From contig CANCPF010000020.1 of assembly GCA_947379975.1 (NCBI GenBank), positions 1 to 32,000 of the forward strand: a stretch of DNA of 32,000 bases. Direction: 5' to 3'. Positions within the stretch are counted from its first letter, which is position 1, and every line of letters begins with the position of its first letter. The notes under the pieces were generated by a model. That model was not told where the DNA came from. It worked only from the letters and a program-made list of their open reading frames with translations, and did not search any database. This document shows, piece by piece, positions 1-32,000 of the stretch. This stretch comes from Methylophilaceae bacterium (GTDB taxonomy: Bacteria; Pseudomonadota; Gammaproteobacteria; Burkholderiales; Methylophilaceae). A program made the translations under genes and the position numbers.

Positions 1-552
1 CGCAGTGCGATGTTCTTACGAAAAAAAGTGGCTGAATTAGCCCAATTGTCACCAGAAGAAATGCAAAGTCTGCTTAAGTTGCCTAACCTGAATAAAGCGC
101 CGGTTAATGCTAGGCCTAAGCTCACGCGCACTACTTTATCTATGCATAAACGCTATTGTTTAATGTTGTTAATGCAGCCTGCGCTCGCGCTTCGAGATGA
201 CTTGGCATGGGCTGAAGGTCATGCTGATGAAGATATTTTATTGCAGCAGACTATTGAAACTTGCTTGAATCATCCTCACTCTAAACCTGTAGTAATTATG
301 CGTGAACTTGAAAGTCGGGTTGATACAAAGGTGTTGGCCGAGTTGGAGCGTGAGCTGAATACTCTAGATGAAACTTTGGATTTAGCGCAAGAGCTTGAAG
401 GTGCTAGACGTCAGTTGTATGACGTATATACGCAAAAAAAAGAAGGCCTGTTATTAGCGCAAATTAGTGAAAAGCCCTTGAGCGCACTCACTGATAATGA
501 ACGAACCTTACTGAAAAGTTTAGGTAATAAGCGCAGTCAAAATAGGGCTTAA
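1..552 (+). CDS. dnaG: DNA primase DnaG, C-terminal part (5' end outside window)
   Basis: Frame 1 is open to the window edge. The ORF sits directly upstream of rpoD, as in the conserved rpsU-dnaG-rpoD operon. No catalytic motifs are present in this C-terminal piece, so the call rests on synteny. Confidence 0.6.
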   Translation, partial: RSAMFLRKKVAELAQLSPEEMQSLLKLPNLNKAPVNARPKLTRTTLSMHKRYCLMLLMQPALALRDDLAWAEGHADEDILLQQTIETCLNHPHSKPVVIMRELESRVDTKVLAELERELNTLDETLDLAQELEGARRQLYDVYTQKKEGLLLAQISEKPLSALTDNERTLLKSLGNKRSQNRA

Positions 553-641
553 TTCTGCTATAATGGCTGGTTACGGTAATCATATTCGCTGTGCAAGATT
601 TCGGTAGTACGCACGGTAGATGTATAAACTAGAGGTAAGTG

Positions 642-2582
642 ATGGCAAGACCAAAGAAAAGCGACCAAGTATCTGACAAGAAGAATGTTGAGATTGTTAG
701 CCCTGAGCTACAAGAAGCTAACGCTGAGGAACGCCGCACGCGACTAAAAACCCTGATTATATTGGGTAAAGAGCGTGGCTATTTAACCTACGCTGAAATT
801 AACGATCACTTACCAGACGATGTGCAAGGTTCTGAGCAAATCGATGGCATTATCGGCATGATTAACGATATGGGCATTCAGGTTTACGAAGAAGCGCCTG
901 ATGCCGAAGTCTTGTTAATGTCAGATTCACCACCAGCCGTGACTGATGACGATGCAGTAGCTGAAGCTGAACAAGCGCTTGCCACAGTAGATTCTGATTT
1001 TGGCCGGACGACTGACCCAGTGCGTATGTATATGCGTGAAATGGGTACAGTAGATTTACTTACGCGTGAAAGTGAAATTGAGATTGCACGCCGTATTGAA
1101 GACGGTCTTAAACATATGGTGCAAGCGATTGCTGCCTGCCCAACCACTATTGCGGCCTTATTGGCCATGATAGATAAAGTAGAAGATGACGAATTAAGCG
1201 TTGACGATTTAATTGATGGATTAATTGAATCTGACATTACACCAGCTTTGGCTATCGTGATTGAATCTGACGACGAAGAATCAGACGATGAAGTTGAAGA
1301 TGAAGAGGAAGATGGCGATGAAGATGGTGCAAAAGCTGCTGCTATTTCAGCCGAAGCTTTAGCTAAACTTAAAGAAGAAGTCATCAAACGCTTTGCTATT
1401 GTGCGTGTTGCGCATAAAAAAATGACCGTAATCTTGCCGGTACGTGGTTCGCAAGATCCTGAATATCAAGCATTGCTCGCTGAAATTTTAGAAGAATTAA
1501 CCGCCTTCAGATTTTCACCAAAACAAGTAGAAGGTCTATGTGACCAAGTGCGCGAATTGGTTGAAGCTGTGCGTGGTCATGAGCGTAAAGTATTAGATTT
1601 CTGTGTAGATAAATCTGGCATGCCACGTTTGCACTTTATCAAATCTTTCCCAGGCAATGAAAGCAACTTAAACTGGCTCGCAGAAGAACTTAAAGCTGAG
1701 AAGCCTTACGTTGAAAAACTAATTCGTTATAACCACTCTATTTTAGATCAGCAACAACGTTTGATTAATCTAGAAAAAAATGTCGGTATTCCAATCAAAG
1801 AGCTTAAAGAAATTAATAAGCAAATGACCACTGGCGAGGCGCGTGCGCGTCGTGCCAAGCGTGAAATGATTGAAGCTAACTTGCGTTTAGTGATCTCTAT
1901 TGCAAAAAAATACACCAATCGTGGTCTGCAATTCTTGGATCTTATTCAAGAAGGCAATATCGGCCTGATGAAAGCGGTTGATAAATTTGAATACCGTCGC
2001 GGTTTCAAGTTCTCAACTTATGCCACATGGTGGATACGCCAAGCGATTACTCGTTCAATTGCGGATCAGGCACGTACCATTCGAATTCCAGTGCATATGA
2101 TAGAAACGATTAACAAAATGAATCGTATCAGCCGTCAAATTTTACAAGAAACAGGTGTAGAGCCTGATCCAGCGCTACTTGCAGAAAAAATGGAAATGCC
2201 TGAAGATAAGATTCGTAAAATCTTAAAAATCAGTAAAGAGCCTATCTCAATGGAAACGCCGATTGGTGATGATGAAGATTCACATCTAGGTGACTTTATT
2301 GAAGATGGTCAAACATTAGCGCCGGTAGATGCCGCAATTTACGCAAGTTTGCGCGATGCGACCAGTGAAGTGTTAGAATCGCTTACCCCGCGTGAAGCAA
2401 AAGTATTGCGTATGCGTTTTGGTATTGAAATGAATACCGATCATACGCTAGAAGAAGTGGGTAAACAGTTTGATGTAACACGTGAACGTATTCGCCAAAT
2501 TGAGGCAAAAGCGTTGCGTAAATTGCGTCATCCTACACGCTCAGAACGCTTGCGTAGCTTTTTAGAAACAGGTCAAGACTAG
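642..2582 (+). CDS. rpoD: RNA polymerase primary sigma factor (sigma-70)
   Basis: Region 2 motif [39 protein letters not shown]. Region 4 motif [30 protein letters not shown]. Acidic non-conserved insert ([22 protein letters not shown]). ATG at 642 is preceded by GAGGT; GTG at 639 is an alternative start. Confidence 0.97.
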
Positions 2583-2630
2583 TTCAAAACCCGTAATAAA
2601 AATCAGACATATAAATAATTAAAGGTTTTC

Positions 2631-2673
2631 GGCCCCCTAGCTCATGCTTGGTTAGAGCAGCGGACTCATAATC
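2631..2673 (+). pseudogene. 5' half of resident tRNA-Ile2(CAU), severed in the anticodon loop by island insertion
   Basis: GGCCCCC-TA-GCTC...GAGC-A-GCGGA-CTCATAA-TC, followed by unrelated AT-rich DNA. Identical to the island tRNA 5' exon except at position 7 (C versus T). Confidence 0.85.
2664..2673. repeat. attL core (ACTCATAATC), direct repeat of 27883-27892
   Basis: The exact 10-bp repeat lies at the two points where tRNA sequence meets island sequence. Confidence 0.8.
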
Positions 2674-2747
2674 TATTTAAGAAGTTTAGTTCTAGCAATA
2701 AAATAGTTATAAATCAGTAGGTTAGTTGTAGTAAAATAGTTAAAAAT

Positions 2748-2808
2748 TGCTTCCACAGTGCTTCCACAGTTTTTGTGGAAGTAAAGCAGCAGACCTGTGG
2801 AAGTAAAG
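2748..2808. promoter_or_regulatory. Cluster of four CTTCCACA repeats, putative integrase arm-type sites (left arm)
   Basis: TGCTTCCACAG occurs in tandem at 2748-2758 and 2759-2769. The inverted TGTGGAAGTAAAG occurs at 2774-2786 and 2796-2808. The same motif recurs at 3658-3665 and at 27805-27825, near the other island end. Confidence 0.55.
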
Positions 2809-2818
2809 TAAAGTTTTC

Positions 2819-3100
2819 GGCCCCTTAGCTCATGCTTGGTTAGAGCAGCGGACTCATAAAAAATTGTGCCATACGTTTGGAAACTGCGTATGGGATGGTG
2901 TCAAATTCGGTGAAACCTGACGGCAGAAATGCACAAGGCAATGCCGAGCGAAGCTTAGTGTGAAAGCACTTTGAACGTGTAGAGACTTGACGGCACCCAC
3001 CTAAAGCTTCGGCCATGGTGAAGACAAAGTCCAGGGAGTGGTGAAAGCCACACAAACCAGAATCCGTTGGTGCTGTGTTCGACTCACAGAGGGGCCACCA
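2819..3100 (+). tRNA. ileX: tRNA-Ile2 (anticodon CAU, lysidine type) interrupted by a group I intron
   Basis: Exons 2819-2857 and 3061-3100 join to a cloverleaf: acceptor GGCCCCT/AGGGGCC, anticodon stem GCGGA/TCCGT, loop CTCATAA, T arm CTGTG-TTCGACT-CACAG, encoded CCA. The G1:C72 pair and a non-GGG anticodon stem argue against an initiator tRNA. From memory it closely resembles E. coli ileX (GGCCCCUUAGCUCA...). Confidence 0.88.
2858..3060 (+). ncRNA. Group I intron (IC3, Azoarcus tRNA-Ile type), no ORF
   Basis: Inserted after CAU (between nt 36 and 37). The internal guide GTG (2866-2868) can pair with exon CAT through a U.G wobble. Core strings GGGATGGTGTCAAATTCGGTGAAACC and GTGTAGAGACTTGACGGCACCCACCTAA match my memory of the Azoarcus intron. 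The P2 arms CCATACG/CGTATGG are complementary. The terminal G at 3060 precedes exon AATCCG. Confidence 0.85.
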
Positions 3101-3110
3101 AAATAGATAA

Positions 3111-3139
3111 CCTCAGCTAGAGATAGCTGGGGTTTTTTT
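3111..3139 (+). terminator. Rho-independent terminator of island tRNA
   Basis: CCTCAGCTA-gaga-TAGCTGGGG followed by TTTTTTT. Confidence 0.75.
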
Positions 3140-3264
3140 ATATTTTTAAATTAGATAATGTGAGAATATAAACAAATAGGTGATCAGTTGTATTTTGCGG
3201 GTAAAAACTAAAAATCCAGTTTTTTGAAATATGTTAATTATGATAAATTTTATGGGGATATAAA

Positions 3265-3588
3265 ATGGCTATCAAATTTGCTAGATTCAATATAGAGCTT
3301 TCAGAAACCTCGAATTCAGAGAAAATAGCTGATGAGTGGCAAAGTATGTTAAACGATGCTGCAATCGAAGGCTATGCTAATAGTTATGAGATATTCTACT
3401 CCTCGCAGCTAGGAGTTGTCGGGGTAAGCATTCCTTATGAATCTGAGGATCCAATATCACTTCTAGAGGCTGGTGCGGTATTAGGATTTTGTCAGTCAAG
3501 ATGCGAGCAGTCAGACATTGGAGAGGGCCAAAGCATGTGGTTGTCTTTACATGAAGCTGATGATTCAACCATTTATTCCCCAATCTGA
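3265..3588 (+). CDS. Hypothetical small, strongly acidic protein
   Basis: 107-aa ORF with GGGGA upstream of the ATG. By my count about 18 D/E versus 4 K/R. No recognisable motif. Confidence 0.5.
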   Translation: MAIKFARFNIELSETSNSEKIADEWQSMLNDAAIEGYANSYEIFYSSQLGVVGVSIPYESEDPISLLEAGAVLGFCQSRCEQSDIGEGQSMWLSLHEADDSTIYSPI

Positions 3589-3622
3589 TGTTCACAATCG
3601 TTAAAAGTTGTGACGCTTTTTT

Positions 3623-3676
3623 AATTTTCTTTTACTACTAAAAGCTCTCTAAATATTCTTCCACAAAATCCGTTGC
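3623..3676. repeat. Degenerate att-like sequence upstream of int
   Basis: ATTTTCTTTTACTACT resembles the island right end ATTTCTTGAAACTACT (27871-27886). CTTCCACA followed by AAATCCGTTG resembles the core plus the start of the tRNA 3' half (CTCATAATCCGTTG). Confidence 0.35.
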
Positions 3677-3707
3677 TTTTTTCCCTACATGATCTTACAT
3701 TTACAAC

Positions 3708-5081
3708 ATGCCTGAAAAAGTCGAAACTACCTATCAAATCCTGCCTCGTGAATTGATTGTTTATCAGCGCGGAGATAGTGATGTTTGGCAATGCCGTCTC
3801 AAAGTGGACAGCAAATGGTTTTCTAAAACCACAAAAGAGCGTGATCTAAATAAAGCCATAGAACGTGCTAAGCGTTTGTTATTTGAAGCGCAACTTCGTA
3901 AAGAATCAAACATTCCCATAGTCACTAAAAAATTCCGTGACATAGCAAGGCTTGCCAAGCAGCAGATGCTTGACGAGCTAGCTAATCCTAAAATGAAAGC
4001 GCCTGTTTCATTTAATCAATACATCAAGATTATTGATGATTATTTGACTCCATTCTTTGGTAATAAGAATATTGATGGCATCAATTTTGAAGCGTTGGAT
4101 GAGTATGAAATTTGGCGCACTAAAGAAATGGGCAAAGCACCTGCCTACAGCACTGTACGCAAACACAACGTCACATTAAATAGAGTATTTGATAAGGCTG
4201 TTGAAAAAGGTTACATCACCCAATCAAGCAAACCCAAGCTTGAAACCAAAGGGCAAAAGTCTACTGAGTATGCAACGTTTGATGTCACGGAAGTTAATGC
4301 AGTGCTGGGTAATTTTCCAAGTTGGATTGCTAACACCAAGAATCAAGAAAAGCGCGAACAACGCGAGTTGTTATATGACTATGTACGTGTGCTCCTTGAC
4401 ACAGGAGCACGCCCGGGCAAAGAGTTATTGGATCTCCAATGGAAGAACATTAGGTGCAGAATTGCTGTCAGTGATGATGTCATTCGTCAGGTGGATGAAG
4501 AGGGTAATGTCATTGAAATGACGCATGAAGGTTTAGATGATGCAGGTGAATCGAATCCATTAACAAAATGGGAAGCCACAGTTTCGATGTCAGTGTATGG
4601 CAAAACCAAAGACAGAATTGCGAACGGATTTGATGCTACGTTTAATGTGCTTAAAGAGATTGTTGCTAGGAATTATCCCAACACAGAATTAACTCTGAAA
4701 AAGCTCACTGAAGCGAATGATGAAAGGTTTGTGTTTAGAACACGATCTGATAAAGAGCCCAGCAGCTTTAATCATCTGTTTGATCGTTACCTTGATGAAC
4801 ATAGCTTACTAATCGATCGTAATACGGGTAGAAAACGTGTTTTTTATAGCTTGCGAAGTGCATATGCGACAACAGTGATGAATATGGATCAAGTGCCTAT
4901 AAGAGACTTATCTAAGCAGTTAGGTAATTCTGTTGGAATTATCCAGAAGCATTATGATAGGGCTACTGGGGATGCTATCGTTGAAAACGTCAGAGCACCT
5001 AATGCTAGAAAAGCGTTGTTTAATACAGACTCAGTTGCTGATATCTATAAGTCCAAAAAAAATAATATTAAGAACAAGTAA
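3708..5081 (+). CDS. int: Tyrosine recombinase / island integrase
   Basis: 457 aa. Catalytic-domain signatures LLDTGARPGKELLDLQW (Arg I), FYSLRSAYAT (box II) and GIIQKHYDR (catalytic Tyr). Sits next to a tRNA at an island end. Confidence 0.9.
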   Translation: MPEKVETTYQILPRELIVYQRGDSDVWQCRLKVDSKWFSKTTKERDLNKAIERAKRLLFEAQLRKESNIPIVTKKFRDIARLAKQQMLDELANPKMKAPVSFNQYIKIIDDYLTPFFGNKNIDGINFEALDEYEIWRTKEMGKAPAYSTVRKHNVTLNRVFDKAVEKGYITQSSKPKLETKGQKSTEYATFDVTEVNAVLGNFPSWIANTKNQEKREQRELLYDYVRVLLDTGARPGKELLDLQWKNIRCRIAVSDDVIRQVDEEGNVIEMTHEGLDDAGESNPLTKWEATVSMSVYGKTKDRIANGFDATFNVLKEIVARNYPNTELTLKKLTEANDERFVFRTRSDKEPSSFNHLFDRYLDEHSLLIDRNTGRKRVFYSLRSAYATTVMNMDQVPIRDLSKQLGNSVGIIQKHYDRATGDAIVENVRAPNARKALFNTDSVADIYKSKKNNIKNK

Positions 5082-5221
5082 ATTTGATAGGTATTAGGAT
5101 TGATCGAACGGGCAGCTATTCGCAAGTATTAGTGTCTTAGCATTCGATGTCCTGATTTCGGTTGTCCATGAGCCGAGGTCGACCATACACTAGCGCTAAC
5201 ACTTTATAGGTTAGTACTAGC

Positions 5222-5593
5222 ATGCAAGAATCACTCACAGCAGATTTCCTCTCAGCACTTAGCTATTTTACAGGCACTGAAAAATACTACCGACTCTATC
5301 CAAAAGTAGTATTAACGGATGGTGCAAAATATCTTGCTGATACCGCAGGCTGTTATTGGTTGATGGATTTATATGCGTCACATCTGTCCGCGATTGACCC
5401 GAGCATTGAGAGTTTTACCTGTCTCAAGCTCACTAAAAATGGCATCGGTGCAGCAATAGTGATCGAGGATGGCAATAGCCATACACTCGCCAAGCAGTTT
5501 GTCGAATACACTGATTTTTCGTTAAGTAGCTTTATTTTTTACGCTGTTTGGGCAGGTGACTTTTGGGTGTTGATGCTGACTAGTGAGTATTAA
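5222..5593 (+). CDS. Hypothetical protein, possibly a DUF6876-type family associated with mobile elements
   Basis: 123-aa ORF. The pattern FTGTEKYYR...LTDGAKYLADTAGCYWLMD resembles, from memory, a small family found on plasmids and ICEs. Not verified. Confidence 0.55.
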   Translation: MQESLTADFLSALSYFTGTEKYYRLYPKVVLTDGAKYLADTAGCYWLMDLYASHLSAIDPSIESFTCLKLTKNGIGAAIVIEDGNSHTLAKQFVEYTDFSLSSFIFYAVWAGDFWVLMLTSEY

Positions 5594-5614
5594 AAAAGGG
5601 AGCCAAAGCTCCCC
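5592..5614 (-). terminator. Rho-independent terminator of the 7571-5638 minus-strand operon
   Basis: GGGAGC-caaa-GCTCCC, with a T-run on the minus strand (AAAAAA on plus at 5592-5597). Confidence 0.7.
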
Positions 5615-5637
5615 TGAAATCACACCATAGATATTAG

Positions 5638-6156
5638 TTAAATGTTAATAGGGTTAAAAGTCTCGAAATTATAATGAGGCTGAATGAATGTGCCAGATCT
5701 AACAGCTCTGCTTTCGGCCTTACCATCAGCGTAAATCCGAATGCTTTCGAAGTAGACATAACGATTTTTTTCGTTAGCTGTGCAAGCAATCTCAATCCAG
5801 CCATTAATAATCGTATTAACAAATTCATTGCTCAGCTCTTCTAAAGAAATTTGCTGAGTTTCAATATCAGATTCCCTAATCTCGTCATCTGAAGCTTCGT
5901 TGAATGAGATTCTCTTCATTGAACCATCATTATTTAACATTACAACTGCAATTGGTATTTCAGGGAGTACTGTTGGATACTGGCAGTTAAAATCGTCGTA
6001 ATACCAAAAAGTAAGTTTCCCCTCTATTTCATCTGCTGTCCATTCCCCATTCGCGTTGCTCCAGTTGTAGCGATTTAAGATTGAAACTAATTCTGCAGAA
6101 TTAACTACACAATCCTCTGAAGTTGATAAAATGATACCACCGTATGCGTCTGACAT
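5638..6156 (-). CDS. Hypothetical protein
   Basis: The internal ATG at 6156 (MSDAYGG...) is preceded by AAGGTGAAAA. The longer track ORF start at 6225 would read through a 25-bp palindrome, so I shortened it. Confidence 0.6.
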   Translation of the reverse strand: MSDAYGGIILSTSEDCVVNSAELVSILNRYNWSNANGEWTADEIEGKLTFWYYDDFNCQYPTVLPEIPIAVVMLNNDGSMKRISFNEASDDEIRESDIETQQISLEELSNEFVNTIINGWIEIACTANEKNRYVYFESIRIYADGKAESRAVRSGTFIQPHYNFETFNPINI

Positions 6157-6188
6157 AATTTTCACCTTATAATTTAATGATGTTGATT

Positions 6189-6213
6189 GCAGCGTTACAA
6201 GTTGTAACGCTGC
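6189..6213. repeat. Palindrome GCAGCGTTAC-aagtt-GTAACGCTGC, member of the island CGTTAC-N5-GTAACG family
   Basis: Perfect 10-bp arms with a 5-nt spacer, in the spacer between two minus-strand genes. Confidence 0.7.
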
Positions 6214-6225
6214 GTTTGCAAACAA

Positions 6226-7032
6226 TTAGGTTGATGCTAATTGTTTAGTTCGTTCAGCTTCGCTATTTGCACGCTCGCGTTCCATTTGCACACCGCGCTT
6301 TTCAGCACGCTTAATATTTGCAGCTTCAATAAACTTTCTGCCTGCTTTGCTATCTTTATCCCAATCTTTAAAAGCAAAGTCCCCAATCAGTTTTGTTGCC
6401 CGCTGTTCAAAAGCTAAATCGGCAGGCACTTTCATTACGACATGTAGCTGTTTGCCAGTATTAATGCACATTAAGTATTCATAGCGGCATTCTGAATCCA
6501 TTCGATTGAGGCTGCTGTCTAGCACTTCAAACGGTATTTCTTCACGTGCTAATAAGTACTCCTCTGCTAGTGCGAACCTTTCATTAATAATTGCCTCTGC
6601 TTTTTCCTTCATATCCGCATCAACACCAATTGCACGTATGTGCTCTATTCCTCCTTCTGTTTCAGCAAACTCAGCAAAGTTATCTGCTTTAATGTTGCTA
6701 GCAATAGCAGTATCAATTGCACGTGCATACACATGTGTTGTTTTACGATCTGCACGAGTGATGTATTTCACTAAAATAGCTGTCGTTGAACTGTTAGCTT
6801 GTGTTTTGATGTTGTACTGATTTTGTAATTCACGTCTGATGCTACTAATAAGCGCATCCCTTTCAGTGCTTGCGTTTACTGCAGCAGTAAAACGCATGAT
6901 GTTGGCTATCATTTCATATAAGGCCTTGCGGCCCCCAATGACGTATTGCGTATTAAATGCTTCATGCGCCTTAGCTAAGTCCATAGCCTGTGTTATCAAA
7001 GATTTTTTCATAATTAAATTAGTTGTTTGCAT
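6226..7032 (-). CDS. Hypothetical protein
   Basis: 268-aa ORF with GAAAGGAAC upstream of the ATG. No recognisable motif. Confidence 0.65.
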   Translation of the reverse strand: MQTTNLIMKKSLITQAMDLAKAHEAFNTQYVIGGRKALYEMIANIMRFTAAVNASTERDALISSIRRELQNQYNIKTQANSSTTAILVKYITRADRKTTHVYARAIDTAIASNIKADNFAEFAETEGGIEHIRAIGVDADMKEKAEAIINERFALAEEYLLAREEIPFEVLDSSLNRMDSECRYEYLMCINTGKQLHVVMKVPADLAFEQRATKLIGDFAFKDWDKDSKAGRKFIEAANIKRAEKRGVQMERERANSEAERTKQLAST

Positions 7033-7048
7033 ATATGTTCCTTTCTAG

Positions 7049-7390
7049 TTAAGCCAAATAACGCATTGCATTCATGTGTTCTACCAAACCATCGCGATCG
7101 TTGAAACTGATGCCGTAACGTTTACACGCTTTAATTCTTGCTTGTGTTACTAAGGAGTCTTTCAGGCAAAAGCCATGTGCATTCATAGTGATTACATCGA
7201 TTTTGTCTAATACCTTCACGTCGTTCTTGTTCAGCTTTTGATTAGTTTGTACTTTTGCTATTGCGCTCATATAAATCGTTAACTCACGTTTATCTAAATT
7301 CTTAGAAATTGAGTGCGTTGTATCTAAAGCACTTACCTTATCGTTAAAAAATATTTTGCTAACAGGTACCATTGCTAATTGACCGTTCAT
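7049..7390 (-). CDS. Hypothetical protein
   Basis: 113-aa ORF with ACAGGAGAA upstream of the ATG. Confidence 0.6.
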   Translation of the reverse strand: MNGQLAMVPVSKIFFNDKVSALDTTHSISKNLDKRELTIYMSAIAKVQTNQKLNKNDVKVLDKIDVITMNAHGFCLKDSLVTQARIKACKRYGISFNDRDGLVEHMNAMRYLA

Positions 7391-7409
7391 AAAAATTCTC
7401 CTGTATTAA

Positions 7410-7571
7410 TTAGTTAAATTGGTTAAGTAATGAAATTGATTGATTACGGATGCTATGCAAGTTAATAGAGTCAAAGTTGTTACCAGTATTGAGGTAACAA
7501 CGATTAGTCATATAAGCATCAAAGTAGCTATCCGCTAATTGCCCTGCGATTAATTCAAGTTCGTTCATCAT
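7410..7571 (-). CDS. Hypothetical small protein (53 aa), not in the ORF track
   Basis: My own translation is MMNELELIAGQLADSYFDAYMTNRCYLNTGNNFDSINLHSIRNQSISLLNQFN. AAGGA lies 8 nt upstream. The ORF stops 19 nt before the next gene's start. Confidence 0.35.
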   Translation of the reverse strand: MMNELELIAGQLADSYFDAYMTNRCYLNTGNNFDSINLHSIRNQSISLLNQFN

Positions 7572-7678
7572 TTTTAAATCCTTAGTCATCCAGCGAATTG
7601 CTGTATAGCCATCATATATATTATTAACAATCTATATTATTTCATCATTTATTTCAAAATACATGTTAATATTTAAAT

Positions 7679-8503
7679 GTGTGGATTAAGCAAAAAAAAC
7701 TACCATTTTTCGAGGTGCTAAGTTCCGACTTTGGCGTTACAGGGTTATCTGTTAGGCCTGATTGGCGTTATGAAGTGGTTGTTGATTACTTGAAATTGAG
7801 TCCAAGTTTTTTGGCTCTAAGAAGACAGGAGCTGGCCCATTCAATTTCCCAAGTACTACCAATTGATTACGAACTAGTAAAACAGGTGTTTGATGACTTT
7901 GGTCCCGTGTTCACGATGCGAGAGTATGATTGGTGGCCAACGATTGGTAAGCACTTGTATGGTGTTAAGGCCCCAGACCCTAAAGTTCTAGTAGTTGCAG
8001 AGTTGGATGAATCTAATCAAAAGATTACTGTAAAAAAGACCGCTGCACATAGTTTGGTTGTCCAGATACCACTCTCTATAACTAAATCACAGGCGATTAA
8101 AGAGTTTAAGAAGTTAGTGGATGGGTATACATTTGTTAATGCAGTGCCCAAAGAAGTCACCCCTAAATATCAACTAACCAATAGCAAGTTGACCAAGCAG
8201 ACTTTAATGCTTGGATTAAAGGCCTTGCGTTTATATAAGCAAGAAATGCCTTTGTGGCAGATCGGAAATCAGCTGAGATTAATACCTGGGCAATGTTTTG
8301 ATGAAAGTTTGTTAGATAAGCCCAAAGCCTATTTGTATTCAGATAATAAGGAAGTGTTGAGTATTGCTGCTAGTCGATTAATTAAGACTGCAGCGTTAAT
8401 CGCAGAGAATGCTGCAAGAGGTCGCTTCCCTTCGGATAAGCCATTTAAGGAAGCGATACTAGATCCATTTAAGCGTAAAGCTGGCAGACCTAAGAATATT
8501 TAA
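7679..8503 (+). CDS. Hypothetical protein with C-terminal AT-hook-like KRKAGRPKN
   Basis: 274-aa ORF with a GTG start in the track; the start is uncertain. Confidence 0.55.
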   Translation: MWIKQKKLPFFEVLSSDFGVTGLSVRPDWRYEVVVDYLKLSPSFLALRRQELAHSISQVLPIDYELVKQVFDDFGPVFTMREYDWWPTIGKHLYGVKAPDPKVLVVAELDESNQKITVKKTAAHSLVVQIPLSITKSQAIKEFKKLVDGYTFVNAVPKEVTPKYQLTNSKLTKQTLMLGLKALRLYKQEMPLWQIGNQLRLIPGQCFDESLLDKPKAYLYSDNKEVLSIAASRLIKTAALIAENAARGRFPSDKPFKEAILDPFKRKAGRPKNI

Positions 8504-8547
8504 ACCAACTCAACTGCGTTGTGCGTGTGTCCTGTAACGCCATCAAT
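8500..8547 (-). pseudogene. 3'-terminal remnant of a second small tyrosine recombinase gene
   Basis: The minus strand reads IDGVTGHTHNAVELV-stop. The intact recombinase at 9045-9611 ends IDTRPDILRNAVELV-stop. The nucleotide string AACTCAACTGC is shared. Confidence 0.4.
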
Positions 8548-8641
8548 CCCAGCCTTATTTAAAACGACTAATATTTGCCTATATTTAAATTAAGGTTCAG
8601 TATTACTCTTAATTAATTAACCTATAATTGTTTGGAGTTTT

Positions 8642-8971
8642 ATGGATTATTCAACAGCACCAATTTGGGATGACTGTCCCCACACTAGCAAAATGGCTAA
8701 ACCAAAAGCAACACACCAGGTCCATAACGCCGACGTAATAGAGGTTAACAATGCAAAATATAGAAGTGCAGTGTTTAGTGGCGTTTTTCTATTAAGCCCC
8801 AATATTGAACTGAAAATAATTGAAGGAAAGCAGCGTGCAGAAGTTGAATGTTGTTGGTTTGGACATAAACTTAAAACTAGAGGCATTCGTATCTTAATTG
8901 ATACGCATCAAGGGAGCGCAACAGTTAAAAGAAACTTTAGTGGATTAGTCGTTTGTAATTTAGAAAAGTAA
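8642..8971 (+). CDS. Hypothetical protein (weak call)
   Basis: 109-aa ORF with TGGAG upstream of the ATG. An antisense ORF at 8647-8886 competes with it. Confidence 0.35.
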   Translation: MDYSTAPIWDDCPHTSKMAKPKATHQVHNADVIEVNNAKYRSAVFSGVFLLSPNIELKIIEGKQRAEVECCWFGHKLKTRGIRILIDTHQGSATVKRNFSGLVVCNLEK

Positions 8972-9044
8972 GATCAATATCTAAAATCAGAGGCTTTATT
9001 CTTAGTCGTTAACGACAATCCCATTCCGTTACCTTAAGTAAACC

Positions 9045-9611
9045 TTAAACTAACTCAACTGCATTACGCAGTATGTCTGGACGTGTATCAATATATTTTT
9101 GGGTGGTGCTCATCGCCGAGTGCCCTGCGAGTTGCATCATCACCCTAACTGAAACCCCCTTTTCAGAAAGTTTTGTCAAATATCCTCTGCGACCTGAATG
9201 CGATGTAGCTCCATCTAACCCAGCTTGACGATATAAGCCATTCACAATGTGCGTAAGCGTATTGGAAGTAAAGCCATCAGCACGTAAGGTAGCAAATAAG
9301 GGCTTTTTAAGATCTTTGCATGGCTGAGCTAGTACATAGCTAGCTAATTCAGCTTGCATGCGTTCTGATAACAATACTTCACGGCTTTTACTACCTTTAG
9401 TTTGTTCTGCGCTCAAATAAATCTCAGTACGTATCTTTTGGTCGGTAGTGAGCACATCGCAATAGCGTAGTGCAGCGACTTCACCAATTCGCATTCCAGC
9501 CCAATGTGTGAGTAGTAGAATAGTTTTATTGCGTTTAGCGAATTTAGTTTGATTGGTGTAATCCAGTACACGTTGTAATTCACGATCTGATATTGTTTTT
9601 GCTTGTGACAT
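9045..9611 (-). CDS. Small tyrosine recombinase, catalytic domain only (FimB/FimE-sized)
   Basis: Signatures THWAGMRIGEVAALRY (Arg I), HSGRRGYLT (H-x-x-R) and LAGHSAMSTTQKYI (His...Tyr). Start moved to the ATG at 9611, which is preceded by AAAGGAGAA. Confidence 0.85.
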   Translation of the reverse strand: MSQAKTISDRELQRVLDYTNQTKFAKRNKTILLLTHWAGMRIGEVAALRYCDVLTTDQKIRTEIYLSAEQTKGSKSREVLLSERMQAELASYVLAQPCKDLKKPLFATLRADGFTSNTLTHIVNGLYRQAGLDGATSHSGRRGYLTKLSEKGVSVRVMMQLAGHSAMSTTQKYIDTRPDILRNAVELV

Positions 9612-10649
9612 TTTGTTCTCCTTTTTGAACACATTTTGTTATTAGTATTTTGTTTTCAGTTGAAAGAAATTCCTATCTATTTTGTAAATATTGAAACCAA
9701 ATAACTATCAATGACTTAGCTGTGGTTCGGCCTCTTTGAACACAAAATAGTACAAATGTGTTGAGACGTTTAATAGGGTTTATGGATGTACTAATACCAA
9801 ATGTTTCATTACTAGTATTTAGTGAGGAGTTGGCTTTACTTTGATTATTTCAGGTGACTTCACTTAAATCTGAAATCGATCTATTTGAGCATTACCTGAG
9901 ATTAATATTGGTTTGATGGGAAGTGATTGCATACACATAGTATTAAAGCGAACACGTTCGCTTGTTCTTCGCTTGCGCTCATCACATTTTTTCTTTATGT
10001 GATTGTTATTTAAAACTTCATAGCTCTTCATAATTGGATAGATGAATTATTGATGTGTTTTTCTGTTTTTCCCATTTAGTAGGAAGAATAAGCCACGCCC
10101 TTTTACAGGGCATGGTCTTGAGTACACCTTTTAGTGAGGTATCCAAACAACTGATATACACACAACTTGAATTAACAAGTAAGGCAGGTTTTGCGGTCTC
10201 CTTTTACGTGCTCGTCTTACGCAACATATCTATCGCCTATATCAGAAGCTTGTTTAGATATGTTTGTGGGCTAAATGTGGCGTTCCCACTCACTTTCAGC
10301 TTATCCATTCGCGATAAGCCTACATTACGTATTACTACGCAACTAACCATATACAACATTACAAACGTTACAGCACAGTGGTGCGTCGTTTAAGGCATCC
10401 ATAAAGGGTAGTGTAATGAAGATGAGTAGTAAGTGACTCAATTTGCTTACCGTCACGCATTTAAGAACGGATTTCGCAGCACTATGATAATCGGCGTGCC
10501 AACCTTAACCTTACTTGTACACTTATTTATACTTGAACAGTAACAACCAAGATTAAATGTGGTTCTTGTTCAAGATTGGCCAAAAGAGGTTGTCCAGACC
10601 CTAGATCAGATCATATTGTTGTGTTGCCTTAACTAAATGGAGATAAATC

Positions 10650-11093
10650 ATGGCAACACTTAATACGCTTAAACTCACTGATGCAAAGAAACCAAAAGCA
10701 CTAGCACCGATTGTGCATCGTAGGAATAAGTTGATTGATAAACTATGGGAGCAGTTACAGCTAGCACGTGCTAAGCAAGCAGGTAATGAATATGCACCCT
10801 TAAAAGATAAACGCATGAAGGATGTAGATGGTATTACCAGATCCATCCAAGTACCTAAACGCATTAAGCCTTGGTGGTTCATAGCAGACAATGGCAAGCT
10901 TTGCCTATCGATATACTATGGCGCTAAAACATTAGAGCTTGCTAAAGGAAAGTCTGCAGCTGAAGTGTCCAACATGGATGAAGTAATTGATGTACTGGAA
11001 TTGCTCAAAGTTGAAACGGCTGCAGGTACATTTGATGCGGCGATTGAAACAGCCAGTGGGGCTCTGCGCAGTAACTTTAAACAAACAGTTTAA
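10650..11093 (+). CDS. Hypothetical protein
   Basis: 147-aa ORF with TGGAGA upstream of the ATG. Followed by a 27-bp palindrome. Confidence 0.65.
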   Translation: MATLNTLKLTDAKKPKALAPIVHRRNKLIDKLWEQLQLARAKQAGNEYAPLKDKRMKDVDGITRSIQVPKRIKPWWFIADNGKLCLSIYYGAKTLELAKGKSAAEVSNMDEVIDVLELLKVETAAGTFDAAIETASGALRSNFKQTV

Positions 11094-11117
11094 TCTTGTG
11101 GGGCTAGTGTGAAATCA

Positions 11118-11144
11118 ACAAGCGTTACTTTAAGTAACGCTTGT
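11118..11144. repeat. Palindrome ACAAGCGTTAC-tttaa-GTAACGCTTGT (CGTTAC-N5-GTAACG family), possible terminator hairpin
   Basis: Perfect 11-bp arms, 25 nt after the stop at 11093. Confidence 0.7.
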
Positions 11145-11379
11145 CCCACCTAACGTATTAAGAACTATTCTTGTTATGCCTGTCATCCCCACGAAGACAT
11201 TTTTAAAAATCTACCAAAAAATCGCCAAAAAACCACCAAAACCGCTTCAAAACTGAGAATTCAATAATAAATTTAGTTGGGGTGCACAATCACCAGAGGC
11301 CGAGATCTCCACACCCTTTGAAAATTGCGCGGTAAATTTTTAGCTAAGTGTATATGACCCCTTGGACATAAATACTCGT

Positions 11380-11556
11380 ATGCGCTTCTATGAATTCATG
11401 ACTCCACGTATTAAACCTCAAAAGCCACTCAATGCAGAACAGGCAAGACTAAGAAATCTCAAATATCAAATAAAAAGAAGTAAAGATGCATTGAAGGCTG
11501 AAAAAGCTAGGCAGAAGATCAAAGCAGGGCAACAGTCACTATCAAATATTATTTAA
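11380..11556 (+). CDS. Hypothetical small basic protein (weak call)
   Basis: ATG at 11380 (the track uses TTG at 11362). No clear Shine-Dalgarno sequence. Lys/Arg-rich. Confidence 0.25.
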   Translation: MRFYEFMTPRIKPQKPLNAEQARLRNLKYQIKRSKDALKAEKARQKIKAGQQSLSNII

Positions 11557-11974
11557 AAGCATTATGGTAGATAAGTGTTGCTGTACCTGCTAATTTCTCT
11601 AGTTCGTTAACTATATCAGCAAAATCATTATCATTTAAATTGGCAGCTAAAAACATAACGGGCTTGTTGCTTTGTATAGGAGTTATATCGAACAGATATC
11701 CATCTGGATCTTGAATTACAGAATGAGCAAAAAACTCGATATGCTCTAATTTTGATTCACTTTTTTCAAATATCCAACCATATATAATCTTATGGCTAGA
11801 ATTTGATTTTAAAAAACCACGAGTGTTTTCATGACAATTTCTAGCTAGACTTAATTGCCCATCTATCTCTACCTGCTTAAATGTTAAGCTCCCAGATTCG
11901 TTTATTCGACTAAACAAATAAGAAGAATACTTTCTTAAAGCATCTAATGTTAATTCATTAGGCAGCGAGTACAT
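11549..11974 (-). CDS. Hypothetical protein, last gene of the TerY-P operon
   Basis: 141-aa ORF, 18 nt downstream of the Sel1-repeat gene on the same strand. Confidence 0.6.
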   Translation of the reverse strand: MYSLPNELTLDALRKYSSYLFSRINESGSLTFKQVEIDGQLSLARNCHENTRGFLKSNSSHKIIYGWIFEKSESKLEHIEFFAHSVIQDPDGYLFDITPIQSNKPVMFLAANLNDNDFADIVNELEKLAGTATLIYHNAFK

Positions 11975-11992
11975 ATGTATAAAAACATTTAC

Positions 11993-13198
11993 CTAATTGG
12001 AATAAATTTTTATTACTTGAACGGATTGCTCCAAATGGCCGCACCATTTTTTAATGCGTTTGTCCTTACTTTTCATCCCCTCATTTGCAAAGACTAATGC
12101 CGTATCAATCTGATTTATGTTTCGATAATAATCGCCAAGTAAACATGATGATCTTGCATCTCCATTTTTTGATTTGGCTTTTAAGTAATCTAGAAATTCA
12201 GATTGACTTGCGGGCATTCTGTTTTTTTCAGACATCCATTCTTTATATGGTAGCGCATCGAACCTTCCGTTCTGCTCAGTCCAATAATCGTAGATCATTA
12301 AAAATCTTTCTGCGTCATCAGAAGTTTTGGCAGTGAATTCAAATTGTCCCGGATAAAAAAAACTGTAGAAAATTAGATTGTACATACCAAACCCACTCCC
12401 GTAGTTGATCGCTTTATTAAATTGCTCGGTGGCTCTCTTAAGATCAACCTGAGTGCCAATTCCTCTCTCGTAAAAGAGGCCAAGATTATTTATAGCGTTT
12501 GGCACTGACTTATCATCGCTGGCATACTCGAATAATTGTTTAGCAGTCGTCCTTTTAGCTATTTCTGGACTACTAAGCCCAATATATGCATAGTTAACTT
12601 TACATGCCCAGCCACCATCCTGAATACATTTTTCAAATAATTCGATACCTTTATTAGGATTAAAGAACGCGGAATTTGGTTCTAGCAACTTAGAGGCATA
12701 AAATCCAGTAGATTTAGGACGATCGAAAACCTTAGAGCAATATTCTCTTTCTTTACTTTCATTTTTTAAAACACTCTCTTTACCACCATAAATATCGCAA
12801 AATTTATATTCAATAAATTGCTTGTCATCTTCGTTAGCTTTTTTATAAATACCAACGAGTTTTTCAACCCAAAATTTGGCTTTTTGCTCGTCAATGCTAA
12901 CTCCATTAACCCCTTGACTATACTTAATTATAAGAAGAGCATTTGCTCTGATGTCTCCTTTTTTTGCCAAATCTGATAACAAAGGGAGTGCATCTGGCCC
13001 TCTATAGGAATTGATTAGAATATTAGCGAGATCGAGTTTATCTTCATTATCTATTTTTTTAGAAATAGGCTCATGATTTGCTATTATGTAATCCATACCC
13101 TTTTCATCAAAAATATCTTTTAATTTTAATGTGGTTGCGCCAGCATAAAATGGGGCGATAACTACTAAAACGATAATAAGCTTGAATAAGTTTTTCAT
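11993..13198 (-). CDS. Secreted Sel1-like repeat (SLR/TPR) protein
   Basis: N-terminal signal peptide MKNLFKLIIVLVVIAPFYAGA. Sel1-type repeats, for example AINNLGLFYERGIGTQVDLKRATEQFNKAI. Confidence 0.8.
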   Translation of the reverse strand: MKNLFKLIIVLVVIAPFYAGATTLKLKDIFDEKGMDYIIANHEPISKKIDNEDKLDLANILINSYRGPDALPLLSDLAKKGDIRANALLIIKYSQGVNGVSIDEQKAKFWVEKLVGIYKKANEDDKQFIEYKFCDIYGGKESVLKNESKEREYCSKVFDRPKSTGFYASKLLEPNSAFFNPNKGIELFEKCIQDGGWACKVNYAYIGLSSPEIAKRTTAKQLFEYASDDKSVPNAINNLGLFYERGIGTQVDLKRATEQFNKAINYGSGFGMYNLIFYSFFYPGQFEFTAKTSDDAERFLMIYDYWTEQNGRFDALPYKEWMSEKNRMPASQSEFLDYLKAKSKNGDARSSCLLGDYYRNINQIDTALVFANEGMKSKDKRIKKWCGHLEQSVQVIKIYSN

Positions 13199-13217
13199 TC
13201 AATTTTCCAGTTAATTG

Positions 13218-15239
13218 TTATTTTGCTTCTAGCTGCTTGATCTGCGTATTTATACATTTATTATATGCAGCAGGCCCATTAATAAATTTATCTTCTGAAC
13301 AATTGATTTCAACCCTCTTTTTCTGTTCTTCAGTGAGTGAATCTAAAGCCAAATTGCTCGTTTGCTGATTTAACTTCTTAAGATGATTGAGCATGCATTG
13401 ATCATATGAGTTTTTACCGGCAAATGTAGACTGTGTACAAGCTGAAGTAATGGAGTCAAACTCGCCTTTATTTAGCGTTGATAGCTGTGATTTTATAAAG
13501 TCGTCTTTACCTGCTTTTGGATTCGTAATAATTGCTGATTTTTTATTTTTGCTTATAGCTTTACTATCTGAGCCTTTAGAATCTAATTCCCGTTCAAGAA
13601 GAGTTATTTGATCTCTATATTCTTCGGCGTAATTTATCCAAAGACTTTCATTAAGCTGTTTTTTTGCCGCTTCAATATACTCTCTGGCTTTAAGATAATT
13701 GTTTGTTTTTAAGTATATTCTTGCTAAGGCAGTCTCAGTCTGAGCACTGTGGTGGTGATTCATTAGAGCCTTTTCATACCATCCTATTGCCTCAAATACA
13801 TTTTTATCTACACCCCAGCCTCTTTCATAAAGCATCCCAATATTGCTAGCGCCCTCCATGTGCCCAAGGTTATATCCATTTAAATTTAATTCATATGCTT
13901 TCTTATAATCATGAAAGCTATTGTTAGGATCCATTAGGCGCCACCCTTCATTCACCACTTGTCTTGCGGTAGCAGAAGGGGCATCAGGATCTATAGCAAT
14001 CAGAGTGCTTGGTGAGTATTCGGTAGGGGCTTTTGGTTTATCAAAGATAGGGATTAATATTATTAGAAAGGCAGCGAATAAAAACATAAGCAACACGATT
14101 TTGAAATCCTTACGTGGTTTAGTACTTGGTGTTACTATATTTTTCGTAAGGAGGGGTATGATTGTTTTATTCGAATTTGGTTTAAAATCTTTCAAGCTTT
14201 GCAGATAGCAAGTAGGACACTCTTTACCTTTGAATCTCATGTGAGCAATGTTTAAAGGCTCTTTATCACATCTAACTAATGACTTTTCTACCAAAAGCTT
14301 TTCAAGATGATTTGCCCATTTTTCTGCCGAAGGCCTTTCATCAAGCTTTCCTATAAATGCTCTATCAAATAGCTCTCTGGTTTTGTTATCCCATAAAAAA
14401 TGGATACTTTGAGGTCTTGGTTTGATGCTCAGGTTCGGCTGAATAGCATGCGGATATAGCCCTGCCGCAGCTTTTTCATCATTAGTCGCAATCCCTTCAT
14501 CGTCTACAAGGATGCCTTGAAACGGATGAGTGCCATTATTTAAAAGCTGAAACAATATTACAGCTAAGGCATATCTATCCTGATTCTCACCTAAATCTTT
14601 TGGTGATATCTTTCCTCTAAAAGCCTCTGGAGAAATGTAATCTGTAGAAATTAATTCCGCTGGGAATCGACTACTTTCATTGGACTTCTTGTCAGCTACT
14701 GAAAAGCCATCGCAATCCACCAATGAAACAATATGTGTTTGCCTGAATACTCTTATGTTCTGTGGCTTAAGGTCAATGAAGTAATGCTTGTTTTTATGTA
14801 GGGCAGCTACAATTAATGAGAGATTTTTTGCAATTTCTAACTTGTATGAGAATGCCACCTCATCTGGAGCATTTAGTTTTTTGAATAAAACTTGATCATA
14901 AAAATAATCTAAAGAAAAAGAGTCATGAAGGTCGACAAGTGGCATTAAATAACCAGCCGTCACTCCATGCTCATCTTTTAGGGTAGCAAAAGGCCAGGCT
15001 ATTTGTGGGTATGTCACTCCAGCAAAACTAATATGAATATCATCAGGTTTATTAGACAACATTGCCCTGATTTTGGGCTCATCTACCTTCTTATTGGCAT
15101 GATAGACCTTTGCCGCTACCACCTCAGATTCAAACTCTACTTTGTAAATGACAGCGGTAGCGCCTTTGCCTAGTTGATTGGTTGGGCTTATATCTACTGC
15201 GACTTTATGATTGCTTGTGTCATGAACGAAGTATCTCAA
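13218..15239 (-). CDS. Membrane-spanning Ser/Thr protein kinase with extracytoplasmic Sel1-repeat and Cys-motif C-terminal region
   Basis: Kinase motifs: GKGATAVIYKV (G-loop), VAAKVY (Lys), FIDLKPQNIRV (catalytic loop), VDCDGFS (DFG-like), ISPE (APE-like). TM helix IVLLMFLFAAFLIILIPIF. Sel1 repeat NIGMLYERGWGVDKN. TTG start overlaps the PP2C stop (TTGA). Confidence 0.9.
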   Translation of the reverse strand: MRYFVHDTSNHKVAVDISPTNQLGKGATAVIYKVEFESEVVAAKVYHANKKVDEPKIRAMLSNKPDDIHISFAGVTYPQIAWPFATLKDEHGVTAGYLMPLVDLHDSFSLDYFYDQVLFKKLNAPDEVAFSYKLEIAKNLSLIVAALHKNKHYFIDLKPQNIRVFRQTHIVSLVDCDGFSVADKKSNESSRFPAELISTDYISPEAFRGKISPKDLGENQDRYALAVILFQLLNNGTHPFQGILVDDEGIATNDEKAAAGLYPHAIQPNLSIKPRPQSIHFLWDNKTRELFDRAFIGKLDERPSAEKWANHLEKLLVEKSLVRCDKEPLNIAHMRFKGKECPTCYLQSLKDFKPNSNKTIIPLLTKNIVTPSTKPRKDFKIVLLMFLFAAFLIILIPIFDKPKAPTEYSPSTLIAIDPDAPSATARQVVNEGWRLMDPNNSFHDYKKAYELNLNGYNLGHMEGASNIGMLYERGWGVDKNVFEAIGWYEKALMNHHHSAQTETALARIYLKTNNYLKAREYIEAAKKQLNESLWINYAEEYRDQITLLERELDSKGSDSKAISKNKKSAIITNPKAGKDDFIKSQLSTLNKGEFDSITSACTQSTFAGKNSYDQCMLNHLKKLNQQTSNLALDSLTEEQKKRVEINCSEDKFINGPAAYNKCINTQIKQLEAK

Positions 15240-16243
15240 TTAAAAAATCCCTTGAAGGATAAGTAGCTTAATCTAATAAGATAAAAAACGATCACACCTA
15301 AAGTAATGAAAAATGTGTACTTGGCGAAGTGCCCTAACAGATAAGCCCATTTAGTCTCTGCCACGATTGAGTGCTTACCTTGAGTCACATCAGCTTTTAG
15401 GTATTTCTTATCAGTATTAACATGTTCAATCTTTTTAGGTTCTTTAACGATTGATTTGTCTTCAGATTCGTCAATGTGAACTCCTCTTCTAAAAGCCAAA
15501 CAAATTGTTTTATCATCGCCTGTTAATTTATCTGCCTGAATGTCAGCTAAGATTGATTTGAGTTTGTCATTTCTTCCAGTCTGACTCTTCTCTTTCTCGA
15601 TCATATTAAATAGAGGAACGACGAAACCCCATTTAGGCTCACTATCGTTAACCATCGATAGTGAAGTACCTCCGTCAGTACCAAGCATTATCCAGTCTAC
15701 TGAGTTGATTGGAATGATTCTTAAACGCTTAATCCAGTCAGCTTCAGTAATAAAGTATGTTTCATTTGAATATTCGCCATTTTCTGGTAAGGAAGAGAAG
15801 TAATCTGCTTTTATATTGGTAGAAATAGACTTACCACCAAAAGCAGCGCCATCTCCAATATGAATTAGAAAACCCCCAGTTTCACCAATCAGACAAGCTA
15901 ACAAAGTACAGTGATAATTCCTTAGGTTGTCGCTTTTAGCTATTGTTCTTAGCTCATAACGAGCCTTTAGAATAGATTCGACTACATAGTCATTTATCCA
16001 AGCCCCTGGCTCTCTTTTTTCCAATTCTTCACTGAGTGAAATCAGTGATTTTGAGAAAAATTCCGTTACAAAACTCGAGCTGATTTGAGAGTGCTTGGCA
16101 GAGCCTGCTCCATCACTGACTACAATAGCAAGCCACTTCCCATCTGCACTTTCTGATACGAAGCTTGAGTCCTGACAAGGCAAACCAGTTTTAACATGGT
16201 TCTGCCCAGTAACAGATGAATATGAATAAACCCAATTCGTCAT
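15236..16243 (-). CDS. PP2C-family protein phosphatase with C-terminal TM anchor
   Basis: Motifs AIVVSDGAGSAKHS and IMLGTDGG. C-terminal hydrophobic helix FFITLGVIVFYLIRLSYL. Confidence 0.85.
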   Translation of the reverse strand: MTNWVYSYSSVTGQNHVKTGLPCQDSSFVSESADGKWLAIVVSDGAGSAKHSQISSSFVTEFFSKSLISLSEELEKREPGAWINDYVVESILKARYELRTIAKSDNLRNYHCTLLACLIGETGGFLIHIGDGAAFGGKSISTNIKADYFSSLPENGEYSNETYFITEADWIKRLRIIPINSVDWIMLGTDGGTSLSMVNDSEPKWGFVVPLFNMIEKEKSQTGRNDKLKSILADIQADKLTGDDKTICLAFRRGVHIDESEDKSIVKEPKKIEHVNTDKKYLKADVTQGKHSIVAETKWAYLLGHFAKYTFFITLGVIVFYLIRLSYLSFKGFFN

Positions 16244-16930
16244 TTATAAACCTACATTTCTCCAAGGGTCTGTCGATGGCAACTGAACCGTTTCGCCAGG
16301 TCTACTGCGACTGGCAGCACTCAAACTAGAACTCAGCCAAACAAACAACTCCTTGAATTTCATCCCTTCAAGCATCAGAGGTGGTTTGGTCGAGATTTGT
16401 GCCAATTTTGACAAGTCTGCACCTTCAACACCAATTGAAAAAATCTCCACTTTTTTAGTGGATTCTGCAGATTTACATTCTCTAATTGCAGCATTCCACT
16501 CGTCTGATGAATCAGTTGGTTCCCCATCAGAAATCACCATAATCCAAGGCCTAGTGTAAGAGATTCCAGCAGCCTTAAGGTTAGATTTGCCATCTTCAAC
16601 TAACTGAAGGGCAATTCGAAGACCTTTACCTAGGGGAGTTGAGCCTCCGGCTCTAATTGAAAAGGAGGAGAAATTGACAGCATCTGTCCAATCCATCATT
16701 ATTTCAGCGTCGTTTGTGGGGCCACCAACAGTTACGATTGATATCTGAACGCGGCTTAATGCAGCGTCATCTGCTCTTAAAGCTTCCTCTAATGCATGCA
16801 CTCCAACATTCAATTCTTCCATGCGAGTTTTGCCAGAGGATGTTCTGCTTTCCATAGAGCCTGACGCGTCTAGAACTAGTACACAAGGCGTTCTTTGGTT
16901 TGGATTACCACTAAAATCTATTGCACTCAT
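16244..16930 (-). CDS. vWA-domain protein (TerY-like)
   Basis: MIDAS motif VLVLDASGSM, downstream ISDGEPTD. Abuts the PP2C gene (TAA then ATG). Confidence 0.9.
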   Translation of the reverse strand: MSAIDFSGNPNQRTPCVLVLDASGSMESRTSSGKTRMEELNVGVHALEEALRADDAALSRVQISIVTVGGPTNDAEIMMDWTDAVNFSSFSIRAGGSTPLGKGLRIALQLVEDGKSNLKAAGISYTRPWIMVISDGEPTDSSDEWNAAIRECKSAESTKKVEIFSIGVEGADLSKLAQISTKPPLMLEGMKFKELFVWLSSSLSAASRSRPGETVQLPSTDPWRNVGL

Positions 16931-16943
16931 AAGCCACCATAAT

Positions 16944-17639
16944 TTAGTAAGTTGAATGATTAATTGCTGCTATAACAGCAAAGAGTAAGCACATAACAAT
17001 AAAAGATAATAACGCATATACAAAGATAGTCATGCCTGACTTCCCATTTACCCCTCTAACAACTACGGTGCATGACATGATGTCATGCAGTGTTTGTTTC
17101 TTTGCGGTAAATGGCTGCATAAAATATCCCAATCCCATGAGCAAGGCAGAAAGCCATCGACCAAAGTATCTTCCAACACCTTGACCTAAAGAAATTTGAC
17201 TGAAATTATAGTCAGTAACTTCGAGCCCTAGCCACTCTTTGCCAAAAGTGGCTCTTTTATTGCTCGACTCCATTAGCGAATGATAAAAAACCATAACTAC
17301 TATTCCAAGAAGATAATAGAAGGCGAGTGCTCTTGTGCCTGCTACATTTACTCCCTCTGTCGTGAGAATTAATCCGAAAACGAAGCCAATTAAAAGATTA
17401 GCTAAGCCACCAATGCAAGTGTCAATTGAAGCTGCTGCAAACCTCTCCCAAAAACCAGCATAAATATAAGCAACTGGAGTAGCAAGTGAAGATGTATTAG
17501 AAGGCAAAACAGTTTGAGCTGCTTTGGCTGCTTTTATTTGAACTGGCGTCTGACTAAAAATACGATGGCCACATTGTGGGCAAAATCGCATTGTTCCCAT
17601 TACTGAAGTACCACAACCTTCACAGTATTTGTCAGACAT
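16944..17639 (-). CDS. Zinc-ribbon plus RDD-family membrane protein
   Basis: N-terminal CEGCG...CPQCG. RDD-like WERFAAASIDT. Several TM helices. C-terminal TLHDIMSCTVVV. Confidence 0.8.
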   Translation of the reverse strand: MSDKYCEGCGTSVMGTMRFCPQCGHRIFSQTPVQIKAAKAAQTVLPSNTSSLATPVAYIYAGFWERFAAASIDTCIGGLANLLIGFVFGLILTTEGVNVAGTRALAFYYLLGIVVMVFYHSLMESSNKRATFGKEWLGLEVTDYNFSQISLGQGVGRYFGRWLSALLMGLGYFMQPFTAKKQTLHDIMSCTVVVRGVNGKSGMTIFVYALLSFIVMCLLFAVIAAINHSTY

Positions 17640-17654
17640 AGCTTGCTCCTTTAA

Positions 17655-18206
17655 TTAAATATCAACTGATGACCAATCAGCATCTTTGTATTTTTCATTT
17701 CTAACTGCGATTGCTTCTGCTATACAAACATAAGCATCTTCTAAGATGCTTTGATCTCGGTAAAGATCTGGATTCTTATCAAAACGACCGTAGGATTGTG
17801 GGGAAAAACTCCCGTTAGACAATATATAGAACCTAACCCATACATCACCTAGAGTGGCTTTTTTTGCTGAGAGATCAACAATCCAAGGAGCTGCAGGGCC
17901 ACCTCTCGATTTAACTTTCTTTATAATTTTTACCAACTCTTTTGAGCTCTCCATTTGAAGAAGTAGTTGGTTTTTCACTTGCTCAGGACTTAACAAGGCA
18001 ACTGAAAAGCCATCAGGCCTCCAAGGAAGTCCCATCTGATTTAGATACATCCAAGCGTTAATTACGCATTCTATAGACCTAGGAATTTCCACTTCGCCTG
18101 ATAGCCAGCGCTGAACAGTCCTTACATTCATATCAAGCAGTTGAGCAAGCTCGAGGAAATTCAGTCCTAAAGTTACTAAAGATTCTCTTAATAATGATGA
18201 TTGCAT
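17655..18206 (-). CDS. HTH (XRE-like) domain protein, first gene of the TerY-P operon
   Basis: N-terminal LELAQLLDMNVRTVQRWLSGEVEIP helix-turn-helix. The rest is unknown. Confidence 0.7.
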   Translation of the reverse strand: MQSSLLRESLVTLGLNFLELAQLLDMNVRTVQRWLSGEVEIPRSIECVINAWMYLNQMGLPWRPDGFSVALLSPEQVKNQLLLQMESSKELVKIIKKVKSRGGPAAPWIVDLSAKKATLGDVWVRFYILSNGSFSPQSYGRFDKNPDLYRDQSILEDAYVCIAEAIAVRNEKYKDADWSSVDI

Positions 18207-18212
18207 AACTAC

Positions 18213-18241
18213 AATCTATATGACATTATGTCGCATGTCAA
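18213..18241 (-). promoter_or_regulatory. Sigma-70-like promoter, TTGACA-N17-TAGATT, overlapping a palindrome
   Basis: On the minus strand the -35 TTGACA is at 18241-18236 and the -10 TAGATT at 18218-18213. The predicted start is at or next to the ATG (18206). The palindrome GACAT-t-ATGTC lies in the spacer. Confidence 0.4.
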
Positions 18242-18430
18242 ATGCATTTTATGTGCTCAACGAAAGGCGTTAATGTTTTTGAGATTAGCTACATATTTAC
18301 TATTATTATGCTCGTCGTCGTGCGATGTTTTTATTTAACTGAAGGTAACTGCTAGAGTAATTAATGATCGGCAACTTAGGCGCGCCTAGCTTTGGCGATA
18401 AAATTAATAATAATTAATTTACATAGAATG

Positions 18431-18593
18431 CTTTGCACGAAGCAACACTAGCCCTGAAATTTAACAATTTCGTCATCCTCGTGAAGGTGGAATCGCAGTT
18501 ATGTGGTTGATTAACATGGATTTTCGTCTTCGCGGGAATGACGTAAATTAAGGGTTTTATATTAAATTGCAGATAATTCAGCTTCGTGCAAAG
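18431..18593. repeat. MITE/REP-like element with nested inverted repeats
   Basis: Outer perfect IR CTTTGCACGAAGC (18431-18443) / GCTTCGTGCAAAG (18581-18593). Inner imperfect IR CGTCATCCTCGTGAAGGTGGAATC (18471-18494) / GATTTTCGTCTTCGCGGGAATGACG (18519-18543). The inner arm is the widespread ...RLRGND-encoding repeat type. Confidence 0.5.
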
Positions 18594-18613
18594 TTCTCAC
18601 ATAAAGTAACGAC

Positions 18614-19099
18614 ATGAATAAAAGAAACATAATTTTGATTGCAATAACATTAATGTTTGCCGAGCAACTATCGATTGCCGGTGACATGCCAGAGGCGACT
18701 CTGACCAGTGGCGCTATTAATCCAGCAGTTACTCAGCAGAATATCGATAGTACTATTTGCGTTAGGGGATATACAAAGACAGTCAGACCCCCCGCTCATT
18801 ACACAAATAAGTTAAAAAAAATCCAAATCATCCAATATGGCTATGCTGACACCAACCCGAAGCATTACGAAGAGGATCATTTAATTCCATTAAGCATTGG
18901 CGGTAGCCCTAGTGACCCACAAAACCTTTGGCCACAGTCAAGGTTAAGTGAGTGGAATGCCCAGAAAAAAGATGTACTGGAGTTTAGGATTTATAAGCTG
19001 GTATGCGATGGCTTGGTGCCATTAGACGAAGCTAGGTCCGCAATAGCGCAAAACTGGATTGATGCTTATAAACGTTACTTAGTTGGGCCTCCCATTTGA
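18614..19099 (+). CDS. Secreted protein with HNH-like motif
   Basis: Signal peptide MNKRNIILIAITLMFAEQLSIA. Motif EEDHLIPLSIGGSPSDPQNLWPQ resembles the HNH DH-IPL-GG pattern. Confidence 0.6.
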   Translation: MNKRNIILIAITLMFAEQLSIAGDMPEATLTSGAINPAVTQQNIDSTICVRGYTKTVRPPAHYTNKLKKIQIIQYGYADTNPKHYEEDHLIPLSIGGSPSDPQNLWPQSRLSEWNAQKKDVLEFRIYKLVCDGLVPLDEARSAIAQNWIDAYKRYLVGPPI

Positions 19100-19206
19100 C
19101 TTATGTTGAATAAAACCTAAATTAATTAATTACGTATTAGCTACAGTTAGCTTAAATTCTATGTTCGTTTAAAGAACAGCCAGCATCTTGAAGGAGTAGT
19201 TATTAA

Positions 19207-19980
19207 ATGAATTTTTTTAAAATATTGATAGCATCATTGTTGATGATGCTATCAATTCAAGTTGATGCAGAAGTTGAGTTCCAAAAATTAGATTACAAGG
19301 ATTCTAAAGGTCATGAGTTTGCGTCACTTAAACTAACTGGCCACATTCTAGATTCCGATGTTTCTTTGTTCAAAAAATACATCAGGCAAATCCACAAGGA
19401 ACACTTAAGGTTAGAGGATGATTCAGTTGTATTAAACAGTCATGGCGGCATGGCGCTCCCTGCTATTGAAATTGGTCGAATTATTCGTAAAGAGCACCTC
19501 TCAACTCTAGTGCCTCAAGATGCCATCTGCAATAGCGCATGTGCTTACGTTTTGATCAGTGGTGTATGCCGAATGGCGCTTGGTGAAGTGAAAATTCATC
19601 GTTCATTGCATCAAGGTGATGAGGAGATGGAAAGCCCCATTTCTATAAAAGAGAATTACAAAGTAATACAAAAAGACATCCGAGATAAGTTCAGCTTTTA
19701 CCATGAGATGGGTGCGCCGGTAGCAATGGTATGGCAAGGCATTAATACGCCACAATGGTTAATAACAAGTCTCAGTGAAGAGGAAAAAGATTTGTATGGA
19801 TTATTTTATTCAATTCCAGAAGAACAAGATCTTCGTTACAACCGTATGGCTAGACAACGAAAAGTCAGTAAATTTGATTTGGTTGCAATACTTAAAGATA
19901 AGTATGTTGAATCAAACCCTGAGGGCAATCTTAGCGAGATTACTAATCGCGTTTCTTGTTCAGAACAGTTATTTTTATAG
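19207..19980 (+). CDS. Secreted ClpP/crotonase-fold-like protein (COG3904-like)
   Basis: Signal peptide. NSHGGMALPAIEIGRIIRK...CNSACAYVLISG resembles the ClpP-type xSxGG...SA motif arrangement. Confidence 0.55.
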   Translation: MNFFKILIASLLMMLSIQVDAEVEFQKLDYKDSKGHEFASLKLTGHILDSDVSLFKKYIRQIHKEHLRLEDDSVVLNSHGGMALPAIEIGRIIRKEHLSTLVPQDAICNSACAYVLISGVCRMALGEVKIHRSLHQGDEEMESPISIKENYKVIQKDIRDKFSFYHEMGAPVAMVWQGINTPQWLITSLSEEEKDLYGLFYSIPEEQDLRYNRMARQRKVSKFDLVAILKDKYVESNPEGNLSEITNRVSCSEQLFL

Positions 19981-20633
19981 TGAAATAATATCCTTGGGAC
20001 GGCTTGAAGATAGACAAGCTTCTAGGGTAAAGATGAGTATTCTTGTAGGTTATAGGTCAGCAAAAGATGACTGGAACATAATTCAAAAAGAGTAGGTCGC
20101 AAGAATTAAAATATGAGAGCGAGTCTTAAAACTATTTATAAAAAACTGGCACTTAATAACTAAATTTTAAGTAGATTAGAAATTCAATAAATGAAAAAAA
20201 TTGTTGACCAGATAATGTTTTCTCATATTTCAAGAAATAAGATGTTGGGTTTTTAGAAAATTAAAAATAAAGTGGTATTTAGTTGATAATAAAAATTATT
20301 GCTATGAAATAAACATTGGTCAGAAAAGCGTAGTTAAAGTTGAAAGTCACGGTGTAATTGCTGCTAAACGTTTATTAAATGATTTGGAGGAAGGCCGTAT
20401 TCTTCAGTATCTTAATCAGCTAAATTTAAAGCTTCCTCTTCCTGATTCACAATCTATAATTTCACCCAATATTCAACATAAGCTATAAATCACACTAGGA
20501 GAGCTTTTTATCCATTACTTGGTCTTCTAGCAATGAACGCGGAGCTGACTCCGCATTCAGTTCGATTCGGCAGTTGACTGACTACATTGAAAGTATTGAA
20601 AAAAATAATTTTGGTTTTGTCTTCATTTATATA

Positions 20634-20806
20634 GATCAATTCGTAGAAATCTGAGTTTAATGAGCACCGTTGACAGAATAACAGTAAGATGATGGATGGG
20701 TGGTATGAAACTCGCAAGTGAGGGATTGGCTAGGCCTTGGCAGATGAAGCAGGGGAATAAAAGCCTGAATTACACGACCAGTTGGGATGAATTGGTTAAG
20801 GTTTGA
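20634..20806 (+). pseudogene. Decayed 3' remnant of a umuC/rumB-like (Y-family polymerase) gene, copy 1
   Basis: Reads LMSTVDRITVR-stop-WMGGMKLASEGLARPWQMKQGNKSLNYTTSWDELVKV-stop. Parallels copy 2 and the UmuC C-terminus (from memory, ...W.MK....SP.YTT). Has an internal stop and no 5' part. Confidence 0.7.
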
Positions 20807-20855
20807 ATTAATGTATAGTTGCGCAAATAATAAGTAATGAAGAAAAGAGAAAGTA

Positions 20856-21764
20856 ATGAAAATAAAACTATATGGGATCAATATACGAAGCGGCGAGAAT
20901 CCCATGTTTTCAGACTTTATGGACTACCTTATAACTGCCGAAACTTTAGGTTTTGATTATGCGGGCTTTAAAAGATTTTTATACGTTGTAAAAAATCAGG
21001 ATCATTATTCTGGTTTGTTGATTACAACAAAAGATCAGAAAAAGTTTATGGAGCTCTCTAACGAACAAGGGGAAATTACCATTACGGCTAGAGATGTAAC
21101 TGAAGGCGCTGAGTTGGCAGAATTTAATTTTTTTATAGTTGATGCCATAACAGGGCGAGGTCTTTATCAGCACTATTACCATTCGTGTGCATTCAATCAG
21201 TTCGGTTTTATTTTGAAGTATTTTTTTGAAAAATTTAAGCAGATTAAAATAGCTGAAGAGTCTAATGGATTAACAAATAAGCGTGATTTAGCCGTAGTGA
21301 AGAAGAAGTACGCAAATCCTCTTGCATGGGGATTTTTTATGCGTGAAGAATCTTTTGATAACTTACTTGCAAGACTCGCGAAAATTAAATCGTTCGACTT
21401 TACATTTTCCACGGTAACTGTAAGTGATCCAGTCTTTCGGCCATTGAGTGGGCTGTGTAAGCAAGTTTCACAAAAATATAGCTTTGCTAAAAACTCTGTA
21501 TTGAGCACAGTTATATCTGCTATAAAAGATTCTGTAAGTGCTTTAGGAATTAATGATGGCAAAGTAATTGGTGTTGACGAGAATGGGCAGGATGTTGATG
21601 TATTTTTGACCGATAATTTAGAGTCTTTTGCAGAGTGGGATTATGATGCAGTAGCTGAAAAGATGCAGAGACTGAATCCTAGAGAGTTCAATGATGCATG
21701 GTTAACTAATGTGATCCTGAAAAAATTTAATGATCAAAGAGAATTGTTCTCGATTTCATCTTAA
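20856..21764 (+). CDS. Hypothetical soluble protein (302 aa), first gene of a two-gene module
   Basis: ORF with a purine-rich stretch upstream of the ATG. No recognisable motif. The next gene starts 6 nt after the stop. Confidence 0.7.
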   Translation: MKIKLYGINIRSGENPMFSDFMDYLITAETLGFDYAGFKRFLYVVKNQDHYSGLLITTKDQKKFMELSNEQGEITITARDVTEGAELAEFNFFIVDAITGRGLYQHYYHSCAFNQFGFILKYFFEKFKQIKIAEESNGLTNKRDLAVVKKKYANPLAWGFFMREESFDNLLARLAKIKSFDFTFSTVTVSDPVFRPLSGLCKQVSQKYSFAKNSVLSTVISAIKDSVSALGINDGKVIGVDENGQDVDVFLTDNLESFAEWDYDAVAEKMQRLNPREFNDAWLTNVILKKFNDQRELFSISS

Positions 21765-21769
21765 GGGTA

Positions 21770-22300
21770 ATGGAAATGAAACTAACTGATTGGGTTGTTA
21801 CTTTCTGGGTGCCTTTGTTAATGGCTTTATTGGTTTTTTCATCGGCATACTATTTTGATGTGAATTTAACTATTGATATAGTCGATTTTTATCAGAAGAA
21901 TTTAAGAAGCAGCCTTTTTGCTGGTTTTTTAACTATGGGTGGTTTTCTGTTGTCATTAAAAACTGGGATTCTCATTAAAATTAAAGAAAATCTTTATGAC
22001 AATGATGCTTATGTAAATAAACTCAAAGAACAGCGAATTGTATCGCCTACCTTGAGTCATTACGGGCCTTTAAAACGGTTAAGTCAGGTTTTGTCGATTG
22101 CAGTTTTTGCATGCTTGTCTACCTCTGCACTTCAGTTCACATTGGGCTTGGTTTCATCATGGTTGGCCGTAGGGCTGTGTCTTGCTTTTTCTGCCTTTGC
22201 TATGAGTTCATTGTTGCTTTCATTTATTTTGATGCAACAAAACCTTAGTGATTGGTTTGATTTCATTGAGAAGAATAGTGATAAATCCCATAAAAAATAA
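21770..22300 (+). CDS. Hypothetical 4-TM membrane protein (176 aa)
   Basis: Four hydrophobic helices: VVTFWVPLLMALLVFSSAYYF, LFAGFLTMGGFLLSLKTGILI, VLSIAVFACLSTSALQFTLGLV, WLAVGLCLAFSAFAMSSLLLSFIL. AAGGG upstream of the start. Confidence 0.7.
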   Translation: MEMKLTDWVVTFWVPLLMALLVFSSAYYFDVNLTIDIVDFYQKNLRSSLFAGFLTMGGFLLSLKTGILIKIKENLYDNDAYVNKLKEQRIVSPTLSHYGPLKRLSQVLSIAVFACLSTSALQFTLGLVSSWLAVGLCLAFSAFAMSSLLLSFILMQQNLSDWFDFIEKNSDKSHKK

Positions 22301-22358
22301 ATCTGGTAGGGGAATGGCATTAGGAGCACTATTGATCTAATGACTATTAAACCAGTTT

Positions 22359-22380
22359 GACCGTTACTTTATGTAACACT
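22359..22380. repeat. Degenerate member of the CGTTAC-N5-GTAACG palindrome family, followed by a T-rich tract
   Basis: GACCGTTAC-tttat-GTAACACT, 59 nt after the stop at 22300, followed by TGTTTTATTTATTCTTTTTT. Confidence 0.5.
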
Positions 22381-22666
22381 TGTTTTATTTATTCTTTTTT
22401 AATGCAGGCATAAACAAGCCTTTAACATGCATGAGCAAGCTCACTGCTATGGATCAGTAGCTTAAGACTACCTAGCGTATGTTTTAGAAGCCTAATTACA
22501 CGGCTACGCATTCTACTATTTTGGCTTTTGGTTGAATTTGTAAATTTCATGCGTATTTACAGTTTTAATGCAGGTTTCCAATTACGCAGTGGCATTGTCC
22601 ATTTCTCACATCAAGTGAAAATCTAATATTAAAACTCGACTGAAGATCATGAAAGTAATTTAGCTA

Positions 22667-22694
22667 TTTACATTTACAAATAACAATTTATAAT
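22667..22694 (+). promoter_or_regulatory. Near-consensus sigma-70 promoter, TTTACA-N16-TATAAT
   Basis: -35 at 22667-22672 and a perfect -10 at 22689-22694. No ORF lies downstream before the terminator at 22801-22834. Confidence 0.5.
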
Positions 22695-22700
22695 GATCTT

Positions 22701-22834
22701 GTCCTGTGTACACCGAAGTGGCGAAAGTCACGCAGAGATTCCACCTGAAAAGGTTTCCGCCCAAGTGCAGATATTCTAAGAGATTCGGTTAGCATCAAAG
22801 AAAAGGCTCCTTTATTGGAGCCTTTTCCCTTTTT
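22701..22834 (+). ncRNA. Candidate small RNA of about 130 nt (promoter to terminator, no ORF)
   Basis: Bounded by the promoter above and the GGCTCC-tttatt-GGAGCC plus T-run terminator. Contains a GTGGC-GAAA-GTCAC hairpin and two AGAGATTC repeats. No ATG. Confidence 0.35.
22801..22834. terminator. Bidirectional rho-independent terminator
   Basis: AAAAGGCTCC-tttatt-GGAGCCTTTT with T-runs on both strands, 4 nt from the stop of the minus-strand gene at 22838. Confidence 0.75.
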
Positions 22835-22837
22835 GAA

Positions 22838-23365
22838 TTATCTAGGCGCTTTAATTGGTTTTCCTGAAAGCCTGTTAGCTAAAATGGTATAGAGTGAAAT
22901 CTTTTTTGTTTGCTTGCGAGTTCTTCTTCCGTCTGGTGCAAATGCGCTATTTACAACTAAATGTGCAATATTTGGTTTGGCTATTTTAATCTCAAAATAG
23001 ACTTCGTATTCTTGCTTCACACCGTTTTGCAAAGTTAGTTCAACGATAAAAAAATTCCCATGCCCTGTATGCATGCAGGATCGATGGTTTAAACCCTCTA
23101 TGATATTTGGCAACTGTTTTGATAATTCATATCGTTGAAAATCAAACAGCCTCGTCTCTCTAGTGTCGCTATAACGCAGAGGATTCACATTTGCAATTTT
23201 AGAATTTCCTTCTGTGAAGCAGTGAAGACCATAACAAACTTCAACAGTGAAGGTTTTTGCTATCTGCGCTCCCTTTGCTGGCTGTTCATACACTACGATT
23301 GTGGGATGAAGGTGAGATAGATCATATTCACATCTATTATGTTTAAACACTTCCCATTTAATCAT
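22838..23365 (-). CDS. Hypothetical protein (175 aa)
   Basis: ORF followed by a strong terminator. No recognisable motif. Confidence 0.65.
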   Translation of the reverse strand: MIKWEVFKHNRCEYDLSHLHPTIVVYEQPAKGAQIAKTFTVEVCYGLHCFTEGNSKIANVNPLRYSDTRETRLFDFQRYELSKQLPNIIEGLNHRSCMHTGHGNFFIVELTLQNGVKQEYEVYFEIKIAKPNIAHLVVNSAFAPDGRRTRKQTKKISLYTILANRLSGKPIKAPR

Positions 23366-23652
23366 TTAATCACCTAATACTCTTCTTCATTATTGCCGAG
23401 ATTATAACCTTTTGAAGAAAGGTAATTATCGCAGCTTGCTACGTGTTCAGAATAAGTTGTCAGTTTCTTCAAGCTCGATGAGTCTTAATGCAGCAACAGT
23501 ATGACGATCTTATCACCTAGATCTATTTGATGGCGCTGACAATTAGCTAAGATTGCTTTTGGGCTCTAAAACATCTCTGCAAACGTCTTTAATTGTCTAA
23601 TGAAACATGACTCTAATTAATAGATAATAATAATCACTGAATGAGGTATCAA

Positions 23653-23718
23653 ATGAATCAAACTGTAAGAGTATTTACCGCTGAATTTAAGCAAAGCGCG
23701 AGATCTATACCAAAATAA
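23653..23718 (+). pseudogene. Possible N-terminal fragment of an IS3-family OrfA transposase
   Basis: MNQTVRVFTAEFKQSARSIPK-stop. The R.F(S/T)AEFK motif is typical of IS3-family OrfA N-termini. Only 21 codons. Confidence 0.3.
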
Positions 23719-23761
23719 TTTATAACGCATCATCAATCAATAGTTCAAAATTGGAGAAATT

Positions 23762-24082
23762 ATGAATAATGAAGCTTCTGTAGAAAAATTCAAAAGCCAG
23801 CTTGAGTTAATAAACCTCAGTCTTGACGAGTTGCGAGAAGAGAGAAAAGAATTAAAGTCAGCAGCTTGGAATTGCGATATCCGTGAGGCTATGGATAGAA
23901 TAATTAAAGCTAAATCATATGAAATAACTAACAATGCAATCCGAGAAAGATTAAATTCACCGAATTTAAGTATGGATGATCTTGTCGCGACTCGGGCATT
24001 TGCTCTTGTTGCAGGAGTTGGTCCTGATGTTATTGATGAATTAAATGAGGCTATAAAATCAATTCAAGGAAAAGAAAAATGA
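23762..24082 (+). CDS. Hypothetical protein, predicted coiled-coil (106 aa)
   Basis: TTGGAGAA upstream of the ATG. The stop overlaps the next start (ATGA). Confidence 0.6.
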   Translation: MNNEASVEKFKSQLELINLSLDELREERKELKSAAWNCDIREAMDRIIKAKSYEITNNAIRERLNSPNLSMDDLVATRAFALVAGVGPDVIDELNEAIKSIQGKEK

Positions 24083-24567
24083 GTAAATCAGATTCAATGT
24101 TATTAGCCTGTGCAAAATTTGTTAAATTTGTGCTGAGTAATAACTTTACAGAATTAGAAAGAAAACTCTTCGCCAAGATGTTGGTAGAGGGTTTCAGAAA
24201 AGCTCATGATCAAGCAGAATCAGAATTTGGGAAGGGAAAGTTTTTGGGCCATCTGTATTGGACTAAAAATGCTCTTGAGCTCTTGGGTCATAACTTAGCA
24301 ATAAAAAAATCCTTATCTGATAATCTAAGGCATGAACATTCAGTGCCATTGATTTATCTGGCTGAAAATATTCTTTTTAAAATGCCGAAGGTAGCAACTG
24401 AATTAGATATTTTTGAAAAAATAAAATATTTTGGAATAGTTGTAATCATGACCAGAGATGAAGATTCGGCGTTGAAATTGAAAAGCAAGATGCCCGATAA
24501 TTGGGATCGGCAAGATATTTTTGCAAGATATGACGATCTTAAATCACAGATTGTTAAAAGAGATTAA
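24079..24567 (+). CDS. Hypothetical protein (162 aa) with an LRHEHSVP motif
   Basis: Translationally coupled to the upstream ORF. H-E-H followed by P is reminiscent of His-Me finger / DUF1524-type nuclease motifs. Speculative. Confidence 0.6.
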   Translation: MSKSDSMLLACAKFVKFVLSNNFTELERKLFAKMLVEGFRKAHDQAESEFGKGKFLGHLYWTKNALELLGHNLAIKKSLSDNLRHEHSVPLIYLAENILFKMPKVATELDIFEKIKYFGIVVIMTRDEDSALKLKSKMPDNWDRQDIFARYDDLKSQIVKRD

Positions 24568-24601
24568 TTCAGATAATCACAATAAGCGCCGGAACAACTA
24601 C

Positions 24602-24847
24602 GCTAAGGCTGGAGTAAGCTTGGGCGACTTAATACCAAGAACTTCAGCGCAGTTTGATATGTTTGCGTCAGGGCAATCAACCAGTCGAAGTACAAGTCTC
24701 ATGAGCACCATCGACCGAATTAACAGTAAGATAGGGCGTGAGTCGATTAAGTTAGCCAGTGAAGGCTTTGCTATGCTGTGGAAGATGAAGCAGGGGAATA
24801 AGAGTCCTAATTTCACGACTAGGTGGGACGAGTTGGTGGTGGTTTGA
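24602..24847 (+). pseudogene. 3' remnant of a umuC/rumB-like gene, copy 2
   Basis: NNYAKAGVSLGDLIPRTSAQFDMF...LMSTIDRINSKIGRESIKLASEGFAMLWKMKQGNKSPNFTTRWDELVVV. Compare the E. coli UmuC C-terminus from memory (YQKAGVMLGD...AQLNLF...LM..MD.LN...GR...WQMK...SPRYTT). No N-terminal polymerase domain is present. Confidence 0.8.
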
Positions 24848-26534
24848 ACAAAATCTCTATGATTTTTAATGAGTTCAAGAGATCAAAACTGATTGCTTCA
24901 ATATGTTTGTGAGGGGTTTTATGTTTACTTAAGAGAGAACACTTTATGGCTTGCGCCTCCTCGCCAGATGAGTGGGCGGCTAGTTTTGCTCTTAAATTAT
25001 TGAGATCTAAAAGCGGATTGACAGCCTCATCAATTACATCAGGTGGAGTGTTTTTTAAATTTAAAATTTCTTTAAGTAACTTGATTGATCCGATGCTAGG
25101 CTCTAATACAAGATTTAATTCTTTGGCAATTCTCTTCAAATAACTTTTTTCAATGCTCTCGACAACAACTTTTGCTAAGAGCAATATCGTGTCAATCCAA
25201 ATTTTTTGAGAGTTAGTTAATGGATAATGAATTTGGTTAATAAGGCTTGGCTCATGCAATTTAAACCATTCATAATTTGAAGCGCCTAAGTGAAATGCAT
25301 AGTCTTTTAGGTCACGTAAATTATCTGGCTCACTATCAAATTCTCCTAAAAAACTGTTTAAGAGTGTTCTTTTTGAAATGGCGCCTTTAGGATTCTCATT
25401 AAAACTTTTCCAATAAACTTGCTCTTGAAAAGGAAGGTCGGCTAAATCGCAAATCAATGTGTGAATCTGACCAGCCTCATTGAAATCGTATTCGCGAAGA
25501 TACCAAGAATTTCTGCATGAAATTGATCTATTTTCTAAGGTATATTTTTCTGGATCGGACTTGTACTTGTCTAGGACAGATGCGTTGAAGAAAACTGGTG
25601 AAGTTTGAAATGGTAGATTTGAATCTGGCTGGAAGTATGACGCTGTTGCTTTGGGGTCGCAGCTAGATTCAATAGTCTGATTGTTCTTAAAGTCATTTAT
25701 TATGAAAGTTTCATATTTTTTTGGCTTATCTTCTTTAGCCTTTAGTATTGCACCGAGCTCTTCAGAGGTGAATTTTGGATAAACAATTTGGCATCCACGG
25801 ATGAATCCAGCCCCATCATTTTGACTGTGAAATTTGTAAAAAATATTGGTATTATCATCTGAGATACTTTCACATTCAGTGTGTTGCCATGCACTGAAGC
25901 CCTTGGGAATAAAGGTGTAATCGAATACTTGTAAAAGTACATTATCCGTTGCGGCCATCTGCAACTCTATAATTTCACGATTAATAGATACAACTGAATC
26001 TGAAAATGATTTACCTGAATCCTGTTGGACTTTAATTACACTTTCAATATCGCCATTAGTATCTAATCTACACCAAGAATTCTTTTCTCTAACCCAGTGT
26101 AAATCGTGTGCAAATAATAAAAACTGAGGCACTTCATAATAATTCTTATTTGGTAATCCATCGAAATGTCTCCGGTGGATAAGGTGTTTTGTGCCCTCAA
26201 TCTCTACACCACTGATTCTAAGTGATGGTTCGTTAAACTCGACTCTAGGTGGTTTCCCTCCGCCATATACCAACCCGCATTGCCAAGTATCATTTCCAAT
26301 ATCCCATTCAGGAATAGTTTTGAAATCTATCTTGCTAATTTCAGACTTCGGTATCAAAAAGGATTTAATAAAAACTTGTCCTTCATTGAAGCTCGACGCT
26401 TCAAGAAGTAAAGATCTATCTGTTTGTTGAAGTGATAATAATTCTAGAAAAAGTTCTTTTTCAAATTGCTCAACTCCATGGGAGTGCTGTTCATATTGAG
26501 GATACGAAAGATTGATTATCGAACTAGCACTCAT
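24819..26534 (-). CDS. Large hypothetical protein (571 aa) with a C-terminal helical region carrying a HEPN-like R-x5-H motif
   Basis: LNNLRAKLAAHSSG (R515...H521, nt 24992-24972). The rest is unrecognised. The last 9 codons (KPPPTRPT) are antisense to the umuC remnant. Confidence 0.7.
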   Translation of the reverse strand: MSASSIINLSYPQYEQHSHGVEQFEKELFLELLSLQQTDRSLLLEASSFNEGQVFIKSFLIPKSEISKIDFKTIPEWDIGNDTWQCGLVYGGGKPPRVEFNEPSLRISGVEIEGTKHLIHRRHFDGLPNKNYYEVPQFLLFAHDLHWVREKNSWCRLDTNGDIESVIKVQQDSGKSFSDSVVSINREIIELQMAATDNVLLQVFDYTFIPKGFSAWQHTECESISDDNTNIFYKFHSQNDGAGFIRGCQIVYPKFTSEELGAILKAKEDKPKKYETFIINDFKNNQTIESSCDPKATASYFQPDSNLPFQTSPVFFNASVLDKYKSDPEKYTLENRSISCRNSWYLREYDFNEAGQIHTLICDLADLPFQEQVYWKSFNENPKGAISKRTLLNSFLGEFDSEPDNLRDLKDYAFHLGASNYEWFKLHEPSLINQIHYPLTNSQKIWIDTILLLAKVVVESIEKSYLKRIAKELNLVLEPSIGSIKLLKEILNLKNTPPDVIDEAVNPLLDLNNLRAKLAAHSSGEEAQAIKCSLLSKHKTPHKHIEAISFDLLNSLKIIEILFKPPPTRPT

Positions 26535-26537
26535 TTT

Positions 26538-27371
26538 TTACTCTTGGATAGAAATAGCGTATTTTTTTGGAATTTTTACTGCTCGTTTTACTTTGATTTC
26601 TGGAGCATATTTTAAGACTAATTTTTTTATTTTTTCATAAGGCCCATCACAACCAACAATTATTGAGGATATTGCCCCTTTAGGGAGTGTAAGAAGCCCA
26701 TTTGGATCAAAATGGTGGCCGCTTAGGAGAGGTTCATCAATTTCAGAGGATAGGATTAATCTATACTCTTTCTCATAACTCCAAACATCTGATTTAATTA
26801 GTAAGGGTGATAAAAGATCTCTTGTGCTTTCGGAGTATGTCTTAAGTGATGGATAATTAGTTTTATATCTGCATTTTAAGGCGGTAAACAACATCGATTT
26901 CTTTAAATCATATTCAATACATATACCAGTATGAGAATTTGCGTAGTGAGACCACATAAGTAAATTCTCTGGATTTGGACTCAAGCAATATATTCTATAT
27001 TTGGATTTTCTAACTACATCAACAATTGCCTCTGAAATTTGGTCTATGACGTGCTTGCTTCTTTGGGGGTCATTTAAAATTTTTCTTATCTCTTCATTTT
27101 TAGCTTGGGCAGGAAATAATTTATTGTAGGTTTTTATCGCCCATTTTTTGTGTAGATAATTCCCGATAAGGCTATTAGAAATAGTGTTGTCGAATTGAGG
27201 GCTACAATCCCATGGGTCGTTAAAAGATGAGGGTAAAGAGCAATAAATAGAGTTTGTTTTTAATAACTCTCGTAGACGTCCGAATTTGTATGGTTGCCAA
27301 TGATAGAGATACTTTAGCCCATTATTATGAGCATTATCTTCACCCAATGCTCGGCGGATAAATTTCTTCAT
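26538..27371 (-). CDS. DUF2971-family protein
   Basis: Motifs SSFNDPWD, LLMWSHYANSHTGICIEYDL and DVWSYEKEYRL are characteristic of DUF2971. Sits 3 nt upstream of the 571-aa gene. Confidence 0.8.
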   Translation of the reverse strand: MKKFIRRALGEDNAHNNGLKYLYHWQPYKFGRLRELLKTNSIYCSLPSSFNDPWDCSPQFDNTISNSLIGNYLHKKWAIKTYNKLFPAQAKNEEIRKILNDPQRSKHVIDQISEAIVDVVRKSKYRIYCLSPNPENLLMWSHYANSHTGICIEYDLKKSMLFTALKCRYKTNYPSLKTYSESTRDLLSPLLIKSDVWSYEKEYRLILSSEIDEPLLSGHHFDPNGLLTLPKGAISSIIVGCDGPYEKIKKLVLKYAPEIKVKRAVKIPKKYAISIQE

Positions 27372-27607
27372 TTGGAAACCTTTTGAGATTTATGATCGCA
27401 TTGTAAGCCTTTTAAACTCTCTCAGCACTTATCTCTGTAGTGAGGAAATCGAGGGATTCGTCCAATTGAAAACTATAGTGAAATTTACGCTTTTGGACTT
27501 TCAAGCCCATCGCTAAAATCAGAAGCTGGTTGGGGCACTTTTTAGCACGGTTCAATCAATACCATTTTTTGACTCAAGGGTAGTGCGCTCTAGAACAGAG
27601 CCTCGAC

Positions 27608-27622
27608 ACTTTTAATCCGTTG
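27608..27622. repeat. Degenerate internal copy of the att core plus tRNA 3'-half start
   Basis: ACTTTTAATCCGTTG versus ACTCATAATCCGTTG at attR (13 of 15 identical). Confidence 0.3.
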
Positions 27623-27736
27623 ATCGGGTGCTCTCAGTAGCACTTTCAACACAGCAAAAATAGGAGCTTTAACTAGTTTTTACAGTGAAAATCACTCTCT
27701 GGTACTCTCAAAATTCAGCGTTAATTTATCAAAAAT

Positions 27737-27761
27737 TAACCGTTACTTAAAGTAACGGTTA
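27737..27761. repeat. Palindrome TAACCGTTAC-ttaaa-GTAACGGTTA (CGTTAC-N5-GTAACG family)
   Basis: Perfect 10-bp arms, about 120 bp inside the island right end. Confidence 0.7.
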
Positions 27762-27804
27762 TATTCAAAACTTGAACGCACTAAAATCACCGAGAAATTA
27801 AACC

Positions 27805-27825
27805 TGCTTCCACATTTACTTCCAC
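27805..27825. promoter_or_regulatory. Two CTTCCAC(A) repeats, putative integrase arm-type sites (right arm)
   Basis: TGCTTCCACA at 27805-27814 and TTTACTTCCAC at 27815-27825. Same motif as the left-arm cluster. Confidence 0.5.
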
Positions 27826-27882
27826 GGTTTTTATTTTGTTCAATAAGCTATTGATTCATATTATTTAATATTTCTTGAAACT

Positions 27883-27892
27883 ACTCATAATC
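27883..27892. repeat. attR core (ACTCATAATC)
   Basis: Exact direct repeat of 2664-2673. Confidence 0.8.
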
Positions 27893-27928
27893 CGTTGGTG
27901 CTGTGTTCGACTCACAGGGGGGCCACCA
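27884..27928 (+). pseudogene. 3' half of the resident tRNA-Ile2(CAU): anticodon loop to CCA
   Basis: CTCATAA-TCCGT-TGGTG-CTGTG-TTCGACT-CACAG-GGGGGCC-A-CCA. The acceptor strand is complementary to the 5' half at 2631-2637. Confidence 0.85.
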
Positions 27929-27936
27929 GTAACGAT

Positions 27937-27969
27937 AAGGCTGACAGAAATGTCAGCCTTTTTCTTTTT
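27937..27969 (+). terminator. Rho-independent terminator of the resident tRNA locus
   Basis: AAGGCTGACA-gaaa-TGTCAGCCTT followed by TTTCTTTTT. Confidence 0.8.
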
Positions 27970-27978
27970 AAGCCTTAT

Positions 27979-28680
27979 TTACAGCTCATGTAAGGTTTCA
28001 TCTTCAAAGTAGTAAATATTTTCATGTTTGAATCCATAACTCCCACTTATTAACCGAATGTGTGGTTCAAGGGTAAATAATCCAGCCTCCAGAAGCGTAA
28101 TTTTTATATCAGGTACAATGAAATCCAGATTGCCCATATCTTGCTGTACAACATGGCCGAGATAATCTATTTGCTCAAATCCCAAGCGTTTGATTTCATC
28201 ATGCATTATTTGATAAAGCTCATTAAAAGTCATGTCTTTATGTGCAACTTTAAACAACGTAGCATGCAAATAACCTTGTGCATGCGCTCCTGCAATAAAC
28301 TCCAAATTAGATAATGGTGAGCGCCTAGCAACGCCATTTTCGACATAATAAGTCCGCGCATAATCACCGCAATAGCCTGCTATTGATGGATTTAAGTCGA
28401 TTGTGACTAAGTCATTTTCCTGAATTGGCCTATTGCTTGGTTCGTATTCGGTAGATGAAATGGCTAATAAAGTATGCTCGCCTGCCAATACAAGTGCGGG
28501 TAGGGATTTATACCAATAACCATCAACCCCAGCCTTGCGTTGTAAGTCATCGCATTTTTTAATTAAATCTATCTCAGTGACTCCAGGTCTAATGAATTCG
28601 GTAATGCTGTCCAATGTGTAGCGTGCCGCGTCCTGTACTTTCTGACAGAACTTTAATGCTTCAAAATCCATACAATCCAT
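27979..28680 (-). CDS. M24-family metallopeptidase-like protein (pita-bread fold)
   Basis: 233 aa. Pattern DLVTIDL...GYCGDYARTY...LGHVV...FTLEPHI...KHENIYYF is consistent with the M24 metal-ligand spacing. Confidence 0.7.
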   Translation of the reverse strand: MDCMDFEALKFCQKVQDAARYTLDSITEFIRPGVTEIDLIKKCDDLQRKAGVDGYWYKSLPALVLAGEHTLLAISSTEYEPSNRPIQENDLVTIDLNPSIAGYCGDYARTYYVENGVARRSPLSNLEFIAGAHAQGYLHATLFKVAHKDMTFNELYQIMHDEIKRLGFEQIDYLGHVVQQDMGNLDFIVPDIKITLLEAGLFTLEPHIRLISGSYGFKHENIYYFEDETLHEL

Positions 28681-28839
28681 CCTTATCAGTGTTCGTGTAT
28701 CAGCATAATATTTTTACAGGTTTTTGCAACAGCCACTTTAGCGCTTTGAGGATTTTAGCTCAGCCAATTAAGCTGGTCTGTTTGTTGCTTAAGAATTACT
28801 AGGCCTGAAGTTTTGAGGATATTAGTGAGGAATAAGGTA

Positions 28840-31614
28840 ATGAGTGCCAGCCATGTTAATTATGAAAAAACCATGCAAGATAACATTCGTTACTTGGGAC
28901 GAGTGTTAGGCGAAACTATACTAGCAAAAGATGGCGCTCATATATTTGGTGTCATCGAAGACATACGCCAAACGGCCGTCGCCTGTCATCGCAAGGGTGG
29001 TGAAGGTGCAAGTCAGCAATTAAGTAATCTGTTAAATAAGCTAACGCCGGATGAAACCATTTCTGTAGTGCGTGCTTTTAGCTATTTTAAACATTTGGTG
29101 AATATTGCTGAAGATATTAATTCTCAGCAGCAAGCGACTTTAAACGAGGACGATTTTCACCCAGGTATGTTGGCGCACTCTATGTCCAAAATGGTGCAAA
29201 GTGAACTCAGTTTTGAGAATATCGCTAAATTTTTCGAAACTGCCCTTATCTCGCCAGTATTAACCGCGCATCCCACTGAAGTGCAACGTAAAAGTATCTT
29301 AGATACCGAGCAAGCGTTATCGGCGTTACTCATGCAACGCGCAATGATAGTTTCAAAGAAAGAGTTAGAGCGTAATGATTTGATGATACGTGGCAACATC
29401 AGCGCCCTTTGGCAAACCAGAATGTTGCGATTTTCAAAACTTACGGTGGTGAACGAAATTGAAAATGCCTTAAGTTTTTATCAAATGACTTTCTTAGAAG
29501 TTATTCCTGAGCTGATGCAGGACTTAGAATTTACCATTAACAAACAATATGCGGCAGAGTTGAAACAAGAGTATCAGCTACCAAATTTCTTGCGCATGGG
29601 AAGTTGGATAGGTGGCGACCGTGATGGAAATCCGTTCGTAAATGCTACTACGCTTGCAACAGCCATTGATAAACAGGCCAGCACTGCCTGTGACTATTAC
29701 TTAAAAGAATTAGATGCACTCAGGCGTGAACTTTCACTCTCAACCCGCTTGGTGGATACCAGCCCAGAGTTGATCGCACTTAGTGAGCGCTCAACCGATC
29801 AATCACCACATCGTCAGGATGAATGCTACCGCTTGGCACTAAACGGCATGCACGCAAGAATGTTAGCAACCAGCAAACAAATCACTTCGCAGGCAGATTT
29901 AGACTTAAACAATGATGCTAAGCCTTATGCTCAGGCTGAGGATTTATTGCACGATTTAAATGTAATTTCTGATTCCCTTAAACAAAATCATGGCCAAGCT
30001 TTAATTTACCCGCGATTAGGCAAACTTATCAAAGCGGTAGATAGCTTTGGCTTTCATTTGGCAACGATTGATATTAGGCAATCCTCAGACGTACATGAAG
30101 CGGTTATTAAAGAGCTTTTTTTAAAAGCCGGCTATGACTTTAATTATGCCGAACTAGATGAAGCAGAAAAAGTAAAAACCTTGCTTGATGAACTAAAGCA
30201 GCCTAGATTATTGTTTTCACGCTTCCAAAATTATTCTGAATTAGTACAAACTGAAATGGAAGTGCTAAATACCGCACGTGATGTTCGACGCATATTTGGC
30301 GATAGAGCAATACAGCAATACATTATTTCGCACACAGAAACGCTTTCAGATCTGTTAGAAGTTGCACTATTGCAAAAAGAAACCGGTTTATTGAGAGGCG
30401 TTTGGGGCTCACAAAAAATTCAGATGGATCTGAATATTGCGCCACTGTTTGAGACCATCGCCGATCTGCGCGATGCACCCATGATTATGGGGCAATGGCT
30501 GAGTTTGCTTGGCATTCGCTATGTGCTACGTAACCAAGGAAACCAGCAGGAAATTATGTTGGGCTATTCAGACAGCAATAAAGATGGTGGCTTTTTAACG
30601 TCTAATTGGGAGTTGTACAAAGCTGAAATTTCTTTGGTTGAGCTATTTAATCAGGCAAAAGTTAAATTACGATTATTTCATGGACGCGGCGGCACCGTTG
30701 GCCGTGGCGGTGGCCCAACTTATGAGGCTATTATGGGCCAGCCGCATGGCACGGTTGATGGTCAAATTCGCTTAACTGAACAGGGTGAGATTATTGCAAA
30801 CAAATACTCTAGCCCTAAAGTCGGCCGTCAACACATAGAGACATTAATTGCCGCCACCATTGATGCCACCTTGTTTCCACAAGATGAATTAATCACCAAA
30901 AAACGCAGATCATTTGAGCATGTGATGGAGAATTTATCGGCCACTGCTATGACAGCCTACCGTGCGTTGGTTTATGAAACTCCAGGCTTTGCCGATTATT
31001 TTTTTAGTGCCACACCTATTTCAGAAATTGCTGAACTTAATATTGGTAGCCGTCCCACCGCAAGAAAATCGTCGCGTAATATTGAAGATTTAAGAGCCAT
31101 TCCGTGGGGATTCTCTTGGGGCCAATGCCGCTTGCTATTGCCCGGTTGGTTTGGCCTTGGGAGCGCAATTAAAGACTATCTCAGCGTAGAAGAAGATTTA
31201 AAAATAACACGTATACAAACCCTGAAAGAGATGTTTGATGAGTGGCCGTTATTTAAAACGCTGATAGCCAATGTCGATATGGTGCTGGCTAAAACCGATC
31301 TTGTGGTGGCTAAGCGCTATGCACAGTTGGTGAATGATGCGGAACTAAGAGAGTCAATTTTTAGTAGCATTGCCCAAGAATATCAGCTAACCGTGGATGC
31401 GGTTAATTTAATCATGAACAGTGATGTTCGGTTAAGCAGTAATCCTACCTTGGCTAAATCCATTAAAAATCGTCTGCCATATTTAGATCCGCTTAATCAC
31501 TTGCAGGTTGAGCTAATCAAACGCTTTAGAAATGGCGAAGAAGACGAGCGCATTAAGCTTGGCATACATTTATCGATCAACGGTATTGCTTCTGGGTTAA
31601 GGAATACTGGATAG
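28840..31614 (+). CDS. ppc: Phosphoenolpyruvate carboxylase
   Basis: Motifs VLTAHPTEVQRKS, MLGYSDSNKDGGFLTSNW, FHGRGGTVGRGGGP and a C-terminal ...LRNTG. ATG at 28840 is preceded by AGGAATAAGG (the track uses TTG at 28813). Confidence 0.95.
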   Translation: MSASHVNYEKTMQDNIRYLGRVLGETILAKDGAHIFGVIEDIRQTAVACHRKGGEGASQQLSNLLNKLTPDETISVVRAFSYFKHLVNIAEDINSQQQATLNEDDFHPGMLAHSMSKMVQSELSFENIAKFFETALISPVLTAHPTEVQRKSILDTEQALSALLMQRAMIVSKKELERNDLMIRGNISALWQTRMLRFSKLTVVNEIENALSFYQMTFLEVIPELMQDLEFTINKQYAAELKQEYQLPNFLRMGSWIGGDRDGNPFVNATTLATAIDKQASTACDYYLKELDALRRELSLSTRLVDTSPELIALSERSTDQSPHRQDECYRLALNGMHARMLATSKQITSQADLDLNNDAKPYAQAEDLLHDLNVISDSLKQNHGQALIYPRLGKLIKAVDSFGFHLATIDIRQSSDVHEAVIKELFLKAGYDFNYAELDEAEKVKTLLDELKQPRLLFSRFQNYSELVQTEMEVLNTARDVRRIFGDRAIQQYIISHTETLSDLLEVALLQKETGLLRGVWGSQKIQMDLNIAPLFETIADLRDAPMIMGQWLSLLGIRYVLRNQGNQQEIMLGYSDSNKDGGFLTSNWELYKAEISLVELFNQAKVKLRLFHGRGGTVGRGGGPTYEAIMGQPHGTVDGQIRLTEQGEIIANKYSSPKVGRQHIETLIAATIDATLFPQDELITKKRRSFEHVMENLSATAMTAYRALVYETPGFADYFFSATPISEIAELNIGSRPTARKSSRNIEDLRAIPWGFSWGQCRLLLPGWFGLGSAIKDYLSVEEDLKITRIQTLKEMFDEWPLFKTLIANVDMVLAKTDLVVAKRYAQLVNDAELRESIFSSIAQEYQLTVDAVNLIMNSDVRLSSNPTLAKSIKNRLPYLDPLNHLQVELIKRFRNGEEDERIKLGIHLSINGIASGLRNTG

Positions 31615-31651
31615 CCCAACTATAAAGTGCTTAAATTTTAGTATAAATGAA

Positions 31652-31689
31652 GACTGCAACCTAAATATCTAAAGTGGATAGTTGCAGTC
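31652..31689. terminator. Hairpin between convergent ppc and the cytochrome b561 gene
   Basis: GACTGCAAC-(20 nt)-GTTGCAGTC. The loop is large and there is no clear T-run. Confidence 0.35.
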
Positions 31690-31701
31690 CGAGCGCTAAT
31701 A

Positions 31702-32000
31702 TTAGCGTTTTGGCAGTATGCGCAATAGCGTATTGTCACGCATAAAGTAATGATGATATAAGGCGGCAACGGTATGCAGGCCAATCAGATAGTAAGCGAT
31801 AGTGCCACCAGTTTCATGCAATTCTTTCAACGTGTCTGCCAAGCTTTTATTCTCGCTAATAAGCGCCGGTAAATTTAGGCCGAAGAACGGAATTGGCTTT
31901 CCAGCAGCACTCAAAAAAAGCCAGCCAACAAATGGCAAAGCTATCATTAATAGATAAAGCCCAAAATGCACAGGTATCACTAACCACTTTTGCCAGCTTG
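31702..32000 (-). CDS. Cytochrome b561-family protein (5' end outside window)
   Basis: C-terminal pattern HETGGTIAYYLIGLHTVAALYHHYFMRDNTL with TM helices. The frame stays open to the window edge. Confidence 0.75.
   Translation of the reverse strand, partial: SWQKWLVIPVHFGLYLLMIALPFVGWLFLSAAGKPIPFFGLNLPALISENKSLADTLKELHETGGTIAYYLIGLHTVAALYHHYFMRDNTLLRILPKR

Follow-up and report, generated by a model that had tools for sequence, protein, structure and literature searches.

The window, that is the whole stretch of DNA analysed here, comprises 32,000 nucleotides from a Methylophilaceae bacterium. A Methylotenera-like betaproteobacterium is the host of a 25.2-kb integrative genomic island (2674-27882), which is inserted after rpoD, where it interrupts a tRNA-Ile2(CAU) gene in its anticodon loop. 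The chromosomal side of the locus consists of the following features.

639..2582 (+): rpoD, left chromosomal flank; all Sigma70 regions matched in Pfam, likely true start the ATG at 642
2631..2673 (+): host tRNA-Ile2(CAU) 5' fragment, nt 1-40 in standard numbering, tRNA side of attL; contiguous with the 3' fragment in contigs L001 and L005
2664..2673 (+): left core copy ACTCATAATC, tRNA nt 31-40; equals the 10-bp overlap of the empty-site alignments
27883..27928 (+): right core copy (27883-27892) and host tRNA-Ile2 3' fragment, nt 31-76 including CCA, tRNA side of attR
27937-27960: host terminator hairpin, after the host tRNA 3' fragment
27979..31614: right chromosomal flank, with an M24 peptidase gene at 27979-28680 (-) and a PEP carboxylase gene at 28813-31614 (+), both from Pfam

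The 10-bp repeat present at the two island ends has exactly these two copies in the 32-kb window, where chance alone would give any particular 10-mer about 0.06 times by our own arithmetic. An anticodon-loop sublocation class of tRNA-targeting elements was reportedly distinguished by Williams in 2002. The 5' part of the host tRNA ends in ...GGACTCATAATC and the gene is rebuilt at neither junction: tRNA sequence stops right after the core on both sides, and the left junction continues past the core as TATTTAAGAAG..., unrelated to tRNA, the canonical regeneration of the 3' part at attP being absent. The split in the anticodon loop without rebuilding that had been claimed in the sequence-only reading is thus borne out, and two of the checks proposed there were run. 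When 2631-2673 and 27893-27928 are joined in silico, ARAGORN returns a 79-nt cloverleaf tRNA(CAU). In island-free relatives, the locus is indeed the simple fusion of the two halves. Two contigs of the same species with identical RpoD (L001 and L005) align with the window over 198-2673 at 99.5% and over 27883-32000 at 99.95%, and the alignments overlap by the 10 bp of the core, so that the empty site is the exact, intron-less fusion of the halves. The intact tRNA is directly followed there by the M24 peptidase and PEP carboxylase genes. The exact RpoD protein is present on 10 contigs of the species, and the same integrated structure was independently assembled from other samples (L148, L002).

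The CAU tRNA is assigned by homology and synteny to tRNA-Ile2 (ileX-type) rather than to tRNA-Met. Its best match in E. coli, at 80% over the full length, is annotated as tRNA-Ile and located beside rpoD-mug; the window gene likewise follows rpoD. The pairs C4:G69 and C5:G68 are present, which we take to be TilS determinants.

The element carries its own tRNA-Ile2 gene and an integrase gene near its left end, the attachment arms being distributed over both ends.

2674..2818 (+): P' arm of attP, beside the core, with putative arm sites CTTCCACAG at 2750-2758 and 2761-2769 (+) and at 2774-2781 and 2795-2803 (-)
2819..2857 (+): island tRNA-Ile2 exon 1, through U36
2858..3060 (+): group I intron of the Azoarcus tRNA-Ile type, 203 nt, between U36 and A37; starts after U, ends in G
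3061..3100 (+): island tRNA-Ile2 exon 2, including the encoded CCA
3109..3134 (+): hairpin followed by a T run, resembling an intrinsic terminator, immediately past the island tRNA
3708..5081 (+): island integrase, a 457-aa tyrosine recombinase of lambda-Int-like architecture
27775..27882 (+): P arm of attP, across the core from the P' arm, carrying CTTCCAC twice in direct orientation (27807-27815, 27819-27827); about 90% identical to contigs L020 and L029, where it is joined via the core to the P' arm

The complete island copy of the tRNA (2819-3100) adjoins the P' arm and is separated from the left core repeat by 145 bp. Splicing it in silico leaves just two differences from the joined host gene, C7 to T and its pairing partner G to A, so that the compensatory 7:66 pair and the otherwise identical exons read earlier from the bare sequence are recovered. 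ARAGORN found the copy solely with introns allowed; ARAGORN by default and Rfam at the gathering threshold gave no match in the window. Purifying selection on the exons and tRNA stems is evident, and compensatory changes occur. A promoter for the copy was looked for and none was identified. The leader just upstream of it resembles the host leader (repeat D1).

The intron is intact and is classified as group I, a point absent from the sequence-only reading. Rfam RF00028 matches it over its full length (model positions 1-253) with an E-value of 2e-9 and 42.3 bits, short of the family's gathering score of 50. In an alignment of 40 intron sequences, compensatory changes were found in 33 of 76 pairs (in P2, P5, P6a, P9 and P9.0), P3, P4 and P8 being invariant. 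All 40 sequences read ...CAU/intron...G/AAUCC at the junctions, with an invariant U before the 5' splice site and an invariant terminal G. The core sequences of the island intron are presumably the same as those of the Azoarcus intron. No ORF was found in the 203 nt. The exon-intron junction of the island copy retains 8 of the 10 core bases (ACTCATAA/AA). In other elements (L152, L153-155, L156-157), the tRNA is interrupted at U33/C34 by an intron of a second, unrelated group I lineage; like U36/A37, this position belongs both to the 7-nt loop and to the 10-bp core.

Both its sequence and its structural model indicate that the island-encoded enzyme is a lambda-Int-type tyrosine integrase. It matches the PHROG family phrog_1 'integrase' (E 1.4e-27), and its AF2 model (pLDDT 82) is matched by Foldseek with lambda Int (1z1b), Tn1549 Int and Cre at probability 1.0. 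A β-sheet and a helix at the N-terminus of the model are taken as a predicted arm-binding domain. Residues R235, K299, R383 and Y416 are invariant across 24 homologues; the usual first His position is seemingly Y380 and the second N407, both assigned by eye. The catalytic domain was not detected by the sequence profiles of Pfam, NCBIfam and PDB.

The motif CTTCCACRK has six matches in the window, against 0.57 expected, and five of the six lie at the island ends. With an additional sixth arm site (2774-2781) that comes from a separate repeat analysis, the P arm has two putative arm-type repeats and the P' arm four. They are kept in the attP forms L020 and L029, where neighbouring bases diverge. 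In these two contigs, right end, core and left end are contiguous in that order, at about 90% identity. The junction ...TTGAAaCTACTCATAATCTATTTAAG... that had been predicted for a circular form was in fact recovered as contiguous DNA, with one substitution, in four sequences from other assemblies: L020, L029 and the metagenome contigs L130 and L132, in which island genes lie on both sides. The attP junction is also contiguous in L155 and L162. The attP forms carry the intron-bearing tRNA gene inside the element, and attP has only the 10-bp core (tRNA nt 31-40) in common with the intron-less tRNA-Ile2 gene. Tandem arrays were observed in L161 and L162, which implies that the occupied site is not fully closed and that attP-like contigs need not be free circles.

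Further genes of the island are listed below.

5222..5593 (+): DUF6876 protein, conserved core gene of the island family (Pfam E 9e-28)
9045..9632 (-): small protein of 195 aa consisting of a tyrosine-recombinase catalytic domain alone (Pfam Phage_integrase E 2.9e-24)
13218..17639 (-): cargo operon for a Ser/Thr kinase with Sel1 repeats, a PP2C phosphatase, a vWA protein and an RDD/zinc-ribbon membrane protein (Pfam)
26538..27371 (-): DUF2971 protein (Pfam), last gene before the right end; candidate defence gene PDC-S31 (PADLOC E 3e-51)

The DUF6876 gene adjoins the integrase gene in L130, L148, L151, L155 and L161-163. The 195-aa recombinase is a recurrent companion of the integrase, homologues of 189 aa being encoded near it in L152, L154-157, L159 and L160. 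The kinase of the operon resembles the PD-T4-6 defence kinases of PADLOC (E 4e-11). Capsid, tail, terminase, lysis and repressor genes had no matches in Pfam (29 island ORFs) or PHROGs (10 of those ORFs). The element thus does not look like a temperate phage; its cargo appears defence-like and it seems to work like a phage system.

At the sequence level, the layout is widespread and not a one-off. Two surveys were carried out. The first started from the integrase and is unbiased for introns: seven homologues (46-100% identity) had inspectable upstream DNA, and all seven showed the order host 5' half or attP, arm repeats, intron-bearing tRNA-Ile2 copy, integrase. The second was a scan with a pattern built on the conserved intron core, which gave at least 119 loci, with 67 tRNA(CAU) loci among the matches listed. 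About 30 of these 67 have a host 5' half 130-340 bp upstream, and 32 lie directly after rpoD with no host fragment or island traces. Host 5' fragments run past the intron site (U36) in every junction family. The same split-and-replace layout was seen for tRNA-Lys, tRNA-Thr and tRNA-Arg. Decayed forms were also encountered: L051 is a 1.2-kb remnant without integrase, where the two host halves have acquired mutations beside a pristine intron copy, and decayed host halves occur in L053, L100, L121, L016 and L077 as well. Only the intron-bearing copy is retained in decayed remnants.

Taken as a whole, the locus is quite likely a 'disrupt and replace' island: its integrase would split the host tRNA-Ile2 gene, and the intron-bearing island copy would take over, shielded by its intron. 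While the island is integrated, this copy would be transcribed, self-splice and supply the tRNA that decodes AUA, and the host gene would be restored if the island excised precisely. The intron would divide the attB-like anticodon stem-loop into two half-sites 203 bp apart, which the integrase could then not target in the island's own copy; loss of a 180-bp segment with the P' arm would thereby be avoided. The cell would become dependent on the tRNA of the island, and where an island decays but its intron-bearing gene stays, a native tRNA locus would end up with a group I intron. Imprecise loss of the island, which the sequence-only reading took to be lethal if this is the only tRNA-Ile2 gene, may indeed be so, in agreement with the L051 remnant; persistence of the copy beside decaying host halves is indirect support for the dependence. 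The proposal that the intron keeps the island copy from being an integrase substrate has strong comparative support, because host fragments run past the intron site in all junction families and because the unrelated intron lineages, though inserted at different positions, are both confined to loop and core. Located 145 bp from the core in direct orientation, with exons identical to the target, the copy would be a perfect attB in cis if it were intron-less. Points that count against the overall reading are the 8 core bases retained at the exon-intron junction, the tandem arrays, the Rfam score short of the gathering value and the negative outcome of the promoter analysis.

The intron may instead be a passenger, the island disrupting and replacing the tRNA with an intron that was captured with a common betaproteobacterial allele or hitch-hiked and has no protective role. 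Since about half of the intron-bearing tRNA(CAU) loci among the matches listed (32 of 67) sit at the native rpoD site without host fragment, islands might simply have captured a local intron-bearing allele, and the likeness of the two leaders also suggests capture from a chromosome. Moreover, the replacement tRNAs of actinophages are diverged and intron-less, so an intron is not required in principle for disruption and replacement (PMC10865867). Against this stand the intron-bearing copy in every informative integrase homologue, the confinement of both intron lineages to the 7-nt loop and the core, the recurrence of the layout for three other tRNAs and the perfect attB in cis that an intron-less copy would form. 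We regard the passenger explanation as unlikely.

Less likely still is a redundant island copy, in which case another tRNA-Ile2 gene elsewhere would decode AUA, the split would be costless and the copy dispensable cargo. E. coli genomes hold one or two places matching the gene, in keeping with such redundancy. The copy is nevertheless perfect in the integrase-less remnant with mutated host halves (L051; also L053, L100 and L121), it shows the purifying selection and compensatory changes described above and integrase homologues with as little as 46% identity still go with such a copy.

A conventional island that regenerates its tRNA, or else an artefact of assembly, with a resident intron-bearing gene and the halves as leftovers or mis-joins, would recall the displaced tRNA fragment that canonical islands leave at one end (Islander, PMC4383910), but it is refuted by the empty-site and attP contigs, given an intron-less empty site that equals the fused halves, independent assemblies of the integrated structure, junctions that leave the tRNA right after the core and attP forms with the intron gene inside the element. 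Insertion through intron homing or transposition, rather than integrase-mediated site-specific recombination, is equally far-fetched: group I introns can move through homing endonucleases (PMC3984707), but this intron is without ORF, the inserted unit is 25 kb long with a tyrosine integrase, arm repeats and a 10-bp core, and the target is an intron-less loop whose halves remain unconverted on either side.

Under the 'disrupt and replace' reading, this locus and its relatives provide a concrete vehicle for intron spread: the intron-less allele is destroyed, the intron-bearing one is left and host dependence preserves the copy after decay. How the group I introns of bacterial tRNA genes spread without homing endonucleases, and why they lie in anticodon loops, is to our knowledge a long-standing question. 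Integrase-driven disruption and replacement followed by island decay could be a main route by which endonuclease-less tRNA introns, the Azoarcus tRNA-Ile ribozyme class included, are spread between lineages and fixed at native loci, amounting to integrase-mediated intron homing with an addiction ratchet; we put the chances of this generalization at slightly below even. Such genes are missed by standard tRNA finders and island mappers, with the consequence that genomes may appear to be without tRNA-Ile2 and islands may stay unmapped. The attP-tRNA-Int module could also serve as a self-selecting integration tool. No report was found in the literature of an intron-shielded replacement, nor one that connects integrases with the group I introns of tRNA genes.

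Disruption and replacement as such is already known, in an intron-less form, from actinophages. This tRNA-dependent lysogeny was described for Fionnbharth of Subcluster K4 and for Cluster L (Guerrero-Bustamante & Hatfull, mBio 2024, PMC10865867), where prophage Lj965 of Lactobacillus johnsonii is cited as well. As in those phages, there is a tyrosine integrase with putative arm-type sites and an attB that overlaps the anticodon region of a tRNA gene, and the common core is only about 10 bp, so that no tRNA is rebuilt at attL or attR. In contrast to them, the island has no detected phage genes in the window and looks like a defence-gene island, its host is a betaproteobacterium and its target tRNA-Ile2(CAU) instead of Lys(UUU). 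Its replacement gene lies 145 bp from the core, whereas that of the actinophages is elsewhere in the genome; its exons are nearly identical to the target, whereas the actinophage replacement is diverged; and it has a group I intron inside the core, introns being unmentioned in PMC10865867. Thereby, tRNA-dependent integration would be extended from actinophages to non-phage defence islands of Proteobacteria.

The intron itself is of the Azoarcus tRNA-Ile type, with which it shares the host tRNA, insertion in the anticodon loop, a length of about 200 nt and the lack of an ORF (PMC3984707). In the literature, tRNA group I introns are treated as residents of chromosomal tRNA genes whose means of spread is unclear (PMC3984707). 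Contrary to such resident introns, the intron-bearing gene is here carried as cargo by an integrative element, and the intron-less allele is destroyed by that element. With tRNA-targeting islands and prophages of the Islander type (PMC4383910), the element has in common a tyrosine integrase whose gene is near the tRNA-proximal end and a crossover located in the anticodon loop. A canonical attP carries the whole 3' part of the tRNA and regenerates the gene, whereas the identity is here limited to 10 bp and there is no regeneration. Finally, according to a hypothesis of Randau and Soll, summarised in PMC4390854, tRNA genes of Archaea are protected against integrating elements by introns and by being split. 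In both cases the target for integration would be removed by an anticodon-loop intron, but their hypothesis concerns host genes of Archaea with protein-spliced introns, whereas the present case would concern the own copy of a mobile element in Bacteria and a presumably self-splicing group I intron. These loci may be the first bacterial case for the idea that a tRNA gene is protected from integration by an intron, a protection that the mobile element itself would use here.

The host gene for tRNA-Ile2(CAU) is split by the island (2674-27882), which carries its own intron-bearing copy of that gene together with a tyrosine integrase (Int). The features concerned are the following.

2631-2673: 5' half of the host tRNA-Ile2 gene, reading GGCCCCCTAGCTCATGCTTGGTTAGAGCAGCGGACTCATAATC, followed by unrelated AT-rich DNA
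27883-27928: core and 3' half of the host gene, reading ACTCATAATCCGTTGGTGCTGTGTTCGACTCACAGGGGGGCCACCA
2819-3100, + strand: island tRNA copy, in which a 203-nt intron (2858-3060) separates exon 1 (2819-2857) from exon 2 (3061-3100)
3708-5081, + strand: island integrase, 457 aa, matching the PHROG family phrog_1 "integrase" over residues 19-433 (E 1.4e-27)

The 10-bp core, ACTCATAATC, has two sites within the 32 kb, which are the two junctions only. Once joined, 2631-2673 and 27893-27928 form a 79-nt cloverleaf with anticodon CAU, from which the island copy, once spliced in silico, differs solely by C7 to T and the paired G to A. What the sequence-only reading had stated on the halves, the core and the island copy was correct throughout, as judged from the junction reads, the 10-mer count, the joined cloverleaf and the in silico splice. 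Along its full length the joined tRNA shares 80% identity with the E. coli tRNA-Ile gene adjoining rpoD-mug, and the window gene comes after dnaG-rpoD; this match and the rpoD neighbourhood identify a lysidine-dependent tRNA-Ile2(CAU) rather than a tRNA-Met. The island copy was detected by ARAGORN in intron mode only. ARAGORN in default mode and Rfam at the gathering threshold returned zero matches across the whole window, where intron mode (ARAGORN) and E-value mode (Rfam) are required for detection. The 18-nt leader of the host tRNA (2613-2630, ...TAAAGGTTTTC) is similar to that of the island copy (2801-2818, ...TAAAGTTTTC), which hints that copy and leader may have been taken together from a related chromosome. 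A promoter scan turned up nothing convincing upstream of the island tRNA, the expression of which is presumed.

An exact look-up of the RpoD protein with an ATG start led to ten same-species contigs; with a GTG start it gave no match. The empty site is found in two contigs (L001 and L005), where rpoD is followed by an undivided tRNA gene without intron and then by M24 peptidase and ppc. Their alignments cover 198-2673 or 1-2673 of the window and resume at 27883, at 99.3-99.95% identity, and the two aligned pieces share 10 bp, the core. These alignments bear out the prediction that island-free relatives would be a simple fusion of the halves. The island measures 25,209 bp with a G+C content slightly below that of its flanks, and the window flank matches a Methylotenera sp. 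contig (L108) at 82.8% identity, which places the host among the Methylophilaceae (betaproteobacteria). A canonical island that regenerates its target is ruled out, since the target is not rebuilt and the empty site is intron-less and equal to the fused halves. An assembly artefact is ruled out as well, since the left junction recurs in two independent assemblies (L148 and L002) and the empty-site contigs match the fused halves.

The catalytic domain of Int is not recognised by Pfam, NCBIfam or PDB sequence profiles, which gave a weak SAM-like match only. Int has 708 homologues (E < 1e-5), some of which bear the name integrase or tyrosine recombinase, and its AlphaFold model (pLDDT 82) resembles lambda integrase (1z1b), the Tn1549 integrase and Cre with probability 1.0. 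Residues R235, K299, R383 and Y416 are invariant across 24 homologues. The motif CTTCCAC(A/G) occurs 6 times in the window for 0.57 expected, with 5 of the 6 at the island ends, and a further (sixth) arm site was found apart from this count. The right core has two direct copies at 56-76 bp on its left, and the left core has two direct and two inverted copies at 77-140 bp on its right, a layout which is that of putative arm-type sites of lambda-like integrases. Intron homing or transposition as the origin of the insertion is ruled out, as the intron lacks an ORF and the inserted unit is 25 kb long with a tyrosine integrase, arm repeats and a core. A 195-aa protein (9045-9632, - strand) consists of a tyrosine-recombinase catalytic domain alone and has a 189-aa counterpart near the integrase in seven retrieved loci (L152, L154-157, L159, L160); the element may use it as a partner or second recombinase.

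The predicted attP junction reads ...TTCTTGAAACT-ACTCATAATC-TATTTAAGAAG... (right end, core, left end). The right end, core and left end assembled in silico match contiguous DNA of two loci (L020 and L029) at about 90%, with the CTTCCAC repeats kept. A metagenome scan for the junction returned 4 further contigs; in the scan hits L130 and L132 the junction foreseen from the sequence exists as contiguous DNA with one base different. Both have island genes on either side, namely DUF2971-like or DUF6641-like genes on one side and, on the other, an intron-bearing tRNA, a 244-aa ORF and an integrase 75% identical to the window Int, followed by DUF6876 in L130, while L132 stops inside the integrase gene. 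L130 was checked for a terminal repeat and has none. A single 233-kb contig (Ga0633739_000046; L161 and L162) has two copies of an identical integrase, the first behind an attL that follows rpoD and the second behind an attP-like junction; the two junctions, like the two integrase copies, are 34 kb apart. This tandem array indicates that an occupied site can still take a second element, and that attP-like junctions can arise from tandem arrays besides free circles.

The genes common to the island and its relatives encode Int, DUF6876, DUF6641, a DUF2971 protein, which is the PADLOC candidate PDC-S31 (E 3e-51), and the small tyrosine-recombinase catalytic-domain protein. Two further features belong to the cargo.

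13218-17639, - strand: operon of a Ser/Thr kinase with Sel1 repeats, a PP2C phosphatase, a vWA protein and an RDD/zinc-ribbon membrane protein
24521-24847, + strand: isolated 108-aa ORF with DUF4113 (UmuC C-terminal), probably a umuC gene fragment

The operon kinase resembles PD-T4-6 defence kinases, and the operon possibly serves in defence or signalling. Genes for phage structure, lysis or conjugation did not turn up among the island ORFs scanned. The island looks like a non-autonomous defence island.

The intron (2858-3060) matches Rfam RF00028 over the full length with 42.3 bits (E 2e-9), against a gathering score of 50, and is by its sequence a group I intron. Its core sequences agree with those of the Azoarcus tRNA-Ile intron. 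The pre-tRNA-Ile of Azoarcus BH72 contains a group I intron (PMC3984707). Scanning a genome collection with a 25-nt intron core pattern retrieved at least 119 loci, mostly from Betaproteobacteria, and the host tRNA is CAU in 70 of them among the matches listed. In an alignment of 40 intron-bearing tRNA genes, compensatory changes affect 33 of 76 consensus pairs: P2, P5, P6a, P9 and P9.0 covary, as do the acceptor, anticodon and T stems of the tRNA, and P3, P4 and P8 do not vary. In each of the 40 sequences ...CAU precedes the intron and G precedes AAUCC. The window intron thus appears as an intact member of a structurally selected family, and its splicing is predicted on these grounds. In four IMG/VR contigs of predicted phages (L135, L137, L145, L146), with arrays of 12-21 tRNAs, tRNA genes (CAU, Leu-UAA, Gln) are interrupted by introns of this family; phage introns known in 2014 were all in protein-coding genes (PMC3984707). 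The intervening sequence of the tRNA(CAU) gene is about 420 nt in L105, L106 and L127, against the usual 200 or so, and two of the intron-bearing CAU genes (L047, L106) belong to a single strain, Polynucleobacter sp. MWH-HuK1.

The layout recurs. Among the matches listed for the intron core scan, about 30 of the 67 tRNA(CAU) loci have a same-strand 5' tRNA fragment 130-340 bp upstream, 4 have an attP-like junction and 32 have neither, most of these lying directly after rpoD. The host fragments listed all extend beyond U36, to nt 38, 40 or 42-44, so the genes targeted had no intron, and the site of the intron falls within the crossover region. These loci form at least 4 junction families differing in island-side sequence and arm repeats. 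One of these junction families belongs to a second island family in the same tRNA and the same species as the window (L008 3557-3937, L010 2846-3216), which has the junction ...GGACTCATAA/AGGACCTGC (...CTCATAA/AGGACC), arm repeats CTGCTTCTACGG and a replacement copy that starts GCCCCCC and carries a group I intron too. Starting instead from Int homologues, a sampling unbiased towards introns, 7 of 7 informative homologues (P0001, P0046, P0059, P0079, P0081, P0099, P0116; 46-100% identity) show a host half or attP, arm repeats, an intron-bearing tRNA-Ile2 copy and Int; the locus of P0120, outside this set, ends just upstream of Int. Among the 119 intron-first loci listed, jackhmmer from the window Int found close homologues at 8, and laxer settings with the small recombinase as second seed gave 11 ORFs; many of the 119 loci are 8-kb chunks, remnants or carriers of other integrase families (P4-like Int in L121). 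Several downstream ORFs suspected as integrases were judged by eye to be housekeeping genes.

The same layout was seen at tRNA-Lys(UUU) (L072 2499-4300, a Rhizobiales MAG), tRNA-Thr(UGU) (L113 1082-2480) and tRNA-Arg(ACG) (L049 2113-2512), with a host 5' half upstream of an intron-bearing full copy and, at the Lys and Thr loci, a 3' half downstream too. The Lys element, of about 1.75 kb and without integrase, has the direct repeat TTTTAATCAGGTG. In a Polynucleobacter genome (L035 4860-4950), the element ends on the right in the final ~50 nt of the intron and the 3' exon instead of a simple attR, possibly because two intron-bearing copies once recombined.

For anticodon-loop integrases, the anticodon stem strands are inverted core-binding sites around a 6-8 bp loop overlap. 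The island copy keeps the left half-site and 8 of 10 core bases at its exon-intron junction (GCAGCGGACTCATAA/AAAATTG), and the right half-site and 4 core bases at its intron-exon junction (...ACCAG/AATCCGTTGG), the half-sites being separated by 203 bp. An intron-less copy would be a perfect attB, directly oriented to the attP core and about 180 bp away from it, and recombination between the two would delete the P' arm. By splitting this attB-like site the intron would shield the island copy from its own integrase. A different group I intron, of about 245-254 nt and tRNA-Leu-like, with a core containing ...GTAGAGACTGTACGGGTAGG..., interrupts the replacement tRNA-Ile2 of L152, L153-155 and L156-157 at U33/C34 (GGACT/T...GGTAAG/CATAATCC). 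Both intron sites, U36/A37 and U33/C34, belong to the 10-bp core as well as to the 7-nt anticodon loop. Chance capture hardly accounts for two lineages of intron at two in-core positions, and this pattern provides the strongest support, drawn from sequence comparison, for a functional link between intron and att core.

A complete Methylophilaceae chromosome (L051) retains a 1.2-kb remnant without integrase at the split tRNA, in the order mutated 5' half, arm repeats, pristine intron-bearing gene and terminator, ~700 bp, TTGAAGCT-ACTCATAATC and mutated 3' half. Host halves are decayed also in L053, L100, L121, L016 and L077. In L013, L036 and L040 host half and island copy differ in the D arm, indicating that the replacement tRNA came from another lineage. 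Such decay states fit a ratchet, in which the intron-bearing copy would become the working gene once the host gene is cut, and would outlast the island; the host would then depend on it.

Overall, the splitting and replacement of the gene noticed from the sequence are confirmed, and their interpretation is supported. Canonical tRNA islands (PMC4383910) rebuild their target gene, in contrast with the window element, which does not regenerate it. In a full-text literature search, with subscription-only papers outside its coverage, no link was found between bacterial group I tRNA introns and integrases or islands. Protection of tRNA genes by introns against integration was proposed for Archaea (as summarised in PMC4390854). 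The closest known system is the tRNA-dependent lysogeny of actinophages, where a tyrosine integrase uses a ~10-bp common core in a tRNA gene that is not rebuilt, and lysogens are viable only with a phage tRNA of the target's isotype (PMC10865867). The window element likewise works by disrupt-and-replace, a mechanism already known. Contrary to the actinophages, it is non-phage, uses a different tRNA in a different phylum, and places the replacement next to attP; the exons of this gene match the target, and it is interrupted in the core by a group I intron predicted to be self-splicing. What sets the element apart within the known mechanism is that an intron interrupts the replacement and that this recurs with two lineages of intron; such elements would thereby offer a route for spreading tRNA introns.

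Follow-up and report, generated by a model that had tools for sequence, protein, structure and literature searches.

The Azoarcus intron is among the best-studied ribozymes, and to our knowledge the question of how small ORF-less tRNA introns spread and persist in bacteria is unresolved. The intron of the Azoarcus sp. BH72 pre-tRNA-Ile(CAU) belongs to subgroup IC3 and, in Williams 2020 (bioRxiv 10.1101/2020.01.27.920355), to the 'Ile2.5Ug' class. For Archaea, Randau and Soll proposed, according to the summary in PMC4390854, that disrupted or intron-containing tRNA genes are protected from mobile-element integration. Here we analysed a 32,000-nucleotide stretch of DNA from a Methylophilaceae bacterium (the window), in which an Azoarcus-type group I intron interrupts a tRNA(CAU) gene carried by an integrative island. 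With islands that target tRNA and tmRNA genes (Islander/TIGER; PMC4383910) this island shares a tyrosine integrase beside a tRNA gene, a short core that is the same at its two ends, an anticodon stem-loop crossover, presence/absence polymorphism and defence-like cargo. We found no published description of island-borne intron-containing tRNA genes in the open-access literature.

The intron and its tRNA gene

Run with introns allowed, ARAGORN returned a tRNA(cat) at 2819-3100 that is interrupted at position 40 by an intron of 203 nt and whose spliced form folds as a cloverleaf; run without introns, it found no tRNA in the region. The 5' exon (2819-2857, forward strand) closes with the anticodon triplet CAT, the 3' exon (3061-3100, forward strand) includes the CCA, and the intron lies between anticodon-loop nucleotides 36 and 37. 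Behind the gene we observe a terminator-like hairpin with a T run (3109-3144, forward strand; consensus scan only). ARAGORN labels the gene 'Met(cat)'; an Ile2 identity is hinted at, and no more than hinted at, by its linkage with rpoD and its resemblance to Williams' Ile2 class. In the 32-kb window, tRNA finders without an intron option overlook what would be the sole functional gene and report fragments alone.

The insert (2858-3060, forward strand) stands directly 3' of ...GGACTCAT, begins with AAAAAATT followed by GTG at 2866-2868, and ends in G3060, with AATCCG next. The full RF00028 model (Intron_gpI) matched 2846-3053 with a score of 42.3 bits (E=2.8e-9, 901-nt search), and because this lies under the curated gathering score of 50, an Rfam run at the gathering threshold listed no intron for the region. 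That run and the default ARAGORN blanks were false negatives, both resolved by the E-value search and the intron option. According to Williams 2020 (bioRxiv 10.1101/2020.01.27.920355), which uses cut-offs of 18-20 bits, the RF00028 seed is without bacterial sequences. No endonuclease ORF was found inside the intron in the ORF list over 2858-3060, where the sole frame is a mechanical 71-codon TTG ORF on the antisense strand (2840-3055). Intron length varies from 200 to 216 nt among relatives, with differences that are non-multiples of 3, and therefore give no hint of coding.

Upon mapping the helices, we obtained a P1-P9 fold. P1 pairs exon CAU (2855-57) with intron GUG (2866-68) and places T2857 opposite G2866, a U.G wobble present in 70 of 72 relatives. 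It is followed by P2 (CCATACG, 2869-75, with CGTATGG, 2887-93), P3 (2897-2902 with 2992-97), P4 (2906-11 with 2943-48), P5 (2916-17 with 2937-38), P5a (2921-25 with 2930-34), P6 (2949-50 with 2976-77), P6a (2954-60 with 2967-73), P7 (2982 and 2984-88 with 3027-32), P8 (2998-3001 with 3017-20), P9.0 (3034-35 with 3057-58) and P9 (3038-42 with 3047-51), the last being the stem of the 3' hairpin GTGGT-GAAA-GCCAC at 3038-3051. The terminal (omega) G at 3060 is an invariant column in the relatives' alignment. The predicted P7, the guanosine-binding helix with its bulged A and a G-C pair, G2982-(A2983 bulge)-GACUU with AAGUCC (3027-3032), consists of the same strings as in Azoarcus. A P10 between 3' exon AAU and intron AUU is possible in the window copy; it is not conserved among relatives and was omitted from the structure.

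We then scored 60 pairs across 72 intron sequences, with slid helices and 500 shuffles as controls. Paired cells amounted to 92.6%, against 27-39% in the slid controls, and both-side changes were found in 29 pairs; 0 of 500 shuffles attained the observed score. Pairs changing on both sides are present in each of P2, P5a, P6, P6a, P7, P8, P9.0 and P9, P7 contributing a single covarying pair (U-A/A-U, in 16 of 72 sequences). P3 is invariant and uninformative, since the search pattern fixed it. The catalytic-core strings are all intact and invariant over the 72 relatives, and at the base of P5a the window's lineage has C.C and G.A oppositions.

Aligned end to end with the Azoarcus ribozyme, whose sequence is given in the methods of PMC8890501, the intron agrees at 142 of 186 comparable positions (76%), with 6 gap columns and no rearrangement. 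The two share the host gene type, the insertion point CAU|AA, the 3-bp P1 CAU/GUG, an 8-nt leader ahead of the guide sequence, a length of about 205 nt, the absence of an ORF and the terminal G, and their J3/4-P4, J6/7-P7-P3 and J8/7-P7 strings are identical or nearly so. They differ in P2, P5a, P6a, the P8 loop and P9, mostly by compensatory changes, and in the receptor-like motifs of P5 and P8, which read CCUGAC...CAAGG and CCUAAA...CAUGG in the window and CCUAAG...UAUGG in Azoarcus. These comparisons support assigning the intron to the Azoarcus type, subgroup IC3 and the 'Ile2.5Ug' class, an assignment that is made from sequence. The original prediction had described just such an intron, and its particulars stand: a 203-nt ORF-less insert exactly after CAU and ending in G before AATCCG, a GTG able to form P1 with the exon, complementary P2 arms whose departure from Azoarcus is among the largely compensatory changes, the 3' hairpin, and core strings shared with Azoarcus that proved real in the alignment.

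The split host gene, the island and its integrase

The chromosomal flank ahead of the target is marked by rpoD (642-2582, forward strand), in which all six of six sigma-70 Pfam regions match; the exact RpoD protein occurs in 10 other assemblies, and rpoD lies upstream of tRNA(CAU) in most related loci. Behind it we find the 5' half of a resident intronless tRNA(CAU) gene (attL, 2631-2673, forward strand), which ends in ...GGACTCATAATC with the core ACTCATAATC at 2664-2673, after which island DNA follows. The same 10-bp core recurs at 27883-27892, at the start of the 3' half of the resident gene with its CCA (attR, 27883-27928, forward strand). Rejoined, the two halves fold as a cloverleaf, and they are continuous in two empty-site loci (L001 and L005), where the rejoined window flanks are 100% identical over 581 nt and RpoD is identical too. 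The direct repeat of the core, which lies inside the tRNA gene, delimits an integrative island of 25,219 bp with the core counted once (2674-27892). In five relatives (L021, L027 and L134-L136) the attP form was recovered, the rejoined island ends aligning at 87-90% across the junction, none of these being the exact window island. Among strains with the same RpoD, the same site is occupied by a variant island in L002 and by a third island type in L008 and L010. When the region was compared with phage records by BLAST, the matches were confined to short tRNA and core stretches.

The island's own tRNA gene begins 145 nt inside the left end, on the strand of the host gene. Its acceptor stem reads GGCCCCT/AGGGGCC, against GGCCCCC/GGGGGCC in the host halves, so that the 7-66 pair is T7-A66 in the island copy and C7-G66 in the host copy, a compensatory difference. 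The intron site falls within the 10-bp crossover core, as ACTCAT|AATC. Regeneration of a tRNA by fusion was not found at the borders: at attL the DNA that follows the host 5' half is not tRNA sequence (...CATAATC|TATTTAAG), and at attR the same holds for the DNA ahead of the host 3' half, so no fused gene exists there. With a separate complete gene in place of a fused one, the island is therefore a variant of the tRNA-targeting family. The borders and empty sites support the conclusion that a 25.2-kb island splits the host's own intronless tRNA(CAU) gene and would leave both halves dead. A local duplication as the source of the upstream 5' half was considered; the empty sites exclude it, and so does the distant 3' half.

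Downstream of the tRNA gene lies a tyrosine integrase of 457 aa (3708-5081, forward strand), which matches the PHROG_1 integrase family over residues 19-433 (E=1.4e-27) and contains the catalytic-motif strings TGARPGKE, YSLRSAY and KHYDR. Pfam at 1e-3 gave no match for it, and a PDB sequence search returned a marginal match to an integrase N-terminal domain (E=0.07). Homologs with 40-76% identity stand directly 3' of intron-tRNA(CAU) genes in many loci. A 195-aa recombinase (9045-9632) was the first candidate for the island integrase; it now ranks behind the 457-aa gene, since in related islands it is the latter that is conserved beside the intron-tRNA. Between tRNA and integrase, a 107-aa ORF (3265-3588, forward strand) has no Pfam or PHROG match and is conserved with the integrase in L011-L013. 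Four copies of CTTCCACA, two of them direct and two inverted, stand between the attL core and the island tRNA (2750-2803); they are candidate arm-type integrase sites and are conserved in L021, L027, L135 and L140. The right arm carries two CTTCCAC(A/G) repeats (27807-27826, forward strand), which attP-form contigs also conserve. The window has 8 occurrences of CTTCCACR, where 1.13 are expected, and 6 of the 8 flank att cores.

The original prediction had placed the intron on a mobile island rather than in a chromosomal tRNA. For the window this is borne out by the host gene split around the island, the empty sites, the attP-form contigs and the adjoining integrase. As a rule for the family it fails, since native rpoD-linked intron-bearing genes exist in related lineages. 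The split host gene, the bisection of the att core by the intron and these native rpoD-linked tRNA(CAU) genes had been overlooked in that earlier reading.

Recurrence and rival explanations

We surveyed 81 species-level loci with the intron in tRNA(CAU), among the matches listed. The split-and-replace arrangement was found in 45 of these 81 listed loci: in 40, a truncated 5' half with no intron lies on the same strand, 121-448 nt ahead of the gene, and in 38 of the 40 the break comes 2-8 nt after CAT; 5 further loci have an attP-like core in its place. Four island lineages show both kinds of junction; their core reads (A)CTCATAATC(C) and in every case lies across CAT|AA. When sampling from the integrase side, the intron-tRNA was present in 10 of 10 loci with enough upstream DNA, these being close relatives (72-90% identity) and not independent. 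The architecture also occurs in independent assemblies and in genomes of isolates, among them a complete Methylophilaceae chromosome, Limnohabitans parvus, Massilia atriviolacea and Janthinobacterium. For the same intron core in tRNA-Thr and tRNA-Leu, such fragments were found in 2 of 27 loci only, among the matches listed. In some loci the remnant and the island tRNA differ at 13-18 positions, and foreign tRNAs are therefore carried.

Individual loci show other states of the arrangement. At L041 what remains of the island is 1.2 kb with no integrase; the split halves of the host gene are decaying there, and the intron-tRNA alone is an intact copy. In L140, a window-type island has struck a tRNA(CAU) gene that has no intron and was itself borne on an island; the outer element there apparently brought a replacement tRNA that lacked an intron and differed in its anticodon stem, and the intron is therefore not the sole means of coexisting with such an integrase. 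Finally, an intron-bearing tRNA(CAU) stands directly after rpoD with no remnant in L035, L056, L065, L107 and L132.

These last genes bear on a reading to which we give substantial weight, though short of an even chance, namely that the island is real and took its replacement tRNA from a host whose gene was already interrupted, the intron having no role for the island and its position in the att core being coincidental. Native-looking intron-bearing genes right after rpoD occur in related Methylophilaceae, Rhodocyclaceae and Oxalobacteraceae; as they have no remnant, islands could have captured an already interrupted gene, and the island tRNA exons are similar to those of such native genes. 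The anticodon loop is, moreover, favoured by integrases and by this intron class alike, and L140 suggests that intronless heterologous tRNA is carried by islands as well. A coincidence is harder to reconcile with the intron form in several island lineages that have different junctions, arm repeats and integrases (members of the int457 family, in L090 a P4-like protein of 424 aa, and in L118 a protein of 416 aa), with a core that lies across the intron site in all lineages for which it is definable, and with the lack of the association in the Thr and Leu intron classes. In addition, an intronless copy 145 nt from attP would put attB on the same molecule as attP, the two standing as direct repeats.

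We give almost no credence to the view that there is no island, the intron-bearing gene being the resident tRNA and the halves unrelated partial duplications or assembly artefacts. Against it stand the rejoined halves, which are intact elsewhere with 100% identity over 581 nt in two assemblies with identical RpoD, the compensatory difference between the gene copies, the same architecture in independent assemblies and isolate genomes, and the attP-form contigs; in its favour are the possible origin of the window in a metagenome assembly and the half of related loci that are without a remnant. Decay of the intron is also very improbable. On that account it would be a non-splicing group I relic, the island tRNA a pseudogene, and another tRNA(CAU) gene would serve the cell, for which the Rfam score under the gathering cut-off and the P5a base oppositions might speak. 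However, the score is to be read against a seed without bacterial members and the 18-20-bit thresholds given in Williams 2020, and the core strings are intact and invariant in 72 relatives. Both-side changes in eight helices are as ongoing selection would give, the exons are intact and fold, and in L041 it is the host halves that decay, with the intron gene kept whole.

A probable disrupt-and-replace island compared with known systems

The best explanation overall, and one that we regard as highly probable, is a disrupt-and-replace island that brings an intron-split replacement tRNA(CAU). The integrase (3708-5081) would have acted on the 10-bp core ACTCATAATC, recombining it with the identical stretch of anticodon loop and stem in the intronless tRNA(CAU) behind rpoD. 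The predicted outcome is two dead gene halves, the 5' one at 2631-2673 and the 3' one at 27883-27928, separated by 25.2 kb; unlike in ordinary tRNA-targeting islands, the gene would not be rebuilt by fusion. The island's complete tRNA(CAU) gene, with the terminator-like hairpin behind it, would take over. After transcription the intron would be excised through P1, formed by exon CAU and intron GUG with the U.G wobble at the 5' splice site; guanosine would attack, G3060 would set the 3' splice site, and a normal tRNA would result.

At the DNA level, the intron splits the core as ACTCAT|AATC and displaces the right half of the anticodon stem by 203 nt, and the island's own tRNA gene should therefore not be an attB site. 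The anticodon loop could not be mutated without loss of tRNA function, for which reason a self-splicing insert would break the DNA site and keep the RNA. The intron may thus be kept since it would block integrase-mediated self-deletion and further insertions; such a protective role against the integrase at the replacement gene has, in our estimate, a chance only a little below even. More tentatively, and somewhat doubtfully, the intron may be an 'att-site insulator' kept by islands, which would let an element carry a functional copy of the gene that it destroys, a copy that the integrase would be unable to recombine, with island integration and decay then being a major route of spread and fixation of the Azoarcus-type intron in Betaproteobacteria. 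If the insulator reading is true, the 1.2-kb integrase-less relic of L041 exemplifies decay after integration, and the intron is an element-level adaptation, more than a selfish or neutral insert.

The locus and its relatives offer a concrete vehicle for such introns, namely integrase-driven islands that cut the resident tRNA(CAU) and supply an intron-bearing copy. They also point to a candidate selective reason for the intron, which we put forward as a proposal: the recombination site is broken in DNA and the RNA restored by splicing. Destroying the target and replacing it would be a third solution for tRNA-targeting elements, besides regeneration by fusion, and such introns could render engineered tRNA genes refractory to particular integrases.

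The tRNA- and tmRNA-targeting islands (PMC4383910) differ from the window in that its junctions regenerate no gene, function being supplied by a separate, complete intron-containing gene. The window copy of the intron belongs to an island-borne gene adjoining an integrase, with the resident gene split, whereas the closest Rhodocyclales loci (L029, L020, L112 and L130) look native. Horizontal spread of a group I intron is common to this system and to introns driven by homing endonucleases; the latter invade an intronless allele, whereas the window intron is without an endonuclease ORF, would be carried between genomes by site-specific integration of a whole island, and arrives together with its own exons. 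With the idea of Randau and Soll, as summarised, our reading shares an interruption of the anticodon loop that removes the DNA site of the integrase and RNA processing that restores the tRNA. Their idea, in that summary, concerns host genes, Archaea and protein-spliced introns, whereas in the window the beneficiary would be the mobile element, the organism is bacterial and the intron is a group I intron that would splice itself.

Intron sequence and class

We found that the 5' part of the island-borne tRNA terminates in ...GGACTCAT at 2857, directly before an insert (2858-3060) that opens with AAAAAATT-GTG, includes two arms that are complementary, CCATACG and CGTATGG, as well as a hairpin, GTGGT-GAAA-GCCAC, at 3038-3051, and ends in G3060, after which the 3' exon side reads AATCCGTTGG...CCACCA. 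The window sequence thus bears out the CAU site, leader and GTG, P2 arms, hairpin and terminal G of the original prediction. ARAGORN reported no tRNA in the window in a default run, and with introns allowed it called tRNA(cat) at 2819-3100, interrupted at position 40 by an intron of 203 nt, the spliced sequence forming a 79-nt cloverleaf. At Rfam gathering thresholds nothing was listed for the intron region; in an Rfam E-value search the whole RF00028 model matched 2846-3053 at 42.3 bits (E=2.8e-9; cut-off 50). According to Williams, who uses 18-20 bits, the RF00028 seed is without bacterial members (bioRxiv 10.1101/2020.01.27.920355). Compared with the Azoarcus ribozyme sequence printed in PMC8890501, the window intron is 76% identical from GTG on, with 6 gap columns, and, like the natural Azoarcus intron (PMC8890501), it has eight nucleotides (AAAAAATT) preceding the guide, which is GUG in Azoarcus.

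Scanning one genome per species with the intron-core pattern TGGTGTCAAATTCGGNGAAACCT yielded at least 119 loci; about 90 of the matches listed follow GGACTCAT in a tRNA(CAU), with further matches in tRNA-Leu(UAA) of gammaproteobacterial MAGs (L015, L022, L031 and others) and in tRNA-Thr(UGU) of Rhodobacteraceae (L014, L023, L046 and others), the latter with a longer 5' region. Additionally, exact core matches at L057 (3944-3966) and L061 (4779-4801), the second on a Cyclobacteriaceae (Bacteroidota) chromosome, have no recognisable upstream tRNA exon, and these introns may lie in genes other than tRNA. We aligned 72 distinct tRNA(CAU) introns and located helices P1-P9, including the P3/P7 pseudoknot, in the window sequence. 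Standard pairs occupied 92.6% of pair cells, compared with 27-39% when partners were slid by 1-3 columns, and both sides changed in 29 pairs, located in P2, P5a, P6, P6a, P7, P8, P9.0 and P9, with the observed values reached by 0 of 500 shuffles; P3, being fixed by the search pattern, did not vary. The identity, the eight-nucleotide leader and the covarying P1-P9 fold across the 72 introns support the Azoarcus-type claim. The window intron is a new member of the class Ile2.5Ug, which is already known. From the Azoarcus homology and the fold, we infer that it would splice.

A split host tRNA and its island

In the window, the end of dnaG and then rpoD lie upstream of the tRNA region, and between rpoD and the intron-bearing gene there is a second, intronless tRNA 5' part (2631-2673), which reads past CAT and on into the opening four bases of the 3' exon (AATC) before it diverges. 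The corresponding 3' part, ACTCATAATCCGTTGG...CCACCA, is located at 27883-27928; the two pieces share a 10-bp core, ACTCATAATC, and pair with each other in an acceptor stem GGCCCCC/GGGGGCC. In the intron-bearing copy this stem is GGCCCCT/AGGGGCC, and because the difference is compensatory, that copy is a distinct gene. A protein look-up found the exact RpoD protein in ten other assemblies. At two of the loci with this RpoD, L001 and L005, an intact tRNA(CAU) without an intron comes after rpoD, then a terminator and genes for a peptidase M24 and PEP carboxylase, the same genes that follow 27928 in the window. Joining 2401-2673 to 27893-28200 gives 100% identity over 581 nt with both loci, and therefore the intervening 25,219 bp are an insertion into the anticodon loop.

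Upon examining the recombination apparatus, we observe that the 457-aa ORF at 3708-5081 has no Pfam match at 1e-3, matches the PHROG_1 integrase over residues 19-433 (1.4e-27) and contains tyrosine-recombinase motif strings. CTTCCACR occurs 8 times in the window against 1.13 expected, with four copies in the stretch from the attL core to the island tRNA and another two just within the right end, and we regard these repeats as candidate arm sites. A seventh copy, CTTCCACA, lies at 3658-3665, 43 nt 5' of the integrase start codon, and could be an autoregulatory site. In five related contigs (L021, L027, L134, L135, L136) right end, core and left end are joined, followed by arm repeats and the intron-tRNA, and the joined ends match those of the window island, once rejoined, at 87-90% identity; judged by sequence, these junctions are the attP configuration, produced by excised circles or by copies in tandem. 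The proposal of an integrase-driven mobile island is supported by the integrase match near the intron-tRNA, the split host gene, the empty sites of L001 and L005 and the attP-form contigs. Overall, this is very probably a functional-type Azoarcus-class intron in an island-borne replacement tRNA.

The island also encodes, at 9045-9632 (- strand), a second tyrosine recombinase of 195 aa with the catalytic domain only (Pfam, 2.9e-24; PHROG_216, 2.4e-35), possibly an inversion or resolution function or the remnant of another element. Cargo at 11993-18206 and 26538-27371 (both - strand) looks defence-like, with a cluster of a Sel1-repeat protein, a Ser/Thr kinase with Sel1 repeats, a PP2C phosphatase, a VWA protein and an RDD protein; kinase and RDD protein have weak PD-T4-6 matches, and the candidate defence family PDC-S31 is matched at 3e-51 by a DUF2971 protein. 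Also within the island, a 103-nt direct repeat (77% identity; 20705-20807 and 24746-24848, 4 kb apart) overlaps a 22-nt three-copy family.

Recurrence, nesting and native genes

Among the matches listed, 81 tRNA(CAU) intron loci had at least 400 nt upstream, and 40 of these carry a same-strand intronless 5' half 121-448 nt upstream (mostly 160-255 nt), broken 2-8 nt past CAT in 38. Five further listed loci lack a tRNA half and show an attP-like core; one is in Limnohabitans parvus, where two intron-tRNAs lie 16 kb from each other, which suggests a tandem array. In four lineages offering both junction kinds the core is (A)CTCATAATC(C), and hosts include Methylophilaceae, Oxalobacteraceae, Comamonadaceae, Polynucleobacter and Sterolibacterium. 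In several loci, 13-18 of 38 positions differ between the remnant and the tRNA of the island, and therefore a foreign tRNA is carried. Integrase homologs (40-76% identity) lie 3' of the intron-tRNA in at least 10 loci, with different integrases at others, and metagenome sampling from the integrase side found an intron-tRNA in 10/10 loci with sufficient upstream DNA, these being close, non-independent relatives. For the Thr and Leu intron classes, upstream gene fragments occur in only 2 of 27 listed loci. Among loci with the same RpoD, L011 has the same island, L002 a variant whose integrase is 76% identical and whose intron differs in P6a, P7 and the P8 loop, and L008 and L010 a third element that has an intron-tRNA of its own, other arm repeats and a different junction (CATAA|AGGACC), all of them at the site used in the window.

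About half of the listed tRNA(CAU) intron loci look native, and thus the intron is not confined to islands, which may have captured it from native intron-bearing genes. The gene begins 17 nt after rpoD in five loci (L035, L056, L065, L107, L132) and about 110-120 nt after it in Rhodocyclales, the closest Azoarcus relatives, where the listed loci show no tRNA remnant. A relic of about 1.2 kb after rpoD in the complete Methylophilaceae ME-M6 chromosome (L041, OZ271846.1), ordered attL, four arm repeats, intron-tRNA, about 750 nt and attR, has no integrase and decaying host tRNA halves with several substitutions, and shows how an intron-bearing gene can become a fixed chromosomal copy. A second intron-tRNA (L073) lies about 32 kb away on the same chromosome. 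At L048, an apparently complete intronless tRNA(CAU) stands in tandem about 143 nt 5' of the intron-bearing copy, the locus stopping 78 nt into the intron. Among ten IMG/VR viral contigs (L147-L156), nine matches are tRNA(CAU) genes that hold an intron of the same core, with neither remnants nor integrase homologs in the vicinity, and the tenth (L155) is a Leu-like tRNA; therefore phages too carry intron-split tRNA(CAU) genes.

Position within the att core and relation to known systems

The intron of the island gene sits between ACTCAT and AATC, within the 10-bp core, so that the island copy retains GGACTCATAA in DNA, with the core's right-hand part and the anticodon-stem 3' strand 203 nt off. 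With an intronless copy 145 nt from attP, attB and attP would form a direct repeat on one molecule, and the anticodon loop could not be changed without altering the tRNA; the intron would remove the DNA target and splicing would restore the RNA. Given this hazard and the unchangeable loop, we propose tentatively that the island may keep the intron because it insulates the att site. In four loci (L133, L140, L141, L144; L140 2440-2920), integration is nested: the host 5' half breaks off at CATAA|GAAAG and leads into arm repeats of another element (ACACACCG); next comes a further 5' half, also intronless but different in sequence, whose junction is CATAATC|TATTTAAG, and then a window-type island with its intron-tRNA. 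On the simplest reading, an outer element carried an intronless heterologous tRNA(CAU) that was later hit, which shows intronless island copies to be vulnerable, and the intron not to be the sole option.

The observation is confirmed, and its interpretation supported and extended. Searches of the open-access literature gave no account of tRNA genes that contain an intron and are borne on islands. The window island groups with tRNA-targeting tyrosine-integrase islands as described in PMC4383910, and departs from them in one defining feature, target regeneration by fusion: it replaces its target. An att-insulating role for a bacterial group I intron was likewise not found in that literature, the only proposal found being that of Randau and Soll for archaeal host genes, summarised in PMC4390854, whose logic is parallel to the insulation idea put forward here.

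Follow-up and report, generated by a model that had tools for sequence, protein, structure and literature searches.

The window analyzed here, a 32,000-nucleotide stretch of a Methylophilaceae contig (CANCPF010000020.1), carries, at the right end of a genomic island, a cassette of two minus-strand open reading frames (ORFs), A (277 aa; 26538..27371) and B (571 aa; 24819..26534). The spacer between the stop codon of A and the ATG of B (26535..26537, minus strand) consists of three nucleotides (AAA), so that the junction reads GAG TAA aaa ATG. On account of an AAGAG purine run located just 5' of this 3-nt spacer, co-transcription and translational coupling of the two genes are likely; in relatives at 88% identity, the spacer measures 7 nt. 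Because each ORF has hundreds of full-length homologues, their features amount to more than chance. Both ORFs and their spacing agree with a preliminary description of this DNA, which had placed two minus-strand genes, 3 nt apart, in the terminal cassette of an island. Direct repeats of ~43 bp flank this island of approximately 25 kb, whose last cargo is the cassette. The right copy (27885..27929, plus strand), which marks the right boundary of the island, aligns with the left copy (about 3062-3105) over 43 nt with a 95% match. This repeat resembles the 3' end of a tRNA, with T-arm, acceptor stem, and CCA, and no complete tRNA, tmRNA, or Rfam match was found at it. In blastn comparisons, one locus (L082) parts from the window sequence exactly at 27928, supporting the right boundary. 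On the 5' side of A lies non-coding sequence followed by a terminator-like hairpin. The presumed promoter region of the cassette (27372..27621, minus strand) is non-coding and is kept together with A and B at 88% identity in relatives, the blastn block that covers the upstream region and both genes extending over 24594-27621. A scan for consensus promoters upstream of the cassette yielded nothing above the expectation from shuffled sequence.

At its 3' end, B converges with a remnant of umuC (24594..24847, plus strand). The remnant is recognizable by a match to Pfam DUF4113 (E 2.7e-21), the C-terminal domain of umuC, which is carried on a plus-strand ORF at 24521-24847. Its overlap with B amounts to 29 nt, i.e., the last ~10 codons of B, and it had been suspected that the native end of the protein was altered in this way. 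Breakpoints obtained by blastn against three relatives (L087, L088, and L090) place the disruption of umuC in the window at about 24593, through an insertion of ~1 kb. These relatives carry an intact umuC of 423-424 aa, and they share both the convergent 29-nt overlap and a B of 571 aa, which argues against the suspected alteration. The overlap between B and umuC is native, and the length of B is normal.

Gene A encodes a clear DUF2971 protein, as had been proposed. The match to the Pfam model (PF11185) reaches an E-value of 1.4e-9 and 39.6 bits against a cut-off of 22 bits, the model is matched by 36/36 members of the A subfamily, and the motifs named earlier are all present, namely FNDPWD at residue 50, MWSHYANSHTGICIEY at residue 139, and WSYEKEYRL at residue 197. 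Over residues 18-276 of 277, the protein also matches the PADLOC model PDC-S31 (PDLC04990; E 3.2e-51), and a sequence-profile search of the PDB gave no match. The earlier view that DUF2971 has no assigned function is outdated: besides the PADLOC entry, the family was predicted to comprise DarT/AbiGi-like ADP-ribosyltransferases (ARTs), with significant similarity to DarT, AbiGi, and Tox-ART-HYD1 and a conserved Tyr and ExE motif (PMC12522546), and one DUF2971 protein, Aristaios, has been validated as an antiphage (Abi) system consisting of a single gene (PMC11381338). In an alignment of 36 subfamily sequences (33-87% identity), the invariant positions of A include H24, FNDPWD (50-55), Y128, Y143, and E200-x-E202-x-R204. 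By analogy with the published motifs, H24 can be assigned to motif I (His/Arg), Y128/Y143 to motif II (Tyr), and E200-x-E202 to motif III (ExE) of DarT/AbiGi-like ARTs (PMC12522546). A is thus predicted to be an ADP-ribosyltransferase-like effector, a fold claim drawn from the two published studies (PMC12522546; PMC11381338), and its annotation can be corrected from "unknown" to "candidate ADP-ribosyltransferase defence effector". According to the proposed mechanism, A would possess the ADP-ribosyltransferase fold, as the published work infers, with an active site of the H-Y-ExE type akin to those of DarT and AbiGi, and would transfer ADP-ribose from NAD+ onto either a nucleic acid or a protein. 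This modification may arrest the infected cell's growth, in line with the proposal made for the single-gene system Aristaios. Relatives of A occur on plasmids (518 records) and phages (12 records). In an ICE, a DUF2971 gene is directly abutted by the gene for a 455-aa nSTAND1/AAA ATPase, suggesting that DUF2971 can act as a plug-in effector.

The preliminary description regarded A and B as a candidate defence pair, a proposal that fails on synteny in both directions. A DUF2971 ORF was detected by phmmer within 10 kb of B in 0/80 genomic loci, all 80 of which yielded the B homologue as a positive control, and the sole match of an A-subfamily HMM on the B loci was marginal (E 0.011) and about 8 kb away from B. 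Conversely, 0/87 DUF2971-subfamily loci contained a B-family ORF (39 of these loci having at least 1.8 kb of downstream sequence), and no recurrent partner gene was found for the A subfamily among them. The two genes are found side by side solely in relatives of 87% identity or higher, as a nucleotide block of 88% identity in which the upstream region, A, and B are intact across at least three flanking contexts. As the relatives that keep the pair form one closely related group, a single evolutionary event accounts for them. A and B as a conserved two-gene defence system are therefore refuted, and close spacing of two genes at an island's end does not suffice for calling a two-gene system. Given the lack of co-occurrence outside this clade in either direction, A and B look like independent phage-defence genes rather than an obligate pair.

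A narrower proposal is that A and B constitute a genuine two-gene system recently assembled in this lineage, in which, for example, B would sense infection and license or regulate the ART, or both would serve as dual effectors under one promoter, B cleaving RNA and A performing ADP-ribosylation. The short spacer, the intact inheritance of the block in several contexts, and the fact that no independent promoter stands out all speak for such a system, as does the capacity of DUF2971 homologues to couple tightly to large proteins, exemplified by the ATPase of the ICE. B homologues elsewhere also have tightly linked upstream ORFs, which differ between lineages. Nevertheless, this proposal is improbable, given that the A and B families overwhelmingly occur without each other, that the pair traces to one event, that the DUF2971 protein of Aristaios works alone (PMC11381338), and that PDC-S31 is a single-gene candidate in PADLOC. 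From the 3-nt spacer and the joint inheritance, it follows that A and B are expressed together and that a functional link specific to this lineage is possible. To the reading that the cassette consists of two autonomous single-gene defence modules, which came to lie side by side in one lineage and are now transcribed together, we assign an even chance.

B belongs to a large and uniform family of proteins of ~570 aa that carries no annotation. A first search returned 227 homologues, and the family comprises 2,011 representative clusters at a threshold of E<=1e-3, of which 634 remain at E<=1e-30; these at least 634 clusters, defined at 50% identity, are spread over many bacterial phyla. The protein has no match in Pfam, NCBIfam, or PADLOC, and no experiments on any member were found in the searchable literature. 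No P-loop NTPase was found by Pfam, and a Walker A-like motif occurs in 1/110 family members. An AlphaFold model of full-length B (mean pLDDT 86.7) is beta-rich over residues 40-360 and all-helical over residues 405-563, in accord with the earlier description of the C-terminal region as helical. On this basis, three regions can be distinguished. Residues 1-295 (25650..26534, minus strand) form a beta-rich N-terminal region of moderate conservation, in which R122, E134, G161, F204, D205, G247, and D281 are conserved. Residues 296-398 (25341..25649, minus strand) make up the most conserved module of the family, with the consensus SPVFF..VLDKYK..ISCRN.W..N..GQ..LP..EQ.YWK.FNE.P. Residues 399-571 (24822..25340, minus strand) correspond to a helical C-terminal domain that is a candidate divergent HEPN domain in the AF2 model. 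Among 110 sequences, 42 positions are conserved at 95% or more, 30 of them in the central module and four in the C-terminal domain; the main active site could therefore lie in the central module. The family profile consensus gave no match in Pfam, and the central module contains no recognizable nuclease or catalytic motif. This module has no detectable relatives and stands out as an object of structural and biochemical study. In a Foldseek search with full-length B, the sole high-probability PDB match was Avs3 (8dgc_A; probability 1.00, E 8.7e-3, 245 columns), at a TM-score of just 0.22 and an rmsd of ~9 A and with the aligned region of Avs3 not localized. Avs3 was absent among the 50 matches listed for the C-terminal domain alone, and the resemblance probably lies in the N-terminal region or the central module of the B model.

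The C-terminal domain was modeled with high confidence (pLDDT 93.1, pTM 0.87), except for the last ~8 residues. The proposed helices of the AF2 model are helix-1 (405-418), helix-2 (443-460, ending in E459), and helix-3 (498-520), together with a helical insert (463-493) and a kinked helix-4 (525-538 plus 541-563); additional helices at residues 399-440 lie N-terminal to the putative HEPN core. Attention had been drawn to a C-terminal R-x5-H motif, R515-AKLAA-H521 (24972..24992, minus strand), with the conservation of its Arg and His as the test. R515 is kept in 108/110 and H521 in 108/110 B sequences, down to 27% identity, and the two residues account for two of just four positions in the domain conserved at 95% or more. 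The motif is also kept in plasmid-borne B homologues at 23-28% identity. The spacer from R to H comprises five residues in 96 sequences, six in 10, and four in two, and the residue after R is polar (S/T/N) in 102/110, being Ala in the protein of the window. According to a survey of HEPN proteins, the Rx4-6H motif sits at the end of helix-3 or the start of the following loop (PMC3710099). The B motif occupies this very position in the AF2 models: the helix spanning 498-520 extends to A520, the loop opens with H521, and residue 525 begins the following helix. The long helix before it (443-460) has at its end E459, which is kept in 104/110 sequences (with Asp in three more), and the basic residue of an Ex3[KR] motif is partly kept, with K/R at +4 (position 463) in 49/110 and at +5 in 68/110. 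From this motif and its placement in the model, it is plausible that the C-terminal domain of B is a highly divergent HEPN RNase domain.

Searches for HEPN relatives gave no significant match. With the C-terminal model, Foldseek returned nothing at E<=0.001, the best E-value being 0.64. The HEPN protein 1wwp (E 3.6, probability 0.23, TM 0.37/0.49, rmsd 5.2 A; not significant) had the top TM-scores and probability and the lowest rmsd among the 50 listed matches, and a second one, 2hsb, appeared at E 3.3 (TMt 0.35), with generic helical bundles ranking higher. The Pfam HEPN clan was matched by none of 20 B members (E<=10), the profile consensus, or six divergent homologues; the PADLOC HEPN models did not match B; and hhalign of B against one HepT-like HEPN family gave a probability of 0.46%, without an alignment of the motifs. 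These results favour an alternative in which B is a defence protein whose functional core is the module 296-398, possibly together with the N-terminal region, and whose C-terminus would be regulatory or serve oligomerization, with R515 and H521 binding a ligand or partner. The concentration of conserved positions in the central module and the location of the Avs3 match, largely outside the C-terminal domain, point the same way, and examples of HEPN-like helical bundles that lack RNase activity exist (PMC3710099). We consider this alternative rather unlikely, as it leaves aside an R-x(4-6)-H that is nearly invariant although the rest of the domain varies, that stands exactly at the helix-3/loop junction, and that is accompanied by a conserved acidic residue upstream and a polar one behind R, and places the core in a module devoid of a family match. 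Returning to the divergent HEPN reading, the beta-rich N-terminal region and the central module would sense or bind an infection cue, and the C-terminal domain would dimerize like other HEPN enzymes. R515 and H521 may then cleave RNA in a metal-independent manner, leading to abortive infection or dormancy.

The genomic contexts of B homologues are rich in defence genes. For example, at L062 the B homologue lies within a type I restriction-modification (R-M) operon, between hsdS (overlap of about 3 nt) and hsdR (gap of 4 nt), a slot in which defence genes such as PrrC are typically found (PMC3710099). In other instances, the B homologue adjoins hsdS (L037), follows directly 3' of a type ISP R-M enzyme (L073), or precedes a DUF1156 methyltransferase (L064) or an nSTAND NTPase (L026), and homologues of HsdR and HsdS are encoded within 5 kb of B in at least five loci. 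Further neighbours include mad3/mad5, HmaB, PifA, a KAP NTPase, and integrases. On a P. aeruginosa plasmid the B homologue is found beside CBASS, and on a P. syringae plasmid it is the first cargo gene after GmtY/Z/X of a gamma-mobile-trio (GMT) island, the cargo of which is enriched in defence genes (bioRxiv 10.1101/2023.03.28.534373). No recurrent neighbour family was found around B. The preliminary description had likened the cassette to a sensor with an accessory protein in an abortive-infection system; the defence context holds for both genes, and the sensor/accessory pairing is not upheld by synteny elsewhere. Many neighbours of B are integrases, transposases, and conjugation genes, and behind the recombinases of the GMT element and of L016, an integrase in the latter case, B comes first among the cargo genes. 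Together with the finding that no family member matches any PADLOC model, this raises the alternative that B is no immune gene and would instead serve mobile elements (addiction, anti-defence, or DNA/RNA processing in transfer), with defence neighbours explained by shared mobility. Such a role is very unlikely in view of the few-nucleotide gaps of the hsdS-B-hsdR arrangement, the adjacency to CBASS, type ISP R-M, MADS, Hma, and PifA genes, the defence enrichment of GMT cargo, and the absence of the B family from 50,697 phage records.

A broader and more tentative reading, which we regard as possible, is that B founds a widespread stand-alone antiphage family in which a new sensor architecture drives a cryptic, highly divergent HEPN RNase, the protein having in this one lineage also joined an operon with a DarT-like ART. 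The sensor would combine the beta-rich, faintly Avs3-like region with the extremely conserved module of ~100 residues. If the family is confirmed as defensive, a function would be provided for ~2,000 clusters labelled only "hypothetical protein", and B would represent a further NTPase-free route, through an unknown sensor fold, that couples the sensing of infection to an RNase.

Among known systems, A most directly recalls Aristaios, encoded on a Lactococcus plasmid, and PDC-S31. The DUF2971 domain is common to them, the match to PDC-S31 runs end to end (E 3e-51), and the A subfamily likewise lacks a conserved partner gene. In contrast, Aristaios has 316 aa as opposed to 277 aa, its likeness to A lying in the shared DUF2971 domain; PDC-S31 is a computational candidate only; and A is predicted to be co-transcribed with B in this lineage. 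With DarT, the DNA ADP-ribosyltransferase of DarTG, A shares the subfamily invariants H24, Y128/Y143, and E200xE202, following the published similarity (PMC12522546). Unlike in DarTG, no DarG-like macrodomain antitoxin lies beside A, B having no Pfam match at E<=1 by hmmscan and thus no detected macrodomain.

For B, the R-M-linked HEPN anticodon nucleases PrrC and RloC offer a parallel through the slot between hsdS and hsdR and through an R-x(4-6)-H kept almost without exception in a helical domain at the C-terminus. They differ in that B lacks an ABC or P-loop NTPase domain and similarity to Pfam or PADLOC HEPN models, and in that most B genes are not embedded in R-M operons. Compared with the HEPN superfamily at large (HepT/DUF86, DUF4145, AbiJ, and AbiV), B fits the published survey (PMC3710099) in its motif, located where helix-3 ends, in the conserved Glu upstream of it, in a helical insert, and in a last helix that is kinked, and 1wwp and 2hsb are among its weak fold matches, whereas a statistically supported fold or profile match is absent and the helices at 399-440 are additional. 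Avs3, an antiviral STAND protein that senses terminase (PDB 8dgc), shares with B the Foldseek match described above, but B has neither a STAND NTPase nor a PADLOC Avs match. Upx and GAPS1, which combine a sensor and a nuclease without an NTPase, are similar to B in design, with a large unannotated N-terminus, a small C-terminal domain of (candidate) nuclease type, and a single-gene organization in defence or GMT islands (PMC13601566; bioRxiv 10.1101/2023.03.28.534373); they differ in using PD-(D/E)xK nucleases and in being unrelated in sequence, Upx having about twice the length of B.

The two genes under study, both on the minus strand, close the cargo of an island of approximately 25 kb. Gene A (26538–27371) encodes a DUF2971 protein of 277 aa and gene B (24819–26534) a protein of 571 aa; both reading frames are present as claimed in a preliminary description, and they are separated by 3 nt (junction TAA-aaa-ATG). 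The motifs reported for A were found at residues 50, 139 and 197. The cassette had also been rightly placed at the terminus of the island, A and B being the last cargo inside the right direct repeat. The island is of lower GC and lies between dnaG and rpoD, at the start of the window, and an M24 peptidase gene and ppc, at its end. It is bounded as a whole by imperfect direct repeats of approximately 43 bp (about 3062–3105 and 27885–27929) with the sequence AATCCGTTGGTGCTGTGTTCGACTCACAG[A/G]GGGGCCACCA. These repeats resemble a tRNA 3' end from the T-arm through the acceptor stem to CCA; scans of both sites detected neither a complete tRNA nor a tmRNA or Rfam family. An integrase-like gene (3708–5081) is located just inside the left repeat, and a near-identical contig (L082) parts from the window exactly at 27928.

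The cargo of the island includes two integrase-like genes, an operon with VWA, PP2C and Ser/Thr kinase genes, and others. This operon (11549–18206, minus strand) encodes an HTH protein, an RDD/zinc-ribbon membrane protein, a VWA protein, a PP2C phosphatase, a Ser/Thr kinase with Sel1/TPR repeats, a Sel1-repeat protein and a 141-aa ORF; we take its VWA, PP2C and kinase set to resemble conflict systems of the "TerY-P triad" type. A 175-aa protein encoded inside the island (22838–23365, minus strand) matches the NCBIfam YjaZ model, named "stationary phase growth adaptation protein", with E 7.7e-14 and 52 bits, below the 324-bit cut-off, and its precomputed Pfam annotation is PF27200 YjaZ. A gene for a DUF6641 protein is found both in the island (10650–11093) and in L090, an 88%-identical relative, where it lies (10017–10457) near the A-B-umuCD cassette. 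Judging from this shared gene, the two elements may have a larger portion of the island in common.

The proposal that A and B constitute a conserved pair is refuted, as synteny, a test set by the preliminary description itself, fails both ways. For B, we sampled 80 genomic loci from many phyla, which carry B homologues at 27–47% identity and were each taken with flanking sequence of up to 10 kb; as a positive control, the B protein re-found its homologue in all 80. Over the same loci, the DUF2971 protein of the window had no match at E ≤ 10, and a DUF2971-subfamily HMM built from 120 proteins picked up one ORF only, at marginal significance (E 0.011) and some 8 kb from B in L028. Clustering of all ORFs within 6 kb revealed no recurrent neighbour of B in the 80 loci. 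The reverse sample consisted of 87 loci with DUF2971-subfamily members, 39 of which have at least 1.8 kb downstream; searched at E ≤ 1, the HMM of the B family found none of its members there, and no partner of DUF2971 recurred. Single DUF2971 genes do have other tight partners, e.g., a 455-aa nSTAND1/AAA ATPase in an ICE.

Adjacency of A and B is confined to near relatives, in which A is 86.6–100% and B 90–100% identical, with 3 or 7 nt between the two genes. The unit common to relatives at 88% nucleotide identity spans 24594–27621 and takes in, besides A and B, the 250 nt upstream of A and the 3' end of umuC. The adjacency in these relatives is one evolutionary event. A functional link between A and B may exist within this lineage, but the comparative data give it no support; most likely, as the mechanism proposed below has it, A and B are neighbours through a lineage-specific event. 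In other lineages, the slot upstream of B is occupied differently. In Brevundimonas (L053, 8897–9808, and L075), an ORF lies 34–37 nt upstream of the B homologue, and the C-terminal half of the L053 ORF (residues 152–301) matches PDB 4nqf, "Nucleotidyltransferase", with E 6.5e-32. Unrelated ORFs of 302–314 aa and 236 aa hold this slot in Pseudomonas (L049, L050, L054) and in L018/L045. Two of the three upstream ORFs searched for matches gave nothing, the third being the one that matches 4nqf. The upstream ORFs of approximately 300 aa were compared for a hidden partner common to B homologues, and none emerged: each lineage has ORFs unrelated to those of the others, and no DUF2971 gene is among them. 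By these sequence comparisons, B seems to gain different tightly linked upstream genes, lineage by lineage.

At its other end, B overlaps umuC, and its native C-terminus had been suspected of alteration by a umuC remnant. The overlap is native and the end of B is unaltered; an origin of the C-terminus from the remnant was rejected because the same arrangement occurs beside intact umuC. In the relatives L087, L088 and L090, an intact umuC of 423–424 aa is convergent to B with a 29-nt overlap, B there being likewise 571 aa long; umuD accompanies it in two of the three. The length of B is typical of its family (approximately 555–590 aa), and only the last eight or so residues run past the family consensus, with low model confidence there. 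In the window, the last 225 nt or so of umuC are split from the rest by an insertion of approximately 1 kb relative to the relatives with intact umuC (23588–24593), and the umuC sequence picks up again at 23587–23468 with 77% identity. The insertion contains two overlapping small genes on the plus strand, of 106 aa (23762–24082) and 162 aa (24079–24567), whose sole match was a weak one of PADLOC capH to the 106-aa protein (E 0.014), both being otherwise without family. Possibly, umuC was disrupted here by a small cassette of the TA-like or regulator-effector kind. Elsewhere in the island, just upstream of a 302-aa ORF (20856–21764), a second fragment (20654–20807) is 75% identical to the 3' end region of umuC (24695–24848), a likeness that points either to another copy of umuC, now decayed, or to the scar of a recombination event.

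The product of gene A is a bona fide DUF2971 protein, matching PF11185 at 39.6 bits against a cut-off of 22 bits. Its match to PDC-S31, which PADLOC lists as a candidate system of one gene, extends over the whole protein (E 3.2e-51). This match and two publications overturn the statement that DUF2971 has no assigned function. A 2025 survey classed DUF2971 as an ADP-ribosyltransferase family that is akin to DarT, AbiGi and Tox-ART-HYD1 and in which a Tyr and an ExE motif are conserved (PMC12522546). A 2024 study showed Aristaios, a DUF2971 protein from a Lactococcus plasmid, to be a single-gene abortive-infection system (PMC11381338). In our alignment of 36 members of the A subfamily (33–87% identity), H24, FNDPWD, Y128, Y143 and E200-x-E202-x-R204 are invariant, a pattern consistent with the published ADP-ribosyltransferase assignment. 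A PDB sequence-profile search with the DUF2971 subfamily returned nothing meaningful. Relatives of A are frequent on mobile elements, with 518 plasmid records and 12 phage records, SSU5-like phage-plasmids among them. In L095 and L096 (1710–6807), and also in L097 and L098, a 40%-identical DUF2971 gene abuts the gene for a 455-aa nSTAND1/AAA_16 ATPase; since the two genes abut in L095/L096, DUF2971 can be operonic with a STAND-type ATPase. The ICE of L095/L096 also encodes TraU and other transfer proteins, and its DUF2971-ATPase pair adjoins SNase-umuD-umuC. Together with the clade of the window, this ICE thus places DUF2971 beside umuDC in two unrelated arrangements.

The family of B is large, uniform in architecture and entirely unannotated. 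At E ≤ 1e-3, an exhaustive profile search retrieved 2,011 representative clusters, of which 1,477 still matched at E ≤ 1e-10 and 634 at E ≤ 1e-30; nearly all match end to end, and every source name is "hypothetical protein". Full-length B had no match in Pfam, NCBIfam or PADLOC, and the C-terminal domains of 20 proteins, four segments of the profile consensus and 6 + 3 distant homologues likewise gave empty scans against these. In the literature open to search, no paper was found for representative accessions. The contexts of B vary, and many are defence-related or mobile. For example, B is embedded in a type I R-M operon in L062, between hsdS (overlap of about 3 nt) and hsdR (4-nt gap); it adjoins hsdS in L037, comes immediately after a type ISP R-M enzyme in L073, precedes a DUF1156 methyltransferase in L064 and an nSTAND NTPase in L026, and follows an integrase in L016. 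HsdR or HsdS homologues occur within 5 kb of B in at least five loci. Other immediate neighbours are MADS (mad3, mad5), HmaB, PifA, KAP NTPase, AAA_21, integrases and transposases, and housekeeping genes are found among them too. On a P. aeruginosa megaplasmid, a B homologue lies beside a CBASS operon, and on a P. syringae plasmid the cargo behind the gamma-mobile-trio recombinase genes begins with a homologue of 28% identity, elements of this type being known for their wealth of defence genes (bioRxiv 10.1101/2023.03.28.534373). No B homologue was found in 50,697 phage records.

In the AlphaFold model of full-length B, a confident one (mean pLDDT 86.7), the N-terminal region is beta-rich, the central module is small and of alpha/beta type, and the C-terminal domain is helical. 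The central module (residues 296–398) is by far the most conserved part, with 30 positions at least 95% identical across 110 sequences. With full-length B as query against the PDB, the sole high-probability Foldseek match was Avs3 (8dgc; probability 1.00, E 8.7e-3, TM 0.22), which was absent from the 50 matches listed when the C-terminal domain was queried alone. Because its 245 aligned columns exceed the 177 residues of that domain, the likeness to Avs3 lies largely in residues 1–395. Foldseek against BFVD returned nothing for full-length B, and no P-loop was found in the protein. B was also considered as a DarG-like antitoxin; this was rejected, as B has no macrodomain and is autonomous elsewhere.

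The C-terminal domain had been described as HEPN-like from an R-x5-H motif. The motif (RAKLAAH, residues 515–521) is there and its position is consistent; for the fold itself, the domain is a candidate, with no significant Foldseek or Pfam match. R515 and H521 are each conserved in at least 95% of 110 sequences, as are only two further positions of the domain, L406 and W446, and the motif is kept in the most remote plasmid homologues. For HEPN, we used the features listed in a survey, namely Rx4-6H, a polar residue after the R, an upstream acidic residue in helix-2, often as Ex3[KR], an insert between helices 2 and 3, and an often kinked helix-4 (PMC3710099). In the B family, the spacer is five residues in 96 of the 110 sequences, six in 10 and four in 2, and S, T or N follows the R in 102. 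E459, at the end of helix 443–460, is present in 104 of 110 and its basic partner is only partly conserved; a helical insert spans 463–493, and the last helix is broken at 539–540. Modelled alone with very high confidence (pLDDT 93.1, pTM 0.87), the domain matched nothing significantly in Foldseek; 1wwp and 2hsb, both HEPN structures, reached only E 3.3–3.6, although 1wwp ranks first of the 50 matches listed by TM-scores, by rmsd and by probability. No scanned member or profile consensus matched a Pfam HEPN family, and PDB sequence-profile searches with full-length B and with the domain gave nothing meaningful. A HepT-like comparator family, built from an MNT-adjacent ORF in L174 and having the HEPN toxin 7ae9 as top PDB match, aligned to the domain with an hhalign probability of 0.46%, which is weak evidence from one HEPN family. 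On all these results, a divergent HEPN RNase is a plausible identity for the domain, with the balance close to even.

In the mechanism proposed as most likely, transcription of A and B would begin in the conserved sequence that precedes A, in which no consensus promoter stands out. From the literature, A would be a self-contained abortive-infection effector of the ADP-ribosyltransferase type. B, by analogy, would be a self-contained sensor-effector, with its N-terminal and central parts detecting an infection cue and its C-terminal domain cleaving RNA via R515 and H521. Interest centres on the B family itself, given its size, lack of annotation, defence-rich contexts and strikingly conserved central module. 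If the proposal is true, B is a new variation on the known theme of single-protein abortive-infection nucleases. One analogy for its action is PrrC, an R-M-embedded HEPN nuclease, and a second is provided by the single-chain sensor-nuclease proteins Upx and GAPS1; to the terminase sensor Avs3, the structural likeness of B is only partial.
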